In this document: one piece after another, positions 1 through 64,000 of the stretch
Layout: every line of letters starts with the position of its first letter
Numbering within the stretch: the stretch's first letter is position 1
Source of the DNA: a virus
Lineage: Duplodnaviria > Caudoviricetes
Strand: one strand, 5' to 3'
DNA: 64,000 nucleotides
IMG/VR virus record: IMGVR_UViG_2856153290_000001
Span: 1 to 64,000 of that record
The notes under the pieces: generated by a model
Databases searched by the model: none
What the model was told of the DNA's origin: nothing
What the model saw: only the letters and a program-made list of their open reading frames with translations
Translations under genes and position numbers: made by a program

Positions 1-1248
1 ATGCCTCTCACCGATAGCTGGCTGAAAGCCAACCACGGCAAGGCCGTAGACAGGATCCAGACGCGTAGCGACCTGAACGGGCTGGGGGTCAGGATTTCCA
101 AAAAGGGCAAGCTGACCTTCTACGTGCGGTACCGGATGAACGGCCAGCAGAACCAGAGTCGAATCGACCTGGGCTCCTACCCGCTCAAGAGCCTCAAGCA
201 AGCCAGGGCGGAGGCCGAAGAGATACGCCGCCTGGTCGAGGATGGAAAGGATCCGAAGCTGGCCAGGGAGATGGAGCGCCTGGCGCAGGCCGAGGCACCC
301 ACTGTCAAGGAGCTGTTCGACGAGTGGCATGAGAAGTACTGCGTCAAGCACAAGTCCAACGCCCACCTGATCAAGCGCAGCTTCGAGATCCACCTATTCC
401 CCGAGATAGGCCACCTGCCCGCCGACCAGCTGGAGCTTCGCCACTGGATGGAGCAGTTCGAGCGCGTGCAAGTGGGCACGCCAGCGATTGCCGAGCGGCT
501 GGTCATCAACTCCAAGCAGATGCTGAAGTGGGGCGTGCGCCGCCAGCGCGTGCCCGAGAATGTGATCGCCCATGTCGGCACGCGCACCGACCTTCACATC
601 AAGAAGAACATTGGCAAGCGGGTGCTTGACCGGGACGAGCTAGGGCTGGTGTGGGAGGTGCTGGAGCATTCCCGCATGACGCGCAAGAACGCCATTTTCG
701 TCATGCTGTGCCTGGCCTTTGGTTGCCGCACTGGCGAGCTCCGGCTAAGCGATAAGGTGCATTGGGATCTTGATAAAGGGGTGTGGACGGTTCCGCCCGA
801 GAATCACAAGACAGGGAAGGTGACCGGGCTGCCGATCGTCAGACCGATCATCGAGCCCGTTAAGGAGTTGGTGAAGGAGGCTATGCAGCTTTCGGCATCG
901 CCTACAGAGGGGCCGCTGTTCAATAACAGGGATAGTGAGGAGAGAATCAGCCGTAGCTCTCTTTTGCCGCTGCCCTACAACATCATGCAGTGGCTGCGCC
1001 GGCACCGGAAGGTCGAGATGGCGCACTGGTCCATGCACGACCTTCGGCGCACGGTGCGAACCAATCTGTCGGACCTCACGGCGCCGCATATCGCCGAGAA
1101 GATGCTGGGGCACACCATGCCCGGACAGTGGCGGGTTTACGATCACTACGACTACCTGGCCGAGCAGGAGGAAGCGTACCAGGCGTGGTGGGGTAGGTTG
1201 CAGCAGGTGGTGGCGGCCGGTCAGGCTGCTTCGAGTGAGGCTTCGTAG
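1..1248 (+). CDS. int: Tyrosine integrase with N-terminal arm-DNA-binding domain
   Basis: N-terminal GLGVRISKKGKLTFYVRYR...LGSYP; catalytic GCRTGEL, HDLRRT, LGH, VYD motifs. Confidence 0.95.
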   Translation: MPLTDSWLKANHGKAVDRIQTRSDLNGLGVRISKKGKLTFYVRYRMNGQQNQSRIDLGSYPLKSLKQARAEAEEIRRLVEDGKDPKLAREMERLAQAEAPTVKELFDEWHEKYCVKHKSNAHLIKRSFEIHLFPEIGHLPADQLELRHWMEQFERVQVGTPAIAERLVINSKQMLKWGVRRQRVPENVIAHVGTRTDLHIKKNIGKRVLDRDELGLVWEVLEHSRMTRKNAIFVMLCLAFGCRTGELRLSDKVHWDLDKGVWTVPPENHKTGKVTGLPIVRPIIEPVKELVKEAMQLSASPTEGPLFNNRDSEERISRSSLLPLPYNIMQWLRRHRKVEMAHWSMHDLRRTVRTNLSDLTAPHIAEKMLGHTMPGQWRVYDHYDYLAEQEEAYQAWWGRLQQVVAAGQAASSEAS

Positions 1249-1409
1249 GCTTCGATGTCGTCGATTGCCCAGCGATTGAGGCCCGCCTTGCCGCTGATGC
1301 GCGGTGCCGGCAGTGGGTTCTCCTTGCGCTTCATCCACCGATAAAGGGTGGTGCGCTCGACTCTGTAGCGCTCACACAGATCCTTGGTGGTCAGATAGCC
1401 TTTGACCAT
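1221..1409 (-). CDS. Excisionase / AlpA-like HTH protein
   Basis: YLTTKDLCERYRVERTTLYRW winged HTH; convergent with and overlapping the int 3' end; GGAGG RBS before ATG at 1409. Confidence 0.85.
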   Translation of the reverse strand: MVKGYLTTKDLCERYRVERTTLYRWMKRKENPLPAPRISGKAGLNRWAIDDIEAYEASLEAA

Positions 1410-1425
1410 GAGTACTTTACCTCCG

Positions 1426-1746
1426 TCAATCACTTTCACTCTGCGGCTCAGGAATGGGGCCGGCCCACTCCAAGGGCGCCCATCCCGGCAGCATCTCGTG
1501 GTTGGTGAAACGCGGGCTGGTGGTGGGCTCGAGCACCTGCTGGCCGCCGACGCTCACCACGGTCACGAAGTTCTCCAGCGGGTCGACGCGGGTGGAGACC
1601 GACACCTCGGCGATGACTGGCCGGTTGAAGTTCCAGCCGCGCGCCCAGTAGTGGGCCACGCCTCCCGCGGCCACGACTTCATCCAGGGTGGGCGGCTTCG
1701 GCCGCCATACAAAGCTAGGCACCTTCCGCCTCCTCGGGCCAGTCAA
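1426..1746 (-). CDS. Hypothetical phage protein
   Basis: ORF tightly packed in the leftward operon. Confidence 0.5.
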   Translation of the reverse strand: MTGPRRRKVPSFVWRPKPPTLDEVVAAGGVAHYWARGWNFNRPVIAEVSVSTRVDPLENFVTVVSVGGQQVLEPTTSPRFTNHEMLPGWAPLEWAGPIPEPQSESD

Positions 1747-2071
1747 AGCCCCTGGCCTTCATCCATGCCTTAGTTGCCCACCAGGCCTCGGGCGAGGCCA
1801 TGCTTAGTCCCTCGCTCTCCAACCAGTTGTCGCACGCTTTTTCCACGGCGGACCTATGGGAGTCAGAGGCGCCGCCCGGGCGCCCCTCCTTGATGATGAT
1901 CTCGCCGCCGGAATACCGGACCAGCACCGAGTCCTCGCCAGCGACTTGGGCCAGCAGGCCGAATATCTCGCCGACGCGCCCCATGCCCATTTCGCTGAAC
2001 TTGGCGCCCTCGATGCTCAGGGTGAGCACGGCGCGCTGATCATCGTCCTGATAGCTGGCGGTCTCCATCAC
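1715..2071 (-). CDS. Hypothetical phage protein
   Basis: Start overlaps upstream stop; GAGGA RBS. Confidence 0.6.
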   Translation of the reverse strand: MMETASYQDDDQRAVLTLSIEGAKFSEMGMGRVGEIFGLLAQVAGEDSVLVRYSGGEIIIKEGRPGGASDSHRSAVEKACDNWLESEGLSMASPEAWWATKAWMKARGFDWPEEAEGA

Positions 2072-3771
2072 GATTCCTCGCTCTGCCGGTTGTGCTCAAT
2101 GGCCTTGGTGGGGTCGACGGTTCGCCAGTCCGGCCAGTCGCGCCCCTCGTTCTTGACGAGCTTCGCGCCCAGACCGGCCGCCACCTCTTCGGCGGAGTAG
2201 CCGGCACGCCAGGCGCCGTCCAGGGCCAGCGACGCGACGTCGATCCACTCCTCGAGGTCGTGCGGGGCGGCCTCGATCTCCTTGAGCTCCTTGCGGATAT
2301 GGTCGGTTACGCCCTGGCAGCGGCTGCCGGGGCCGAAGGCGCGGGTCGAGAACGCTATCTGGCGCTTCATGTGGGCCACCAGGTCGTAGCCGGACGTGTC
2401 GCCGCCGCTGGTGGCTGCCCACGCCTTGGCGGCGTCGCTGACCACCGGCTGCACCTTGTAGTTGCACACGTACTCGAAGTCGCCCCAGTGGTAGCCTTCG
2501 GGGTCGCAACCGTCTTCATCCAGTTGACTCTCGTCCGGACGGTCGACGCGATCTACTTGGCTGCTGATCTGGGTCGCGCGGCCGACGAACACCTGGGCGA
2601 CTTGCTCATCCCAGCCGGTGTCGCCATCCAACCAACTGTCGATGAAGTCGGTGGCCTGCTCGACGGCCTCGGCCTCGGTACCGAAGGCCATCAGGCCCTG
2701 ATCGGGACAGTAGGCGAACCACGGCTTGTCGTCGGTGACGTACCAGGGCGGTGCCTCACCGGGCTGTCTCGGGGCCGCGCGATCGAGGCTGGTGCGCCCG
2801 CCAAGGGCGTGGATCATGGCGGCGAAGTTGAGCACGTCCACCGGGTCGCCCTTGGCGATGTGGTTGACCAGCATGCTGTTCAGGCGGGGGATGCTGCAGG
2901 TCTCCCAGCCGCCCCGGCCTTCGCCTCGCTTGTCGGCGAGCTTCTTGCGCATGGCCAGCGCCGCGGCTTCCACCATGGCGTCGTCGGGGTGCAGTTCGTG
3001 AGGCGTCAGCGCCTCCTGAAGCACGTCGACATACCACTCCAGGTACTTGTACTCGTAGACCTCGCCGGCCAGGTCGGTGCGCTCCTCCCACATGTCGGGC
3101 GCGCAGGCGAAGTCGATGGCTTCTTCCATGCGCCGGCTGCGCTCAATAAGGGTGTCCAGCGCTTCCAGGATCTGTTCATCCTTGCCCTGGTGGGGCTCGC
3201 CGGCAACGCCCAGCCGCTCCGCCACCATGCCCAGCATCCGGGCCCGGTCTTCGGCATAGTCGGTAGCAGCTTCCAGCTTCTCCTCGGCCAGCATCAGGTC
3301 GCGGGTGTTCAGTACATGGCCGTGGGGCGACACGCCGGCCAGGCGCTCATTCTCCGCCTTCAGGCGCTCGTTCTCCTGCTCGACCGCCTGAAGCCGCTGA
3401 GCCACCGGGTTCTTCGGGCACTGGCGGTCGTGCTCCATCAGCAGCCGGTGGGCGGCCTCCATGTCGTCGACCTTGCGCGTGTCGTAGATGATGGCTTCGC
3501 CGCAGTAGATGCACGACGCCGCGTGGTTGCCCTCGGCATCGCGCAGCCGTCTCAGCAATCCCAGCACCACCTTGGGGTTGGCGGCGGCCACGAAGGTCTC
3601 GTTGGCCTCGGCGTTGGGGCGGCTGGTGTGGTCGGAGTACCGGGCGTGGACGATGCAGGGCCCGCGGGTGTTCTCGTCGTCGGGGTAGATGCCGCCGTAA
3701 GTGCCGCGCACCCAAGGGCCTGGCGTGGCCGCCTTGGCGGCGGCCTCCAGCGCTTCGATATCGATGATCAT
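2068..3771 (-). CDS. Ead/Ea22-like multidomain protein with C-terminal DUF550 (MazG-like dATP/dGTP pyrophosphohydrolase) domain
   Basis: N-terminal AATPGPW...FVAAANP; C-terminal FGPG...GVTDHIRKELKEIEAAPHDLEEWIDV...KNEGRDWPDWR. Confidence 0.75.
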   Translation of the reverse strand: MIIDIEALEAAAKAATPGPWVRGTYGGIYPDDENTRGPCIVHARYSDHTSRPNAEANETFVAAANPKVVLGLLRRLRDAEGNHAASCIYCGEAIIYDTRKVDDMEAAHRLLMEHDRQCPKNPVAQRLQAVEQENERLKAENERLAGVSPHGHVLNTRDLMLAEEKLEAATDYAEDRARMLGMVAERLGVAGEPHQGKDEQILEALDTLIERSRRMEEAIDFACAPDMWEERTDLAGEVYEYKYLEWYVDVLQEALTPHELHPDDAMVEAAALAMRKKLADKRGEGRGGWETCSIPRLNSMLVNHIAKGDPVDVLNFAAMIHALGGRTSLDRAAPRQPGEAPPWYVTDDKPWFAYCPDQGLMAFGTEAEAVEQATDFIDSWLDGDTGWDEQVAQVFVGRATQISSQVDRVDRPDESQLDEDGCDPEGYHWGDFEYVCNYKVQPVVSDAAKAWAATSGGDTSGYDLVAHMKRQIAFSTRAFGPGSRCQGVTDHIRKELKEIEAAPHDLEEWIDVASLALDGAWRAGYSAEEVAAGLGAKLVKNEGRDWPDWRTVDPTKAIEHNRQSEES

Positions 3772-3785
3772 GTCAGTAGTCCTCT

Positions 3786-4199
3786 CTATGGGCAGCACAT
3801 CGGCGAGCCGCCGCACCAGTGTTCATAGTCCTCAGCGGGGATCTCGCTGAGGTCGCAGACGATGGGTTGGTACTCGTGACAGCCGCGGCACTCGGCTTCG
3901 TACTCGCCCGGTCGCACCTCGACAACACCATCCGGGAGCGGTGCGCCTTCAGGCTGCCAGGCAAGGGAGTGAAGGGCAGGGCGCCACTCGACGTGCTCGC
4001 CACGGCGGCGCAGCTTGCGGGCGCGCTGAGCGCCGATCGGACGCCAGCCGGCGCGGATATCTTGGTTGAGCGAGTTCTTGCGTCGGGCTTTCACGCTGCA
4101 TTCCTCCGTTGCTGCCAGTAGCGCAGGGTCACGCCCCGGGCCATGGCCATCAGCTGGTTGTCGAGCATCTTCACGCGATGTAGGCGGGGCGCTGGTCAT
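3786..4199 (-). CDS. Hypothetical protein with Cys-rich C-terminus
   Basis: CRGC...WCGGSPMCCP; ATG overlaps upstream stop. Confidence 0.5.
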   Translation of the reverse strand: MTSAPPTSREDARQPADGHGPGRDPALLAATEECSVKARRKNSLNQDIRAGWRPIGAQRARKLRRRGEHVEWRPALHSLAWQPEGAPLPDGVVEVRPGEYEAECRGCHEYQPIVCDLSEIPAEDYEHWCGGSPMCCP

Positions 4200-4687
4200 G
4201 TCTCGGTAACCCGGTAGCCATGGGCCTGGTGGGTGCCGTGACGGTAGGGCACGACCTCCATCAGGCCGGCGAACTCTGGCAGCTCGCCTTCCTTTACGAT
4301 CCCCGGCGCTGTCACCATCCAGAAATACGACGGCGGCACCAGGCCGCAGCAGTTCGACCCAGCCTCGGCCATGCGGGCTGTCTCCAGGGCGTGCGCCTTG
4401 GCATCGGCCAGCGTCTCCGCCCTGGCGAACTTGGCGCAGCGATATCGACCATCGTGGCAGCGGCAGTCTCCGCGGATATGGCGCAGCTCGGCCAGCCAGT
4501 CGGCGCGGCTGACCTTGATCTCGAAGGCGTGGCCGAGCCGGGCCTTGGTCACCGATGCCACGTCGGCCTCCGGGCCCCACACGGCCCCGCAGTTGGGGAT
4601 CGTGATTTCGTGCTTGGCGCGGGCGCACCAGGCGTAGACCACATCCTGCACCACAGCTTCAGTGAGTGGCGGAAGCTCAGTCTCCAT
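4196..4687 (-). CDS. MmcB-like PD-(D/E)xK nuclease-fold protein
   Basis: EADV...FEIKVSRADWLAEL and YFW...ELPEFAGL motifs. Confidence 0.7.
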   Translation of the reverse strand: METELPPLTEAVVQDVVYAWCARAKHEITIPNCGAVWGPEADVASVTKARLGHAFEIKVSRADWLAELRHIRGDCRCHDGRYRCAKFARAETLADAKAHALETARMAEAGSNCCGLVPPSYFWMVTAPGIVKEGELPEFAGLMEVVPYRHGTHQAHGYRVTET

Positions 4688-5351
4688 CGAGCGTCTCCTT
4701 CGTGGCCTGGCTTACCTGGACGACGGTGGCGATGTAGTCATCAATCACTTTTCGCAGGTCCTGGTCTTCCCAGCCTTCTCCTTGGGTCAGATGCCGAATG
4801 GCTGAAGCGCCTTTGGCGCGCTCACCGGCGTCGCGGAGCGCTAGGCTGACTTCCGGCGCCTGAGTCAGCACCCTGTGCCAGTCGTCCGGGCTCTCGGCGC
4901 CGCCGTAGCAGATGGCGCGATTGCCAGCCTTGCGAAGATCCTCGGCGTATGCCGCCAAGGCGTCACGCCGCTGCACGATGCTCTCCACTGCATTGAGGGC
5001 GGGCGCCGGCCCATTCCATCCGCCGGTGTCCATGCCAACGATTTCCTCGAGGCGCTGAAAGGCCTCGCACATTGCCCGGAATCCGGTCGCCTCACGCTCC
5101 ACCCTCTGCTCTGCCTTAGCCAGCCTGGCTTTCAGCCTCTCCACCAGCGAAAGCGCCGGCCCTGTCGGTACCTCTTCGCCCTCGTCCACCAGGGCGGCCT
5201 TCAGGGCAGCCAGCTCCTCGCAGGCGTTGTGAAAGCAGCCGCGCAGCTGGTCGCGGTCCTGTTCCATCTCTATCAGCCGGCGGGCCAACTGATAGGCCGA
5301 CTCGTTGTCGGCCAGCTGCTGGGCTCTCTCGTGAAGATCGAAGTTGGTCAC
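4677..5351 (-). CDS. Hypothetical coiled-coil protein
   Basis: Operon-packed ORF. Confidence 0.6.
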   Translation of the reverse strand: MTNFDLHERAQQLADNESAYQLARRLIEMEQDRDQLRGCFHNACEELAALKAALVDEGEEVPTGPALSLVERLKARLAKAEQRVEREATGFRAMCEAFQRLEEIVGMDTGGWNGPAPALNAVESIVQRRDALAAYAEDLRKAGNRAICYGGAESPDDWHRVLTQAPEVSLALRDAGERAKGASAIRHLTQGEGWEDQDLRKVIDDYIATVVQVSQATKETLDGD

Positions 5352-6112
5352 CGGCCACCTGCCTTGCGCACGGCGCGCGCGATCTTCTGGATGGTGGCCG
5401 GGCCGATACCCTTGATGCCGGCGAGCGCCTTGCGCTTGGCCTCGGTACCGATCTCGCTCACCAGCTCGTAGCCGGCGTCCTCAAGCTGGGTGACGACGCG
5501 CGCCGGCAGGTCCAGGTCTTCGATGCGCTGGCAGCCGTTCTCCTTGCGCCAGTGGCCGGCCAGGCGGTGGATGGCGCCCTTGATGAAGACGGCGTCGTCG
5601 CCGGCCATGATGCCGTCGATCAGCCCGCAGAAGACCAGGCGGTGCTTCTCCGCCTGGTCGAGCGGCTTGCTGCTGACCATGTACCAGCGGTCGGGCTCGT
5701 GGATGTGCACCTGGTTGAAGGCCAGCTGAACGACGACGCGACCGTCGTCGCTCTTGATCGTGGCGTGCGGCCCCGGATCCTCGCCGGCCTTCTCGGCGGG
5801 CGCCTTCTCCTTGCGGGCCAGCTCGGCTTCCAGTTGCTGGACGCGCTGTCTCGCCTGGTGGCGAGTCTGGGCCAGCTCCTTCTTGCCGGCCGCCTTTTCG
5901 GCGGCCAGGCGGTCGGCGCGTTCGCGCTGCTGGTCGGCTTCGGCCTTGGCCTTGTCCCGACTGGCGGCCGCGCTCTCGGCGCGGCGCAGGGCGACAGCCA
6001 ACTCCTCGCGCAAGTCCCTGTTGTCCAGGGCCAGACGGATAGCCTCGTCGTAGGGGTCGAGCGAGGCGCGCACGGGCGCGCGCCCGCTCTCGTGGGCGTG
6101 TGTGTTCATCAT
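5348..6112 (-). CDS. Coiled-coil protein with C-terminal RNAP alpha-CTD-like HhH domain
   Basis: IEDLDLPARVVTQLEDAG...LAGIKGIGPATIQKI. Confidence 0.6.
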   Translation of the reverse strand: MMNTHAHESGRAPVRASLDPYDEAIRLALDNRDLREELAVALRRAESAAASRDKAKAEADQQRERADRLAAEKAAGKKELAQTRHQARQRVQQLEAELARKEKAPAEKAGEDPGPHATIKSDDGRVVVQLAFNQVHIHEPDRWYMVSSKPLDQAEKHRLVFCGLIDGIMAGDDAVFIKGAIHRLAGHWRKENGCQRIEDLDLPARVVTQLEDAGYELVSEIGTEAKRKALAGIKGIGPATIQKIARAVRKAGGR

Positions 6113-6138
6113 GGGCTCCAGCGGTAGTAGGCGGGCGG

Positions 6139-6420
6139 TCAGGCGCGGTGATTGGCCAGTTGCCGGCGCAGCTCGTGGTTATCTGCGCAGACGGCGACCA
6201 CGGCTTCCAGGAAGGTGGTCGGCTTCTTGAGCATGCCGGAGCGGCGGATGACTTCATCCAGGTGCCGGCGCGCCTCCGCCAGGTCCGCGAGCTGGTCGGA
6301 CAGGTCGAGCTGCTCGGCCAGGCGAGCCTTGTCGTCTTCCAACTCCTGGTTGCGCTGCATGACCTGCTCGCAGAACGAGCAGGCTGCCGTCTCGGCCGGG
6401 GTGTGGGCCAGCGATGTCAT
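6139..6420 (-). CDS. Hypothetical protein (CxxC + coiled coil)
   Basis: ATGA overlap with rdgC stop; GGAGG RBS. Confidence 0.6.
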
Positions 6421-7574
6421 GCCACCTCCTTGAGCACCTTACGGGCGCCGCTGTTGTCCATGGGGGAAACCACGCCCTGACGCTCCAGGTCCTCGATGAG
6501 GCGCGCCGCGCGGTTGTAGCCGATCTTGAATTTCCGCTGCACGGCGGATATCGACGCTCGCCCGCTCTCGATCACGAAGGCCTTGGCCTCGCTCAGCAGC
6601 GGGTCGGGCTCGTCGGCGCCAGGCGAGGCGGGCGTAGGCGCCGACTCATCCATGCTCTTGAACTCGGGCACGGCCTCGCCGCCCAGTCCGGTCAGCAGCA
6701 GCTTGATGACGTCGCGCAGGGCGTTGACCATCAGGATGAAGTCGGTCTCGAGCCGCAAGACGGCGTCGCCGTCGTCGTCGGTATCGCCGGCCTCGTCCAG
6801 CAAGGCATCGGAGAAGCGCAGGCTCTTGAGCGTCAGGTCATCGGTCAGCGTCAGCGATACCCGCTCATCGAGGGTGATGCTCAGCTGAGAGGCCTGGCGC
6901 CCACACTCCAACAGCTGCTGCATGTCGTCGGTGTCGAGGTCGACGTTCTTGGCCGTTACCTTGCCGTCGTCGCCTTTCTCACGGAGCTGTACGCTGTCGC
7001 CGACTTCGAGCCAGGACGGGCGCAGGCTCGGGTCTTGCAGCCAATGCGTCATGACGCGCGTCGGCAGCGAGTGGGTGGCAACCGGCAGCACCTTCAGGCT
7101 GCCCAGCGTGGCGCGCAGCAGGTCCAGGGCCTCCTCGGCACGCTTCGCCGACGAGGTGTTGACCGCGATCATGCCGCCGGCCATGTCCCACCAGAGGTCG
7201 ACCCGATGGCTGCGCACGAAGGCGCGGGGCAGGAACTCCTCGTAGACCTGCTCCTTGATGCTCATCTTCTCCGCGCGCGGTACCGGGCCGCCGCGAACGG
7301 CCTCGATCTCCTCGCAGCGGGCCTCCACCTCCTCCTTCACCACGGACGAGGGCAGGATTCGCTCCTGACGCTGCATGGTCAGCAGGAACTGGTTTTGGAT
7401 GGCGTGGACCAGGGTGTCGCTCTTGCGCCCGGCCGGCGGCACCCAGCCTAGGTGCTTGGCCTCGTGGCCGCCCATGTCGCGGGTGGCGAAGCGGCCCATG
7501 GCCTCGGCCAGGGCTTCAACGGCGATGCTGCCGGCGGCGGGCAGGCGATACAGACGAAGGTTCTTGAACCACAT
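6417..7574 (-). CDS. rdgC: Recombination-associated protein RdgC fused to an FtsK-gamma domain
   Basis: [12 protein letters not shown]-terminus and LLRATLGSL; C-terminal DPLL...[31 protein letters not shown]. Confidence 0.9.
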
Positions 7575-7618
7575 GGCGATGTCTCCAGGTTGCGGTACCG
7601 CCCGGCGGGCGGCGAAGG

Positions 7619-8470
7619 TTAGGCGGTGGCGAACATGTCGGCTTGGCGCTGCTGCTGGACAACGCGAGGGGATAACCACAGGCATTCAGTCCGGGTTGCT
7701 CCACCACGCTGGCCAGAGGCTTGAACGTCTTTCTGCACTAGATGCCATCCAGGCAGTGATTCTCGGTACAGATCGCTGTCATAGCCGGATAGCACGACGA
7801 ACCCTTGCAGCGACTTCAGCCCCGTGAGGAGCTCTATGTGCTCGGCCTCATCCATTTCATGGCGATAGACGAGCCGGTGGCCTTTCTGGCGAGTTGAGTC
7901 CAGGTAGGGTGGGTCTACGTAGTGAAGGGCGCGCTCTCGGTCATGCTGAAGCATCACGTCGAGGGCAGGACGGTTCTCGACAATTACCCCTTGGAGGCGC
8001 TCAACGTAGCTGGCAATGACTCGTGGGTAGTCCAGCCAGGTGGCGGCGATCTTGCCTCGAGGTCCGTCTTCTCCGGTGTAAGTTCGAAAACCGCTCGTCC
8101 CAGCTGTCGCAGATGCGGACCCAAACCCGGCTGAAGCGCGGAATAGGGTGCGCCGGGCTCGCTCAACGGGATCGGTGGTGGGCTGGTAGGCCAATTCGAA
8201 CTCACTGCGAGCAAACGGCGTGAGGCGACAGAGCTTCGCGAGATGCTGGGCTTTCCACGGGTCTCGAAGAACGCGAAAGACATTCACCACGTCCTCGTCC
8301 AGATCGTTGTAAACCTCATGCTTTGAGGGAATCTTCTGGAGAAGCACCCCAGCAGCTCCGCCGAAAGGCTCAACGTAAACATCGAAGGCTGAATGCGGCG
8401 GAAACTGTGACATGATCCACGGTGCAAGCCGCCACTTGCCGCCGTGGTATCGCATTACAGGGCTGTTCAT
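7619..8470 (-). CDS. DNA adenine methyltransferase (Dam/D12 class)
   Basis: [22 protein letters not shown] and YVDPPY motifs. Confidence 0.92.
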
Positions 8471-8497
8471 AGGGTCTCCAGAAAGAAGAGGGCCGCC

Positions 8498-10198
8498 TCA
8501 GTGGGCAGCCTTGGGGTCGGGTTTCTCGGGTTGGTGTAGCGATAGGCCGGCAGCGACCTGGCGAACCCATATCGGCGTGCTGCCCAGGGCGAACGTCTCG
8601 CCACTCCAAGCCAGCAGCAATGTGGTACCCATGACGCCAGCAATGGCCTCGGCGGCCGGCGCGGGTACCGCGTTGCCGATGCGTTCACGCCAGGCGCTGT
8701 CGTTCAGCCCTTCCAGCTCCAGGTGCTCACAGGGGTCGACGAGCCCCTGCAAGGCGGCGAGCTCGAGCGTCGTAAACGGCCGGTGCCAGCAGTCGTCCAG
8801 TGACCGGATCACGGCCACCAGCTTGTCGTTGGGCTCGGGCAGGCGTGGGTCGGCCACCGACCAACTGCCGTTGTCGTGGCCCGCGGATGCCGAGACGGCG
8901 CCGCATGGGGCCTGCCAGGGCACGACGCCGTAGTGTCCGGCGGTAAGGTAGTGGTCGCCCTTGCCGCGGCTCAGGCCTGGCCGTGGGTCGGCGACGGCAT
9001 AGGCTCCCTGTCCGGTAGTGCTGCCCGATATGACGGTTCCGCTGTGCTCGTCCCAGCGGGTGACCATGTACTTGCCGAATGACGGCCCGGTGCGGCGAGG
9101 GTCCGCGACGGCGAAAGCACCTTGCCCGGGTGACTTCTGCCCGGTGATTGCGCCAGTGGGGCCGTCCCAGCGGCGGACGCCGTAGGCCTGGCCGTCCTTC
9201 CACTTGGCTGACTGATTGAAGCGAGGGTCTGCTACGGAGAACTTGCCGTTCCCCGGGCGACTGGCGCCGGCCACAGTGCCGGCCGCTTCTCGCCAGTCGT
9301 GCACGCCCAGGTAGCCGTTGTTACGTCCCTCGGGTACCAGCAGGTAGTCCTTGAGGAAGCCGTCTTCGACTGCCAGCCGGTTCAGCGACCGCCAGTCGCT
9401 GCCAGCCTCCACGAAGGCGAGCCTGACCCACGTCTTCCATTGCAGGCGCGGGATGCGGTGCATGGCGCCGGCCATCTCGTCGCCGGGCAACGGCATGTCG
9501 CCCAGCACGTCGCCTACGGCTCGCAGCGGGCGGCGAACCGGTTCATAGAGGAAGGGCGGCACCTTCTCGGCGTGCCTGGCCACCAGCAGGAAGCGCTTGC
9601 GGGATTGGGCGAGGTGCCCGATCTCGCCGCAATCATGCGTGGTCTCCGCGACGTGGTAGCCGTAGTGCTCGAGCATGGTCACGATGCGATCGAGGAGAGG
9701 TCGGCCCCGGTTGGCGATGCGAGGGACGTTCTCGAAGATGATCAGCTCCGGCGGGTCGTCAGCGAATGCCTCCATGGTCAGCCACATGCCGCGAAGCGTC
9801 AGGCGGTTGAGCGCCTGGTACCGGGGCGTGGTGCTGCGCGACTGTGACAGCAGGCCGCTGAAGCCCTTGCAGGGCGCGCTCAGGAAGACGATGTTCGGCG
9901 TCTCGCCGCCGGCTGCCGCCTGAATGTCGGCGGGCGTGGCCTCGCGCCAGTCCGCTGGCGGCTCCTCGCCATGGAAGTCTCGGTACTGGTCACGGTCGAA
10001 CAGGTCGAGTGCGGTACCGGGCGCGCCGGACAGGCGCTGGAAGTCGGCGATGGCGCCAGGGTCGACGTCGATTCCGCCGATGCAGCGGAAGCGCGCCTCC
10101 ATGTTGCCGACGCGCGCGTTCCCGCGATTGAAGCCCTTGGCTCCGCCTCCCAGCCCGCAGAACAGGTGGAAGTGCCGAATCTCGCGCTGCTCAATCAT
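8498..10198 (-). CDS. DNA (cytosine-5) methyltransferase
   Basis: LFCGLGG (motif I), SAPCKGFS (IV), FENV (VI), QSRKR (VIII), IGNAV (X). Confidence 0.92.
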   Translation of the reverse strand: MIEQREIRHFHLFCGLGGGAKGFNRGNARVGNMEARFRCIGGIDVDPGAIADFQRLSGAPGTALDLFDRDQYRDFHGEEPPADWREATPADIQAAAGGETPNIVFLSAPCKGFSGLLSQSRSTTPRYQALNRLTLRGMWLTMEAFADDPPELIIFENVPRIANRGRPLLDRIVTMLEHYGYHVAETTHDCGEIGHLAQSRKRFLLVARHAEKVPPFLYEPVRRPLRAVGDVLGDMPLPGDEMAGAMHRIPRLQWKTWVRLAFVEAGSDWRSLNRLAVEDGFLKDYLLVPEGRNNGYLGVHDWREAAGTVAGASRPGNGKFSVADPRFNQSAKWKDGQAYGVRRWDGPTGAITGQKSPGQGAFAVADPRRTGPSFGKYMVTRWDEHSGTVISGSTTGQGAYAVADPRPGLSRGKGDHYLTAGHYGVVPWQAPCGAVSASAGHDNGSWSVADPRLPEPNDKLVAVIRSLDDCWHRPFTTLELAALQGLVDPCEHLELEGLNDSAWRERIGNAVPAPAAEAIAGVMGTTLLLAWSGETFALGSTPIWVRQVAAGLSLHQPEKPDPKAAH

Positions 10199-10394
10199 GC
10201 CTGCCGCCCTCCAGGTTGGCCTTGATCCACTCCAGTTCGCCGGCATGGCCAGCGTCCTGAAGCACGACGCGCCCCTTGGGGTCGCGGATGATGCGGTGAT
10301 GGCCGCCGCTCCCGCGACGCGGGATGCGCTCGACCTGGTAGCCGTGCTTGGCCCACAGCCCATTGGGGCTCTCGGGGTGCGGCTGACCGGTCAT
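10191..10394 (-). CDS. Small hypothetical protein
   Basis: Stop overlaps the Dcm start region; plausible 67-aa ORF. Confidence 0.55.
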   Translation of the reverse strand: MTGQPHPESPNGLWAKHGYQVERIPRRGSGGHHRIIRDPKGRVVLQDAGHAGELEWIKANLEGGRHD

Positions 10395-10483
10395 GACAGC
10401 CAGGCCTCGAGCTGCTGGGCGGCGAGGGCGCTGGCTTGGGCGGCCCGGTGCCAGGCCTCGAAAACGGTGTCGATGTCGTGCAT
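10391..10483 (-). CDS. 30-aa peptide MHDIDTVFEAWHRAAQASALAAQQLEAWLS
   Basis: GAGGAG RBS; ATGA overlap with the next gene; below the ORF-track size cut-off. Confidence 0.45.
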   Translation of the reverse strand: MHDIDTVFEAWHRAAQASALAAQQLEAWLS

Positions 10484-10502
10484 GTCGGTCTCCTCGAGCA
10501 TG

Positions 10503-10529
10503 AAAAAGGCCACCTCGGTGGGGTGGCCT
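10503..10529 (-). terminator. Intrinsic terminator within the early operon
   Basis: AGGCCACC-ccaccga-GGTGGCCT hairpin followed by a T-run on the minus strand. Confidence 0.6.
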
Positions 10530-10696
10530 GTCAGAAGTGGTTGAGCCGCCTGGCGCGTCGTCGCGCGCGGCGCTTGGCGGCGTGCCGGCGCTGTCGTCGT
10601 ACGCTGCCGTGCGGGGCGCCTCGTGGCGAGGTATCGGGATGCCGGCCCATGTCCGGGCCTTGGTGCCGAGCATGGCGGCGATGCTGGTCAGTAGGT

Positions 10697-11827
10697 TCAT
10701 TGGCGCGCCCTCGGGTAGTCGTCGTGTTGCTGACCGTCGAGCAGGCGGCCAGCAGACTTCTTCCCGGCCCAGCCCATCACGGTGCCGTCGTCGAAGATGT
10801 GCTTCTCGCCACGGACGCTCACGCCCTCGGCCTGGCCCAACATGGGGATCCACTCACCCCACTGCTTGAACAGGAACGGCACCTCAGCACCGGCGCATTG
10901 ATCGCGAATGACCCGAGCCCAATCCGGGTGCATCGGGCGCGCTTTCTTGCCGGACTCGCCGCCGACCACTACCCAATCCAGCCGCTCAAGCATGTTCACG
11001 TGGATGGCGGGGTTTTTGAAAGGAATCCACATCCCCGCGAAGCACACCGGCCCCAGTAGCGGCTCCATGCTCAGCCATCGGACGGCGGCCGGCGTCTCGA
11101 GCAGCAGCGGTATCCGCTCCTCAGCCGTGGCTTGGTCCTCAACGCTTACGCCGAGCCAGACGTTATCGAGAGGCCAGCTTCGCCAGTGTCTCTCGCCAAG
11201 ATGCTGCAGGTGGTGATAGCGGGACTGGCCGTCCATGTGCGGGCTGATGATCGGTGTCGCTATGTCGTACAGCCCGCGCACCATCTCCACGGGAGGCCGT
11301 GGCTCATCCAGAGACGCCTTCCCTTGGTCGCGAAGCGCCTGCCGTGCCTCGACGCCACCCCGGTACCGGTTAGAGCTCATGTAGCGCTCATTGGCCCCCT
11401 TGGCTTGCTGGGCCAGCCAGGCGAAGAACTCCAGCATCCTCTGGGGACGCTTGGTCAGCACCTGGTAGGTGTGGTGGGGCGTGCTGGCCATGACGCCGAA
11501 CACGGCGGCCACGAACTCGAACGGCACGCTCTCGTGGAACAGGTCGCTCATGCTGTTCACGAATATCTTGCGTGGCTTGGTCCAGCGAATCGGCTGCGTG
11601 AGCAGCCCGGGAAGCATCCGAATGGCGCCGTTCCACTGGCCGCCTTTGGCGAGCAGCCCGTCGTAGGCGCCCTTCCCCTCGGGGACGCCGCGACCGCGAT
11701 CCATGGCGATGATCCGCGCCGCCTGGCTTTCGGCATAACAGTGCCGGCAGCCCTCGGAGACACGAGAACACCCACGAATAGGGTTCCAGGTGGCATCGGT
11801 CCACTCAATTTGCGTCTTGTCGCTCAT
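10697..11827 (-). CDS. Phage Gp37/Gp68 (DUF5131) radical-SAM-like protein
   Basis: IEWTDATWNPIRGCSRVSEGCRHCYA, FVNSMSDLFH, VLTKRP, VVVGGESG. Confidence 0.9.
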   Translation of the reverse strand: MSDKTQIEWTDATWNPIRGCSRVSEGCRHCYAESQAARIIAMDRGRGVPEGKGAYDGLLAKGGQWNGAIRMLPGLLTQPIRWTKPRKIFVNSMSDLFHESVPFEFVAAVFGVMASTPHHTYQVLTKRPQRMLEFFAWLAQQAKGANERYMSSNRYRGGVEARQALRDQGKASLDEPRPPVEMVRGLYDIATPIISPHMDGQSRYHHLQHLGERHWRSWPLDNVWLGVSVEDQATAEERIPLLLETPAAVRWLSMEPLLGPVCFAGMWIPFKNPAIHVNMLERLDWVVVGGESGKKARPMHPDWARVIRDQCAGAEVPFLFKQWGEWIPMLGQAEGVSVRGEKHIFDDGTVMGWAGKKSAGRLLDGQQHDDYPRARQ

Positions 11828-12543
11828 GCCACCAGCCTCCCGCCCGGTACCACGCGAACCCTCGGCTTGGCCCTGGCCTGCATCCAGTCCTTGGTGTACG
11901 CGACCGGGTCGGCATGAATGTTCATGATCACCCCTGCCGCCTCAACGTGGTTTGTGATGGGCAAGACGAGGATTTTTCGGCTCCGCCTCCCTGCTTCAGG
12001 CAGCTCGCAGCGCAGCTCCACGCCTTCCCGGTCGTCGCGCTCCATTCCTGCCATGGCCGAGAAAGAGTCGCTGAACATGCCGACGTAGTGAGCGTTGAGG
12101 CTGAAGCTCGACGCACTGCCAACGTCCGGCGCCGCCTGCTCGGGGAAGACGCTCGCAATGTTCAACGGGTCGCACTTGATCAACCGGGCCTTGCCGGCAG
12201 TCAGGCAGGTATCCAGCAGAGACTCGCCAGCGTTTTGAGGCTTCCGATCAAAGATCACAGCCAGGCCTGCGTCGGTGAGGTAGAAGCGGCTGCGCGGATG
12301 CGCTACCGACGCCTCGACAAGCTTGGCCTCAGGGGCGAAGACGATGGGGTTGTTGCCGACCATTCGGCCCTGGGGGTCGCGCGCGATGATGGCGACATGG
12401 CCATTGGACGCGGCCAGCAGCACACCGCCCTTGGCGGCCGGGATGGCCTGCATTCCGATCAGCTTCTCTTGCACGCCGTCCTGGTCAGCGAAGCGCATGA
12501 TCGGCTCCAGGAAGCACGCACTGAACTCGACAATGGTTTTCAT
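11824..12543 (-). CDS. Hypothetical protein (possible sliding-clamp-like fold)
   Basis: GVLLAASNGH motif resembles the beta-clamp ATDGH motif; operon-packed. Confidence 0.5.
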   Translation of the reverse strand: MKTIVEFSACFLEPIMRFADQDGVQEKLIGMQAIPAAKGGVLLAASNGHVAIIARDPQGRMVGNNPIVFAPEAKLVEASVAHPRSRFYLTDAGLAVIFDRKPQNAGESLLDTCLTAGKARLIKCDPLNIASVFPEQAAPDVGSASSFSLNAHYVGMFSDSFSAMAGMERDDREGVELRCELPEAGRRSRKILVLPITNHVEAAGVIMNIHADPVAYTKDWMQARAKPRVRVVPGGRLVA

Positions 12544-12788
12544 GCCGCCTCCTTCGTGGCGCTTGGATGCCCGGCGCACGAGCCGTCGGGGTTCTTGTTG
12601 TCGCACTTGCCGGCAGCCAAGACAGTCATGCCCATCAGCTGCATCTCTCGCAGCTCGGCGCGTGCTGCCTGCACGCCGTCCGGGTGGGTGACTATCTCGC
12701 CGAGCTTCTTGTCGCTGTAGCTCAGCAGGACGTGAAGCGGGATGTGGATGTGGTAGGTAGTCGGGCCGTCGTGGCTGAGCTTGCTCAT
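12540..12788 (-). CDS. Hypothetical protein
   Basis: ATGA overlaps at both ends; GGAGG RBS. Confidence 0.6.
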   Translation of the reverse strand: MSKLSHDGPTTYHIHIPLHVLLSYSDKKLGEIVTHPDGVQAARAELREMQLMGMTVLAAGKCDNKNPDGSCAGHPSATKEAA

Positions 12789-13075
12789 GCCGCCTCCTGG
12801 TCGCTATCAAGCTTGGCTGCCTTGCCGCAGAAGGGGCAGAAGTTGGCGGTGATGAAGGTGTCGACCTTCTGCCGCTTGAAGCCATCGCCGTTTTTCTTCG
12901 GTACCCAGGTCTCGCCCTGGTAGCTGATCATGAACGGCGACATCAGTCGGTTGCCGGCCATGGCGAAGCCGTAGCCCTTGAGCTTGGCATCGAAGTCTTT
13001 GAAGCCTTCGGGCAGCTTCGCCTTGACGTGCTCGGCCATCTTCTCGGCGACCTTCGTTTGGCAATCGCACTGCAT
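12785..13075 (-). CDS. Hypothetical Zn-binding protein (CxC...CPFCG)
   Basis: MQCDC...NFCPFCG; GGAGG RBS. Confidence 0.65.
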   Translation of the reverse strand: MQCDCQTKVAEKMAEHVKAKLPEGFKDFDAKLKGYGFAMAGNRLMSPFMISYQGETWVPKKNGDGFKRQKVDTFITANFCPFCGKAAKLDSDQEAA

Positions 13076-13149
13076 GCGAACCTCCAGAATCAGGAAGCCC
13101 CGCGGCATGGCGGGGCAGGGTGGTTGAGCCCCGCGGGAGCGGGGAACGG

Positions 13150-14241
13150 TCAGGCCGCCTTGGCTTGATCGGCGTCGAGCGGGACGATCCGGCTCAGGTC
13201 GTCCTCCATGCTGCCGTCGGCGGGGCGGAAGCGGCCCAGCTCTTTCCAGGTGAACTTGCCGGCCTCGATAGGGTTGCTGGTGTACCCGCTGGCACCGGCG
13301 CGGTGGTAGGCGCCATGACCCTTGTGCCAAATCATGTAGAGCGGCTCGTCGGCCGGAAACAGGATACCTTTCAGGGTTTCGGCTCGCCGGAAGTCCATCG
13401 CCTTGATGGCCTTCGCCAGCTCCTGCTCGAGACGTCTGCGCCGCCGGCCGTCGTTGCGCTTGCGGCGCAGGTCCCCCGGGGAGTCGAGATAGATGGCGCC
13501 GCTGTGAAGGTTGAGCACCCCGTACTTGCCGGTGACCACCCACCACATGTTGTTGAGGTTGTAGTAGGCGGTGCCGACCACCATCCGGTCGTCGTAGCCG
13601 ATCGCGTAGACGCGCGCGCCATGGGTGATGGTGCCACCGTCGGCGGACCTGGCATTGCACGCCATGCCGATGCGGGCATGGCCCAGCTCCGCGACGTAGT
13701 GGCCGCTGGAGCGATTGGCTTGCTCGACCCATTCCAGGGCGGTGAGCGCGCCCGGCCCGCGTTCAGCATGACGCCCATCGCGCATCTTGTCGTTGAACTC
13801 GTACCCGGTGAAGACGTTGCACAGGTAGGCGCGCAGCCGGCGGCGAGTGCGCTCCATTTCCAGCCACAACAGGTAGGGCATGCGCTTCTCTTTGTCGAAG
13901 TCATAGCGGCCGCCGTTGGGATTCTCGACGTTGGCCACGTTCTGCCACATTTCGAGCTTGATGCACCTGCCGGTGACTTCGAGCCGACCCTGTAGGTCGC
14001 CTTTTTGGCAGTAGCGGTAGCCTTCGGCGAAGCTGCGACTGTACTGCTCGATCATGTCGGCGGGCACCTCGGTCTTCCAGCCCAGGCGCCGCAGCTGCTG
14101 AGCCATTCGCAGAAAGACGTCTTTCTTGAACTGGCGCTCCCACTCCCGCCACTGCAATGCGTCGCGGCGCTCTGGGTCTTCCCAGACATTCAGGCTGGCA
14201 TCGCCGAAGCTCACGGTGCCGTTTCGATCAATCGTTGGCAT
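13150..14241 (-). CDS. Hypothetical phage protein
   Basis: 363-aa ORF with GAGGAGG RBS. Confidence 0.75.
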   Translation of the reverse strand: MPTIDRNGTVSFGDASLNVWEDPERRDALQWREWERQFKKDVFLRMAQQLRRLGWKTEVPADMIEQYSRSFAEGYRYCQKGDLQGRLEVTGRCIKLEMWQNVANVENPNGGRYDFDKEKRMPYLLWLEMERTRRRLRAYLCNVFTGYEFNDKMRDGRHAERGPGALTALEWVEQANRSSGHYVAELGHARIGMACNARSADGGTITHGARVYAIGYDDRMVVGTAYYNLNNMWWVVTGKYGVLNLHSGAIYLDSPGDLRRKRNDGRRRRRLEQELAKAIKAMDFRRAETLKGILFPADEPLYMIWHKGHGAYHRAGASGYTSNPIEAGKFTWKELGRFRPADGSMEDDLSRIVPLDADQAKAA

Positions 14242-14258
14242 GTTGCCTCCTCATGGCC

Positions 14259-14798
14259 CTAGCCCCCGGCGATATTCGGGAAGCGGGCGAACGGGATCTC
14301 GTCGTTGAAGTCGTCGAAGCCGCCACCGCCTTGCGGGGCCTGGCTGGGCGGTGGCGCGCCGTAACCGGGCGGCTGGCTCTGTGGCGGCCGGCGCTGCTCG
14401 CCATAGCCTTGCGGTGAGCTGTAGCCGCGGTCATGTCCGCCGGACTGCTGGCCCTGCTCGCCGCGGGAGTCGAGCATCTGCACGTCGTTGGCGACGATTT
14501 CCGTGCTGTAGCGGTCCTGGCCGTCCTGCCCCTGCCACTTGCGGGTCTGAAGCCGCCCCTCGATGTAGACCTTGGAGCCCTTGCGCAGGTACTGCTGGGC
14601 GATCTCGGCCAACTTGTTGAACAGCACGACGCTATGCCACTCGGTGCGCTCCTGGCGCTGCCCGCTCTGGCGGTCGGTCCAGCTGTCGGTGGTGGTCAGC
14701 CTCAGATTGGCAACCGGGTTGCCGGACGGCATGTAGCGCGTCTCCGGATCCTGCCCCAGGTGGCCGATGAGGATGACCTTGTTCACTCCGCGTGCCAT
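14259..14798 (-). CDS. ssb: Single-stranded DNA-binding protein
   Basis: [19 protein letters not shown]...TEWH...[11 protein letters not shown]; acidic DDFNDEIPF near the C-terminus. Confidence 0.97.
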
Positions 14799-14843
14799 GG
14801 CGGTTCCTTGTAGGCGGGCGGCCGCGTGGGCCGCCCTGGTGAG

Positions 14844-15857
14844 TTACTGCGCGCTGGTCTTCAGTTCGGCCAGGCGCGCCTTGTAGGCCTCGTTGACCAC
14901 CCCGTGGTCGGACTCCGGCACGTGGCGAGCCAGGTCGATGGCCTCGGCCATCTCGTCCCGGGTGGTGGCCTTCTTGATCTGCTCGCAGACGTAGGCGCAG
15001 GTGATCTCACCGCCGGGGCCGGCGCCCTCCGACGAGGGGGCGTCCGCCTTGGTCTCGGCCGTGGTCTCGTAGACCTCTTGCGCCTGGCGGCGCTGCTGGG
15101 ACTTCTGGCGGCGCTGGGCCAGCTTGTCGCCGACCCGGCTGGCGGTACCGGCACGCTGCTGCTGGCCGCCGTTGGCGGGTGCCTGCTGGACAGGCTGTCC
15201 GGCCTCGGGGGTGATGTCACGCTCCTCCTCGGCCATGCGGATGCCCTTCAGCTCGGGGGTGAAGGTGTCGCGCAGCGCGAAGCCGCGGGCGCGCATTTGC
15301 AGCATCCGCTTCGGGTACTGCTGCCAGGGGCCTTGCTTGCCCAGCAGCCCGGCGTCCTTGGCGTCGGCCATGCTGAAGGTGTAGTGGGCGACGTTGCCGT
15401 TCGGCCGGCGACGCACGGTGCAGTGCGCGACCATCTGGGCGCCTTCGCCCTCGATCCACTCGGCGAAGTCGGCCTCCGACCAGGCCGGCGCCGCGCGGCA
15501 GATGGCCAGCATCATGTCGCCCCAGATGGTGGGCCGACCGTTGATCACCGCGATGTTCTGGATGGCCTGAAGCGGGCTGGTGATGCCGAGCTCGACGCCG
15601 GTCTGCCAGGCGATCATCACGTTGCCGGGCTTGCCCTTGTAGTCCTTCGGCGCCAGGTCGCTCTGGGCGATCATGTCGGACATGCGCCACACGTCGTCGA
15701 AGGTGCGCGGCGTCATGGCCTGCATGAACTGGTTGCGCACCTCGTTGGTGGCCAGCTCGACGCCGCTGGCGGTACCGGTTTCCGTCGGGGCGTGGAACTC
15801 AGGCTCTTGCAGGTTCTGCTGCTGGACGGCCTCGGCGGTCTGGGTGTCGGTGGTCAT
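14844..15857 (-). CDS. RecT-like single-strand annealing protein
   Basis: PKDYKGKPGNV...GVELG...AIQNIAVINGRP...WQQYPKRML; close to the YqaJ exonuclease gene. Confidence 0.75.
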   Translation of the reverse strand: MTTDTQTAEAVQQQNLQEPEFHAPTETGTASGVELATNEVRNQFMQAMTPRTFDDVWRMSDMIAQSDLAPKDYKGKPGNVMIAWQTGVELGITSPLQAIQNIAVINGRPTIWGDMMLAICRAAPAWSEADFAEWIEGEGAQMVAHCTVRRRPNGNVAHYTFSMADAKDAGLLGKQGPWQQYPKRMLQMRARGFALRDTFTPELKGIRMAEEERDITPEAGQPVQQAPANGGQQQRAGTASRVGDKLAQRRQKSQQRRQAQEVYETTAETKADAPSSEGAGPGGEITCAYVCEQIKKATTRDEMAEAIDLARHVPESDHGVVNEAYKARLAELKTSAQ

Positions 15858-16147
15858 GATTCGCTCCTTTTGACGTAGCCACGGATGAGGGCTTCGCGCT
15901 CGAACTCCTCATCGGGCGTGCGCATGGCGTAGAGAGGGGTGCCGAGACGGCGGTGGGTGAGCTGGGCCACATGGCCCAGCATCTCGTCCCAGGCGAGACG
16001 GTCGACGCGGCGGTCGCCTTCGATCACGTCGAAGTGCCCGTCGCTGTACTGCTGGATGATGAAGGTCCGCGCAAGCTCGCGGGGCGACAGGCGAGGCGGC
16101 TCGGCGGGTGCCGGCCGCCGCTTGGGGATGACGGTGATCTCGCCCAT
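15854..16147 (-). CDS. Hypothetical protein
   Basis: Packed between the YqaJ and RecT genes. Confidence 0.6.
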   Translation of the reverse strand: MGEITVIPKRRPAPAEPPRLSPRELARTFIIQQYSDGHFDVIEGDRRVDRLAWDEMLGHVAQLTHRRLGTPLYAMRTPDEEFEREALIRGYVKRSES

Positions 16148-16148
16148 G

Positions 16149-17240
16149 TCAGGCCGCCTTCTCGTCTTGGGCGGCGCTCTCCTCTAGCTGCTCGAGCTCC
16201 GCCTTGTTGAGCTTGGCGACGCGGCAGTCGATGTAGCTGGTGGGCGCCACCTCGTAGCCGGCCCGCTTCACTTCCTTGCGGCGGTAGCAGGTGCCGTCGG
16301 GGAAGGCGGCCACGGCGGCGCTGCCCATTGCCTTCAGGATTCGCGCGCGGGCCGTCTTCGCCGTGGTCTCCAGGGCCTTGATTTCGGACTTGGCGTCCTC
16401 CTCGACCTTCTTCCAGTGCTCGAGCTCGGCCATTGCCACCACGCGGCCGTCGGTACCCGGATAGAGGCGCTTGAGCAGGTCGAGCGCCTTCGGGTGCTCG
16501 ACATCGATGTCCGGCAGCTCGCCGCGCTGAATGGCGGCCCACAGGTCGCCTTCCAGGGCGATCAGGTCATCGATCAGCTCGTCGTCGCGCAGGATCGGGT
16601 ACCAGCGGGTCTCCCAGCCGGCGATGGTCACCACCAGGAAGCCCCACTCGTAGCCGGTGACGGCCAGCTGCTGCTGCACCTGAATGAAGTAGTCTTCCGG
16701 CACCTCGCCACTGGTGCACAGCCCGCCGGTGGTGTGCACGTTGTCCGGCTTGCCCCAGCCCTGCGCGAACTCGACGTTCTTGAGCTCAGCCACGCCGGGG
16801 CCCTTCACGGTCTGGCCCATGACCAGCTCGAGCCAGGCGGCCTGTGCGTCGGTGACGCCGACGATGCGGCGGTCGATGTTGGCCAGCATGAACGGGTGCT
16901 CGGGGTGGGCCAGCATGAAGTTGTAGTTCTGCACGTTGAGCCCGGTGAACTCGGCGAAGCGGGCGGCGGTCACCGGCTCCATGACGTGGCCCATGGCCAT
17001 CTTCATCTTGCGGCGGTAGTTGGCGTCGGCGTCGTCGCTGACCAGGCCCAGCTTGCGCTCGGCGATCTCGAACGGCGTGCGGTGCTCGCTGGCCCCGACG
17101 GCTGCTGCGGCCTCGCTGGCCCCGATACCGAGCCCGCGCAGCGACAGCCAGACGTCTTCCGGCATGCCGAGCGTGGCGACGCGATGGGTTTCGATCAGCT
17201 GCTGACGGGCGTCTTCGATGGTGATGGTGTTGGCGGTCAT
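16149..17240 (-). CDS. YqaJ-like (lambda exonuclease family) viral recombinase nuclease
   Basis: WLSLRGLGIGASEAAA, GHVMEP, ANIDR, ELK, YFIQVQQQLAVTG. Confidence 0.9.
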   Translation of the reverse strand: MTANTITIEDARQQLIETHRVATLGMPEDVWLSLRGLGIGASEAAAAVGASEHRTPFEIAERKLGLVSDDADANYRRKMKMAMGHVMEPVTAARFAEFTGLNVQNYNFMLAHPEHPFMLANIDRRIVGVTDAQAAWLELVMGQTVKGPGVAELKNVEFAQGWGKPDNVHTTGGLCTSGEVPEDYFIQVQQQLAVTGYEWGFLVVTIAGWETRWYPILRDDELIDDLIALEGDLWAAIQRGELPDIDVEHPKALDLLKRLYPGTDGRVVAMAELEHWKKVEEDAKSEIKALETTAKTARARILKAMGSAAVAAFPDGTCYRRKEVKRAGYEVAPTSYIDCRVAKLNKAELEQLEESAAQDEKAA

Positions 17241-17245
17241 GACGA

Positions 17246-18214
17246 TTACTCCGTGATGGACAAGTAGCGGATGCGGCCGGCCTGAATGGACTCGATGACG
17301 GCGTCCGCCTGCGTGGAATACAGGCCGGCATTGCCGATCAGATCGGCACGGATGGCGGCCAGGCGGCTGTCGGTACCGACGTCGGCGACGACGGTTCGGT
17401 CACCGCCTGGCTGCGCGGGGTCGAGGCCGACCTGGTGGCGCGTGCCGGCCTCGGCGGCCGCTGCCAGTCGGCGGGTGTCGATGGGGCGGCGAGGCTCGGC
17501 CACCGGCTCGGTAATATCGGGCTGCTCGGGCTCAGTGCCGGCGGGGGCGGGGATATCCACCGCCTCAGCCTTGGCCGCTTCCTGCTCGGCCTGCTTGCGC
17601 TTCATCTCGGCAAGCTCTTCCTGTGCCTTGGCGGCCTCGATCATGCTGGCCAGTTGCTGCATGGCCTGTTGCTTGGCGGCCAGCGCCTCCTGCGCGAACT
17701 CGGCGAAGCGGTCTTCACCGATAGGCTGCATGCGCAGGTCGTGGGCGGCGGCTCCGAGCTCGGCCGCCGACTTGCCGATCAGGTCGGCTGGCGTGCGGCG
17801 GATAGCCTCGATATCGCCGCGGATCTTGTCGACGCGCTCACGCTCGCGCCGCTCGGCCTCTTCCTTCTCGCGCTGCTTGCGCTGCTCCTCGGCCTTGATC
17901 TGTTCGTCGATGGGCTCCTCGAGCTTGCGCAGCTCGGCGGTGATGATCTTGGCCTCGTCGTCGATGTCGCGGCAGCGCTGAAGGGCGGGCGCCTTGATCT
18001 CCTTGCGCTTGTTCTCCAGCGAGGTGCGGTAGCCGCGAACGGTTTTTCGGGCCTCCTTGGCGTCCTTCATGCCCTTGGTGGTCCGGACGTCGTAGACGAC
18101 GCCGTCGTACTGCTGCCTGAGCTTGGCCAGGGCGGCCGCCGTCGGCTTGTACTCGGCGACCTGCAGGCGCTGCTCGTCGACAACCTGCTCCGGGCTTTCA
18201 GCGGTAGCTGTCAT
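17246..18214 (-). CDS. Coiled-coil phage protein (DUF1351-like)
   Basis: KDAKEARKTV...LENKRKEIKAP motif; upstream of the exonuclease. Confidence 0.6.
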   Translation of the reverse strand: MTATAESPEQVVDEQRLQVAEYKPTAAALAKLRQQYDGVVYDVRTTKGMKDAKEARKTVRGYRTSLENKRKEIKAPALQRCRDIDDEAKIITAELRKLEEPIDEQIKAEEQRKQREKEEAERRERERVDKIRGDIEAIRRTPADLIGKSAAELGAAAHDLRMQPIGEDRFAEFAQEALAAKQQAMQQLASMIEAAKAQEELAEMKRKQAEQEAAKAEAVDIPAPAGTEPEQPDITEPVAEPRRPIDTRRLAAAAEAGTRHQVGLDPAQPGGDRTVVADVGTDSRLAAIRADLIGNAGLYSTQADAVIESIQAGRIRYLSITE

Positions 18215-18289
18215 GGGGTAATCTCCGTGGTGATTCGTTCGTGCGGATCAGTCTGTAGCCCCTGGCCAGTTCGCCCTGGTCAGGGGTTT

Positions 18290-18574
18290 TTAGTCTTCAA
18301 GCTCTGCAAGGCGCGCCCGGTGCTCGGTGACATCCTTGTTGCGGCTTGTACGCCACTTGATCTGCAATTCCAGCAGCCGACGTTCGCCGGCCAGAGTGGT
18401 TTTGAAGTAGTCTCCCGAGTCGTCCGCAGCCACCTTCTCGATCAGTCGGTTTCCAAGCAGATGGCGAACGATATTGGATAGGTCTGTATCACTTGCCTCT
18501 CGGTCTGAAACGTGCAGGCCTTGCGCCTGATTGGCGAAATACAAGACTTTTTCTTCGTTGTAGAGCTTTCCCAT
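18290..18574 (-). CDS. Hypothetical protein (lower GC)
   Basis: AGGAGG RBS; atypical codon usage. Confidence 0.6.
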   Translation of the reverse strand: MGKLYNEEKVLYFANQAQGLHVSDREASDTDLSNIVRHLLGNRLIEKVAADDSGDYFKTTLAGERRLLELQIKWRTSRNKDVTEHRARLAELED

Positions 18575-18585
18575 TGATCCCTCCT

Positions 18586-18864
18586 TTATGCCCAGGCGCG
18601 GGCATCCAAGCTGTCGATGTAGGCATCGATGCGCGCCTCGTCCCGGCTCTCGCGCAGGCTGGCTTCGTATTGCTCCAGGATGGCGAGGTCGTCATCGTCG
18701 CTGACCTTGGCCAGCAACCAGCCCGCCTTGTAGCCGCGGCGGTCGTAGACCTCGTACTCGATTTCCGGCCCGCTGGGCGGCTCGAAGAAGCTGCCCGGGT
18801 CGGCCGGGGTGTAGCCGGTGACTTCCACCTGACAGGGGATGCCGGCGATGCGCGCTTTCAGCAT
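18586..18864 (-). CDS. Hypothetical phage protein
   Basis: AAGGAG RBS; conserved-looking EIEYEVYDRRGYKAGWL. Confidence 0.65.
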   Translation of the reverse strand: MLKARIAGIPCQVEVTGYTPADPGSFFEPPSGPEIEYEVYDRRGYKAGWLLAKVSDDDDLAILEQYEASLRESRDEARIDAYIDSLDARAWA

Positions 18865-18865
18865 G

Positions 18866-18958
18866 TCAGCGCTCCTTGATCCAGATGGCGGCGGCGATGA
18901 TCAGCCCGGCCAGCACGATGGATTGCGACACGGTCAGCGTCTCGGCCCAGCCGATCAT
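18866..18958 (-). CDS. 30-aa single-TM microprotein
   Basis: MIGWAETLTVSQSIVLAGLIIAAAIWIKER; AGGAGG RBS; ATGA overlap. Confidence 0.5.
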   Translation of the reverse strand: MIGWAETLTVSQSIVLAGLIIAAAIWIKER

Positions 18959-19170
18959 GGCGTTGCGACCTCCTGGCGCTGCCGATGCCAGCGGACGACC
19001 GCCTGCAGGCTGCCGCGGGCATCACAGGCGGCGGTCAGGCTGGCGACGCGGGTTGCGTCTTCCCCGGCGGCGAGCAGACGGGAGAGCCCGCCGGCGAGCT
19101 CGGGGCCCAGGTTGGGGTCGTGAACGGCTGCGCGCAGCGCGTCCAGCAGCTCGATGTCATCGATATCCAT
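18955..19170 (-). CDS. Small hypothetical protein
   Basis: AGGAG RBS; operon-packed. Confidence 0.55.
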   Translation of the reverse strand: MDIDDIELLDALRAAVHDPNLGPELAGGLSRLLAAGEDATRVASLTAACDARGSLQAVVRWHRQRQEVATP

Positions 19171-19266
19171 GGCGGGACTCCTATCGAGTCAGGAAGACGA
19201 GCACGACGGCGGTGAGGATCAGCGCCATGGCGATGCTCAGCCCATGGGTGGCGATCGGCTCGACCA

Positions 19267-19482
19267 TCACGCTCTCCAGAGTTGGAGAAGCGGAGCCTTG
19301 ATGCCCTGGCGTCGGGCGATGTAGTCGGCGTAACGCCTCGCGTTGTCGGCCTGCTGGGCGGTGAGCGGGCCGTCCTCTCGCTTGCGGCGTGCCGGGGCGA
19401 TAACCGGGCAATCCGGCCCTCGAATGATCGGGACGGCCCCGATGCCCAACCGAAGGCGGGCAACGTCAGCGGTGCGATTCAT
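19267..19482 (-). CDS. Small hypothetical protein
   Basis: GAGG RBS; overlaps neighbouring ORFs by 4 nt. Confidence 0.5.
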   Translation of the reverse strand: MNRTADVARLRLGIGAVPIIRGPDCPVIAPARRKREDGPLTAQQADNARRYADYIARRQGIKAPLLQLWRA

Positions 19483-19625
19483 GGGCGATACCTCTCGTAC
19501 AGCCAGGCCCCGGTACCGGCGATGGCGAACATGCCGGCGATCAGGGCAGCGGATCCGATGGCCCCAGCCAGAGCCGGGTCGATGTGATGCGCCAGGGCGC
19601 TGGCAATCGCAGCTGCAGGGTTCAT
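19479..19625 (-). CDS. Small membrane protein
   Basis: AGAIGSAALIAGMFAIAGTGAWLY TM segment; GGAGG RBS. Confidence 0.5.
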   Translation of the reverse strand: MNPAAAIASALAHHIDPALAGAIGSAALIAGMFAIAGTGAWLYERYRP

Positions 19626-19759
19626 TGCCAGACCTCCCTCAGCTCGCGTTTCAGCTTCATGTCGCGCAGCTTCTGGTCGATGAGTCGGCGGCAGGCGTAG
19701 CGGGAGGCGCCGCGCTGGTCGTTCTGAATGCGTCGCTCGTGCTTCGTGGCTGGTGTCAT
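19622..19759 (-). CDS. Small basic protein, first ORF after the PL-proximal terminator
   Basis: Arg-rich 45 aa; GGAG RBS. Confidence 0.5.
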   Translation of the reverse strand: MTPATKHERRIQNDQRGASRYACRRLIDQKLRDMKLKRELREVWQ

Positions 19760-19779
19760 GCCAGGCTCCAGATGTCCGT

Positions 19780-19804
19780 AAAAAAGCCCGACGGGAAGCC
19801 GGGC
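19780..19804 (-). terminator. tL1-like intrinsic terminator
   Basis: GCCCGGC-ttccc-GTCGGGC hairpin followed by T6 on the minus strand. Confidence 0.75.
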
Positions 19805-20100
19805 AATGTGCAGGGAACTGAAGGGTGATGCCGCTGGCATCGAGAAGCACCCTGACGCCGCAACGGCGGGAGGGTCGGAGACCTACGGCGCCAAGGCGCT
19901 TCTCGATGGCCCCGATATGCTCAGGGCCAGCTGACACGACTGGGCATCGCTCTCTGCCCGGGCTGCCTGCCCGACGCCATGGCCCTCAATTGCCTGGCGC
20001 CCACTTGGTTGGCCGTGCCACCCACGCCTGCTGTTGCACTTAGAGCCTCTACTGGAGGCGGCGTGAGCCCCGTTGTCGCCCCACGGGGAGGGGATCGCAG

Positions 20101-20114
20101 ATTGTGAAAGAGCG
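20101..20114 (-). promoter_or_regulatory. boxA-like antitermination element (nutL-like)
   Basis: CGCTCTTTCACAAT about 30 nt downstream of PL, followed by a CCCCGT/ACGGGG hairpin. Confidence 0.6.
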
Positions 20115-20151
20115 GTGATCCAGTGGGCTGCGTGCCGTGCTGTTGAAATGA

Positions 20152-20214
20152 AGGTTATGCATCAGTGCATATCCTGTCAATGCATTCGTGCAGATAATTT
20201 TGCACGTGTGCATA
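20152..20214 (-). promoter_or_regulatory. PL promoter and OL operators
   Basis: TTGACA (20180-20175)-17 bp-TAACCT; three TGCA-N4-TGCA sites at 20156, 20179 and 20199. Confidence 0.8.
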
Positions 20215-20246
20215 TTCTTTCGCCATGTCAGTAGTTTGCAGGCAAC

Positions 20247-20270
20247 AAAAAAACCCGCCGGGCGGCGGGT
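20247..20270 (-). terminator. Terminator of the cI + accessory-gene transcript
   Basis: ACCCGCC-gccc-GGCGGGT hairpin + T-run on the minus strand. Confidence 0.8.
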
Positions 20271-20303
20271 GGTGGTGGGGTTCTGCGGTTTTCTTGGGGC
20301 TGG

Positions 20304-21077
20304 CTAGGCGATCCGGTGGTGCAGTTTGCGGCGGAGGTCGGCCACGTTGTCCAAGCTGTGAACCATGTCGTTCGCGGCATTCATCAGTCGAGCGCCGTCA
20401 GCCTTGGGTAGGCTGAAGAAGTCAGAGCAGACTACGAAGGAGTCGAAATCGTGATTCTGCTGGATTAGGTGCTGCATAACGATAGTGGAAATTCTTGCCC
20501 TGTCCGGAGTGTTAACGCCAAACAAGTAGAGAGGGCGCCCGATTTTTTTGATAGAAAAATCAACGGGATATAGTTCCGCATCCTCAATGCCGGGAACAAT
20601 GTAGTCCTCTGCCACCTCAGCCTGGCCGATAATCTCGTGGAGGATGCTTCGAAGGTCATCTCGGAATGTTGATTCAACCCTGGGGCGAGACCATAAGCCT
20701 AGGTCTTCGATTCTGGAGGCGCACTGACCAAGGGAAAATAGCCCTCTGAGCAAGCCGTCTGCTGGCACCTCAACGAAGAGCTCGCCATCATTCTCGTTTA
20801 CACCAGACTCGCCAATGATCTGCTGGAACAGTCGCCCCCTGGGACCTGACAAGATCGAATTCAGATCGCTCTCATAGCTGAGCCGCATGAAAGTGGTTCC
20901 CATGTCAGAGATACGCCAACCGCCATCGCCTCGGGATAGATAGACCGTGTGGTGATCGCCGTCCCTAGCTACCAGGGGAAGGGAGACGCGGACGGAGTCC
21001 TTGCGCGCAGTAACTCGCACGTCCTCGCAGAACGCGGAGCAAAGCTGCTTTCTCAAGGAATCTACGTCAATCGTCAT
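20304..21077 (-). CDS. DUF1828-like protein with probable C-terminal PD-(D/E)xK-like region
   Basis: LPLVARDGD...WRISDMGTT N-terminus; YPVDFSI C-terminal motif; low GC. Confidence 0.65.
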   Translation of the reverse strand: MTIDVDSLRKQLCSAFCEDVRVTARKDSVRVSLPLVARDGDHHTVYLSRGDGGWRISDMGTTFMRLSYESDLNSILSGPRGRLFQQIIGESGVNENDGELFVEVPADGLLRGLFSLGQCASRIEDLGLWSRPRVESTFRDDLRSILHEIIGQAEVAEDYIVPGIEDAELYPVDFSIKKIGRPLYLFGVNTPDRARISTIVMQHLIQQNHDFDSFVVCSDFFSLPKADGARLMNAANDMVHSLDNVADLRRKLHHRIA

Positions 21078-21585
21078 CGTTAGTGTTGCCTCCCCACATA
21101 TCGTCATGCACTTCAGAGAGTGGCCCTGCTTGGCCGGGGAATTCTATGGAGCAGTCGCTGCACAATGCAAGGAGCGCCCCATGCAGGCTCTCGTAGCGCT
21201 CGGTACTTTCAGCATAGTGCTCCGCTTTGCGGCCTGCAGCCATATAGCGCTGTGTGGCTTTGTGGATGTGGCACTGATTGATGATTGTTCCCTTACCATC
21301 GAGCGGGTTCTCATGCTCATGGTCGCTGCCGTTGTAACGACAAAGGGTTACGTCCTTGTCTTTGCCTTCTGGGTGGCAGTACTTAAGTCCGCATGAAAAG
21401 GCTTCTTCGATACGGAGATTCTGGCGAAGATACACGATAAACTCTTTGCCACACAAAGACTTGGCCTTATAGCTTTTTTGCTTGGAGCCTTTCTGCTCCC
21501 TCCATTGTGCACGAGGGTTGGTCACGACCTTCTTTACGTTGAGCAGCGAGGCAATCTCTTCGTCAGTCAGAGTAAAATGGTCCAT
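21067..21585 (-). CDS. Hypothetical protein (partner of the DUF1828-like protein)
   Basis: LCRYNGSDHEHENP...CHIH motif; low GC; overlaps the downstream gene. Confidence 0.7.
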   Translation of the reverse strand: MDHFTLTDEEIASLLNVKKVVTNPRAQWREQKGSKQKSYKAKSLCGKEFIVYLRQNLRIEEAFSCGLKYCHPEGKDKDVTLCRYNGSDHEHENPLDGKGTIINQCHIHKATQRYMAAGRKAEHYAESTERYESLHGALLALCSDCSIEFPGQAGPLSEVHDDMWGGNTNDDD

Positions 21586-21639
21586 GTCACCCTCATGAGA
21601 TGCCCCTGTGCATTTTCTTCATCGTGAGTTTCTCGGCAC

Positions 21640-22323
21640 TTAGCGCAATCGCATGTCAGCGACCACCACGCCTACCACGCGGCAGTTGCCGTTGATCTTG
21701 ATGTAGGGCTCGTGCCAGGCCGGGTTCAGCGCCTTGAGCATGCGGCCATGCCCCGGCTCCTCGATCAGCCGCTTGAACGTCGCTTCGCCAGTTTCGGTCA
21801 TGACCGCCACCACGTCCTTGCCGTTCTCTGGCGCGCGCTCCGGGTCGACATAGATCAGCGTGCCCGGCAGGTACTCAGGCGCCATGGACTCGCCGACCAC
21901 CCTGAGCACGAAGGTCTGCTCCGAAGCGCCGGCGGGGCGGGGGTGCCAGGTGATGGCTTCTGGGTCCCGCTCGACGTGGCAGACCTCGGTCCAGGCGCCG
22001 GCCTGTACCCAGCTGATTTCTGGGCACAGTCCAATGGCTTGAGGGGCAGGGGCTACGTCTTTTGACTTAGGCAGGTCGTGAGTCCGAAGGGAGAACAGGT
22101 CAGCGAGCTCAACAGGCTGCCGGCCACGGAGCTGGTCTGTGGTCACGCCAAAATATTCAGCGAGCTTCTGCACCTGCCTGTCCGTTGGGCTCTCGATTTT
22201 CCCTTGCAGGATTCTGGACAGCGTCGATTGGGCCACACCGCTTTCGCGAGCAACCTCAGTCGGCCTTTTTCCCGACGCCTCGATCAGCCGTGCCAAGACG
22301 TCTTTTGTTCTCTCTTTTTGCAT
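21640..22323 (-). CDS. cI: CI-like repressor (XRE HTH + S24 peptidase)
   Basis: HTH EVARESGVAQSTLSRIL; VQAG cleavage site; VVGESM Ser and TFKRL Lys. Confidence 0.93.
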   Translation of the reverse strand: MQKERTKDVLARLIEASGKRPTEVARESGVAQSTLSRILQGKIESPTDRQVQKLAEYFGVTTDQLRGRQPVELADLFSLRTHDLPKSKDVAPAPQAIGLCPEISWVQAGAWTEVCHVERDPEAITWHPRPAGASEQTFVLRVVGESMAPEYLPGTLIYVDPERAPENGKDVVAVMTETGEATFKRLIEEPGHGRMLKALNPAWHEPYIKINGNCRVVGVVVADMRLR

Positions 22324-22399
22324 GGATGCAATGATTGCCCGGCCAGATGCATAGGGCAAATGCATTTCACGTTGACAATTATGCATTGATGCATATCCT
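22317..22399. promoter_or_regulatory. OR region: PR, PRM and operators
   Basis: PR TTGACA (22372)-16 bp-TATCCT; operators TATGCATTGATGCATA (22380) and TTTGCATGGATGCAAT (22317); minus-strand TTGCCC-17-AATCAT just upstream of the cI ATG. Confidence 0.75.
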
Positions 22400-22431
22400 G
22401 TGTCATAGAAACGTCTTCCGAGGTTAAGGCC

Positions 22432-22629
22432 ATGCATGGCACAGAACTCGCAGAAAAGCTGGAGGCACTCCTTGCTTCCGGCGTCACGTACAAGGCGATC
22501 GCTGAGCGTGCTGGATGTGACGCCTCGACGATCTATCGCATCAGGTCTGGGGCTATCACCAATCCGTTGTACTCCACCGGCAGGGCTATCGATGAGATGC
22601 ATGCCGAGTTGAAGCCTCGCGCCGCCTGA
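22432..22629 (+). CDS. cro: Cro-like HTH protein
   Basis: 65 aa, divergent from cI; YKAIAERAGCDASTIYRIRSG. Confidence 0.85.
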   Translation: MHGTELAEKLEALLASGVTYKAIAERAGCDASTIYRIRSGAITNPLYSTGRAIDEMHAELKPRAA

Positions 22630-22662
22630 CATCCACCCTATCCAGAGGAGGGAGCCCCTGCC

Positions 22663-23286
22663 ATGTCCGAAACCCGACACCCCAGCCGTGACGCTCTGCT
22701 GCGCGATGCCCTTGGTCGCCTGCGAGAGCAGCGCGGCATCGCCTGCGAGCGCTTCGCCCGCGAACTCAACCGCCAGGTGATGGCGTGCTGCCCGGCCAAG
22801 GCGGCCGACCTTCACCTGCCCGATCTGGATGGTTTCACCACGGTAGGGGATGAGTACGACCACGCGGTGATGAGTTGGGCCAAGCGCGTGCAGCGCTGGG
22901 CCAGCGGTGCCGTTGAGTTCCCGGCCTGGCTGGAGGAGCCCTGGTGTGCAGCGCTTGAGGTATTCGGTGACGACTTTGCTCGCGTCAGCCTGGCACGCCG
23001 CCACGGCTTCATGGGGGTCAAGCGGCCCGAGAGCGGGGATGAGATTTCCTGTGGGTTTGCCGCACTTGGAGAGGTGAGCCGAGAAACCGGGGATGTGATG
23101 GCCGTCATGTCGCGAATGCTTCACGACAACAAGCTGAGTCCGGCGGACCTTCCCATGGCCGACGAGGCGCTGGCCGAGATCGATGATGCCATCGTCGCGT
23201 TGATGAGCACGCGCTCGCTTATCGAGCGCAAGGTGCTGGGTCGCAACCCCGGCGTTCGCCTGGCGGTGGCCAAGAGCGGAGGGTAG
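22663..23286 (+). CDS. CII-like phage regulatory protein
   Basis: Position after cro; C-terminal RETGDV...DNKLSPAD helical bundle. Confidence 0.55.
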   Translation: MSETRHPSRDALLRDALGRLREQRGIACERFARELNRQVMACCPAKAADLHLPDLDGFTTVGDEYDHAVMSWAKRVQRWASGAVEFPAWLEEPWCAALEVFGDDFARVSLARRHGFMGVKRPESGDEISCGFAALGEVSRETGDVMAVMSRMLHDNKLSPADLPMADEALAEIDDAIVALMSTRSLIERKVLGRNPGVRLAVAKSGG

Positions 23287-23289
23287 CCC

Positions 23290-23535
23290 GTGATTATTTC
23301 CAGCGTGTCGGAATTGATCGATGTGGTGGGGAATGGCCGTCTGGCGGCGGCTTGTGACGTCCACCACGCCACCCCTTGGCACTGGCGCACCAAGGGCCTT
23401 CCTGCCCAACCCAAGCGTCGCGCCCAACATTACCGTCGCGTGCTCGCCGATCTGGCGGGCATCAGCACGTCGACGCTCTCCCGGCTCGAAGCCGGCGAGG
23501 AAATCGAGATCGACGATGTACGAAATGCCGGGTAA
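23290..23535 (+). CDS. Small HTH protein
   Basis: LADLAGISTSTLSRLEAG. Confidence 0.5.
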   Translation: MIISSVSELIDVVGNGRLAAACDVHHATPWHWRTKGLPAQPKRRAQHYRRVLADLAGISTSTLSRLEAGEEIEIDDVRNAG

Positions 23536-23608
23536 TGCCCGGACACAACAACGCCCCGCGGTGGCAGCCGATCGGGGCGTTGATGCATTGACATATATGG
23601 AGCTGATT

Positions 23609-24361
23609 ATGAACGACAAACCAACAAACGTCCAGTTGCTGGCCGTGGCTGGTGTCGACGTCCAGCAGGATGCGGAAGGGCGGTTCTGCCTGAATGACCT
23701 GCACCGAGCAGCTGGTGGAGAAAAACGCCAAGCGCCCAACGAGTTCTTCAGGCTCGGCACGACGAAGGAGCTTGTGGGAGAGCTAACCGGAGATTCCCGG
23801 TTTGCCCCTATGAACTCCATGCGGGGCGGATCCACCCCCGGGACCTACGTCTGCAAGGAACTGGTCTACGCCTACGCCATGTGGATCAGCCCCGCCTTTC
23901 ACCTCAAGGTGATCCGCGCCTATGACGCCATGCAGACCCCGGCCGCCGCGGACCCACTTCAGGCGCTCTCCGATCCGGCCACCATGCGCGAGCTGCTGCT
24001 GGGCTACACGGAGAAGGTGCTGGCCCTGGAGTCCACCGTTTCCGAGCAGGCACCCAAGGTTCAGGCCTTCCAGCGCATCGCCGAGAGCGATGGTTCGCTG
24101 TGCCTGACCGATGCCGCCAAGCACCTGCAGGTGCGTCGCAAGGATCTGCTTGCCTGGCTGCAGGTGCACCGCTGGATCTACCGCCGCGCCGGCAACAAGA
24201 ACTGGATCGCCTATCAACCGCGCCTGCACCAAGGCGTGCTCGAGCACAAGGTTTCCACCATCCCCCTGGAAGACGGCGGCGAGAAGGTGTGCGAGCAGGT
24301 CAAGATCACCCGCAAGGGCCTGGCCAAGCTGGCAGAAACCTTCGAGGGGGCTGCGGCATGA
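23609..24361 (+). CDS. Phage antirepressor (KilA-N + KilAC/ANT)
   Basis: GRFCLNDLHRA, GTYVCKELVYAYAMWISPAFHLKV; C-terminal LTDAAKHL...QVKITRKGLAKL. Confidence 0.9.
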   Translation: MNDKPTNVQLLAVAGVDVQQDAEGRFCLNDLHRAAGGEKRQAPNEFFRLGTTKELVGELTGDSRFAPMNSMRGGSTPGTYVCKELVYAYAMWISPAFHLKVIRAYDAMQTPAAADPLQALSDPATMRELLLGYTEKVLALESTVSEQAPKVQAFQRIAESDGSLCLTDAAKHLQVRRKDLLAWLQVHRWIYRRAGNKNWIAYQPRLHQGVLEHKVSTIPLEDGGEKVCEQVKITRKGLAKLAETFEGAAA

Positions 24362-25371
24362 GCAACGTGCTGAAGTTCCCCGAGCGCTTCCATGAGCAGT
24401 CGCAGGCGCCCGCAGAAACGCCAAAGGGGCCTCAAGTGGAGGATGGATACACGAGGATTGCCAATCCGATCATGGACGCATTGTGCTGTGCGGATCTTAC
24501 GTCACGCGAGTTCCGCGTGCTGCACTTCGTGATCCGCACCACCTACGGTTGGAACACCAAGGCATGCCGCATGACAGGAGAGTTTATCGCCAAAAAGGTG
24601 AAGCTCGACCCTTCGCGCTGCTCCAAGGTGCTCAACGAGCTCATTCGTCGCCGCGTGCTGATTCGACATGGTGGAAGTCGCTCTCCGGTATCGCTGAACA
24701 AGCACGTGGAGGAGTGGGAGCCGCGCGAAGGCGCAAAGCGCCAGGCGCCAACCAAACAATCCGACTCGGCCCAAGATGAGCCAACGCCCCCAAAAGGGGC
24801 CGACTCGGCCCAAGATGAGCCGACTCACTCGGCCCAAGATGAGCCTACAAAGAAAGACATGAAAGACATTCCCCCTCTCCCTACGGTCGAGGGGGAAGGC
24901 CCCTCCCCGGAAACCGGACAGAAACCGGAAGCCGAGAAACCCAAGCCCAAGGCGAAGCCCAAGGGCGGTACCAAGCCCAAGGCGGCAAAGCTCGACCTGA
25001 GCCAACTGCCTGACGGCGTGTCGCTGGAGGCCGTCGAGGGCTTCATCGAGCACCGCAACACGCTGAAGAAACCCCTCACGCAGCGGGCGCTGACGCTCAA
25101 CGTCAACGAGGCGCTGCGTGCTGCCGAACGAATCCCCGGCATGACTGCCGACCAGGCCCTGGACGAGACCGTGATGGCGGGATGGCAGGGCGTGAAGGCC
25201 GATTGGCTGGCACGCCGCCAGGGGGCGACCGAAAACCCCGCCAAGGGCATGAACCCAGCTGAGCGGCTGCACGCTGCCAACCAGCAGGCCATCCGCGAAG
25301 CCGTGGAGCGCCGCAATGCCGATGCCGAGTGCAAAGGCGACCTGTTCGACAACGACGGAGGGCACTGGTGA
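24358..25371 (+). CDS. Lambda-O-like replication initiator
   Basis: VEDGYTRIANPIMDAL...LTSREFRVLHFVIRTTYGWN; internal iterons. Confidence 0.88.
   Translation: MSNVLKFPERFHEQSQAPAETPKGPQVEDGYTRIANPIMDALCCADLTSREFRVLHFVIRTTYGWNTKACRMTGEFIAKKVKLDPSRCSKVLNELIRRRVLIRHGGSRSPVSLNKHVEEWEPREGAKRQAPTKQSDSAQDEPTPPKGADSAQDEPTHSAQDEPTKKDMKDIPPLPTVEGEGPSPETGQKPEAEKPKPKAKPKGGTKPKAAKLDLSQLPDGVSLEAVEGFIEHRNTLKKPLTQRALTLNVNEALRAAERIPGMTADQALDETVMAGWQGVKADWLARRQGATENPAKGMNPAERLHAANQQAIREAVERRNADAECKGDLFDNDGGHW
24764..24870 (+). repeat. Replication origin: three 19-bp iterons + A-rich tract
   Basis: ACTCGGCCCAAGATGAGCC at 24764, 24803 and 24827, then ACAAAGAAAGACATGAAAGACATT. Confidence 0.8.
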
Positions 25372-26054
25372 TGATCGACCGCGATTTCGAGGCATTCGCC
25401 GAGGTGTGGAGCCAGGCACAGGAGATCTACAACCGCAGCGTGACGTCCGGCACCATCGAGCTGGTTTTCCGCGCCCTGCAGGGGCTTGAGCTGGAGGAGG
25501 TGCAGCGGGCGCTGACCCTGCACATCCAGAGCCCTGACACCGGCCAGTTCCCGCCTAAGCCCGGCGACGTCATCAAGTACGCGCGTGGCGACAGCCAGAG
25601 CCGCACCCTGCAAGCCTGGGCGAAGGTGGAGCGCGCGATCCGCAGCGTGGGGCACTATCGCGACGTGTGCTTCGACGATCCGCTGATCCACGCCGCGATC
25701 GAGCGCATGGGCGGCTGGCCCAAGGTGGCCATGGTCGACACCGAGCGGGATATCGTCTGGCTGCGTCAGCGCTTCGAGGCGCAGTACCGCGCCTATGCCA
25801 TCCACCGCCCCGAGGAGTGGCCGGCCTTCCTGGCTGGTGTGGCGACCCAGCAGAACACGCAGATCGGCCAGCATTCCCGCGGGCGCCTTCCCGGCAAGGA
25901 TATCGCCGTCATCGGCGACCAGCGTCGCGCCATGCAGGTCGCCGAGCGTGGCCGCGGCGCCCTGGCCAACGGCACGCAGGTCAGCCGAGTGACTGGCGGC
26001 CAGCTGGCGGGGCTGATCGAGAACATGCAGACCAAGCAGCGAGGTGCGGCATGA
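25371..26054 (+). CDS. DUF6475-like replication partner (P position)
   Basis: GQFPPKPGD, VGHYRDVCFDDPLIHAAIERMGGW. Confidence 0.7.
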   Translation: MIDRDFEAFAEVWSQAQEIYNRSVTSGTIELVFRALQGLELEEVQRALTLHIQSPDTGQFPPKPGDVIKYARGDSQSRTLQAWAKVERAIRSVGHYRDVCFDDPLIHAAIERMGGWPKVAMVDTERDIVWLRQRFEAQYRAYAIHRPEEWPAFLAGVATQQNTQIGQHSRGRLPGKDIAVIGDQRRAMQVAERGRGALANGTQVSRVTGGQLAGLIENMQTKQRGAA

Positions 26055-26602
26055 CCCAGCTCAATCTCAGCCCCCAAGCCCGCCAGGCACTGCATGCCGT
26101 TGTGTTCGCCGAGGAGCGCGAAGCCCGCGTCGAGGCATTGCTGCGCTTCGGCACCGAGGCCGGCGCCCGCGCTCTGCTGGAGATGGTTGCCGATCTGGTG
26201 ACCCTGGCCGACCAGGTGATCGACAACGGTCGCGAGCATGCCGTCGACCTGCTGATTCAGGAAACCGACATGCACCCGTACTCGGCAGAGAAGCTCAACT
26301 ACCCGAGCCTGAAAGGCGCGCTGGTGGGGCTCGAAGCCGCCGAAAGGGTACCGGCCCACGCCCGTGATCGTGTCTGCCCGGGTTGCGCCTACCGGCCGGG
26401 CAGCGTTGCCAATCAGTGCTTCACTACGCAGACCGACGCCGACTGCGTGTTGGAGAGCGGCGACGCCTTCCTGTGCCATGCCCGCGGCCTCGATGACGTG
26501 ACCGACGAGCCGACCCGCCCCTGCATCGGCCACGCCTACGCCGCCAGGCAGCACGCCAAAGACTGCATGGAGGACCATCACGGCCCCGAGGGGGCGGCAT
26601 GA
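26051..26602 (+). CDS. Hypothetical Cys/His-rich protein
   Basis: CPGCAYR...FLCH...PCIGH; ATGA overlaps. Confidence 0.65.
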   Translation: MTQLNLSPQARQALHAVVFAEEREARVEALLRFGTEAGARALLEMVADLVTLADQVIDNGREHAVDLLIQETDMHPYSAEKLNYPSLKGALVGLEAAERVPAHARDRVCPGCAYRPGSVANQCFTTQTDADCVLESGDAFLCHARGLDDVTDEPTRPCIGHAYAARQHAKDCMEDHHGPEGAA

Positions 26603-27057
26603 ACCGCTCCGCTTCCGCCAATCAGGTCGAGTACGTGATCCAGCACCCGGGGCAGCTGGCCCCGGTCATGAGCCAGGCCATGGCGATGGCCGGTCGCGGC
26701 CTCAGAGGCGGTCCGGTGCGCGTGGTCCTGACCCGCATCGAGGAGAAGCGCACCGACAGCCAGAACAAGAAGCTGTGGCCGATGCTCAGCGACCTGTCCA
26801 CGCAGGTGGTGTGGCACGGCGTCAAGCTGGCCCCGCACGAGTGGAAGGACCTGGCCACGGCGGCACTGAAGCGTCACCGCATGGTGCCCGGCATGGATGG
26901 CGGCTTCGTCATGGTCGGGCTCAGCACCAGTCGCATGAGTAAGCGCGTGTTCTGCGACCTGATCGAATGCCTGTACGCCTTCGGTACCGAGCAGGGCGTC
27001 CAGTGGAGCGAGCCCGCTCTGGCCCTCTACGAGGAGTACAAGGAGGCCCGCCAGTGA
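26599..27057 (+). CDS. ninB: NinB recombination protein
   Basis: KRTDSQNKKLWPMLSDLS...EWKD...GLSTSRM. Confidence 0.88.
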   Translation: MNRSASANQVEYVIQHPGQLAPVMSQAMAMAGRGLRGGPVRVVLTRIEEKRTDSQNKKLWPMLSDLSTQVVWHGVKLAPHEWKDLATAALKRHRMVPGMDGGFVMVGLSTSRMSKRVFCDLIECLYAFGTEQGVQWSEPALALYEEYKEARQ

Positions 27058-27401
27058 TCCCCAAGAGCAAGGCCTGGCGCTCTGAGCGCTATCTGGCATG
27101 GGTGCGCAGCCTGCCGTGCTGCATGACCGGCGAGGAGGGCTGTGAGGCTCACCACGTCATCGGCCTGGGGTGGGGCCTGTCCGGATGGGGGCTCAAGGCG
27201 CCTGACTCGTTCGTGATGCCGCTGACCCCGTGGGCGCATCGCATGGTCCACCAGCGCGCCGAGTGGCAGCCCTGGCAGGTGGAGTGGCTGCAGCAGACGA
27301 TTCGCGCCGGCCTGACCGAGTTCGCCAACGACCCCGACATTCGCGAGCAGCTGACCCACGCGCTCGCCTTCATCGCCGCAAGGGAGGGCGCCACGGCATG
27401 A
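27054..27401 (+). CDS. DUF968-like HNH-type protein
   Basis: YLAWVRSLPCC...EAHH...KAPD...PL. Confidence 0.75.
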   Translation: MIPKSKAWRSERYLAWVRSLPCCMTGEEGCEAHHVIGLGWGLSGWGLKAPDSFVMPLTPWAHRMVHQRAEWQPWQVEWLQQTIRAGLTEFANDPDIREQLTHALAFIAAREGATA

Positions 27402-27868
27402 ACATCATCGGTATCGACCCCGGCAAGTCCGGCGGTATCGCCTCCATCAACGCTGCCGGACAGGCAGCCGGCGACGTGATGCCCATCATCGGCAAGGAGA
27501 TCGACGGCCACGAGCTGGCCCGGATCCTCACCGCGGCCTCTCCCGGACTGGTGATCATCGAGAAGGTCGGCGCCATGCCCAAGCAGGGCGTGACGTCGAC
27601 ATTCACCTTCGGCGCCGGCTATGGCCGCTTGCTGGGCGTGTGCGAGGCCCTGGGCATTCCGTACCGGCTGGTGACCCCGCAGGCCTGGAAGAAGCGCGTG
27701 CTCGCCGGTACCGCCAAGGACAAGGATGCTGCCATTGCGTTCGTGAAGCGCGCCTTCCCCATGGTCGACCTCACGCCGGGCAAGAAGCGGGTGCCCCACG
27801 ATGGTATCGCCGATGCCGTATGCCTGGCCGAGTACGGCCGTCAGCTCATGGCCAAGGGGGCGGCGTGA
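27398..27868 (+). CDS. RuvC-like Holliday junction resolvase
   Basis: IGIDPGKSGG, VIIEKV, VTPQAWK, DGIADA. Confidence 0.85.
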   Translation: MNIIGIDPGKSGGIASINAAGQAAGDVMPIIGKEIDGHELARILTAASPGLVIIEKVGAMPKQGVTSTFTFGAGYGRLLGVCEALGIPYRLVTPQAWKKRVLAGTAKDKDAAIAFVKRAFPMVDLTPGKKRVPHDGIADAVCLAEYGRQLMAKGAA

Positions 27869-28065
27869 CGGCAACCAAGCTGGAGTGGCAGCGGGTCAGC
27901 AACTATTGCATCCGGGCCGGGCAGTACCGCATCGCCAAGGTGGTGCTCGGCGGAGACGAATGGTTCGAGCTGCATGCCGGCGAAGAGCACCTGGGCATGT
28001 GGCGTGGCAATGCGGCTGCCGCGAAACGGGCCGCGCAGAAGCATAACGACGGGTTGAAGGGCTGA
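27865..28065 (+). CDS. Small hypothetical protein
   Basis: GTGA overlap with the upstream stop. Confidence 0.55.
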   Translation: MTATKLEWQRVSNYCIRAGQYRIAKVVLGGDEWFELHAGEEHLGMWRGNAAAAKRAAQKHNDGLKG

Positions 28066-28080
28066 CGACTGGGGGTTGGC

Positions 28081-28755
28081 ATGGAGCAGGTTGAGGTAGC
28101 AGCCAAGGCAGCGATAGGGCGCCGTCGAAACGGTGGGCCAGGCGTGCCCACCCGGCAAGAGCAGGTGATGCTCGCTCGCCAGGTGGGCGACAGGTTGCGG
28201 GAAGCCAGGGAGATGCAGGGCTATTCGCAGGTCAAGGCCGCCCAGCTGCTGGGGTACGCCAACTCCGCCAAGCTGGCCAAGATCGAGCTCGGCAACTACA
28301 GCTCGCAGATTCCGCTGTGGGTGGTGAAGCGCGCCGCCCTGCTCTATGACGTCTCCGTCGACTACCTGCTGGGTAACACGGAGAGCATGGAGATCGGCGA
28401 GAAGCGCAGCCACGCCGCCCGGGATGCCATCATCCTGATGCGTGAGGAGTGGGAGCGCCAACGCTGGCGGGACATGATCGCCACCCGCCAGGTGCAGGAG
28501 CGCGTCGAAGCCGTCGAGGAGCTGGTCAACCTGATGTCCAAGCAGGTCGGCGAGGCATGCGAGGCGCTGTCCCGCGTCGAGGAGCTGAACCCGCGCCGCT
28601 GGGAGAACGTCAAGGGCGGATCACGCCTGCAGTCCGCCGTCGAGCGTGCCGCCGCCACGGGACGCACTGCCGATTCCAAGCTCAAGCGTCTGCATCGCGA
28701 CGCGCGTTCCGCTGCCGGCGGTGTGCAGCCCGAACTGGAGCTGGTGTACACCTGA
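28081..28755 (+). CDS. XRE-family HTH regulator (candidate late-gene activator)
   Basis: VGDRLREAREMQGYSQVKAAQLLG...VSVDYLLG; directly upstream of terS. Confidence 0.75.
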   Translation: MEQVEVAAKAAIGRRRNGGPGVPTRQEQVMLARQVGDRLREAREMQGYSQVKAAQLLGYANSAKLAKIELGNYSSQIPLWVVKRAALLYDVSVDYLLGNTESMEIGEKRSHAARDAIILMREEWERQRWRDMIATRQVQERVEAVEELVNLMSKQVGEACEALSRVEELNPRRWENVKGGSRLQSAVERAAATGRTADSKLKRLHRDARSAAGGVQPELELVYT

Positions 28756-29732
28756 TGGCGAAGTTGTCGGAACAGCAGTGGCGCAAGGCGAGGGAAACCT
28801 GGGAAGCGGATTCGCGCGACGGCTACGCCTGGCTGATTCGGGAATTGGGGCTCGACGTGTCGGGCCCTGCCGTGCGCAAGCGCGCCCTCAAGGAGGAGTG
28901 GATCAAGGGCGGCAGCGAGGCGAAACCCGCCCGGAAACCGAAAACCCAGAAACCCAAGGCGAAAACCGGAAACCGGAAACCTCGGCAGAAACCGGAAACC
29001 CCCGTCGAGGAGCTGGAAGAGCTGCCGCCCGAGTTGGCAGATAAGGCGGTACCGCTGGAAGACGCCGAAACCATCCCCTGGGACGAGGCCGGAGAGGAGG
29101 AGGGCGGCGCATCTCACAACTTCACCCTAACGCGCGTATGCACACAATCGCTCGAGGAGGACTTCGGCGACAGCCCGCTGCATGAGATCTACGAAACCGA
29201 TGCCAGCGGCCGCACCAAGTACCGCCGTCAGTACGCACGGCTCGCCTACAAGCATGCCCTGCTGGGTGCCACGCCCGCCCATGTCGCCAGCCTGCTCGAG
29301 GTGACGGAGCGCACCGTCTACGACTGGATGGAAGCGCACCCCGAATTTCGCGCCGCCATGGAGCAAGGGCGCGTCGACGCCGACGCCAACGTGGCGCGCT
29401 CGCTGTACAAGAAGGCCACCGGCTACACGCATCAGGCGGTCAAGGTGTTCCAGTACCAGGGCGCGCCCGTGGTGGTGCCCTACACCGAGATCGTTCCCCC
29501 GGATACCGAGGCGGCGAAGTTCTGGCTCAAGAATCGCCAGCCCGAGCTGTGGAAGGAGAAGGTCGAGATCGAGGAGAAGCCGAGCATTGCCCTGGTGGAT
29601 CGCGAAGCTCGCCGGGAGCGCATCGAGGCCGCCCTGGCCAAGGCGGCTCAGGTCGAGCGCGAGATGCGCAACCGTGCCGACCGCCTGGGGCTGATCATCG
29701 ACGGCAGCACGGGCGAGGTCGACGATGGCTAA
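28755..29732 (+). CDS. Terminase small subunit (PacA-like)
   Basis: N-terminal HTH; GRTKY, VARSLYKKATGY, PPDTEAAKFWLKNR; precedes terL. Confidence 0.85.
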   Translation: MAKLSEQQWRKARETWEADSRDGYAWLIRELGLDVSGPAVRKRALKEEWIKGGSEAKPARKPKTQKPKAKTGNRKPRQKPETPVEELEELPPELADKAVPLEDAETIPWDEAGEEEGGASHNFTLTRVCTQSLEEDFGDSPLHEIYETDASGRTKYRRQYARLAYKHALLGATPAHVASLLEVTERTVYDWMEAHPEFRAAMEQGRVDADANVARSLYKKATGYTHQAVKVFQYQGAPVVVPYTEIVPPDTEAAKFWLKNRQPELWKEKVEIEEKPSIALVDREARRERIEAALAKAAQVEREMRNRADRLGLIIDGSTGEVDDG

Positions 29733-31248
29733 GAAGCGCACCTTGCTGCACGAGGATCCGCGCTGGGAGGACTTCAGCGACGACTTCGCCGGCGACCTGG
29801 TGGGCTTCGCAATCGATGTCGTCGAGCTACCGCCGACGCCCCAGCAGATCACGCTCTACAACAGTGTGGCGCCGTCGCGCTCCATGGTCAGCGTGTCGTC
29901 GGGACACGGCACGGGCAAGACGACTGCCCTGGCGACCATCGTGCTGTGGCACATGCTGTGCTACCCGCAGTCGATCACGCTGCTGACCGCCAACGACATG
30001 GCCCAGCTGAAGGCCACGCTGTGGAAGGAGATCGGCCTGGCCGTCGAGCGTATCCGGCGCGGGCCCTATGGCTGGCTGGCCGAGCATATCGAGATCCTGG
30101 CCAATGGCCAGATGCGCATCATCGGCTTCCCCGACACATGGTTCGTCGAGTCCAAGACCGCCAACGAGAAGACCGCCAACAAGATGGCTGGCCGCCACGG
30201 TGAGTGGTTGATGATCATCGGCGACGAGGCGTCGACGCTGCCCGATGCGGTGCTGACCACCCTGCGCGGGGCGCTGACCGAAGAACACAACCGCATGCTG
30301 CTGACCTCGCAGCCGACCCGCAACGCCGGTTTCTTCTATCGGACGCACCACGACCTGAGCAAGCTCAACGGCGGCGACTGGACACCGCTGGTGTTCTCCT
30401 CGCTGGAGTCGCCGCTGGTCAGCGACCAGGCCTTGAAGGAGCTGTGGGACAGCTACGACGACGACGAGCGTCGCGTGCGCCTGCTGGGCCAGTTCCCGCA
30501 GGAGTCGGGCAAGCACATGATGAACCTGCCCGCGGCCGAGGCCATGTATCGCCGGGGGCGGATCATCGGCGACGACGAGCCCTATGGCTGGGTGGTGCTG
30601 TCCGACATCGCCAGCGGCGAAGGCCTGCGCGACAAGAGCACCGTTGTGGTCGCCCGCATCATCGGTTACGGGGAGCGCGGCCCCGACGCGCGGCGCGTCG
30701 AGATCGTGACCGTGCCGGTGCTGACCAACAACGTGCGCAGCAACCGCTTTGCCGGGCTGGTGGCGGAGAGCGGCGACCCCTACGACGGCGTGACCTACGT
30801 GGTGGACTCCGGCGGCCTGGGCATCAACGTCTGCCAGGACCTGGAGGACATGGGCAAGCCCGTCCACCGCGTCAACTGGGGCAATCCATGCTTCCAGAAC
30901 AAGAACAAGGATCGCTACATGAACCTGCGGGCACAGGCCATGCACCAGGCCGCGCGCGCCGCCAAGGAAGGGCGGTTGTCGATCCTGACCGGCGAGCACC
31001 GCAAGACCATGCTGTCGCAGTCGAGCCGTATCCCGAAGACCTTCACCGACAAGGGGCGGATTCGCGTGCCGCCGAAGCACAGCAAGGAGTGGGAGGGCAT
31101 GCCATCCCCCGACCTGTGGGACGCCGTGTGCTTTGCCTTCCTGGAGGGGTTGATCTACACCGCCAGCCAGGAAGGCGACGGCGACGGGCGCTCGCTGGGC
31201 GACTCGCTGGAGAGCGAGGCCGAAGCCTTGTTCGACGACGTGGTGTAA
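29725..31248 (+). CDS. Terminase large subunit (P1 PacB-like)
   Basis: Walker A SGHGTGKT, Walker B IIGDEA, nuclease SDIA...SPDLWD. Confidence 0.92.
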   Translation: MAKKRTLLHEDPRWEDFSDDFAGDLVGFAIDVVELPPTPQQITLYNSVAPSRSMVSVSSGHGTGKTTALATIVLWHMLCYPQSITLLTANDMAQLKATLWKEIGLAVERIRRGPYGWLAEHIEILANGQMRIIGFPDTWFVESKTANEKTANKMAGRHGEWLMIIGDEASTLPDAVLTTLRGALTEEHNRMLLTSQPTRNAGFFYRTHHDLSKLNGGDWTPLVFSSLESPLVSDQALKELWDSYDDDERRVRLLGQFPQESGKHMMNLPAAEAMYRRGRIIGDDEPYGWVVLSDIASGEGLRDKSTVVVARIIGYGERGPDARRVEIVTVPVLTNNVRSNRFAGLVAESGDPYDGVTYVVDSGGLGINVCQDLEDMGKPVHRVNWGNPCFQNKNKDRYMNLRAQAMHQAARAAKEGRLSILTGEHRKTMLSQSSRIPKTFTDKGRIRVPPKHSKEWEGMPSPDLWDAVCFAFLEGLIYTASQEGDGDGRSLGDSLESEAEALFDDVV

Positions 31249-31279
31249 CATATCGGCTTCAGGGGATAGAAGGGATCTA

Positions 31280-32365
31280 ATGATGAAAACAGGAGTGATG
31301 GCAGCGCTTTTTGCAGGAGTGGTGGCGACCACCGCTTATGCCGAGCCGCTGTTTGAAGTGAACGAAAGGCTGGCGGATATCGAAGCGCGGCAACAGGCAG
31401 AGCGCCATGCCGCCCAGTCCACTACCAGACAGAGCGAGGCAATTGCCGAGGAGCGTCAGCGTGCGGCAGACAGAGCAAGGGCTGAACGAGAGCGCCTGAA
31501 TGCCGAGCACGAGCGCCGGCAGCAGGAAGTTCGCCAGTCGAGAGAGCAGGCCGTGTCCGCCTGGGAGAACGCCCCTCGCCTGAATGACCGTCAGGCCCAG
31601 TTCATCAACGATGTCTTCGGAGGTGTCTACTCCCAATCAGACGAGTACGTTGCGGGCATCGGCCGCGTGTCGCAGTCCATGCTCAGGGTGGGGGTCGAAG
31701 GTGGTCGGCTCCACATGGCATTCGCCAACCGATCGCTGAATCCCGTCGTTGAATCCATCGATGAGGAGAATCGCTCGTTCAACTTCCGCATCGGCGGGGG
31801 AAGGCTGGCCACAATGCAGCGCTCCCCCAATATGGCGGTTCTGACGGGGTATAACGGCACCCAATACCTCTATTTCGTGCGCAGCCTCGCCGGAGAGGAT
31901 CGTGAGCGGCTTGGAATGCCGCGCCAGGGGGTGGCAGCAGGTAGTGGCGGGCAGCCCCAGGCTGCTCAGGGCGCCCGCTCGGGCTCCGCAATTCTGACCG
32001 GCGACCAGGTGCAGCAGATCACTGCCATGATGCTTGATGCCTACCGGGACGGCCGGGCCGAAGAAATGTATCGCACCGAGATGCAGTGCTGGGTAGATGT
32101 GCCTGCCGGCGGCGGGCAGCGTGACGTGACCATGGAGGCGTGTGCCGTGGCTAACTTTGCCGCTACGGTTATTGAGGTTGCGAATGCCGACGAGCAAGGT
32201 CGCCGCCCGCATGCTGAGTACGATGCTGACGAGGCGATGAGCCGCGTCCTATCCCAGTGGTCTGCGCATGGCATGGAGGAGTCAGCGCTATCTGAGCGCC
32301 TGATGCAATCAGTGGATGCCAACATGAACACCATCGTTGCTGCACTGGAAGCGGCAGGAATGTAG
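31280..32365 (+). CDS. Exported hypothetical protein (moron)
   Basis: Signal peptide MMKTGVMAALFAGVVATTAYA; coiled coil; atypical codon usage. Confidence 0.7.
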   Translation: MMKTGVMAALFAGVVATTAYAEPLFEVNERLADIEARQQAERHAAQSTTRQSEAIAEERQRAADRARAERERLNAEHERRQQEVRQSREQAVSAWENAPRLNDRQAQFINDVFGGVYSQSDEYVAGIGRVSQSMLRVGVEGGRLHMAFANRSLNPVVESIDEENRSFNFRIGGGRLATMQRSPNMAVLTGYNGTQYLYFVRSLAGEDRERLGMPRQGVAAGSGGQPQAAQGARSGSAILTGDQVQQITAMMLDAYRDGRAEEMYRTEMQCWVDVPAGGGQRDVTMEACAVANFAATVIEVANADEQGRRPHAEYDADEAMSRVLSQWSAHGMEESALSERLMQSVDANMNTIVAALEAAGM

Positions 32366-32399
32366 GCCAGGACGCCGCGCTCTACCTGCCGAGAGGCTG

Positions 32400-32759
32400 A
32401 TGATGACGGCGACATTGAACGAGGTGCGAACGATGCACATCGGAAGCAAGAGCGAGATTGCTGCGACGGTAGGCGCACAAGCCAGGAGTCGGCAGCCCGG
32501 CGACATCGAGCGGGCCCTGGCCGCCAGGGTGTTCGGGGCCGTTGACGACGAGGCCGGCCAGCTGCTGACGACCGGCTGCGAGCCCGTCGAGGAGACCGAA
32601 CCCCTGACCCTGGAGCGCCTCACCGAGATGGTCGACCGCCTGAGGCTTCGCAATCAGTCCGAAAGCCCGTTCCCGCCCAGCCATCCGCTGCACGGCGCCT
32701 GGGAGATTACCGAGAGGCGCCGCCGGGACTGGTTGATGGCGGTGGATCCGTCATGCTGA
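32400..32759 (+). CDS. Hypothetical protein
   Basis: GAGG RBS before ATGATG; start uncertain. Confidence 0.5.
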   Translation: MMTATLNEVRTMHIGSKSEIAATVGAQARSRQPGDIERALAARVFGAVDDEAGQLLTTGCEPVEETEPLTLERLTEMVDRLRLRNQSESPFPPSHPLHGAWEITERRRRDWLMAVDPSC

Positions 32760-32947
32760 GGCTGGTATCTCAGTGGTTGAGGCGGCGGGTGGCGCAAGAC
32801 GATGCCCTGGACGAGCGTGACCTGCCCGACGCCGACCTTCGCAATCCGTTCGAGGGCGACTGGCTGGACGCTCACGAGCGCGCCACCGGCGAGCGCGTTC
32901 GTCTTTCCGCCCCGGGCCATGTAGGAAAACCCGACCGGGAGCGGTGA
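32753..32947 (+). CDS. Small hypothetical protein
   Basis: Overlaps the upstream stop. Confidence 0.4.
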   Translation: MLRLVSQWLRRRVAQDDALDERDLPDADLRNPFEGDWLDAHERATGERVRLSAPGHVGKPDRER

Positions 32948-32964
32948 CACCCCTCCCGCATCAT
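32924..32964 (+). promoter_or_regulatory. Late promoter motif 1
   Basis: GGAAAA-N29-CATCAT upstream of the head protease gene. Confidence 0.7.
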
Positions 32965-32997
32965 GCCCCCATGGGAGTCAACCGTGAGGGCATCACC

Positions 32998-33819
32998 ATG
33001 CAGCAACCTCCGCTGATCAAGTACAACCTGAAGGAGCGTGGCCGCCAGTTCCGTGGCGTGGAGCGCAACTTCGACATTCCGGCCATCGTGGCCAGCGTCA
33101 ACAGTCCCGCCACGCAGGAGCGCGTGGCCACGCGCGGCATGTTGGGCTACTTCGGCCATTGGCCGCGCGTGCGCTTCGGCATGGAGCCCGCCGAGGGCGG
33201 CATGGCCGATGGCAAGGCCCAAGCCGTCGAGCCGGCGGTGGTCACCACCCATCTGCGGGCCTACGACGACGGCACCATCGAGCACCAGACCGAGTTCCTG
33301 GACACCGCCACCGGGCAACTGGCGTCGCGCATGTACGCCAATCGCGTCGGCGGCTTCTCGTCTGCCATCGACCCGCGCAAGCCTGAGCTCTACGGCTTCG
33401 ACTGGGTGAACGACCCGAACTACTCGACCAACCGGGGCTATGACCTGGTGCTGGACAGCGTGACCAGCGGCGAAATGTCCTTCGATGACGTGCTGGCGGC
33501 CGAGCACGCCGACCAGATGGACGCCATGAACCGGCTGTTCGAGATGATGGACGCCAGCATGCGCCTGGCCCTGGATTCCGCCGCCCGCTTCGAGCGCGAG
33601 AACAGCGAGCTGCTCGATCTGCTGAGCAAGCACGAAGAGGCTGGCAAGGCCGTGCTGACCGACAGCGCGGCCACGCCCCGCGACGTGACCAAGCAGCTGG
33701 AGCGCGACCGCCAGTTCTTCATGGACAGCGCGCTGCCGCGCTTCCAGGATCCCGAGGCGAAAGTGGAGAACGACCGCGACTACCTGCGCCTGAAGCGTCG
33801 GATGTTCCTCCATGTTTGA
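32998..33819 (+). CDS. Prohead processing protease (P1 Pro-like)
   Basis: GYFGH, IEHQTEFLDT, VGGFSSA, YGFDWVNDPNY motifs. Confidence 0.75.
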   Translation: MQQPPLIKYNLKERGRQFRGVERNFDIPAIVASVNSPATQERVATRGMLGYFGHWPRVRFGMEPAEGGMADGKAQAVEPAVVTTHLRAYDDGTIEHQTEFLDTATGQLASRMYANRVGGFSSAIDPRKPELYGFDWVNDPNYSTNRGYDLVLDSVTSGEMSFDDVLAAEHADQMDAMNRLFEMMDASMRLALDSAARFERENSELLDLLSKHEEAGKAVLTDSAATPRDVTKQLERDRQFFMDSALPRFQDPEAKVENDRDYLRLKRRMFLHV

Positions 33820-34537
33820 GCCGGTCAAGGCCGGGCTCGGCGAGTTCATGCAGGCGTTCTATGCCGAGGTGGTGCCGACCACGCGCCCCCTGGTCGAATT
33901 CGTCGAGCGCGGCTTCCCGTACTGCGTAGCCTGGGCGCCGACGCGCATGGTCGACCGGGCCGAGGAGATGCTGGCCGCCTACCAGCGCAACGACACGCGC
34001 CAGGGGCCGACACGGCCGCCCGACCTGCCGGTCATCCTGGTGGCCGTGGCCAAGGACTGGGTGCCGGCCGGCCGCGAGTTCACGACGCAGATCGCCGACC
34101 CGGTGGACATCACCTTTCCCGACGACCCGAAACAGCGCTACTTCCGCGTCAAGGCAGTGGCCGGCGACGTCAGGGCGCAGGTGGCCATCTTCGCCAGCGA
34201 CGAGCCGACGGCCAAGAGCCTGGCCGCCCAGCTGCTGCTGTTCCTCGACTCGCCGAGCCGGCGCCGCTTCCTGGCGCGCTACCCGTTCGCCGGCCTCGAG
34301 CACGAGTACCCGGCTCAGGTGGAGGCGCCCGACAACCCGGCCTCGAGCATCGACACCGGCAGCCAGAACCTGACCGTGCTGGCCGTCGACCTGACGCTGA
34401 AGTGCACGGTACCCATCTTCATGGCGCCCAAGGCCGGCGAGCCCAACGACGGCAAGGGCACGCCCGGTACCGACGACCCGGCGGGCTACCCGCTCACCAA
34501 CGAGGTCGATGCCGTCGGCCAGGAGCCGAGCCCATGA
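33812..34537 (+). CDS. Virion structural protein (tail completion/neck-like)
   Basis: Late-operon position; LPVI motif. Confidence 0.55.
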   Translation: MFEPVKAGLGEFMQAFYAEVVPTTRPLVEFVERGFPYCVAWAPTRMVDRAEEMLAAYQRNDTRQGPTRPPDLPVILVAVAKDWVPAGREFTTQIADPVDITFPDDPKQRYFRVKAVAGDVRAQVAIFASDEPTAKSLAAQLLLFLDSPSRRRFLARYPFAGLEHEYPAQVEAPDNPASSIDTGSQNLTVLAVDLTLKCTVPIFMAPKAGEPNDGKGTPGTDDPAGYPLTNEVDAVGQEPSP

Positions 34538-35019
34538 TCGAGCTGCAAGCCAATATCGCCGGCTATGCCGGCCGTCCGGCCACGGTGTTCGCCGCCTATG
34601 ACGAAGACACCGGCATCCTGGTGGTGGCCGCGTCCGTCGACCTGCGCCCGCGGCGACCTGGCTGCGTGCTGATCGAGACCGAGACCCGGGCCGACCGGGA
34701 CTCGCTGTTCGCCTACACCGACCTGAGAGAGGCCATCACCGCCTACTACGACCTGAAGGGCAGTGTGGCGTCCGATGGTCGCAGCGCCAGGCTGCGCTTC
34801 GCCGAGCGCGCCATGCGGGCCGATCCGGCAGGCGGTATCGAGATGGATGGCGTCGACGTCACGGGGCCGCTCTACCGCATCTCCCCGGACACCGGCAATG
34901 CGCAGGTCGGCGCCCTGGCGCTGTGCCGCTACGTCAAGCGCTACTCCGCGGTGGCCGATGTCGTCAACATGGCCGACGACCTGAACAATCTGCTGTCCGG
35001 CAGGGTGGTGACCATATGA
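34534..35019 (+). CDS. Hypothetical morphogenesis protein
   Basis: ATGA-coupled in the late operon. Confidence 0.6.
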   Translation: MIELQANIAGYAGRPATVFAAYDEDTGILVVAASVDLRPRRPGCVLIETETRADRDSLFAYTDLREAITAYYDLKGSVASDGRSARLRFAERAMRADPAGGIEMDGVDVTGPLYRISPDTGNAQVGALALCRYVKRYSAVADVVNMADDLNNLLSGRVVTI

Positions 35020-35354
35020 GCGTCGACCATCACAGCCAGGCCGCGCGCGTCTACTACCGCCTGGTGCGCGACTTCGCCCAGTCGGTGCAGCCCTGGGAGC
35101 AGGCCATCTATCACGACGTGGCGCCCGACGAGCGCTGGGACATCACGCTGACCGCGCGCAAGGTCTACGGCGATGCCGGTGAGTTTCTGGCCGTCATGGC
35201 CGCCGCCGGGCTGGATTCCGTCGACCAGCCTCTGGAGCAGCAGCGCCTGGTGCTGCCCACCGCTGACCGCCTGCGCGCGTTCAAGCGCCGCGCCGGTTTC
35301 GAGTCGCGCGCCGACCACCGCAAGGGCGGCCGCCCGACGTGGAGGACTGACTGA
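35016..35354 (+). CDS. Baseplate wedge protein (LysM/tail-X-like)
   Basis: ERWDITLTARKVYG...LVLP pattern. Confidence 0.6.
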   Translation: MSVDHHSQAARVYYRLVRDFAQSVQPWEQAIYHDVAPDERWDITLTARKVYGDAGEFLAVMAAAGLDSVDQPLEQQRLVLPTADRLRAFKRRAGFESRADHRKGGRPTWRTD

Positions 35355-36409
35355 TGGCCGGAGACCGGCGAGCCATAGGCCGCTTGAGCGGCAGTGCCGG
35401 CGAGGCGCGCGCCCGCGCCCGCCAGGACGCCGACGAGCGCAGAGCGGCGCCCAACATCCTCAACCCCAACGAGGTGCGCGGCGACTACGACGCCGGCCGC
35501 CTGCTGATGACCACCCTGGGCGGACAGGTGCGGCCGATCACCGCCGACGACCTGGCCATGTTCCGCCACAACGCCCGCATGGCCGGTCAGCGCTTCAAGG
35601 GCGGCATCACGGCACGCCAGGTGGTCGACATGTCGCTGTTCGATGACCGGAAACGCGCCCGCCGCCAGATCACCACCGCGGTACCGACGGCCGGCCGAGG
35701 CCTGCGCGGCAGCAACGGCCAGGTGAGCTCCCTGGAGGTGCGCTTCATCACCAACGCGGGGCCGGACAGCGACGTCAGCCGCCACCACGTCACCGTGGAG
35801 TTCACCGGCTACCAGACGGCCATCGCGTCCGGCGCGGAGTCGCCCCAGCGGGCCGCCGCCCGCCTGCGCAAAGAGGGCGTGCGCTTCGACTGCGACTGCG
35901 GTCGGCACCGCTACTGGTTTCGCTACATCGCCACCATCGGCCGCTACAACGCCGGCCGGCCGGAGACCGGCTATCCCAAGATCCGTAACCCGAAGCTCAA
36001 CGGCGTGGCCTGCAAGCACGTGCTGCGCGTCATGGCCGAGATCGAGGGCGGCAGCGCCGTGCAGGCCTTCCTGGCCCGCGCCATCGCCAAGGGGCGCCAA
36101 TCCGAGGATGGCGCCGGCCATATCCGCCAGCGGCAGCAGGAGGCCGAGCGCCTGGCCGAGAAACAGGCTAGGCGCCCCCGGGGAGGGCCATCCAGTACCG
36201 GCGACCGCGACTACGACCGTGCACGGCGCGCGCTGCGCCGGCAGAGCCGGGCGACCACCACCAAGCCCAAGCGCACGGCCAGCGGCAGCAAGCGCATGCA
36301 GGCCCTGGGTGCGACGCCCGGCGCTAGGGATAAGCTGGTAGAGGCAGCCAGGCAGCTGGGCCTAACGCCAGAACAGGCTGTCGCCATTCTTCAGGGAGGT
36401 AAGCGGTAA
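35354..36409 (+). CDS. SWIM-zinc-finger morphogenesis protein
   Basis: FDCDC...YWFRY...RNP...ACKH. Confidence 0.65.
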   Translation: MAGDRRAIGRLSGSAGEARARARQDADERRAAPNILNPNEVRGDYDAGRLLMTTLGGQVRPITADDLAMFRHNARMAGQRFKGGITARQVVDMSLFDDRKRARRQITTAVPTAGRGLRGSNGQVSSLEVRFITNAGPDSDVSRHHVTVEFTGYQTAIASGAESPQRAAARLRKEGVRFDCDCGRHRYWFRYIATIGRYNAGRPETGYPKIRNPKLNGVACKHVLRVMAEIEGGSAVQAFLARAIAKGRQSEDGAGHIRQRQQEAERLAEKQARRPRGGPSSTGDRDYDRARRALRRQSRATTTKPKRTASGSKRMQALGATPGARDKLVEAARQLGLTPEQAVAILQGGKR

Positions 36410-36933
36410 TGCTCAACAACGTGCCGTCCGGCATCAATGCCATGGCCCGCAACGTCATCATCCGGCATCCCAACGCCTACAACTGCGAGGTCTATCGCCG
36501 CCAGATCGGCCGCCCCGACCCGGAAGCCGGCGGCGCGCCGACGCTGGGCGGCATGATGGTGCTCAACCCCGAGGACGAGGACGACATCCGCTGGGAGATG
36601 GTCGGCCTGGGCTTCGCCTTGCCGGCCGAGCAGTTCCAACCGTCGCAGATGATGGACCGGCGCGACGCCAACAACGGCTATGCCGACGAGCTGCGCTTCC
36701 TGATCGAGCCCGAGGAGATGATCGGCGAGCCCGGCGGCTTCGAGGTCAAGAACCGCGACGTCATCTACCTGCGGCTGGGGGAGGGCGAGCAGGCGCCGAA
36801 GATCGCCTACGAGATCATCGCCGTCGAGGCCGTGGTCAACGTGCCGCCCTTCGTGCCGCGCTACGTCGTCAACCGCCGCGACGACCTGGACATCCTCGAT
36901 CCCGACGAGCCGGAAGACGACGAAATCGCCTGA
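36409..36933 (+). CDS. Virion (neck/head-closure-like) protein
   Basis: Late-operon position; coupled start. Confidence 0.55.
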   Translation: MLNNVPSGINAMARNVIIRHPNAYNCEVYRRQIGRPDPEAGGAPTLGGMMVLNPEDEDDIRWEMVGLGFALPAEQFQPSQMMDRRDANNGYADELRFLIEPEEMIGEPGGFEVKNRDVIYLRLGEGEQAPKIAYEIIAVEAVVNVPPFVPRYVVNRRDDLDILDPDEPEDDEIA

Positions 36934-36954
36934 TCCTTGCTGCTGTCGACCGTT

Positions 36955-36977
36955 GCCGGCCACGCGCCGGCTTTTTT
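36955..36977 (+). terminator. Intrinsic terminator
   Basis: GCCGGC-cacgc-GCCGGC-TTTTTT. Confidence 0.8.
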
Positions 36978-36991
36978 GTGCCCGCAAACCC

Positions 36992-37032
36992 GGAAAATCG
37001 CCCGCCGACCCGTCCGGGAGCGGGCTCAGACT
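36992..37032 (+). promoter_or_regulatory. Late promoter motif 2
   Basis: GGAAAA-N29-CAGACT upstream of the capsid gene. Confidence 0.7.
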
Positions 37033-37091
37033 CACCCTATCCGGCCACCTGGTCGGCCTTGCACCTACCGTAGAGCAAAGGAGAGAGGGCT

Positions 37092-38771
37092 ATGCCTCAC
37101 CACTACCACAGCCGCGAGACCGCCGAGGTCGCCGAGTTCATCGATTCCTTCCGCCAGGAGTCGGTCAAGAGCGGCGTCTTCGATTCGGCCGCTGCCGACG
37201 ACTTCCTGACCACCGCGATCAACCAGAGTGCCGGCGTCAAGGTGCCGCAGAAGCTGCAAGCCGCACTCGACGAGGCCGACGACAAGTCCGCATCCATGCT
37301 GTCGCGCGCCATCTTCGACGGCGCCGCCGTCTACGAGCAGGCCCACGGCGCCCCCTGCCCGGCCGACGTCATGCAGCAGGCCATTCACCTGGCCTACGCC
37401 ACCACCAATGACGCGCGCCGCAAGATGGGCATGACCCTGGACTCCGCGACCAGCGAAGGCCATGACGCGCTGTCGCTCCAGCCCAACCGGGCGGTGGTCG
37501 CCATCCTGGCCGCCCTGACCGAGGCGATTCCGTTTGCCCACTACCTGCCGGCGGATATCAACTCCAACGAGGCCAAGCTGGCCATCATGACCCACCAGGC
37601 GGGCCGCGACTACGGTCGTTACAGCGCTGGCGGCATCATGGACGGCGCCAATTCCGGCGACACCTACATCTCGTCCAGCCGCGAGCACAAGTGCGAGGTC
37701 GAGACCGACGCCGAGGGCGACCCGACCGGCAACATCACCGGCAAGCTGACCGCCATTCAGGACACCGACGAGACCTGCGACCCCGATGCCGCAACGGTCA
37801 AGCTGCTGCGCGGCCGCGCCATCGTCTACGTCGACGGCATGATCGTCGCCAAGGAAGTGAGCTCCACCGGTACCGGCACGTCCGCGGTCAGCGGCCAGGT
37901 CGACATCGAGGGCACCACGCACCAGATCGGCGGCACCATCAACCCGGATACCGGCGCCATCGCTCTGACCGCCCAGCCGCCGCTGCCGGCCAGTTCCCAC
38001 GTGCTGGTGGAGTCGTTCATCGACTACGAGCGCGCCCCGGAGCTGACGCCGGAGATCATCACCGCCGTCGACACCTTCCAACTGTTCGCCAAGCCGTGGC
38101 GGGTGACCACCCACCAGACCATCGACAGCCGTACCCAGATGGCCAACGAGCTGGGTCTGGACCCGTACAGCGAGGGCGTGCTCGGCATCCAGTCGCAGTT
38201 CGCCAACGAGCGCCACTACGAGGTGCTGCGCAAGGCGCGTCGACTGGCTGGCCGCAACCAGGAGACCTTCGACTTCGCGTGGGCCTCGCAGGGTGACTAC
38301 AAGTCCCGGGCCGACGTGTGGCGCGACTTCAACGCCGTCGTGGGCGCCGTCAGCCAGCGCATGGCGCTGTCCACCATGAACCACGGCGTCACCCACCTCT
38401 ACGTGGGCGAGAACGTCGCCGCCCAGATGCAGGGCCTGCCCGCCGATATCTGGGAGCCGTCCGGCGTCGTCGAGCGTCCCGGCATCTTCCGCCTGGGCCG
38501 CCTGTTCGGCCGCTACGACGTCTACTACAGCCCCAAGGTGGTGCTCGAGACCGCCAACAGCGCCGAGGTGCTGTGCGTGGGGCGTGCCACCGACGTGACC
38601 CGCAACCCGTTCGTGCTGGGCGATGCCGTGCCGCCGACCGTGATTCCGCTGGCCACCAACGCCGACCTGAAGTCGGGCGCCGGCTTCTACGCGCGCAACT
38701 TCACCAGCGTGAACCCGCACCAGCCCAGCTCCACCGGCTGCGCGCTGATCAACGTCACCAACCTGTTCTAA
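37092..38771 (+). CDS. Major capsid protein (P1 gp23-like)
   Basis: 559 aa, strongly biased codons, IDYERAP and GIFRLGRL motifs; own promoter; upstream of the sheath gene as in P1. Confidence 0.8.
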   Translation: MPHHYHSRETAEVAEFIDSFRQESVKSGVFDSAAADDFLTTAINQSAGVKVPQKLQAALDEADDKSASMLSRAIFDGAAVYEQAHGAPCPADVMQQAIHLAYATTNDARRKMGMTLDSATSEGHDALSLQPNRAVVAILAALTEAIPFAHYLPADINSNEAKLAIMTHQAGRDYGRYSAGGIMDGANSGDTYISSSREHKCEVETDAEGDPTGNITGKLTAIQDTDETCDPDAATVKLLRGRAIVYVDGMIVAKEVSSTGTGTSAVSGQVDIEGTTHQIGGTINPDTGAIALTAQPPLPASSHVLVESFIDYERAPELTPEIITAVDTFQLFAKPWRVTTHQTIDSRTQMANELGLDPYSEGVLGIQSQFANERHYEVLRKARRLAGRNQETFDFAWASQGDYKSRADVWRDFNAVVGAVSQRMALSTMNHGVTHLYVGENVAAQMQGLPADIWEPSGVVERPGIFRLGRLFGRYDVYYSPKVVLETANSAEVLCVGRATDVTRNPFVLGDAVPPTVIPLATNADLKSGAGFYARNFTSVNPHQPSSTGCALINVTNLF

Positions 38772-38781
38772 GGAGTAGCAC

Positions 38782-39369
38782 ATGACTCGACTGGTCATCG
38801 GGCGCCCCGCCGTAGGCGGGATGGGCGCCAACCAGAAGGCCAAGGAGGCGTTCAGCGGGGCCGAGTTCCCGCTGACCGTGAACGTCGCCAACAAGATGAC
38901 GATCACGCTCAGCCTGCCCGAGGCCGGTATCAAGCTGCGCCCGCTGGCCAGCGGCGTGGCTACGTTCCGCGACTACGACCGCCTGCAGCGTGCGGTATCC
39001 AGCCTGGAGCAGATCGCCAGGCTCAACAACGCCGCCCAACTGGTCATCCTGGAAGCGGCCGAACCGTCAGCCGAGGAAGCCAAGGCCGCCGCCGAGCCTG
39101 CGCCTGAGGGTGATGCCGGCGAAACCGGCGACACCAGCGGCAGCGGCGACGGCGATAGCGCTGGCGGTGACGGCACCGAGCAGACGCCCGAGGGCGGGGT
39201 AGAAGTGGCGGTCACCATCGTGCAGGACGACGAGCAGGCGTTTGTCGTCGAGCTGGACGGCGTGCGCTTCGAGCCGCTGCGCAACCAGGTGCGCGAGGAC
39301 GGCACGCTGACCGCCGGGGGTCTCAAGGCCTTCGAGGAAGCCAAGGCCGCCGCCGGGGCTGACGACTAA
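38782..39369 (+). CDS. Hypothetical virion protein
   Basis: AAGGAG RBS; two domains joined by an acidic linker. Confidence 0.7.
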   Translation: MTRLVIGRPAVGGMGANQKAKEAFSGAEFPLTVNVANKMTITLSLPEAGIKLRPLASGVATFRDYDRLQRAVSSLEQIARLNNAAQLVILEAAEPSAEEAKAAAEPAPEGDAGETGDTSGSGDGDSAGGDGTEQTPEGGVEVAVTIVQDDEQAFVVELDGVRFEPLRNQVREDGTLTAGGLKAFEEAKAAAGADD

Positions 39370-39384
39370 AAGGGGGCATCAGCC

Positions 39385-41037
39385 ATGACCGTGTCATTCG
39401 TACGACAGCTCGGCGCCGAGTCGGGGGTTCAGCTGAACCCCCTGGTCGACGGCTCCGAGATTCCGACGACCGGCAATGAGGACCAGCTGTTCGCCATTGC
39501 CATGCGCGCCTCCCGCGGGCGCATCGACCGCGCTTTCAAGGTCAATCGCAGCAACGTCCGCCAGCGCCTGGGGCATGGCGAGCCGATGCGTGACAACGAG
39601 CTCAACGAGGCCTATGTCCACGTCCGTGAGGCGCTGGACAACGGCGCCTACGAGGCCGTGGTGGCGCGCCTGCACTCCGACGCCGCCGTGCTGAGCTGGA
39701 TCGTGGTCCGGGAGGAAGTGGCCGGCGATCCCGAGGAGCCGACCGGGGGCTTCGTCTTCGAGGTGTCGGAGACCGAGCCCGAATCCGCCTTCCTGTTCGC
39801 CGTGAAGCACCTGGAGTGTTTCAACGACGGCGTGATGGTCGAGTTCCGGGCCGACGAGAAGCGCGAGGGCGGGGTCAACGTCGCCAACGACGTCATCACC
39901 CTGCGCCTGCTCGAGCCCAACGGCGACAAGCTCATCGAGATCACGGGCTCACTGGATCGCGACGCCAAGGACGACAGCGGCAACTCCTACTACCTGCCGA
40001 ACGTCATCGAAAGCCGTACCGACCGCCTCGAGGTCCTGACCGGCGCCACGACCGTCATCGAGCCGGACTCCGACGCCTACGGCTATGACGAGATCTTCCG
40101 CGAGAAGTGGGCGACCTCCGAGGTGCTGGAGTACTTCGACGAGGGCGGTACCGCCTACGCCGTCGACGACTACGTGCGTGCCCGTGACCAGCTCTACGGC
40201 ACTCAGCACGGCTATGCCTACATCGCGTCCGGCGGCAGCGAGGCGCCGGCACTGATCGCCGAGCTGGCCCGGCTGGGCTTCGACACCAACCGTCAGCTGC
40301 GCGTCGACGTTCCCGGGCATCTCGACGTCGAGGGCGCCATTGCCTTCGTCGAGCAGATGAACCTGGGCAGCATGGCCGAGGCGCACCTGCTGCACGTCTT
40401 CTGGGCGCCGCTCAAGAGCAATGACCCGACCGGCATCAACGGCAAGCGCCACTTCGGTACCGCCACGCTCAACATCGCGCTGGCGTGCGGCCGCAACGCG
40501 CGTGTCAACGCCAAGGGCTTCGCGCCGAAGAACTACCCGATTGCCGGCCGTGAGTGGCCGGTTCGCCGCCAGGGCATCGTGCAGACCTACACGCCCAACA
40601 ACCAGGAGCTCAACGCCCTGGCCCGGGCGAAGATCAACCCGGTGGTCTTCGAGAACTACTCCGGGGGCGGTCGCTACGTGTTCCGCGACTCGCTGACCAG
40701 CGCGCAGGTGGATTCCAGCCTGAAGAAGCTGATCGCGGTCGCCGACATGTCGACCTCCGTCGACGATGCCGTCACGCGCGCCGGCAAGGACTTCCTGCAG
40801 CTGCCGATGAACGTCTCCATCAAGCGCATGCGGGACTTCCTGACCACTCTGTTCGAGGGCGCGGAAGCCTCCGGATGGCTGGTACCGTCCGACGACCCGG
40901 CCATGGGCGGCGCGGCCTGGCGCTTCGAGGTCCAGCCCAACGAGCAGCGGCCGTATGAACTCATGGATGTCCGCTACTGGCTGCGCTACGACGGCACCAA
41001 CCGCCAGACCCACGTGACCCAGACGCTGAGCCGCTAA
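39385..41037 (+). CDS. Contractile tail sheath protein (P1 gp22-like)
   Basis: 550 aa; YPIAG, LARAKINPV, VFRDSLT sheath-like C-terminus. Confidence 0.8.
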   Translation: MTVSFVRQLGAESGVQLNPLVDGSEIPTTGNEDQLFAIAMRASRGRIDRAFKVNRSNVRQRLGHGEPMRDNELNEAYVHVREALDNGAYEAVVARLHSDAAVLSWIVVREEVAGDPEEPTGGFVFEVSETEPESAFLFAVKHLECFNDGVMVEFRADEKREGGVNVANDVITLRLLEPNGDKLIEITGSLDRDAKDDSGNSYYLPNVIESRTDRLEVLTGATTVIEPDSDAYGYDEIFREKWATSEVLEYFDEGGTAYAVDDYVRARDQLYGTQHGYAYIASGGSEAPALIAELARLGFDTNRQLRVDVPGHLDVEGAIAFVEQMNLGSMAEAHLLHVFWAPLKSNDPTGINGKRHFGTATLNIALACGRNARVNAKGFAPKNYPIAGREWPVRRQGIVQTYTPNNQELNALARAKINPVVFENYSGGGRYVFRDSLTSAQVDSSLKKLIAVADMSTSVDDAVTRAGKDFLQLPMNVSIKRMRDFLTTLFEGAEASGWLVPSDDPAMGGAAWRFEVQPNEQRPYELMDVRYWLRYDGTNRQTHVTQTLSR

Positions 41038-41046
41038 GGAGAGACC

Positions 41047-41760
41047 ATGTCTGATCTGCAAAACATGCTGCGTGGCGTGATGTACCCGCGCCACAAGCAG
41101 CCCGACCCCAAGCCCGCCGCCGAGGAGTCTCGGCGGTACCTGCTGCTCGACGATGCCGGCGAACCGATGCTCGACAGTGCCGGCGAGCACGAGCACATGA
41201 GCCTGCGCATGGACGCCGTGGCCGTCATCCAGCAGTGGATCGAGGAAGACGACCTCGACGACGGCGAGAGCAGCGCCGACCGCCTGCTGGCAATGATGGT
41301 CGGCATCGCCGACGGCAACCAGGACGGCGAGCTCGACGAGGACGAGCACGAGGTCGTCGACGTCGCCCGTGAGGCGGCCTGGGACTACCTGTCGGCCCTG
41401 GGTATCGAAGACGAGGATATCGGCCTGCTGCTCGACGACTGGGACGACGAGGCCGCCGAGCGGATCCGCGACGCCGTGGCGGCCGCGCTGCCCGACGGCG
41501 ACGACGAGGCCGATACCGCCATCGACAACTTCACCTTCGACGACGCCGACCAGGAGGCGGTCTTCGACGCCACCTACCGCAAGCGCACCGTCGTTCGCGG
41601 GGGCAAGAAGAAGCGCGTCAACAAGCGCGTGTCCGGCAAGGTGCGGCTGTCCGGCAAGCAGAAGCTGGCCATTCGCAAGGCGCGTAACAAGGCACACAGT
41701 CCGCGCGCCAAGGCGCGTCGCCTGAAGTCGATGCGCGTGCGCCGCAAGATGGGGATGTAA
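41047..41760 (+). CDS. Acidic/basic bipartite head protein (prohead-core-like)
   Basis: D/E-rich body, then about 60 aa K/R-rich tail. Confidence 0.6.
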   Translation: MSDLQNMLRGVMYPRHKQPDPKPAAEESRRYLLLDDAGEPMLDSAGEHEHMSLRMDAVAVIQQWIEEDDLDDGESSADRLLAMMVGIADGNQDGELDEDEHEVVDVAREAAWDYLSALGIEDEDIGLLLDDWDDEAAERIRDAVAAALPDGDDEADTAIDNFTFDDADQEAVFDATYRKRTVVRGGKKKRVNKRVSGKVRLSGKQKLAIRKARNKAHSPRAKARRLKSMRVRRKMGM

Positions 41761-41782
41761 CCCTTTTCGAGGGGTGTTGCTT

Positions 41783-41806
41783 GGCGGCCGGTGGCCGCCT
41801 TTTTTT
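41783..41806 (+). terminator. Intrinsic terminator
   Basis: GGCGGCC-ggt-GGCCGCC-T7. Confidence 0.8.
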
Positions 41807-41822
41807 CTGACGGGAGTCTGAC

Positions 41823-42581
41823 ATGGTGCTGCCATTTGATGGGCTGGGGCCGCTGTGGGACGGCATCAATCCCCACCTGATCGCCACCATCTACGAGGTC
41901 GACCACGTCGGCGAGCAGCTGGACGATAGCCCGTTGGTGCGCTGCCTGTTCGTCGACGACGCCAACCTCGAGGCCACGCTCAACTGGCAATCGCCGTTCG
42001 ACGGTGCCGGTCCCGAGGCCAGGGCGCCGACACTGGCCGCCATGTTGCAGAGCGGCGCCATCCAGCCCATCGCCGAGCGACTGGGCGACGACGTCGGCGG
42101 CGCCACCCGAGAGGTGAGCGAGACCGCGCGCGGGCGCACGGGCATCACCAAGCTCAACAGCACGCAGGTGTTCAGCGGCATGCCGCCCGTCCGCCTTCAG
42201 GCGACGATCATGCTGCGTGCCTGGCGGGACCCGGGCGCCGAGGTCGAGGCGCCGCTCGACCAGCTGATGCGCTGGGTGCTGCCTCAGTTCCTGGCCCCGG
42301 AGGGCACGCTGCTGACCGCGGCGCTCGACTGGTACCAGCGCGGCGAGCGCGACGTCAACGGCTTCATCGAGGCCGCCATGCCGTCGGCGGCGCCGTCGCT
42401 GCTGGCCGTGCGCTACAAGGGCCGCACCTACGCCCCGATGGTGGTCGAGAACATCGGCGTGCCGCTCAACTCCCCATCTGACCGCTTTGGTCGCTTCGTC
42501 CAGATCCAGATACCGGTGACGTTCAGCACGCTGACCGCGCTGGACCGCCACGACTGGGACGCCATGAAAGGAGTGCCGTGA
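41823..42581 (+). CDS. Baseplate/tail tube initiator-like protein
   Basis: NWQSPF, TKLNSTQVF; position. Confidence 0.55.
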   Translation: MVLPFDGLGPLWDGINPHLIATIYEVDHVGEQLDDSPLVRCLFVDDANLEATLNWQSPFDGAGPEARAPTLAAMLQSGAIQPIAERLGDDVGGATREVSETARGRTGITKLNSTQVFSGMPPVRLQATIMLRAWRDPGAEVEAPLDQLMRWVLPQFLAPEGTLLTAALDWYQRGERDVNGFIEAAMPSAAPSLLAVRYKGRTYAPMVVENIGVPLNSPSDRFGRFVQIQIPVTFSTLTALDRHDWDAMKGVP

Positions 42582-43339
42582 TGATTCACTTCCCGACCCT
42601 GCGCACCCGACGCCTGACGGTGCGCCTCAAAGAGCTGGCGATGATCGACGCCATCGCCCTGGCGGCCATTCCGCCACACCTCAACGAAGAAGCGACGACC
42701 GTCTTCCTGCGCGCGGCCGTCGACGATGCCCAAGGCGTTTCCGATCCCGACCAGTGGACGGTGCAGGAGCGCACGATGGCTGTCTGCCACTACATGGCGT
42801 CGACCCTGGACGATGGCCCCGACTTCAGCCTGGCCGGTGGCAAGGCGCGTTTCTCCGACTACCTGACGGGCGAGCGTGACTACGGCGCCGACAGCGTAGA
42901 CGTCGGCGAGATCGAGGGCGACCACTGGACGGCACGCCACCTGACCGGCGCCCTGGCCGGTGCCGTCGAGCGCTTGACCGGCGAACTGCCGGGCGTCGAC
43001 GGCCTGGCGCACTGGCGAATCGGCCGCATGGCGGCGCAGCTCGTGCCCAATGGCAACGCGGTACCGGCCGAGGGTGATATCGACGCCGCTCTGCTGGAGC
43101 GCATGCGTGTCATCACTCGCTACCCCGAGAGTGTGTTCGCCCGCCTGTCGGCCGGCTTCGACGCCGCCTGCCAGGAGCTGGACCACCTGTTTCTGATCGA
43201 TGCCGACGAGCACGGCCTGATGGCCCTGCCAAGGGAGGATAGCGCGGCTGGCAAGCCGCCGGCGCGATTTCCAGTTGGCGCCTGCCTCACAGACCTCGCG
43301 CGACAGTTGGGTGGAAAACCAGCGGCTGCTCGCCCATAG
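42578..43339 (+). CDS. Morphogenesis protein (tail/baseplate assembly chaperone-like)
   Basis: DPDQWTVQER motif; position. Confidence 0.55.
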   Translation: MMIHFPTLRTRRLTVRLKELAMIDAIALAAIPPHLNEEATTVFLRAAVDDAQGVSDPDQWTVQERTMAVCHYMASTLDDGPDFSLAGGKARFSDYLTGERDYGADSVDVGEIEGDHWTARHLTGALAGAVERLTGELPGVDGLAHWRIGRMAAQLVPNGNAVPAEGDIDAALLERMRVITRYPESVFARLSAGFDAACQELDHLFLIDADEHGLMALPREDSAAGKPPARFPVGACLTDLARQLGGKPAAARP

Positions 43340-43553
43340 CCTGGCCCTATATTCGGCGACATCACTTCCCGACGCGCTGCGCATGACCGGCAGCGAGGCC
43401 GAGGCCTTCTTCGAGGGCAAGGCCTACGCCGATTGGCGCAAGGGGAAGGAGCAGGAACTGAAGCTGCAGGCTGCCGTCAGCGACCGCTTGAACGGTGTGA
43501 TCAGGGCCTGCGGCGCAATCGTAAAGACGGTGGCATCACTGGGGCGTCGTTGA
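43275..43553 (+). CDS. Small hypothetical protein (start uncertain; alternative ATG 43383)
   Basis: Good codon usage in EAEAFFEGKAYADWRK; overlaps the upstream gene. Confidence 0.5.
   Translation: MAPASQTSRDSWVENQRLLAHSLALYSATSLPDALRMTGSEAEAFFEGKAYADWRKGKEQELKLQAAVSDRLNGVIRACGAIVKTVASLGRR
43313..43353 (+). promoter_or_regulatory. Late promoter motif 3 (intragenic, upstream of the lysis cassette)
   Basis: GGAAAA-N29-TATATT. Confidence 0.55.
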
Positions 43554-43596
43554 CGGGCGTCGTGAGGTGTCCGGCCATGCGCGACAGGAGGGCGAT

Positions 43597-43953
43597 GTGG
43601 CAGAACCAACTACCAGCGCAGCGGCGGCAACGGCGACGGCGACCGGTATCGGCCTGGCGGCCCTGCTGCCCTGGATCGACGCCAATGCCCTGATGGGGGC
43701 GGCGCTCGGCGCCGGCCTCGTGGCCTACAGCAAGTCCGACCTGCGAGCCTGGCAGCGCCTGGGCGCGCTGCTGTTCTCCGCCCTGTGCGGCTATCTCATG
43801 ACACCCGAGATCGTGGCGCAAACCCCGGTGACCCACGACGGAGCGGGCGGGTTCATCGGCGCCATCGTCGTCGTCCCGCTGTCGCTGAAGCTCATCCAGC
43901 ACGTCGAGAGGTTCGACCTGGCGACGTGGCTCGACCGCCGGAAAGGCAAGTGA
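43597..43953 (+). CDS. Putative holin
   Basis: Multiple TM segments, basic C-terminus, AGGAGG RBS before GTG. Confidence 0.75.
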   Translation: MAEPTTSAAAATATATGIGLAALLPWIDANALMGAALGAGLVAYSKSDLRAWQRLGALLFSALCGYLMTPEIVAQTPVTHDGAGGFIGAIVVVPLSLKLIQHVERFDLATWLDRRKGK

Positions 43954-43962
43954 GGCTCGGCA

Positions 43963-44271
43963 ATGGCTGATACCGGGGTACTTCAAAGCATCGCGCCGGC
44001 ACTGGCGGCCTTCAGCTACTTCATCGCCGCCATGCGCCTGGCCACCTTCCGCCGCGGCGCGCGCCGCTACAAGCCGTGCGTGTCGCTACTGGCCAGCGTG
44101 CTGATTGGCACCCTGCTGTGCGCCGGCCTCGAAGTCGTGTTTCTCAAGCCTGAGGTGAGCCTGTTCCAGACCGTGCTCGCCGCCCTGTTTTGTGTCCTGA
44201 CGCTGCGTGCTCGGGGCAATGTCGCCAGCCTGATGAGGATGTCCTATGACGGCACTTCTGAGACGAGGTAG
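43963..44271 (+). CDS. Phage holin family protein
   Basis: 3 TM segments; FRRGARRYK and ARGNVA motifs. Confidence 0.75.
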   Translation: MADTGVLQSIAPALAAFSYFIAAMRLATFRRGARRYKPCVSLLASVLIGTLLCAGLEVVFLKPEVSLFQTVLAALFCVLTLRARGNVASLMRMSYDGTSETR

Positions 44272-44950
44272 CCGCGGCGAGGCCGTGCGCGCCCTGCAAC
44301 AAGAGCTCAACCGCCAAGCCGGCGCTGGACTGGTCGATGACGGCGTGTTCGGTCCCGTCACCGAGCGGGCGGTCAAGGCCTTCCAGCGCAGCCGGGGGCT
44401 GACGCCTGACGGGCTGGTCGGCCCCGCTACCCGCGGGGCGCTGGGCACTGCCCCGAAACGGCCGGCCCCCGGGCAGGGCGAGGCCAATCTGTGCGCCTTC
44501 CTGGACATGATCGCCTTCGCCGAGGGTACGGACCGTTACGGCGAGCAGGACGGCTATGACGTGCTGGTCGGCGGCGAGCTGTTTACCGACTTCAGCGACC
44601 ACCCCAACAAGCGGGTCTGGCTGCCGGCCTATGGCATCCATTCCACGGCGGCCGGCCGGTACCAGATCCTGCACCGTTACTGGAAGCACTACCAGGCGCA
44701 GCTCGGCCTGCCCGACTTCGGCCCGGCATCACAGGACCTCTACGCGGTTCAGCAGATCCGGGAGCGGCGCGCCTATGACGACGTGCTGGCCGGGCGTATC
44801 AGCGACGCCATCCGCAAGTGCGCCAACATCTGGGCGTCCTTCCCGGGCGCGGGCTACGGCCAGCGCGAAGTCGCCGAACGCGAGCTGATCGCCTTCTACC
44901 GCCGGAAGGGTGGGCGGCTCGAGCACGAGACAGGGGAGATGACGGCATGA
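44246..44950 (+). CDS. Endolysin: PG-binding domain + lambda-R-type muramidase
   Basis: LRRGSRGEAV...DGVFGPVT...FQ...DGLVGP; AFLDMIAFAEGT, STAAGRYQ, WASFPGAGYGQ. Confidence 0.92.
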   Translation: MTALLRRGSRGEAVRALQQELNRQAGAGLVDDGVFGPVTERAVKAFQRSRGLTPDGLVGPATRGALGTAPKRPAPGQGEANLCAFLDMIAFAEGTDRYGEQDGYDVLVGGELFTDFSDHPNKRVWLPAYGIHSTAAGRYQILHRYWKHYQAQLGLPDFGPASQDLYAVQQIRERRAYDDVLAGRISDAIRKCANIWASFPGAGYGQREVAERELIAFYRRKGGRLEHETGEMTA

Positions 44951-45171
44951 GGTTGACCGACGACGCCCGCAACTGGCACCGCCTGTGGTCGGTGCGGCTG
45001 GGCATTCTTGCCGCCGTGTTCGGCGGTGTCGAGGCCTCGCTGCCACTCTGGGAGGTCGCCTTGCCGCAGGGGGTGTTCGCCGTCCTGGCAGCCGTCTCCG
45101 GTACCGGCGTGGGCATCGTGCGCGTGATCAAGCAGAACCTGCCGCCTCACGGCGACGAGGCGGACCAATGA
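44947..45171 (+). CDS. Small 2-TM holin/antiholin-like protein
   Basis: NWHRLWSVRL...VRVIKQ. Confidence 0.65.
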   Translation: MRLTDDARNWHRLWSVRLGILAAVFGGVEASLPLWEVALPQGVFAVLAAVSGTGVGIVRVIKQNLPPHGDEADQ

Positions 45172-45455
45172 GCCGGCTCCGGCAAATAGTGGTCGCCGCC
45201 CTGGGGCTGTTGGCTACCGCGCTGTCGATCGCGCTCGCCGTCGTCGCCAGGCAGCGCGACAACGCCCGTCAGCGAGCCGATGACGAGGGCCGGCGGGCCG
45301 ATACCGCCGAGGAGCGTATCGAACAGCGGCACAAGGCCGACACGGCCAGCGCCAAAGGCAAGGAAGAGGGGGAGCGTGATGTCGAGAAAGCCCGTGCTGA
45401 CGCGCGTAGCGGTCGCCGCGACCATTTTGCTGATGGCTGGATGCGCGACGACTAG
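45168..45455 (+). CDS. i-spanin (Rz-like)
   Basis: N-terminal TM followed by a coiled coil, after the endolysin. Confidence 0.7.
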   Translation: MSRLRQIVVAALGLLATALSIALAVVARQRDNARQRADDEGRRADTAEERIEQRHKADTASAKGKEEGERDVEKARADARSGRRDHFADGWMRDD

Positions 45456-45687
45456 GACCGTCTTCGTTCAGGAGCCGTTGCCTGTGCCCGAGCGGCCGGC
45501 GCTGCCCGTCGTGACGGCCGCTGAGTTCGCCTGTCATCCCGAGGTGGATGCCGTGCTGCGTGAGCTCGAGCTGCCGCCCTATGACGGCTGTCTGGCGGCA
45601 GGTGCCTATGAGGCGCTGGCCACGCGTGACGCCATGCTGCAAGCCCATATCCGGCGCCTGGAGGCGGTACTGCGCACGACCCACTGA
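45379..45687 (+). CDS. o-spanin lipoprotein (Rz1-like)
   Basis: Lipobox LMAG-C; Pro-rich; overlaps the i-spanin 3' end. Confidence 0.7.
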   Translation: MSRKPVLTRVAVAATILLMAGCATTRTVFVQEPLPVPERPALPVVTAAEFACHPEVDAVLRELELPPYDGCLAAGAYEALATRDAMLQAHIRRLEAVLRTTH

Positions 45688-45708
45688 GCCAGGGCGCCGA
45701 GACCGAGC

Positions 45709-45749
45709 GGAAAACCCGGGGGCTGCGCGCTCCCGGGCAGCGATAGTCT
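45709..45749 (+). promoter_or_regulatory. Late promoter motif 4
   Basis: GGAAAA-N29-TAGTCT upstream of the tail tube gene. Confidence 0.7.
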
Positions 45750-45814
45750 GGGCGCTCAAGGCCATGGAACGCCATGGCTCGTGCTGACTTGATCCCAACC
45801 ATCGAGGCTACGCC

Positions 45815-46315
45815 ATGACCGTATCCAACGCCAACTACCTCAAGGGCTTCTACGACCAGACCAAGGCCATGGGGCAGAAGGTGGTCAACTCCGACTTCAC
45901 CTTCGAGATCGAGGGCTTCGAGCAGAACTACCTGCTGGCCCGCCAGTGCCCGTGGCCCGTCGTCGCGCCGCAAGGCGAGATCGAGGTGCCGTCACCGCTG
46001 GGCGCCGCCCTGTGGGAGCCGCAACAGATCCGCGTCAACCACCAGGGGCAGGTGACCCTGATGGAAGTGACGGCCGGCAGCATCGATCAGATGCTCGTCG
46101 ACATCATCACCAACGGCGGCACGTTCAACGCCAAGATCTACGAGGGCACGCCCGAGCGCTACCTGCGCTACAAGCGCATCACCGACGCCTTCATCCAGAT
46201 CGACGACCCGGATCGCGACTGGGAGAACCGCAGCCAGATCCTGGCCTTCAGCGGCACCATGTTCTTCCACTACTTTGGCGAGATCGTGGAAGGCAACAGC
46301 ACGGATTACCGCTGA
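45815..46315 (+). CDS. Tail tube protein (P1 Tub-like)
   Basis: 166 aa, beta-rich, strongly biased codons, own promoter. Confidence 0.65.
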   Translation: MTVSNANYLKGFYDQTKAMGQKVVNSDFTFEIEGFEQNYLLARQCPWPVVAPQGEIEVPSPLGAALWEPQQIRVNHQGQVTLMEVTAGSIDQMLVDIITNGGTFNAKIYEGTPERYLRYKRITDAFIQIDDPDRDWENRSQILAFSGTMFFHYFGEIVEGNSTDYR

Positions 46316-46692
46316 TGGCAAAGCTGGCCGACCTGGTGACCCGCTTCGTCGAGCTCGAGCGCGGGGCTGCCAACATCCTTCCCCCGGAATCCGTCACGGC
46401 GCAAGCCGTGGCGGCGGTGTCGTTCTATGCCGGCTTCGCGGCGCTGACCCACCTGGCAGAGGGCGCCGACATCGACGAGAACGTCGACATCACGGTGTCG
46501 GAGTGGGCCGAGATACGCCCGCTGTTCATCCTCTACGTCGAGCGTGAGAACGCGCTGCAAATGGAGGCGACCGGCATCCTGAGCGCTGGCGGCGGCTTTG
46601 GTCGCTCGAGCTCCGAGGTCGGCAGCGAGATCACGCAGCTCGAGGCCGACCTGCCGCGGCGCGTCTTCTTCCATCCCGTCGTCACGGTGTAG
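46315..46692 (+). CDS. Head-tail adaptor-like morphogenesis protein
   Basis: SEWAEIRPLF...FGRSSSEV; follows the tube gene. Confidence 0.55.
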   Translation: MAKLADLVTRFVELERGAANILPPESVTAQAVAAVSFYAGFAALTHLAEGADIDENVDITVSEWAEIRPLFILYVERENALQMEATGILSAGGGFGRSSSEVGSEITQLEADLPRRVFFHPVVTV

Positions 46693-46698
46693 ACCGCC

Positions 46699-47598
46699 AT
46701 GGAGCTGTACTTCGGCGAGAACGGCGACCAGCGCATTCGCGGCGACTTCATTCGTCGCGCGGTGCTGCGTTCCGACCTGGTGCCGATACCGCTCACCCTG
46801 GAGGCCGAGATCCGCGCCGGCACGGAGACCGCCGAGCACTTCGAGGTCGGGCGCTCGATCACCACCTATGACGGCGACGAGCTGGAGATCATCAAGTCCG
46901 AGTTCATCCAGCAGGCGCGCATGCAGGCCGACGACCTGGCGGGCTACGTGCGCCTCATCGCCATCCTGAAACCGGTGGTCGAGGTCGCGTTCGTCAAGCC
47001 GCGGGCCGTCATCAAGCGCGGCGCCACGCTGACCGAGGTCTACCGCGCGTGCGGGGCCACGCTGCGCGGCATCGAGGGCGACTTCGCGGTACCGCGCTTC
47101 GCCTGCCTGGCGGGAGAGGCGCATACCTACCACATTGCCCGGGCTCTACAGGAGGCGGGCGGTGTCGTGCGTTGGCGGCATGGTCGCCTGGCCTTCATTC
47201 CACTGCCGGCGCTGTTCGATCAGGAGCCGGTCGACACCATCGTCAACACCGCCTCGGATGACGTCGAATCCGGCTTCCTGGAGCGGCACGACATTCCGTG
47301 GTTCTACAGCGTGGATGCCGACGGCCAGTTCGTCTACGGCAACCGCGGCAAGCCGCGCGCGGCCCGTTTTCAGCCCGGGGTCAACGAGGTCACGCTGCGC
47401 CACATGACGGGCTGTCTGGTGCTGACCAAGAACACGCGCCTCAAGTACACGCAGAAGATCGCGGCCGGCGACCTGATCGAGGTCGTGGGCGGCGAGCCGC
47501 TGGTGGCAATGACGGTGGCCACCCTGTTCGCGCCCGGCGCGGACGGCGACGCCCCCGAACAGTTCACCCGCGTTTGGCTGGGGAGATTGGAACCATGA
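46699..47598 (+). CDS. Baseplate hub-like protein
   Basis: LRSDLVPIPLTLE; precedes the spike gene. Confidence 0.55.
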   Translation: MELYFGENGDQRIRGDFIRRAVLRSDLVPIPLTLEAEIRAGTETAEHFEVGRSITTYDGDELEIIKSEFIQQARMQADDLAGYVRLIAILKPVVEVAFVKPRAVIKRGATLTEVYRACGATLRGIEGDFAVPRFACLAGEAHTYHIARALQEAGGVVRWRHGRLAFIPLPALFDQEPVDTIVNTASDDVESGFLERHDIPWFYSVDADGQFVYGNRGKPRAARFQPGVNEVTLRHMTGCLVLTKNTRLKYTQKIAAGDLIEVVGGEPLVAMTVATLFAPGADGDAPEQFTRVWLGRLEP

Positions 47599-48059
47599 GC
47601 GGAAGCGGCCTGCTGGCCGGCAAGTGGCCGGCCGTGGTCGACAGCTACGAGGCCGACACGCGCACGTGCGTGGTCAGCATCCCGGGCATCACCGACGGCG
47701 CCGAGACCGGCCTGGTGGCGGAGATCGAGTACCCGGTCGGCGACAAGTCGCGCCACGAGACCATGACCGAAATCGAGATCCTGCCCGGCGACCTGGTGTG
47801 GGTGGAGTTCATTCAGGGCGACCCGCGCTTTCCGCTGATCACCGGTTGGCGCAACCCGACGACCGGCAACTCCGCCGGCTGGCGGCGCTGGCACCATGCC
47901 AACATGCAGCTGCTGACCGACAGCGAGATGCGCCTGCACTCCGGCGGACTGGTGCACGTCAGCGCCGGAGACAGCATCACCCTGCAGGTCGGCGGCTCGA
48001 CCATCACGCTGACGCCGGACGACATCACCCAGCTGTCCAGCATGATCAACCTCAACTGA
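47595..48059 (+). CDS. Baseplate spike (gpV/gp5 OB-fold + short beta-helix)
   Basis: PGDLVWVEFIQGDPRFPLITG; C-terminal ITLQVGGSTITLTPD. Confidence 0.8.
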   Translation: MSGSGLLAGKWPAVVDSYEADTRTCVVSIPGITDGAETGLVAEIEYPVGDKSRHETMTEIEILPGDLVWVEFIQGDPRFPLITGWRNPTTGNSAGWRRWHHANMQLLTDSEMRLHSGGLVHVSAGDSITLQVGGSTITLTPDDITQLSSMINLN

Positions 48060-48072
48060 CAAGGAGCCCGCC

Positions 48073-48555
48073 ATGGCTGCCAATCTTCTGTTTTCCTTCG
48101 ACGACCTGAGCCGCAAGGACAAGGCGGTGCGCGACGTCGAGAAGTACTTCCGGCGTGCCGGCGCCAACCCGGTGAGCGTCGACGTCGATTCGCGGGTCAA
48201 GCGCACCAGCGGCGTCAGCTACCGCGAGATCGGGCTGACGTTCAGCGACAGCCAGGTGGTCAAGCTGCGCGTGAAGCGGCCGGGCGACATCTTTCAGGTG
48301 CTGCTCAACCGCAAGGTGGTGCCGATGGCCAACCAGGACGATCACGTCAAGGCCATCGGCGAGATCGTGCAGGCCATGGACCGCGGGCGGACCGCCTTCC
48401 AGAAGCGCCTGTCCCGGGCCAGGGTCGAGCTGCCCAAGCGCATGAAGACCGCGGCGCCGCGGATGGAGAAGCGCCTGGAAGCCAAGCGCGACGCCCTGCG
48501 TGAAGCCGTCGACGACGCTCGCCAGCAGCTGGCCGAGCTGCGCCCCGTGTCCTGA
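48073..48555 (+). CDS. Hdf/DarA-related head protein
   Basis: KRTSGVSYR...FSDSQVV...GDIFQVLLN resembles the DarA N-terminal fold; C-terminal coiled coil. Confidence 0.6.
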   Translation: MAANLLFSFDDLSRKDKAVRDVEKYFRRAGANPVSVDVDSRVKRTSGVSYREIGLTFSDSQVVKLRVKRPGDIFQVLLNRKVVPMANQDDHVKAIGEIVQAMDRGRTAFQKRLSRARVELPKRMKTAAPRMEKRLEAKRDALREAVDDARQQLAELRPVS

Positions 48556-49061
48556 TGGCGGCAACCGAAACCTGGACGCCGCCGCCCGACCTGCTGTTCA
48601 GCCTGCCGGAGACCGCCGGCCCGGTGGCGTTCACGATCAGCGTGGAGGTCGAGGGCGTCGACCCCGTGACCGGCGAGCCGGCTGTCGTCGAGGTCGTCGG
48701 CTACCGGGGCTCGATCACGCCAGAGCAGGCGCTGCTGGCCATCGAGGGCGATGCCGACGGCCTGACCGTTTCGGCCGACAGCCTGGCCGGGCTGTTCCCG
48801 ATCGAGCACATCGACTATCGCCAGGACGGGCAGGTGGTGCGCGTGCCGTCCTGGGAGCAGTTGCCGGCCGAGGCTGAGGAGCTGATCGAGTACCGCCCCA
48901 GCCGAGCGCAGACGCGCGCCTACCGACTCGATGTCGTCGCCGACCTGGCCGACGGCAGCGAGGCCTACATGTCGTACCTGATCGAAGTGCATCAGGACTG
49001 GAGTGCCGGCCGTGACCGGCTGAGGAGCGAGATCGATGCCCGCCGTAACTCGACAGGGTGA
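48555..49061 (+). CDS. Hypothetical baseplate-associated protein
   Basis: Coupled ORF preceding the PAAR gene. Confidence 0.6.
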   Translation: MAATETWTPPPDLLFSLPETAGPVAFTISVEVEGVDPVTGEPAVVEVVGYRGSITPEQALLAIEGDADGLTVSADSLAGLFPIEHIDYRQDGQVVRVPSWEQLPAEAEELIEYRPSRAQTRAYRLDVVADLADGSEAYMSYLIEVHQDWSAGRDRLRSEIDARRNSTG

Positions 49062-49326
49062 TGGCTGCACCGGCCACGGTGCGTTTCCGCCGCGCAACAG
49101 CACCGAGGGCAGCCCCAACGTGATGATCAACGGCCAGCCCGCCCACCGCCAGGGCGATGCTTGGGAGTCGCACTGCAATCCGGACGGCGTCTGTCACGAC
49201 GGCGTGCTGTCCGCAGGCTCGGGCAGCGTCAACGTCAACGGCCGCCCGCTGGGGCGTATCGGCGACCCCGTGGATTGCGGCTCGGCAGTGGCGGCCGGAT
49301 CGCCCGACGTCATGGCCGGCGGCTGA
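49036..49326 (+). CDS. PAAR spike-tip protein (T4 gp5.4-like)
   Basis: TRQGD.CTGH, NGQPAHRQGD, NGRPLGRIGDPVDCG. Confidence 0.92.
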   Translation: MPAVTRQGDGCTGHGAFPPRNSTEGSPNVMINGQPAHRQGDAWESHCNPDGVCHDGVLSAGSGSVNVNGRPLGRIGDPVDCGSAVAAGSPDVMAGG

Positions 49327-49345
49327 CCACCAGGCTGCACGGCCA

Positions 49346-49386
49346 GGAAAAGCCGAGGCCGGCAGCCTGTCTCTCTCCCATAGCAT
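49346..49386 (+). promoter_or_regulatory. Late promoter motif 5
   Basis: GGAAAA-N29-TAGCAT upstream of the dar operon. Confidence 0.7.
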
Positions 49387-49442
49387 GGCCCCATCTGCGC
49401 GCCCGTCGCGGCGCCCCGATCCACCCATTACAGGGGCCTACT

Positions 49443-53591
<4,149 letters not shown>

Positions 53592-53605
53592 GGAGACACT
53601 GAGGA

Positions 53606-56600
53606 ATGAAGCGGATTTTTGACGACGCATCGGCCGGTGGCGGCGCGCAGGCGATGATGACCCGGCTCAAGCTGGTGTCGGAGCTGGGTAGGGTGCGCAA
53701 GGAGCTGATCACTCTCCCGCAGGGCATCGGCGCCATGGCTGACCGGCTGCGCCTGGTGAAGCGGGCCAACGAGGTTCGCGCCGAGCTGAAGGCGGCCACC
53801 CTGGCCGCCGACCCGGCAAAGGCGATGCAGGCCGAGCGCGAGCCGCCGGAGCCGGTAGGCGAGCCGCGCCGCCAGACCGCCGGCCTGTACAGCCACGACG
53901 AGAAGCGCACCCGGGGGCAGCGTCAGAAGGCCAACGATGCCGCTGTCGAGCTGCTCGCCAGGGTGCAGTCCGGCGAGTTGCCCCGGGACGAGATCACCGA
54001 CGAGCATCGCGCCGTGCTGGCCGGCTACTCCGGCAACGGCGGGGCGCTGGTCGGCGCCGATGGCAAGAAGGGGTCGGCCTACGAGTACTACACCCCGCCA
54101 CCAGTGGCAGAGGGCATCTGGCGCGCCCTGGCGGAGATGGGTTTTGCCGGTGGCAAGATTCTCGACCCGGCCGGCGGTACCGGCATCTTCGGCGCCTCGG
54201 CGCCACGCAATGCTGCCGTGGACGCCGTGGAGATCGACGAGACGTCCGGTGCCGTCAATGAGCTGGTCAATGGCGGTCCCGGCTATCACGTGTCGGTGGC
54301 GCCCTTCGAGCAGGTGGCGGCCGCCACGCCCGACGAGGCCTATGACGCGGTGGTCACCAACGTGCCGTTCGGTACCGTCGCCGACCGGGGCGGCAACCAG
54401 AACCTGGACCCCAAGTACCAGAAGGAGACGCTGGAGGCCTACTTCATCCTGCGCTCACTCGACAAGCTGAAGTCCGGCGGGCTGGCCGCTTTCGTCGTGC
54501 CGCCGCGCTGCGTCTCCGGGCGCGGTGGCGCCGAGGTCAAGCTACGCCAGCGGGCCAGCCTGAAGGCCGAATTCCTAGGCGCCTATCGGCTGCCCAACAG
54601 CGTGTTCGGCGCCGCCGACGCGGACACGATCACCGACGTCATCTTCTTCCGCAAGTACGGCCGCGATGCCGCGGAGAAGATCGAGGAGCTGCACGAGCAG
54701 GCGCCCGAAACCCTGGCCGAGGCCAAGGTCATGTGGAGCGAGTTCGTCGAGGGGCGCTACTTCAAGGGTGAGGGCAAGCGCTTCGTGCTCGGCGAGTTCG
54801 TGCCCAAGGATCCCGAGAAGTTCCGCGACGTCGACCGCGTGAAGAATCCGGCCAGCATTCCCGAGGTCGCCAGGCTGATCCGCCGGCTGCCTGGTAGTCG
54901 CGTGGACTGGGCGCTGCTGGAAGCGGCCGAGACGCAGCCCATCGTCTACCGTGAGGGCGATACCCTCACTCAGGCCGGGCAGACCCTGCAGATGCAGGAC
55001 GGCGAGTGGGTGCCGCTGGCGTCCGCTGACAGCGATATGCGAGGCGTCGAGCTGCTGGGGCGGTTCAAGGACGCCTACACCGCCTTCGATGCCGGCATGG
55101 GCTACGTCGATGCCGTCACGCTGCGCCAGTACATGCGCGATACCTCGCAGTCGCTGGACATGCCCGCCTGGCTGGCGTCGGCGCTGGCCGCGCTGGACAA
55201 GCTGGCCGACGACGAGGCGCGGGCGCGTGCCTGGGCGCCCGGCCTGGTGGGACTGGCCGTGTCGCAGGTGCTGGACGAGAACGGCCGCGGCAGCGGTACC
55301 GACTTCCTGACCGGCTACGCCAAGCTGTCGGCCGCCATGCGCGAACAGGCGGCCGCCGCCCGGCGCGTCAAGGGCGTGGACGGCGAGCTGCGCCGCGGGC
55401 TCGGCGAGCTGGTCACCCACTACCAGCGCAAGGCCGGATTCAGCGCGCTGTGGCGTGGCGACGTTCAGCAGGCGCCGACCATGCAGGTCAGCGCCGCCCA
55501 CGGCTTCGAGGGCCTTCTGTACGAGAACCAATCGAGCTGGACCACCCTGGAGCAGGCGCGCAGCGTGCTGGGCGACGACTTCAGCCCGTTCGACAGCGAC
55601 GACTGGTGCGTGTCCGCCGACGGCAGCCAGGTGTGCCGGGCCGACGACTACTTCGTGGGCAGCTACGCCGACTTCGTCAAGCGGATCGACGCCGAGATGG
55701 CGGCCGCGCCTGGCGAGCAGCTGCGCGCCAAGCTCATGCGACAGAAGGCGGTGGCCGCCGAGCGCATCGACCGCGTCGACGTGTCGCGCATCAGCTTCAA
55801 CCTGTTCAGCCCCTACGTCACCCTGGAAGAGAAGGCCGAGTTCCTGCGCCGCTTCGTCCACCCCAGCGCCGTGGTGGCCATCGATGAGGCCAGCGGCGAG
55901 CCGCGCATCGAGTTCGATATTCCCGGCAGCAAGCTGACCGACCGAGAGAAGCTGATTCGGCGAATCGGCGCCTACCTGCGCAACGGCACCATCACCCTGG
56001 GCGGTACCAAGCTGGACATGGGCGATGCGGCAGGCATCCGCGAGCTGCGCGCCATGGTCAACAAGGCCAACGAGCAGTTCAACGGCTGGGCGCGAGGGAA
56101 TGCGGTCGTCGTGTCGCGCCTGGAGGGGCAGGCCAACGACCCGGCCAGGCTGCGTTTCCGTCAGCCCGAGGACGAGAGCCCGCTGGCCATTCCGGGCATG
56201 AATCCCGAGCTCGAGCTGCACGGCTATCAGAACGCCTACGTGCGCTCCCGGGCCCGCGATTTCTCCGGCATCAACGGCTTCGACGTCGGGCTCGGCAAGA
56301 CCTTCACCGCCCTGGCGGTCGCCCAGTACGTGCAGGCCATCGGCGCCAAGCAGAAGACCCTGTTCGTGGTGCCCAACTCGGTGCTCTCCAACTGGCACAA
56401 GGAGGCCGTCAAGGCCTACGCGAGCATCGACGACTGCCTGTTCGTAGGCCTGCGCGACGGCGAGGTGTCGTCTGCCGCCTACGACGAAGATCTCAACCGG
56501 GTGCTGGAGAACCGCCACCGCAAGATCTTCATGACCATGGAGGCCTTCGAGCGCATCCGCCTGCGTGATGACACGATCACCGGCTACGAGTCCTACATGC

Positions 56601-59600
56601 GGTCCGCCGACCAGTCCTTCGCCGAGAGCGAGGATCGCAAGGCCGACGAGCGCGCCAAGGGCAAGGCGGCCACCATCGTCGACGTGCTGGGCAAGAAAGA
56701 GGGCGCCGCCCCCTTCCTGGAAGACATGGGCGTTGACTCGCTGGTCGTCGACGAAGCCCACGTGTTCAAGAACTCGGCGACCACCGTGGACTTCAAGGGC
56801 GGCAAGTACCTGTCGCTGTCACCGGCATCCAAGCGCGGCCTCGACGCGCAGGCCAAGGCCTGGGCGATTCGTGGTGGCGACGGCGCCCGCGGCGATGGCG
56901 TCATGCTGCTGAGCGCGACGCCCATCACCAACAGCCCGCTGGAAATCTACTCCATGATGGCCCTGGCCGTGGGTCATGACCGGGTCAACGACCTGTTCGT
57001 CGGCACCTCGGGCGCCGACGGCTTCATGAACGCCGTGTGCCAGATCGAGAACGAGGATGATGAATCGATCGACGGCGAGAGCCGCGCCATCAACGTCTTC
57101 AAGGGTCTCAACAACGTCGACATGCTGCGCGGCGCGCTGCGCCAGGTGGCCACGATCAAGAGCGCCGATGACGTCGGCAGCCAGATCAAGGTGCCGGACG
57201 CGCCGGAGCGCGCCACGCCCATCCAGTTGCCGGAGTCGACCGTCGTGCAGCTGGAGGAGTACAAGCAGGCCTATCGCTATGCCGCCGACGCCATGTCGGA
57301 GCGTGGCGAGAACCGCGGCGACCCGGCCGCCTTCGAGCGCATCGCCGGCAAGTTCGGCGAGCCGATGGAGCTCGTCGGCCATCCGTTCAACCTGATCAAC
57401 AAGATGACGATGCTCATCGCCGACCCCGATCTCGACGCCCGGGTGTCGCGCTACCTGATCAACGAGGGCGAGGAAGAGCAGGCGCGGGCACTGGTGGAGC
57501 AGTGGAACGCCAAGCCGCCGACCGAGCAGCGCACGCGCCCGGGGCCGAATGCCAGCGCCGACGAGGCGGTCAGCGTGAAGACCATCCGCGACGCCAACCG
57601 TGAGGTGGTCGGCCGCCAGTACAAGATTCCGGTCAAGGCCTGGATCGAGGGCGGCGCCATCGTGCTCGACACCGTGAGCGCTGACACGCAGGAGCGTTTC
57701 GAGACCATGGCCGGCAAGGCGGGCGTCGAGCTCGACGTCTCGGTACCGCCCAAGCTGGCGGCCCTGCTCGAGAACTTCCAGACCGAGGCGGCAACGCCCC
57801 GCGGCGTGGATGCCGACGGCAACCGCACGCCCCATGCCAAGCAGATCATCTTTTGCGACCTGCTGGGCATGCACAACAAGATCCGCCGGCTGCTTGTGCG
57901 CCGGGCCGGCGTGCCGGAGGCGGCCATCGCCGTCGTCACCGGGCAGCGCAACAACAGCCCGGAGGAGATCATGGCGGTGCAGGACGGCTTCAACGCCCCG
58001 GGCGAGGCCAACAAGTACCGCGTGATCATCGCCAACGAGAAGGCGGAGGTCGGCATCAACCTGCAGAAGGGCACGCAGGCCATCCATCACCTGACCATTG
58101 GCTGGACGCCGGACAGCCTGACCCAGCGCAACGGCCGCGGCGTGCGCCAGGGCAACAAGACCGAGCAGGTCACGGTCTACCACTACGACGCCGACGGCAC
58201 CTTCGACACCGCCAAGCGTTCCCTGGTCAACAGCAAGGCCGACTGGATCGGCGCCATGATGAAGCCCGACGGCGGCGACAGCCTGGCCATCAGCGGCGGC
58301 ATGAGTCGCGAGCAGATGGAGGCGCTGATCGACGTCGTCGGCGACGCTGACGCGGTGACGCGCATTCAGGAGGCGATGGCCGCCAAGGAGGCCGAGCGCC
58401 GGGCGACCACCAATCGCGAGCGTCAGCGCATCAACCTGGACACCATCGACAAGCAGAACCGCTTCCTCGAGGAGAATGCGTCGGCGGCCGACTGGGTGGC
58501 GCGCAAGGTGGGGCAGCTGATGTCCGCCATGGCTCAGACCGAGAAGGTGCGCAAGCGGCTGTCACGCGCCAAGTCGGAGTCGTCGCGGGCCAAGAACGAG
58601 AGCCTGCTGGCCGAAATGGAAGTCAGGGAGCGTGGCTTGCAGCGCCAGATCGAGGAGGCGGCGACCTTCCATCGGGCGAGCTACAACTATCAGACCCGCC
58701 AAGCCGAGCGGCTGGACGACGACCCGCTGAGCGTCCGCGAGGTGGTGACCACCTTCCTGGATCGCGCCAAGCGCGGCGAGAACCGCGCGTCCGACCTGGT
58801 GGCGGCGCTGCGCAGCGGGCGCCTGGGTTACGGCGCGGTCGACATCGCCGTCAACGAGGAGGCGGAGCTGGTCAACGAGTGGGAGTCCGAGGTCGACATG
58901 GCGCGCCAGATGCGCCGCCAGGCGGTGGAGAGCTATCAACGCCAGGCCAAGGAGGCCGGCGGCCTGCCGGCCGGCGTCGCCGAGGCCTTCGCTGCCGACA
59001 AGGGCGTGATGGTGGCCGACCGGCCGGTGATTGCCGAGTGCTTCATCACCGTCGATGACGACCTGTTCGCGGTCAGCCCCGAGTCCCTGGCGCAGTTTCG
59101 CCCCAGTGCGGTCGGCTACGTCGACGGCCGAGAGCAGCGGGCTACGCTGGCCGCCCTGGTGCCGCTGGGCGACGTTGCCTACCCTGGCAGCCGTGAGCAC
59201 GATGCCTGCCTGGTGCGCGCGGCCGCGATGGAGGATGCCGCCGAGCGCGATGGCCAGACGCTGCGCCTCTACACCGATGCCTGCCCCGAGGTGGCCACGC
59301 GCCGCGAGACCACGGTCATGGCGCGCTATTCGGCCCGCGACTACTCGCTGCCGGCGCCGCACTTCCCGATTCCGCTGGATCCGGAGCGCGTCACCCCGGA
59401 CTCCCCGGCGCTGGCTCGCATCGTCGACGAGCAGCGTCAGCTGATCGAGCGCTGGGAAGGCATGAGCTTCGTGGTGGCCGGCGATGTCGAGGTCGCGCGC
59501 GGCCAGCCCGGCCTGGTAGAAGCCCTGCGCGACTATGCCATCGCCCACGGACTGAAAGTCACGCTGGCCGACTTCGGCCCCGGGCAGATGTTCCGCCTCA

Positions 59601-60040
59601 AGCAGGTGGTGCGCGAGCACTTCGACGACGCGGCGTTCGAGGCGGCCCTGGTCGGCGAAACCGGTGAGGAGATCGGGCGCAGCGTCGAGCGCTATGTGAC
59701 GAGTGCGGTGCCGTGGTTCGACTTCGAGGGCGAGGCACAGTCATACTTGCCGCCACACCTGCAGCACCGGGCAACGATGGCGGTCGCCGACAGGGCGCCG
59801 GCCGAGGAGCCGGGCGAGCCGGTGCCGGCCGTCAGCGACGACGGCGACCCTGACGAGATGGTGCTGGTCGAGGGCGAGACCCGCGCGTGGAAGGACCGCA
59901 TCAAGGAGTACGGTACCCGTCACGGCAGCTATCGGCGCTGGATGCGCAAGGAGACGGCATGGCGCGTTCGCCGCCGGGCCTGGAACGCACTGCTCGCCGA
60001 CTTCCCGCGGGCGGCGGAAGAACTCAACCTGAGGGCCTGA
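53606..60040 (+). CDS. darB: DarB-like protein: N6-MTase + SNF2 helicase
   Basis: ILDPAGGTGIF and VVTNVPF MTase motifs; FDVGLGKT, DEAH, SATP, GINLQ, QRNGRGVRQGN helicase motifs; 2144 aa. Confidence 0.88.
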   Translation: MKRIFDDASAGGGAQAMMTRLKLVSELGRVRKELITLPQGIGAMADRLRLVKRANEVRAELKAATLAADPAKAMQAEREPPEPVGEPRRQTAGLYSHDEKRTRGQRQKANDAAVELLARVQSGELPRDEITDEHRAVLAGYSGNGGALVGADGKKGSAYEYYTPPPVAEGIWRALAEMGFAGGKILDPAGGTGIFGASAPRNAAVDAVEIDETSGAVNELVNGGPGYHVSVAPFEQVAAATPDEAYDAVVTNVPFGTVADRGGNQNLDPKYQKETLEAYFILRSLDKLKSGGLAAFVVPPRCVSGRGGAEVKLRQRASLKAEFLGAYRLPNSVFGAADADTITDVIFFRKYGRDAAEKIEELHEQAPETLAEAKVMWSEFVEGRYFKGEGKRFVLGEFVPKDPEKFRDVDRVKNPASIPEVARLIRRLPGSRVDWALLEAAETQPIVYREGDTLTQAGQTLQMQDGEWVPLASADSDMRGVELLGRFKDAYTAFDAGMGYVDAVTLRQYMRDTSQSLDMPAWLASALAALDKLADDEARARAWAPGLVGLAVSQVLDENGRGSGTDFLTGYAKLSAAMREQAAAARRVKGVDGELRRGLGELVTHYQRKAGFSALWRGDVQQAPTMQVSAAHGFEGLLYENQSSWTTLEQARSVLGDDFSPFDSDDWCVSADGSQVCRADDYFVGSYADFVKRIDAEMAAAPGEQLRAKLMRQKAVAAERIDRVDVSRISFNLFSPYVTLEEKAEFLRRFVHPSAVVAIDEASGEPRIEFDIPGSKLTDREKLIRRIGAYLRNGTITLGGTKLDMGDAAGIRELRAMVNKANEQFNGWARGNAVVVSRLEGQANDPARLRFRQPEDESPLAIPGMNPELELHGYQNAYVRSRARDFSGINGFDVGLGKTFTALAVAQYVQAIGAKQKTLFVVPNSVLSNWHKEAVKAYASIDDCLFVGLRDGEVSSAAYDEDLNRVLENRHRKIFMTMEAFERIRLRDDTITGYESYMRSADQSFAESEDRKADERAKGKAATIVDVLGKKEGAAPFLEDMGVDSLVVDEAHVFKNSATTVDFKGGKYLSLSPASKRGLDAQAKAWAIRGGDGARGDGVMLLSATPITNSPLEIYSMMALAVGHDRVNDLFVGTSGADGFMNAVCQIENEDDESIDGESRAINVFKGLNNVDMLRGALRQVATIKSADDVGSQIKVPDAPERATPIQLPESTVVQLEEYKQAYRYAADAMSERGENRGDPAAFERIAGKFGEPMELVGHPFNLINKMTMLIADPDLDARVSRYLINEGEEEQARALVEQWNAKPPTEQRTRPGPNASADEAVSVKTIRDANREVVGRQYKIPVKAWIEGGAIVLDTVSADTQERFETMAGKAGVELDVSVPPKLAALLENFQTEAATPRGVDADGNRTPHAKQIIFCDLLGMHNKIRRLLVRRAGVPEAAIAVVTGQRNNSPEEIMAVQDGFNAPGEANKYRVIIANEKAEVGINLQKGTQAIHHLTIGWTPDSLTQRNGRGVRQGNKTEQVTVYHYDADGTFDTAKRSLVNSKADWIGAMMKPDGGDSLAISGGMSREQMEALIDVVGDADAVTRIQEAMAAKEAERRATTNRERQRINLDTIDKQNRFLEENASAADWVARKVGQLMSAMAQTEKVRKRLSRAKSESSRAKNESLLAEMEVRERGLQRQIEEAATFHRASYNYQTRQAERLDDDPLSVREVVTTFLDRAKRGENRASDLVAALRSGRLGYGAVDIAVNEEAELVNEWESEVDMARQMRRQAVESYQRQAKEAGGLPAGVAEAFAADKGVMVADRPVIAECFITVDDDLFAVSPESLAQFRPSAVGYVDGREQRATLAALVPLGDVAYPGSREHDACLVRAAAMEDAAERDGQTLRLYTDACPEVATRRETTVMARYSARDYSLPAPHFPIPLDPERVTPDSPALARIVDEQRQLIERWEGMSFVVAGDVEVARGQPGLVEALRDYAIAHGLKVTLADFGPGQMFRLKQVVREHFDDAAFEAALVGETGEEIGRSVERYVTSAVPWFDFEGEAQSYLPPHLQHRATMAVADRAPAEEPGEPVPAVSDDGDPDEMVLVEGETRAWKDRIKEYGTRHGSYRRWMRKETAWRVRRRAWNALLADFPRAAEELNLRA

Positions 60041-60041
60041 C

Positions 60042-60461
60042 ATGGCATTCACTGAACACCTGTTCGACAAGGACGACATCAAGGCGCTGGCCCGGCAACG
60101 GGCCGCCGCCCTCAAGGAGAATCGCGGCTTCTCCGACTTCCCCGGGTTCGCGCTCGGCGTGATCGAGCGCCGCCTGGCCAAGGACCCGCTTCGGTACCGG
60201 GACTACGGGCCGTACTGGTGGGCGGTCAAGGCGCTGATGATCGACAGCGGACGGGAGCTGGGCGAACGCGACGACCCGATGGTGCGCGCCGCCTACCAGG
60301 GCGACAGTCGCGAGGAGACCATCGTCATGGCCGACGAATTCCGCACCCTGTACCTGGCCACACAGGCCGTGGGTACCAACCAGTTCCTGCTCGACGGCGA
60401 GTCCGGCGACCTCTACACCCTCGAAGACGAGGACATGGAATCCCGCCTGCCCGGCACCTAA
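60042..60461 (+). CDS. ulx: Ulx-like DarB packaging helper
   Basis: RLAKDPLRYRDYGPYW motif, recalled as similar to P1 Ulx; immediately downstream of darB as in P1. Confidence 0.7.
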   Translation: MAFTEHLFDKDDIKALARQRAAALKENRGFSDFPGFALGVIERRLAKDPLRYRDYGPYWWAVKALMIDSGRELGERDDPMVRAAYQGDSREETIVMADEFRTLYLATQAVGTNQFLLDGESGDLYTLEDEDMESRLPGT

Positions 60462-60464
60462 GCC

Positions 60465-60505
60465 GGAAAACCCCGCGCTGACCCACCCCCGGCATGGCCC
60501 ACCAT
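60465..60505 (+). promoter_or_regulatory. Late promoter motif 6
   Basis: GGAAAA-N29-CACCAT, with the portal ATG beginning 7 nt after the -10 element. Confidence 0.65.
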
Positions 60506-60511
60506 CGGGCC

Positions 60512-62050
60512 ATGCCTAAATCATCTCCAAGGCATCGGCGAGGCCTGCTCTCACGACTCGGCATTGGTGCCAAGAAGTGGGAGAACGACCACCTCCCCGA
60601 GAGCCACGAAATCACGCCAGCCGACACCATGCTCTACGGTGCCGGCACGACGACGGTCGCGAGCCTCATGGCCTCGGGGACGCGTCAGGCTCGCACTCGC
60701 CAGGCCATCTACAACAAGTGGTCGCAGATGGAGTCCGACCCCATCGTGTCGTCGGCGGTCAAGCTGCTGGTGACGTCGGCCCTGGGCGGCCACGAGACCA
60801 CGGGCGATATCGTCTTCATCGAGAAGCGGCCGGTAGCCGACGAGAACGACCAACTGGGCAAGCTGGTCGAGGACATCCGCGAAGACCTGTCAGGCATCCT
60901 GAACCGCGCCGCCTACCCCATGGCATACCTCGGGGGCGTGTTCGGCGACTCCTACGCCCGCATCTACACCGATCAGCGCGGCGTCGTCGACCTGTACGTC
61001 GACGAGCTCGTCAGGCCGCCGCTGGTGCAGCCGTTCGACCGCGGCAGCCGCACGGTGGGCTTCGCCATCTATACCGGCGAGCGCAACTTCCAGCGCCTGG
61101 ACACCACGCAGATGGCGCGCCTCAAGATGCCGCGCAGCCAGTGGGTGCCGCAGCATGGCGTATTCGAGAAGTCGCTGAAGATCGCGCTCAGCACCGATGA
61201 CGTCAACGAGCTGCCGCTAATGCCGGCCATGGCGGGCGGCTCGCTCATTTATCCGGCGGAAGACGCCTACGACAACCTGGTATCCAGCCTGCTGGGCCTG
61301 GTCGGCCAGCGCTGGATGGATTCGATCGACGAGCAAATGCTCACCGTGAACCTCAACGACATGTCGAAGGACATGCAGGAGAAGTTCATGGGCTCGATCA
61401 CCGACATGCTCAAGCGCTCCAAGGAGATCGCCGAGGAAGCGGTCAAGGGTGGTCGGCCGATCATGGAGCGCATTCGGCACGTGATCCCCACCTTCGGCGA
61501 CAAGCAGCTGACCCGAGTCGAGGGGGGCGGCCAGTCCGGCCGCGCCGATCAGGTGAGCATCGAAGACGTCATGCTGCACGCCCGCCTGCTGTCCGGCGCC
61601 ATCGGCGTCGACCTGTCGATGATCGGCTTCGCCGACCAGCTGTCGGGCGGCCTGGGGGAGGGCGGGTTCTTCCGCACCTCGGCGCAGGCGGCCGAGAGCG
61701 CGCGCGTGATTCGCGTCGCCCTGGCCGACGCCTTCAACCATGTCATCGACATGCACACCCTGAAGCGCTACGGCGTGGTGTTCCCGCCCAGCGAGCGGCC
61801 GTGGCGCATCAACTTCTATGGCTCGATATCCGCGCTCGAGGCCGAGCGTCAGCGCACGCTCAACGACGGCATGGGCGTCGGCATCGGCCTGGCACAGGCC
61901 ATTGCCGCCATGCGTGACATGGGGGCCAACAAGAAGATTCTCGAGGCCTTCCTGACCGACACCATGCAGCTGGACGAGGAGCAGGCCAAGCTCTACGCCC
62001 AGCTCGCCGAGATGGGCAAGGATGACGGCAACGGCCAGGGGTGGCCATGA
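60512..62050 (+). CDS. Portal protein (P1 Prt-like)
   Basis: About 510 aa; MESDPIVSSA, FGDSYAR, GGLGEGGFFRTS; adjacent to darB/ulx as in P1. Confidence 0.75.
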   Translation: MPKSSPRHRRGLLSRLGIGAKKWENDHLPESHEITPADTMLYGAGTTTVASLMASGTRQARTRQAIYNKWSQMESDPIVSSAVKLLVTSALGGHETTGDIVFIEKRPVADENDQLGKLVEDIREDLSGILNRAAYPMAYLGGVFGDSYARIYTDQRGVVDLYVDELVRPPLVQPFDRGSRTVGFAIYTGERNFQRLDTTQMARLKMPRSQWVPQHGVFEKSLKIALSTDDVNELPLMPAMAGGSLIYPAEDAYDNLVSSLLGLVGQRWMDSIDEQMLTVNLNDMSKDMQEKFMGSITDMLKRSKEIAEEAVKGGRPIMERIRHVIPTFGDKQLTRVEGGGQSGRADQVSIEDVMLHARLLSGAIGVDLSMIGFADQLSGGLGEGGFFRTSAQAAESARVIRVALADAFNHVIDMHTLKRYGVVFPPSERPWRINFYGSISALEAERQRTLNDGMGVGIGLAQAIAAMRDMGANKKILEAFLTDTMQLDEEQAKLYAQLAEMGKDDGNGQGWP

Positions 62051-62946
62051 GCCTGTTCGACAAGCTTTCCGGCGCCGGGGCCAGCGGCAACGTCATCGGC
62101 AGTGCCGACGGCGCGATTCGCTCCGGGGCCAGCCAAATCGGCAGTCGAGTCGGCAACCTGGCGGGGGGCGGCCGGCTTGCCGGCGCCGTCTCGCAGGCCG
62201 GCGCCTCCATCGGCGCGCAGGCTGCCAGCCGGGCCATGCACAGCCATATCCCGCCTGGCATGCGCAACACCATCAATGCCGGCGCGCAGGCCGCCAGTCA
62301 GATCGCTGGCGGCGACATCGAGGGCGGAATCCTGACGGCGCTGGAAGCCGGGCTGGCCGGCGACAGGCTGGGCAACCTGCTTGGCGGCCAGGCCAGCCAG
62401 GGGCGCTACTGGAGCGCGGCCAACATGCTGTATGGCGGCATCACGCCGTCGGAGGCCAAGCGCATCTATCAGGAAGCCGTCGACGCCCCGCGCGCCAAGA
62501 AGAACCTGTACCTGCTCAAGGTGCAGAGCGCGCTGGCCGGCGACTTCTCGCATGAGTTCAACCTGTTCTGCACCGATATCGACCGCGGCCCGAGCGAGGT
62601 CTCCGGCGGCAAGGCGCGCGCCGGCAGCGCCCAGCTCGACACCCTGACGCAGGCCGAGCCCGTGGTCTTGCGCATGACCACCATGGACGACCGCTCCGGC
62701 ACGCTGAAGCGCTGGTTTGAAGCTCACGTCGAGGCGACCGCCCATGCCGACGGCTCGTTCGGCGTGCCGGCCGAGTACGCCATCGTGATCAGCATCCAGC
62801 ATGCCTTCGTGGGTGATATCGGCGCCTTCACCGGGCGCCTGCTGTGCCGCGCCATGAGCTACGAGGTCGGGCTGTCGCGGCGTGAGGATGCCATGGAGGA
62901 GTTGCAGATGACGTTCACCCAGCTCGACACCTTCATGAGTCCGTAG
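62047..62946 (+). CDS. Tail/baseplate tube-like protein
   Basis: Gly/Ala-rich N-terminus; tube-fold-like C-terminus (EELQMTFTQ). Confidence 0.5.
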   Translation: MSLFDKLSGAGASGNVIGSADGAIRSGASQIGSRVGNLAGGGRLAGAVSQAGASIGAQAASRAMHSHIPPGMRNTINAGAQAASQIAGGDIEGGILTALEAGLAGDRLGNLLGGQASQGRYWSAANMLYGGITPSEAKRIYQEAVDAPRAKKNLYLLKVQSALAGDFSHEFNLFCTDIDRGPSEVSGGKARAGSAQLDTLTQAEPVVLRMTTMDDRSGTLKRWFEAHVEATAHADGSFGVPAEYAIVISIQHAFVGDIGAFTGRLLCRAMSYEVGLSRREDAMEELQMTFTQLDTFMSP

Positions 62947-62948
62947 CC

Positions 62949-64000
62949 ATGCTCAAGCACGACAACCACGGCTTCCTGGTTGGCGAGCGCCTTGCCGCCG
63001 ACGACATCACCGGCCGCCTGGATGCGATTCGCAACGAGGTCGCCGCCCTGCGCCGAGACATCGGCGGGAGCAACGCCAGCCCCGTGGCCAGGCCGCGGCA
63101 GGTCGAGCGAGTAGAGGCCGGCCCTGAGCATGCCGCCGGCAGCCCTTCGTCAGAGCCTGGCGCTGTCTCCAGCGAGGCGCGCCGCAACGAGGTCGTGATT
63201 CGCATCGACCGCCCGGCCGTGGCGGCGACGCCACCCGATCGCCAGGCGCCGGGGCGATACGTCTACCGCGCGGCGCAGGCCGCAGGCAGCGAGGGCGAAG
63301 CCTCGGCGGCTTCACCGTCGCGGCCGGCCAGCCAGGCCGAGCCCGGTCCCGCCACCTCTCAACCGGTCGCGCGCGCGACGGCGCGACCGGCAACGCCCAG
63401 CCCTGGCGCCGGTCGCGATGCCGGCGGCCGGTTCGTGCGCCGCTCGGAGGCGGCCTCGCCCGGCGGGCGGCAGCGGGGCGACGGCAGCCCGCGCGACGAC
63501 GATGAGGACGGCGGCCGGCTGTCGACAGCCATCGACGGCATGGGGCGACGCCTGGGCGACGCCCTGCAAGAGGTCGGTACCGGCACCGAAGAGGCTGACC
63601 CGGCGGTCAAGGCCTTCAACGAGGTCGCGCAGCCGCTGTCCCGCGGCTTCAGCAAGATCATGGGCGGCGACAGCGACCGCAATCAGGAGCGTTGGTACCG
63701 CCGCTTCTGGCGGATGATGCGGCGCAAGAATCGCGACGACGAACAAGAGGGCAAGCGACAGCGCCGCATCCTGAAGAACATCGAGCGCAAGCCGGTGAGC
63801 GACGGCGGCGGCTCCATGCTGTGGCGAGGCGTCCTGCTGCTGCTGGCCCCGATCACGGCCATGCTGTCCCTGCTTGGCGCACTGCCCCTGGCGATAGCCG
63901 GCGCCCTGGCCTCGAGCCTCAAGTGGCTGCTGACCGCCATGGGCATGGGCAGCATGGCGCGCCGCATTCCGGTACCGGGCGCCGGGCGCCGAGCAGGCGG
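62949..64000 (+). CDS. Probable tape measure protein (truncated by the window end)
   Basis: ORF not in the track because it has no stop in the window: MLKHDNHGFLVGE..., RDAGGRFV motif, hydrophobic LLLLAPITAMLSLLGALPLAIAG segment. Confidence 0.6.
   Translation, partial: MLKHDNHGFLVGERLAADDITGRLDAIRNEVAALRRDIGGSNASPVARPRQVERVEAGPEHAAGSPSSEPGAVSSEARRNEVVIRIDRPAVAATPPDRQAPGRYVYRAAQAAGSEGEASAASPSRPASQAEPGPATSQPVARATARPATPSPGAGRDAGGRFVRRSEAASPGGRQRGDGSPRDDDEDGGRLSTAIDGMGRRLGDALQEVGTGTEEADPAVKAFNEVAQPLSRGFSKIMGGDSDRNQERWYRRFWRMMRRKNRDDEQEGKRQRRILKNIERKPVSDGGGSMLWRGVLLLLAPITAMLSLLGALPLAIAGALASSLKWLLTAMGMGSMARRIPVPGAGRRAG

Follow-up and report, generated by a model that had tools for sequence, protein, structure and literature searches.

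Exactly spaced GGAAAA boxes and -10-like hexamers as putative late promoters in a P1-related prophage, a temperate myovirus

A two-part element, GGAAAA-N29-YANNNT, precedes the late genes of a prophage that is a temperate myovirus, remotely related to phage P1 in its virion, Dar/Hdf/Ulx and Pmg genes. The copies of this element are very probably promoters, with transcription beginning about 47–48 nt downstream of the first G. What was observed directly, in the window (the whole stretch of 64,000 nt that was analysed), in the host genome and in related prophages, is the motif, how it is spaced and conserved, where its copies lie and which genes make up the blocks that they head. Judged from the DNA, transcription from these sites would be late and would begin at the points given in Table 1. 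A sequence-only reading had proposed six such sites. Its coordinates, hexamers and exact spacing all proved correct, and the count has risen to at least seven, as a further site with the hexamer TAGCAT is located 2 kb beyond the window end (window-equivalent 66050 = G000:C1:468751). The seven sites head seven gene blocks.

The word GGAAAA alone is not enriched in the window, where it occurs 12 times on both strands (seven on the + strand and five on the - strand) against 8.8 expected. Over the whole window, the + strand copies are those at 20733 and at the six sites of Table 1. All six copies from 32924 to 60465 are followed exactly 35 nt downstream by YANNNT; after the copy at 20733, this hexamer is missing from N29. 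The complete pattern was thus observed six times versus 0.15 expected, and among 100 shuffles the maximum was two and none reached six. Between 28 and 64 kb no further GGAAAA was found on the + strand, as had been noticed by eye, and a single copy on the - strand starts at 48091. The earlier statement that a consensus -35 is lacking also holds, since no sigma-70 consensus promoter was found on the + strand of the same region; the -10 hexamers are poor, and the sites have neither a -35 nor a TG extension. Positions -30 to -13 carry <0.3 bit each, and the box at -47 to -42 and the -10 are the sole conserved elements. In the whole host genome of 5.48 Mb, the pattern is present 31 times among 1430 GGAAAA. 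Eight of the 31 are inside C1:435625-491928, and the 23 copies outside equal the chance estimate of ~23 from base composition, which indicates that the host has no such promoter class.

Table 1. Putative late promoters, the units that they head and neighbouring features (window positions)
Feature	Position	Strand	Box	-10 hexamer	Predicted +1	Content or remark
Late promoter 1	32924-32973	+	32924-32929	CATCAT 32959-32964	A 32971	
Unit of promoter 1	to 36933	+				putative prohead protease, baseplate and tail genes
Intrinsic terminator	36955-36971	+				GCCGGC-cacgc-GCCGGC, then T6; ends unit 1, 21 nt upstream of box 2
Late promoter 2	36992-37039	+	36992-36997	CAGACT 37027-37032	A 37039	
Unit of promoter 2	to 43339	+				capsid 37092-38771, sheath 39385-41037, PmgG/PmgB-like genes
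Late promoter 3 (lysis)	43313-43360	+	43313-43318	TATATT 43348-43353		
Unit of promoter 3		+				holins 43567-44271, endolysin 44246-44950, probable spanins
Late promoter 4	45709-45756	+	45709-45714	TAGTCT 45744-45749		
Unit of promoter 4		+				tail tube 45815-46315, tail genes, Hdf-like 48073-48555
Late promoter 5	49346-49393	+	49346-49351	TAGCAT 49381-49386	A 49393	
Unit of promoter 5		+				Dar-like giant proteins 49503-53591 and 53606-60040, Ulx-like 60042-60461
Late promoter 6	60465-60516	+	60465-60470	CACCAT 60500-60505	A of ATG 60512	
Unit of promoter 6	to 62050	+				portal
Candidate late activator	28081-28755	+				224 aa; XRE-type HTH at about residues 30-100, long helical hairpin 107-211
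Terminase genes	small 28755-29732, large 29725-31248	+				no GGAAAA promoter of their own

The gene blocks assigned to the sites in the sequence-only reading were recovered for capsid, lysis, tube, dar and portal. The first ORF after 32924 is unnamed in PHROGs, and this putative protease takes its label only from the prohead protease annotated in Xanthomonas phage Rb1. The A at 32971 opens an ATG that is in the reading frame of the ORF with its end at 33819; the same ORF has a second in-frame ATG at 32998 preceded by a GAGGG Shine-Dalgarno, and a leaderless reading of promoter 1 is therefore ambiguous. Transcripts from the predicted start of promoter 2 would carry 53 nt of leader ahead of the capsid gene, including a hairpin at the 5' end and a Shine-Dalgarno. 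Box 3 sits within the 3' end of the PmgB-like gene. The terminase genes would be co-transcribed with the HTH gene 28081-28755.

Conservation was examined in Rb1 and in 27 sheath-selected prophage loci of beta- and gamma-proteobacteria, extending the motif check that had been suggested for related prophages. In Rb1, the motif precedes the orthologous protease, capsid, lysis, tube (with N28), internal-head/dar, portal-region and fibre genes. In the 27 loci, NANNNT was found at N29 after 102 of the 253 gene-strand boxes versus 12.7 expected and at N28 after 34, with 5–24 at each other spacing from 15 to 45, the relatives sharing ancestry so that these counts are of non-independent events. On the opposite strand, N29 was occupied after 6 of 100 boxes. 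Orthologues of the capsid gene have an exact box upstream at 24 of the 25 loci, and those of the tube gene at all 23, these sites having been gathered by the exact word GGAAAA, which under-samples tolerated variants such as GGAAAT in L012. Of 18 relatives, 15 showed a site orthologous to promoter 1 in the displayed stretch of 170 nt, and most relatives share the TATATT site of the lysis promoter. Although the capsids of the relatives are only 34–85% identical, the distance from box to -10 is exact at the orthologous intergenic places. At orthologous promoters none of the six bases of the box varies, and the spacing is confined to 28–29; the GG is retained even in hosts of 43–51% G+C, while the flanks drift. 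Neither the sequence nor the folds of the 29-nt spacer are conserved among relatives, and distance alone is kept.

The position of start codons also points to promoters. A is the base most often seen 7 nt beyond the -10 hexamer, and 9 of 15 sites have it at motif position 48. An ATG begins 6–7 nt after the hexamer at 21 of 137 distinct sites compared with 0–5 at offsets 0–28, and 19 of these 21 ATGs open ORFs of at least 60 codons. Two annotated CDS starts of Rb1, 51801 and 65072, coincide exactly with the predicted start point, and most orthologues of promoter 5 have an ATG at +1/+2. This pile-up of start codons would place the transcription start 6–7 nt after the hexamer and imply leaderless mRNAs, in the present prophage those of the portal and of a gene in the baseplate block. 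The suggestion that the portal transcript would be leaderless thus gains support, the ATG at 60512 being exactly at motif position 48, and the spacing retained at orthologous places together with start codons at the predicted start likewise favours the promoter reading. At promoter 6, the -10 is framed by the two arms of a perfect inverted repeat of 10 bp (60491-60500 / 60507-60516; fold z = -4.0). As the left arm is upstream of +1, the AUG of the portal would be paired only in RNA arriving from upstream. Hairpins around the -10 or between box and -10 occur at several sites.

The sequence-only reading had also postulated that the regulon has its own activator, with the protein of 28081-28755 as candidate. 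This gene alone among regulator-like genes accompanies the late module, and its product is probably, though by no means certainly, the late activator. The protein falls just below the cut-off of Pfam HTH_31 (E 1.1e-05, 26.1 bits, cut-off 27 bits), and a profile search of PDB matched it to ImmR with E 1e-07. Its structure model has a pLDDT of 79–92 across residues 21–100, and the HTH domain matches ImmR (Z 10.7, rmsd 1.7, 65 residues), C.BclI (Z 10.2), C.AhdI (Z 10.2), P22 c2 (Z 9.2) and 434 repressor (Z 8.8). Invariant residues (Q50, A53, G58, Y59, N61, L65, and E69) concentrate in this domain. Homologues are present in Rb1 and in 12 of 14 sheath-selected genomes, the two without a match being fragmentary MAGs and hence uninformative, and no homologue was found in P1. 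At 9 of 10 loci the HTH gene is the immediate upstream neighbour of TerS, and in the two most distant relatives no TerS lies within 1.5 kb of the homologue. In the prophage, its stop codon TGA (28753-28755) overlaps the small terminase ATG (TGATG), so that a small zinc-finger gene situated between HTH and TerS in Rb1 has no counterpart here. In 62 IMG/VR contigs picked by the HTH protein, the motif was found at 100 of 272 downstream + strand boxes, against 9 of 100 - strand boxes and 26 of 185 upstream boxes. Other early proteins of the prophage recur in 0–6 of 27 HTH-selected contigs, and its CII-like activator was found in none of five motif-bearing genomes.

A scheme consistent with these observations is that of promoters in which (C)GGAAAA occupies roughly -47 to -42 and is followed by an exact spacer of 29 bp (28 bp in some lineages) and a weak -10 of the form T/C/G-A-n-A/C-A/C-T, with no -35 and a start about 7 nt after the hexamer. 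Host sigma-70 polymerase alone would be unable to use such sites. We infer that they depend on a phage activator, presumably the HTH protein, which would bind the GGAAAA box and, like a class II activator, would recruit or position the polymerase by contact, by analogy with Mu C at -43.5 and with lambda cI and restriction-modification (R-M) controller C proteins beside sigma region 4. The HTH protein would be encoded by the final gene of the early rightward operon, joined to the terminase genes, and its build-up would switch on at least seven units, i.e., protease/baseplate, capsid/sheath, lysis, tube/tail, dar, portal, and baseplate/fibre. In some of these units, transcription would begin on the first base (A) of the start codon and yield leaderless mRNAs, and hairpins with the left arm upstream of +1 would conceal the AUG solely in RNA from read-through. 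The most specific version, in which the XRE/coiled-coil protein, instead of binding an operator as an ordinary dimer, docks rigidly on the polymerase and reads one asymmetric 6-bp box 29 bp upstream of the -10, forming a '-45/-10' class that replaces -35 recognition and is coupled with regulon-wide hairpin-gated leaderless late mRNAs, is put forward tentatively. If true, it would be a device of a large prophage family resembling sigma appropriation, and AUGs hidden by promoter-embedded hairpins would allow translation of promoter-initiated transcripts only.

The same late promoters may have their box read by a different factor, either an unrecognised phage protein or a conserved host factor, and this possibility, although the less favoured one, carries appreciable weight. 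The phage protein could be a small RNA polymerase-binding factor like P1 Lpa or T4 gp33, and the HTH protein would then have a role in packaging or some other function beside TerS. Every HTH-bearing contig also has the same structural module, and co-occurrence therefore cannot set the HTH gene apart from other conserved late-module genes. In addition, XRE proteins are as a rule dimers on dyad sites, and a single asymmetric 6-mer suits such a protein poorly; a TTTTCC-like partner (at least five of six bases) was found at ~22 of 140 sites, with spacers of 7–8 or 15–17, and at none of the window sites. A number of conserved ORFs lack an assigned family (31280-32365, 32337-32759, 38782-39369, and 47624-48109), but they are downstream of or between the late promoters and would be unable to set off the cascade. 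No further protein of DNA-binding or sigma-like type is conserved alongside the module. Searches for known regulators gave no Mor/C family match (Pfam PF08765) in the whole genome at E ≤ 0.01 and no zinc-finger activator of the P2 Ogr / P4 Delta kind (Ogr_Delta, PF04606) in the prophage, the single genome match being on contig C28. Sigma70_r4 had 17 genome matches with none in C1:420000-480000, a search that divergent sigma-like proteins without the domain would escape. A host factor is disfavoured by the chance-level frequency of the pattern in the host chromosome.

An improbable explanation is that the A-tract is the proximal subsite of an UP element for the alpha C-terminal domain, with no activator needed and with timing set by copy number or relief of repression. 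The position would fit, as AAAA at -45 to -42 falls in the proximal UP subsite of E. coli, at about -46 to -38, and an element identical in very different hosts is expected for a conserved part of the polymerase. UP elements, however, are degenerate A/T-rich tracts with no fixed G and tolerant spacing, whereas the six bases here are invariant, GG included, at a spacing exact to one base that a flexibly tethered domain does not demand. The poor -10, the absence of both -35 and TG extension and the lack of an excess of the pattern in the host genome also argue against it. Less probable still is a non-promoter origin, i.e., an RNA processing or translation signal, a packaging-related repeat or chance. 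The hairpins at several sites would suit an RNA signal, but no Rfam family matched anywhere in the window, spacer sequence and folds vary between relatives, and the second element is -10-like with start codons 6–7 nt after it. Chance is excluded by the window shuffles and by the spacing counts in the 27 loci.

Among known systems, the sites would form a new version of the activator-dependent phage late promoters that lack a -35. P1 is likewise a myovirus with a multi-promoter late regulon and related virion, Pmg and Dar genes. Its late promoters resemble those of the prophage in having a -10, no -35 and one additional conserved box, and in both the gene immediately before that of the small packaging subunit encodes the activator or its candidate, lpa-pacA in P1 and HTH-TerS here. 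The P1 box, however, is of 9 bp at about -22 and 4 nt before the -10, an arrangement ('-22 region', 4 nt, -10) annotated in the P1 record at LP23, LP26, LPpmgL, LPhot and LPpac, in contrast to the 6-bp box at -47 to -42. P1 also has a late promoter ahead of pacA, and its late transcription requires host SspA alongside Lpa (gp10). P1 Lpa gave no homologue by tblastn (best E 0.47 in 90 kb around the prophage and 0.52 in Rb1), which agrees with the earlier view that the regulon is distinct from that of P1. The same applies to lambdoid Q, which acts by a single late promoter and terminator read-through, unlike the seven separate promoter-like sites found here; Phage_antitermQ PF06530, the one Q family searched, had no match. 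Lambda cI (at PRM) and the R-M controller C proteins share the XRE-type HTH fold with the candidate and contact sigma, and the box lies, as their sites do, just upstream of the position of sigma region 4; they are dimers on symmetric operators that control one or two promoters. In Mu, as far as the description in PMC2582627 goes, the late promoters that C activates (Plys, PI, PP and Pmom) and Pm (activated by Mor) have a -10 and no typical -35, and their activator site, which has its centre at -43.5, extends into the -35 region. With +1 placed 7 nt beyond the hexamer, the box here would have its centre near -44.5. Mu C binds as a dimer to a 16-bp imperfect dyad, whereas no consistent second half-site is seen here. 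The candidate activator, with its XRE fold and coiled-coil tail, is unlike the Mor family of Mu. The T4 genes lysozyme e, soc and 49 have a late promoter inside an inhibitory hairpin. The leaderless promoters here resemble them in having the left arm upstream of +1 and the right arm over the AUG, and differ in that the T4 mRNAs carry a Shine-Dalgarno whereas those of the prophage would be leaderless.

The sequence-only reading had proposed six late promoters, each consisting of a GGAAAA box and a -10-like hexamer at an exact spacing, and the counts confirm the boxes, hexamers, and spacing. Of the 12 GGAAAA words in the window (66.6% G+C), 7 are on the + strand and 5 on the - strand; the total is at chance level (8.8 expected). 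All six + strand copies from 32924 to 60465 have YANNNT exactly 35 nt from the first G, and GGAAAA-N29-YANNNT is present six times in the window against 0.15 expected and a maximum of 2 in 100 shuffles. The + strand copy at 20733, in the early/moron region, is without the hexamer. The whole genome (5.48 Mb) contains 31 copies of the motif among 1430 GGAAAA words, and eight of the 31 are located in contig 1, 435625-491928, among them a seventh clear site past the window end. Because the 23 copies elsewhere equal the chance estimate from base composition, such a promoter class is absent from the host. A search of the 90 kb around the prophage with one mismatch allowed in the box gave no convincing additional sites and none before the terminase genes. 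The late region has no sigma-70 consensus promoter on its + strand, in agreement with the claim that a consensus -35 is absent. Overall, the interpretation of these sites as promoters of a late regulon is supported.

The same arrangement has been found in relatives. Xanthomonas phage Rb1 is the sole isolated phage among 50,697 records to resemble this region (an 8-kb query aligned over 73% of its length at 67% nucleotide identity) and, in that collection, the one isolated representative of the family; it carries GGAAAA(A)-N29-NANNNT ahead of several orthologous genes. A search with the sheath protein, keeping one genome per species, yielded 27 loci from hosts including Burkholderiales, Rhodocyclales, Neisseriales, Xanthomonadales, Ectothiorhodospira, Aeromonas, Acinetobacter, Methylobacter, and others. 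Counted over these loci (related sequences are among them, and the counts do not represent independent events), NANNNT follows at N29 in 102 of the 253 gene-strand boxes (12.7 expected), at N28 in 34, and at each remaining spacing between 15 and 45 in 5-24; among 100 boxes of the opposite strand, it follows at N29 in 6 and at N28 in 2. Site collection relied on the exact word GGAAAA except in an orthologue-based count, for which capsid, tube, and protease orthologues were located by protein without conditioning on that word and 170 nt upstream were inspected. The exact box turned up in that stretch for 24 of 25 capsid genes, 23 of 23 tube genes, and 15 of 18 protease-like genes. The three loci missed with the protease-like gene have a box farther upstream (L006), GGGAAAT (L004), and, at L012:2677, GGAAAT with the correct N29 and CAAAAT; from this last variant, the final A of the box may be replaceable.

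The spacer shows no sequence conservation: when 105 distinct N29 sites are profiled, information is confined to C-GGAAAA-(C/A), the -10 (T/C/G-A-n-A/C-A/C-T) and, weakly, two bases 7-8 nt past the -10. The N28 spacing is used in the Acinetobacter, Aeromonas, and Methylobacter lineages, and the GG of the box is retained even in hosts of 43-51% G+C. Sequence comparison indicates a predicted promoter signal conserved across a large prophage family. The family is widespread: the sheath protein led to genomes of 27 species, and a relative of the helix-turn-helix (HTH) protein at 28081-28755 is encoded in 131 IMG/VR stretches. The motif offers a testable map of late transcription units for this family, and the simple, invariant GGAAAA-N29--10 promoter code could be used to annotate such prophages and could serve as an orthogonal switch. 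A literature search, mostly outside subscription journals, found no transcription study of the family and no paper on the motif or Rb1.

Features of the prophage and of phage Rb1 (window-equivalent, coordinate continued past the window end; unit, predicted late transcription unit behind a site)
Feature	Position	Strand	Details
Recombination genes, methylase genes, cI-like repressor		-	PHROGs/Pfam
CII-like, Ant, O-like, NinB, Holliday-junction resolvase genes		+	PHROGs/Pfam
HTH protein, then TerS, TerL (small and large terminase), then long late region	28081-28755 (HTH protein)	+	PHROGs/Pfam
Late region content		+	putative prohead protease, baseplate genes, capsid, sheath, PmgG- and PmgB-like
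Late region content, continued		+	holins, endolysin, tail tube, Hdf-like, two giant Dar-like proteins, Ulx-like, portal
Content past window end			tape-measure-like gene, baseplate, fibres, putative diversity-generating retroelement
Predicted late promoters 1-6	32924, 36992, 43313, 45709, 49346, 60465	+
Seventh clear site	window-equivalent 66050		2 kb past window end; whole-genome pattern scan
Intrinsic terminator, canonical	36955-36971		closes unit 1 just before box 2
Leaderless-type start, ORF behind promoter 1	ATG 32971		ambiguous
Leaderless-type start, portal	ATG 60512
Leaderless-type start, first gene of baseplate block	window-equivalent 66097		PHROG alignment from residue 2
Portal hairpin	60491-60500 with 60507-60516		10 perfect pairs, z = -4.0
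Rb1 site, protease	19021		N29
Rb1 site, capsid	35213		N29
Rb1 site, lysis	41685		N29
Rb1 site, tube	44078		N28
Rb1 site, internal-head/dar	51754		N29; hairpin z = -4.8
Rb1 site, portal region	65025		N29; hairpin z = -3.3
Rb1 site, fibre	67746		N29

Phage late promoters that depend on an activator and have no -35 are a known kind; those of this family would have their own box, their own spacing, and a probable activator. The annotated late promoters of P1 contain a 9-bp '-22 region' followed after 4 nt by the -10, and because the P1 box is placed beside the -10, the promoter architecture of the prophage is different. This annotation, together with the lack of a P1 Lpa homologue in the prophage (best E 0.47) or Rb1 (best E 0.52), bears out the proposed distinctness from the Lpa site. 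Neither a Mor/C family protein nor a Phage_antitermQ protein was detected in the genome, the only Ogr/Delta zinc finger of the genome is on another contig and not in the prophage, and none of the 17 sigma region-4 matches in the genome falls in the prophage. In the mechanism proposed here, the candidate HTH protein, bound at -47 to -42, would hold the host sigma-70 polymerase, which would find the weak -10 only when so held. We infer an activator-held polymerase because the spacing is precise to one base over unconserved DNA, the -35 is missing, and the box is located just upstream of the position of sigma region 4; in this scheme, the protein would contact the polymerase. The closest functional analogue of this activation would be Mu C, which sits at -43.5 on late promoters without a -35 (PMC2582627).

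The HTH protein contains an XRE-type HTH (Pfam HTH_31, score just below the cut-off), and its PDB profile match is ImmR (E 1e-07). Its structural model has a confident long helical hairpin (residues 107-211) after the HTH domain and gives structural matches at Z 10.7 and, for C.BclI and C.AhdI, Z 10.2. Fold searches with the model returned only generic XRE domains and coiled coils, with no Foldseek match against pdb at E <= 0.001 and unnamed HTH proteins in BFVD. Among 24 homologues (37-83% identity), invariant residues cluster in the HTH, in keeping with the invariance of the box. Dyad binding would be expected of an XRE protein; only about 22 of 140 sites have a second half-site, none of them in the window, and no consistent one was found.

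The stop codon of the HTH gene overlaps the TerS ATG, and in relatives a few bases separate it from the early gene before it; on this arrangement, the protein is predicted to be the last product of the early operon, the slot occupied by Q in lambdoid phages and by lpa in P1. Of 14 sheath-selected genomes, 12 have a homologue and the other two are fragmentary MAGs; Rb1 has one as well, and P1 has none. In 9 of 10 loci, TerS follows the gene directly. In 62 IMG/VR contigs selected by the HTH protein, 100 of 272 + strand boxes downstream of its gene carry the motif, vs 26 of 185 upstream of it and 9 of 100 on the - strand; 18 control loci sharing only a generic HTH have it in 10 of 73 boxes. The surrounding early genes are mosaic: among the 27 contigs with 10 kb on either side, the other early proteins of this prophage recur in 0-6. 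All HTH-bearing contigs carry the same structural module, so that co-occurrence does not single out the HTH gene among the conserved late genes; within the conserved module, it appears to be the only gene both regulator-like and made early. Two other candidates were rejected: the CII-like protein (22663-23286) as query had a homologue in none of five motif-bearing relatives, and the prophage has no room for a counterpart of a small zinc-finger gene of Rb1. The HTH protein is the probable activator of the late promoters, and the suggestion that the regulon has an activator of its own gains support for this candidate from early-operon position, synteny with TerS, and co-occurrence. It may also represent a late-gene activator of a new type. 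The HTH gene of Rb1 itself carries a box across its annotated start (690-730, GATAAT at N29), which suggests possible autoregulation or a mis-called start; the prophage has no counterpart of this box. Two TerL lineages (60-93% vs 36-45% identity to the window TerL) follow the same HTH-TerS pair in contigs L046-L107, suggesting that modules have been exchanged within the packaging genes.

With the hexamer set at -12 to -7, motif position 48 becomes +1, and this position is A in 5 of 7 sites of the prophage and in 9 of 15 sites of prophage and Rb1 together. An ATG is found 6 or 7 nt past the hexamer in 21 of 137 distinct sites; other offsets within 0-28 give 0-5. Nineteen of the 21 open ORFs of at least 60 codons, mostly at one orthologous promoter (dar), with at least five different promoters showing it, and the annotated Rb1 CDS starts at 51801 and 65072 have exactly the predicted offset. 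Since leaderless translation requires a start codon at the 5' end, this pile-up of ATGs provides independent support for the predicted start point. The portal ATG is likewise at the predicted offset, as expected if its transcript is leaderless, as had been claimed. The start behind promoter 1 is ambiguous because an in-frame ATG with a GAGGG Shine-Dalgarno is located at 32998, where the profile match begins.

The leaderless-type promoters (portal, and 51754 and 65025 in Rb1) also have a stable hairpin, of which the left arm precedes +1 and the right arm covers the AUG. Across the family, 11 of 21 leaderless-type sites have at least two of the three start-codon bases paired to bases before the start, vs 21 of 116 other sites, and the mean number paired is 1.62 vs 0.75 in shuffles. 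It is suggestive only that RNA reading through from an upstream unit would hide the AUG and that promoter-initiated RNA could not. These sites offer a natural set of putative leaderless phage mRNAs, in which hairpins may distinguish promoter-initiated from read-through RNA. The predicted capsid mRNA (37039-37091) begins with a conserved 5' hairpin, CCGGCC-acct-GGTCGG, with the counterpart cAGTCGGctaccagCCGGCg in many beta-proteobacterial relatives, and capsid leaders have a conserved Shine-Dalgarno region after it; this hairpin may stabilise the mRNA.

PHROGs and Pfam profiles identify the prophage as a temperate phage whose kinship with P1 is remote and visible at profile level only; the P1 sheath gave no match in tblastn at E <= 1e-10. 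Rfam families and tRNAs were not found across the window. Within late unit 2, a strong intrinsic-terminator-like hairpin (41783-41799, GGCGGCC-ggt-GGCCGCC followed by T7) sits between the gene at 41047-41760 and the PmgG-like gene and may be an internal attenuator of the unit. A low-G+C island at 20000-22000 (56.5% vs 66%) adjoins the cI-like repressor, carries DUF1828 and DUF6978 genes on the - strand, and looks like moron or defence cargo. The tail-fibre genes past the window end are followed by an Avd-like gene (phrog_3206) and a reverse transcriptase gene (phrog_1423, E 1.4e-121) at L040:6945-8662 (window-equivalent ~70945-72662), which probably constitute a diversity-generating retroelement acting on the fibre.
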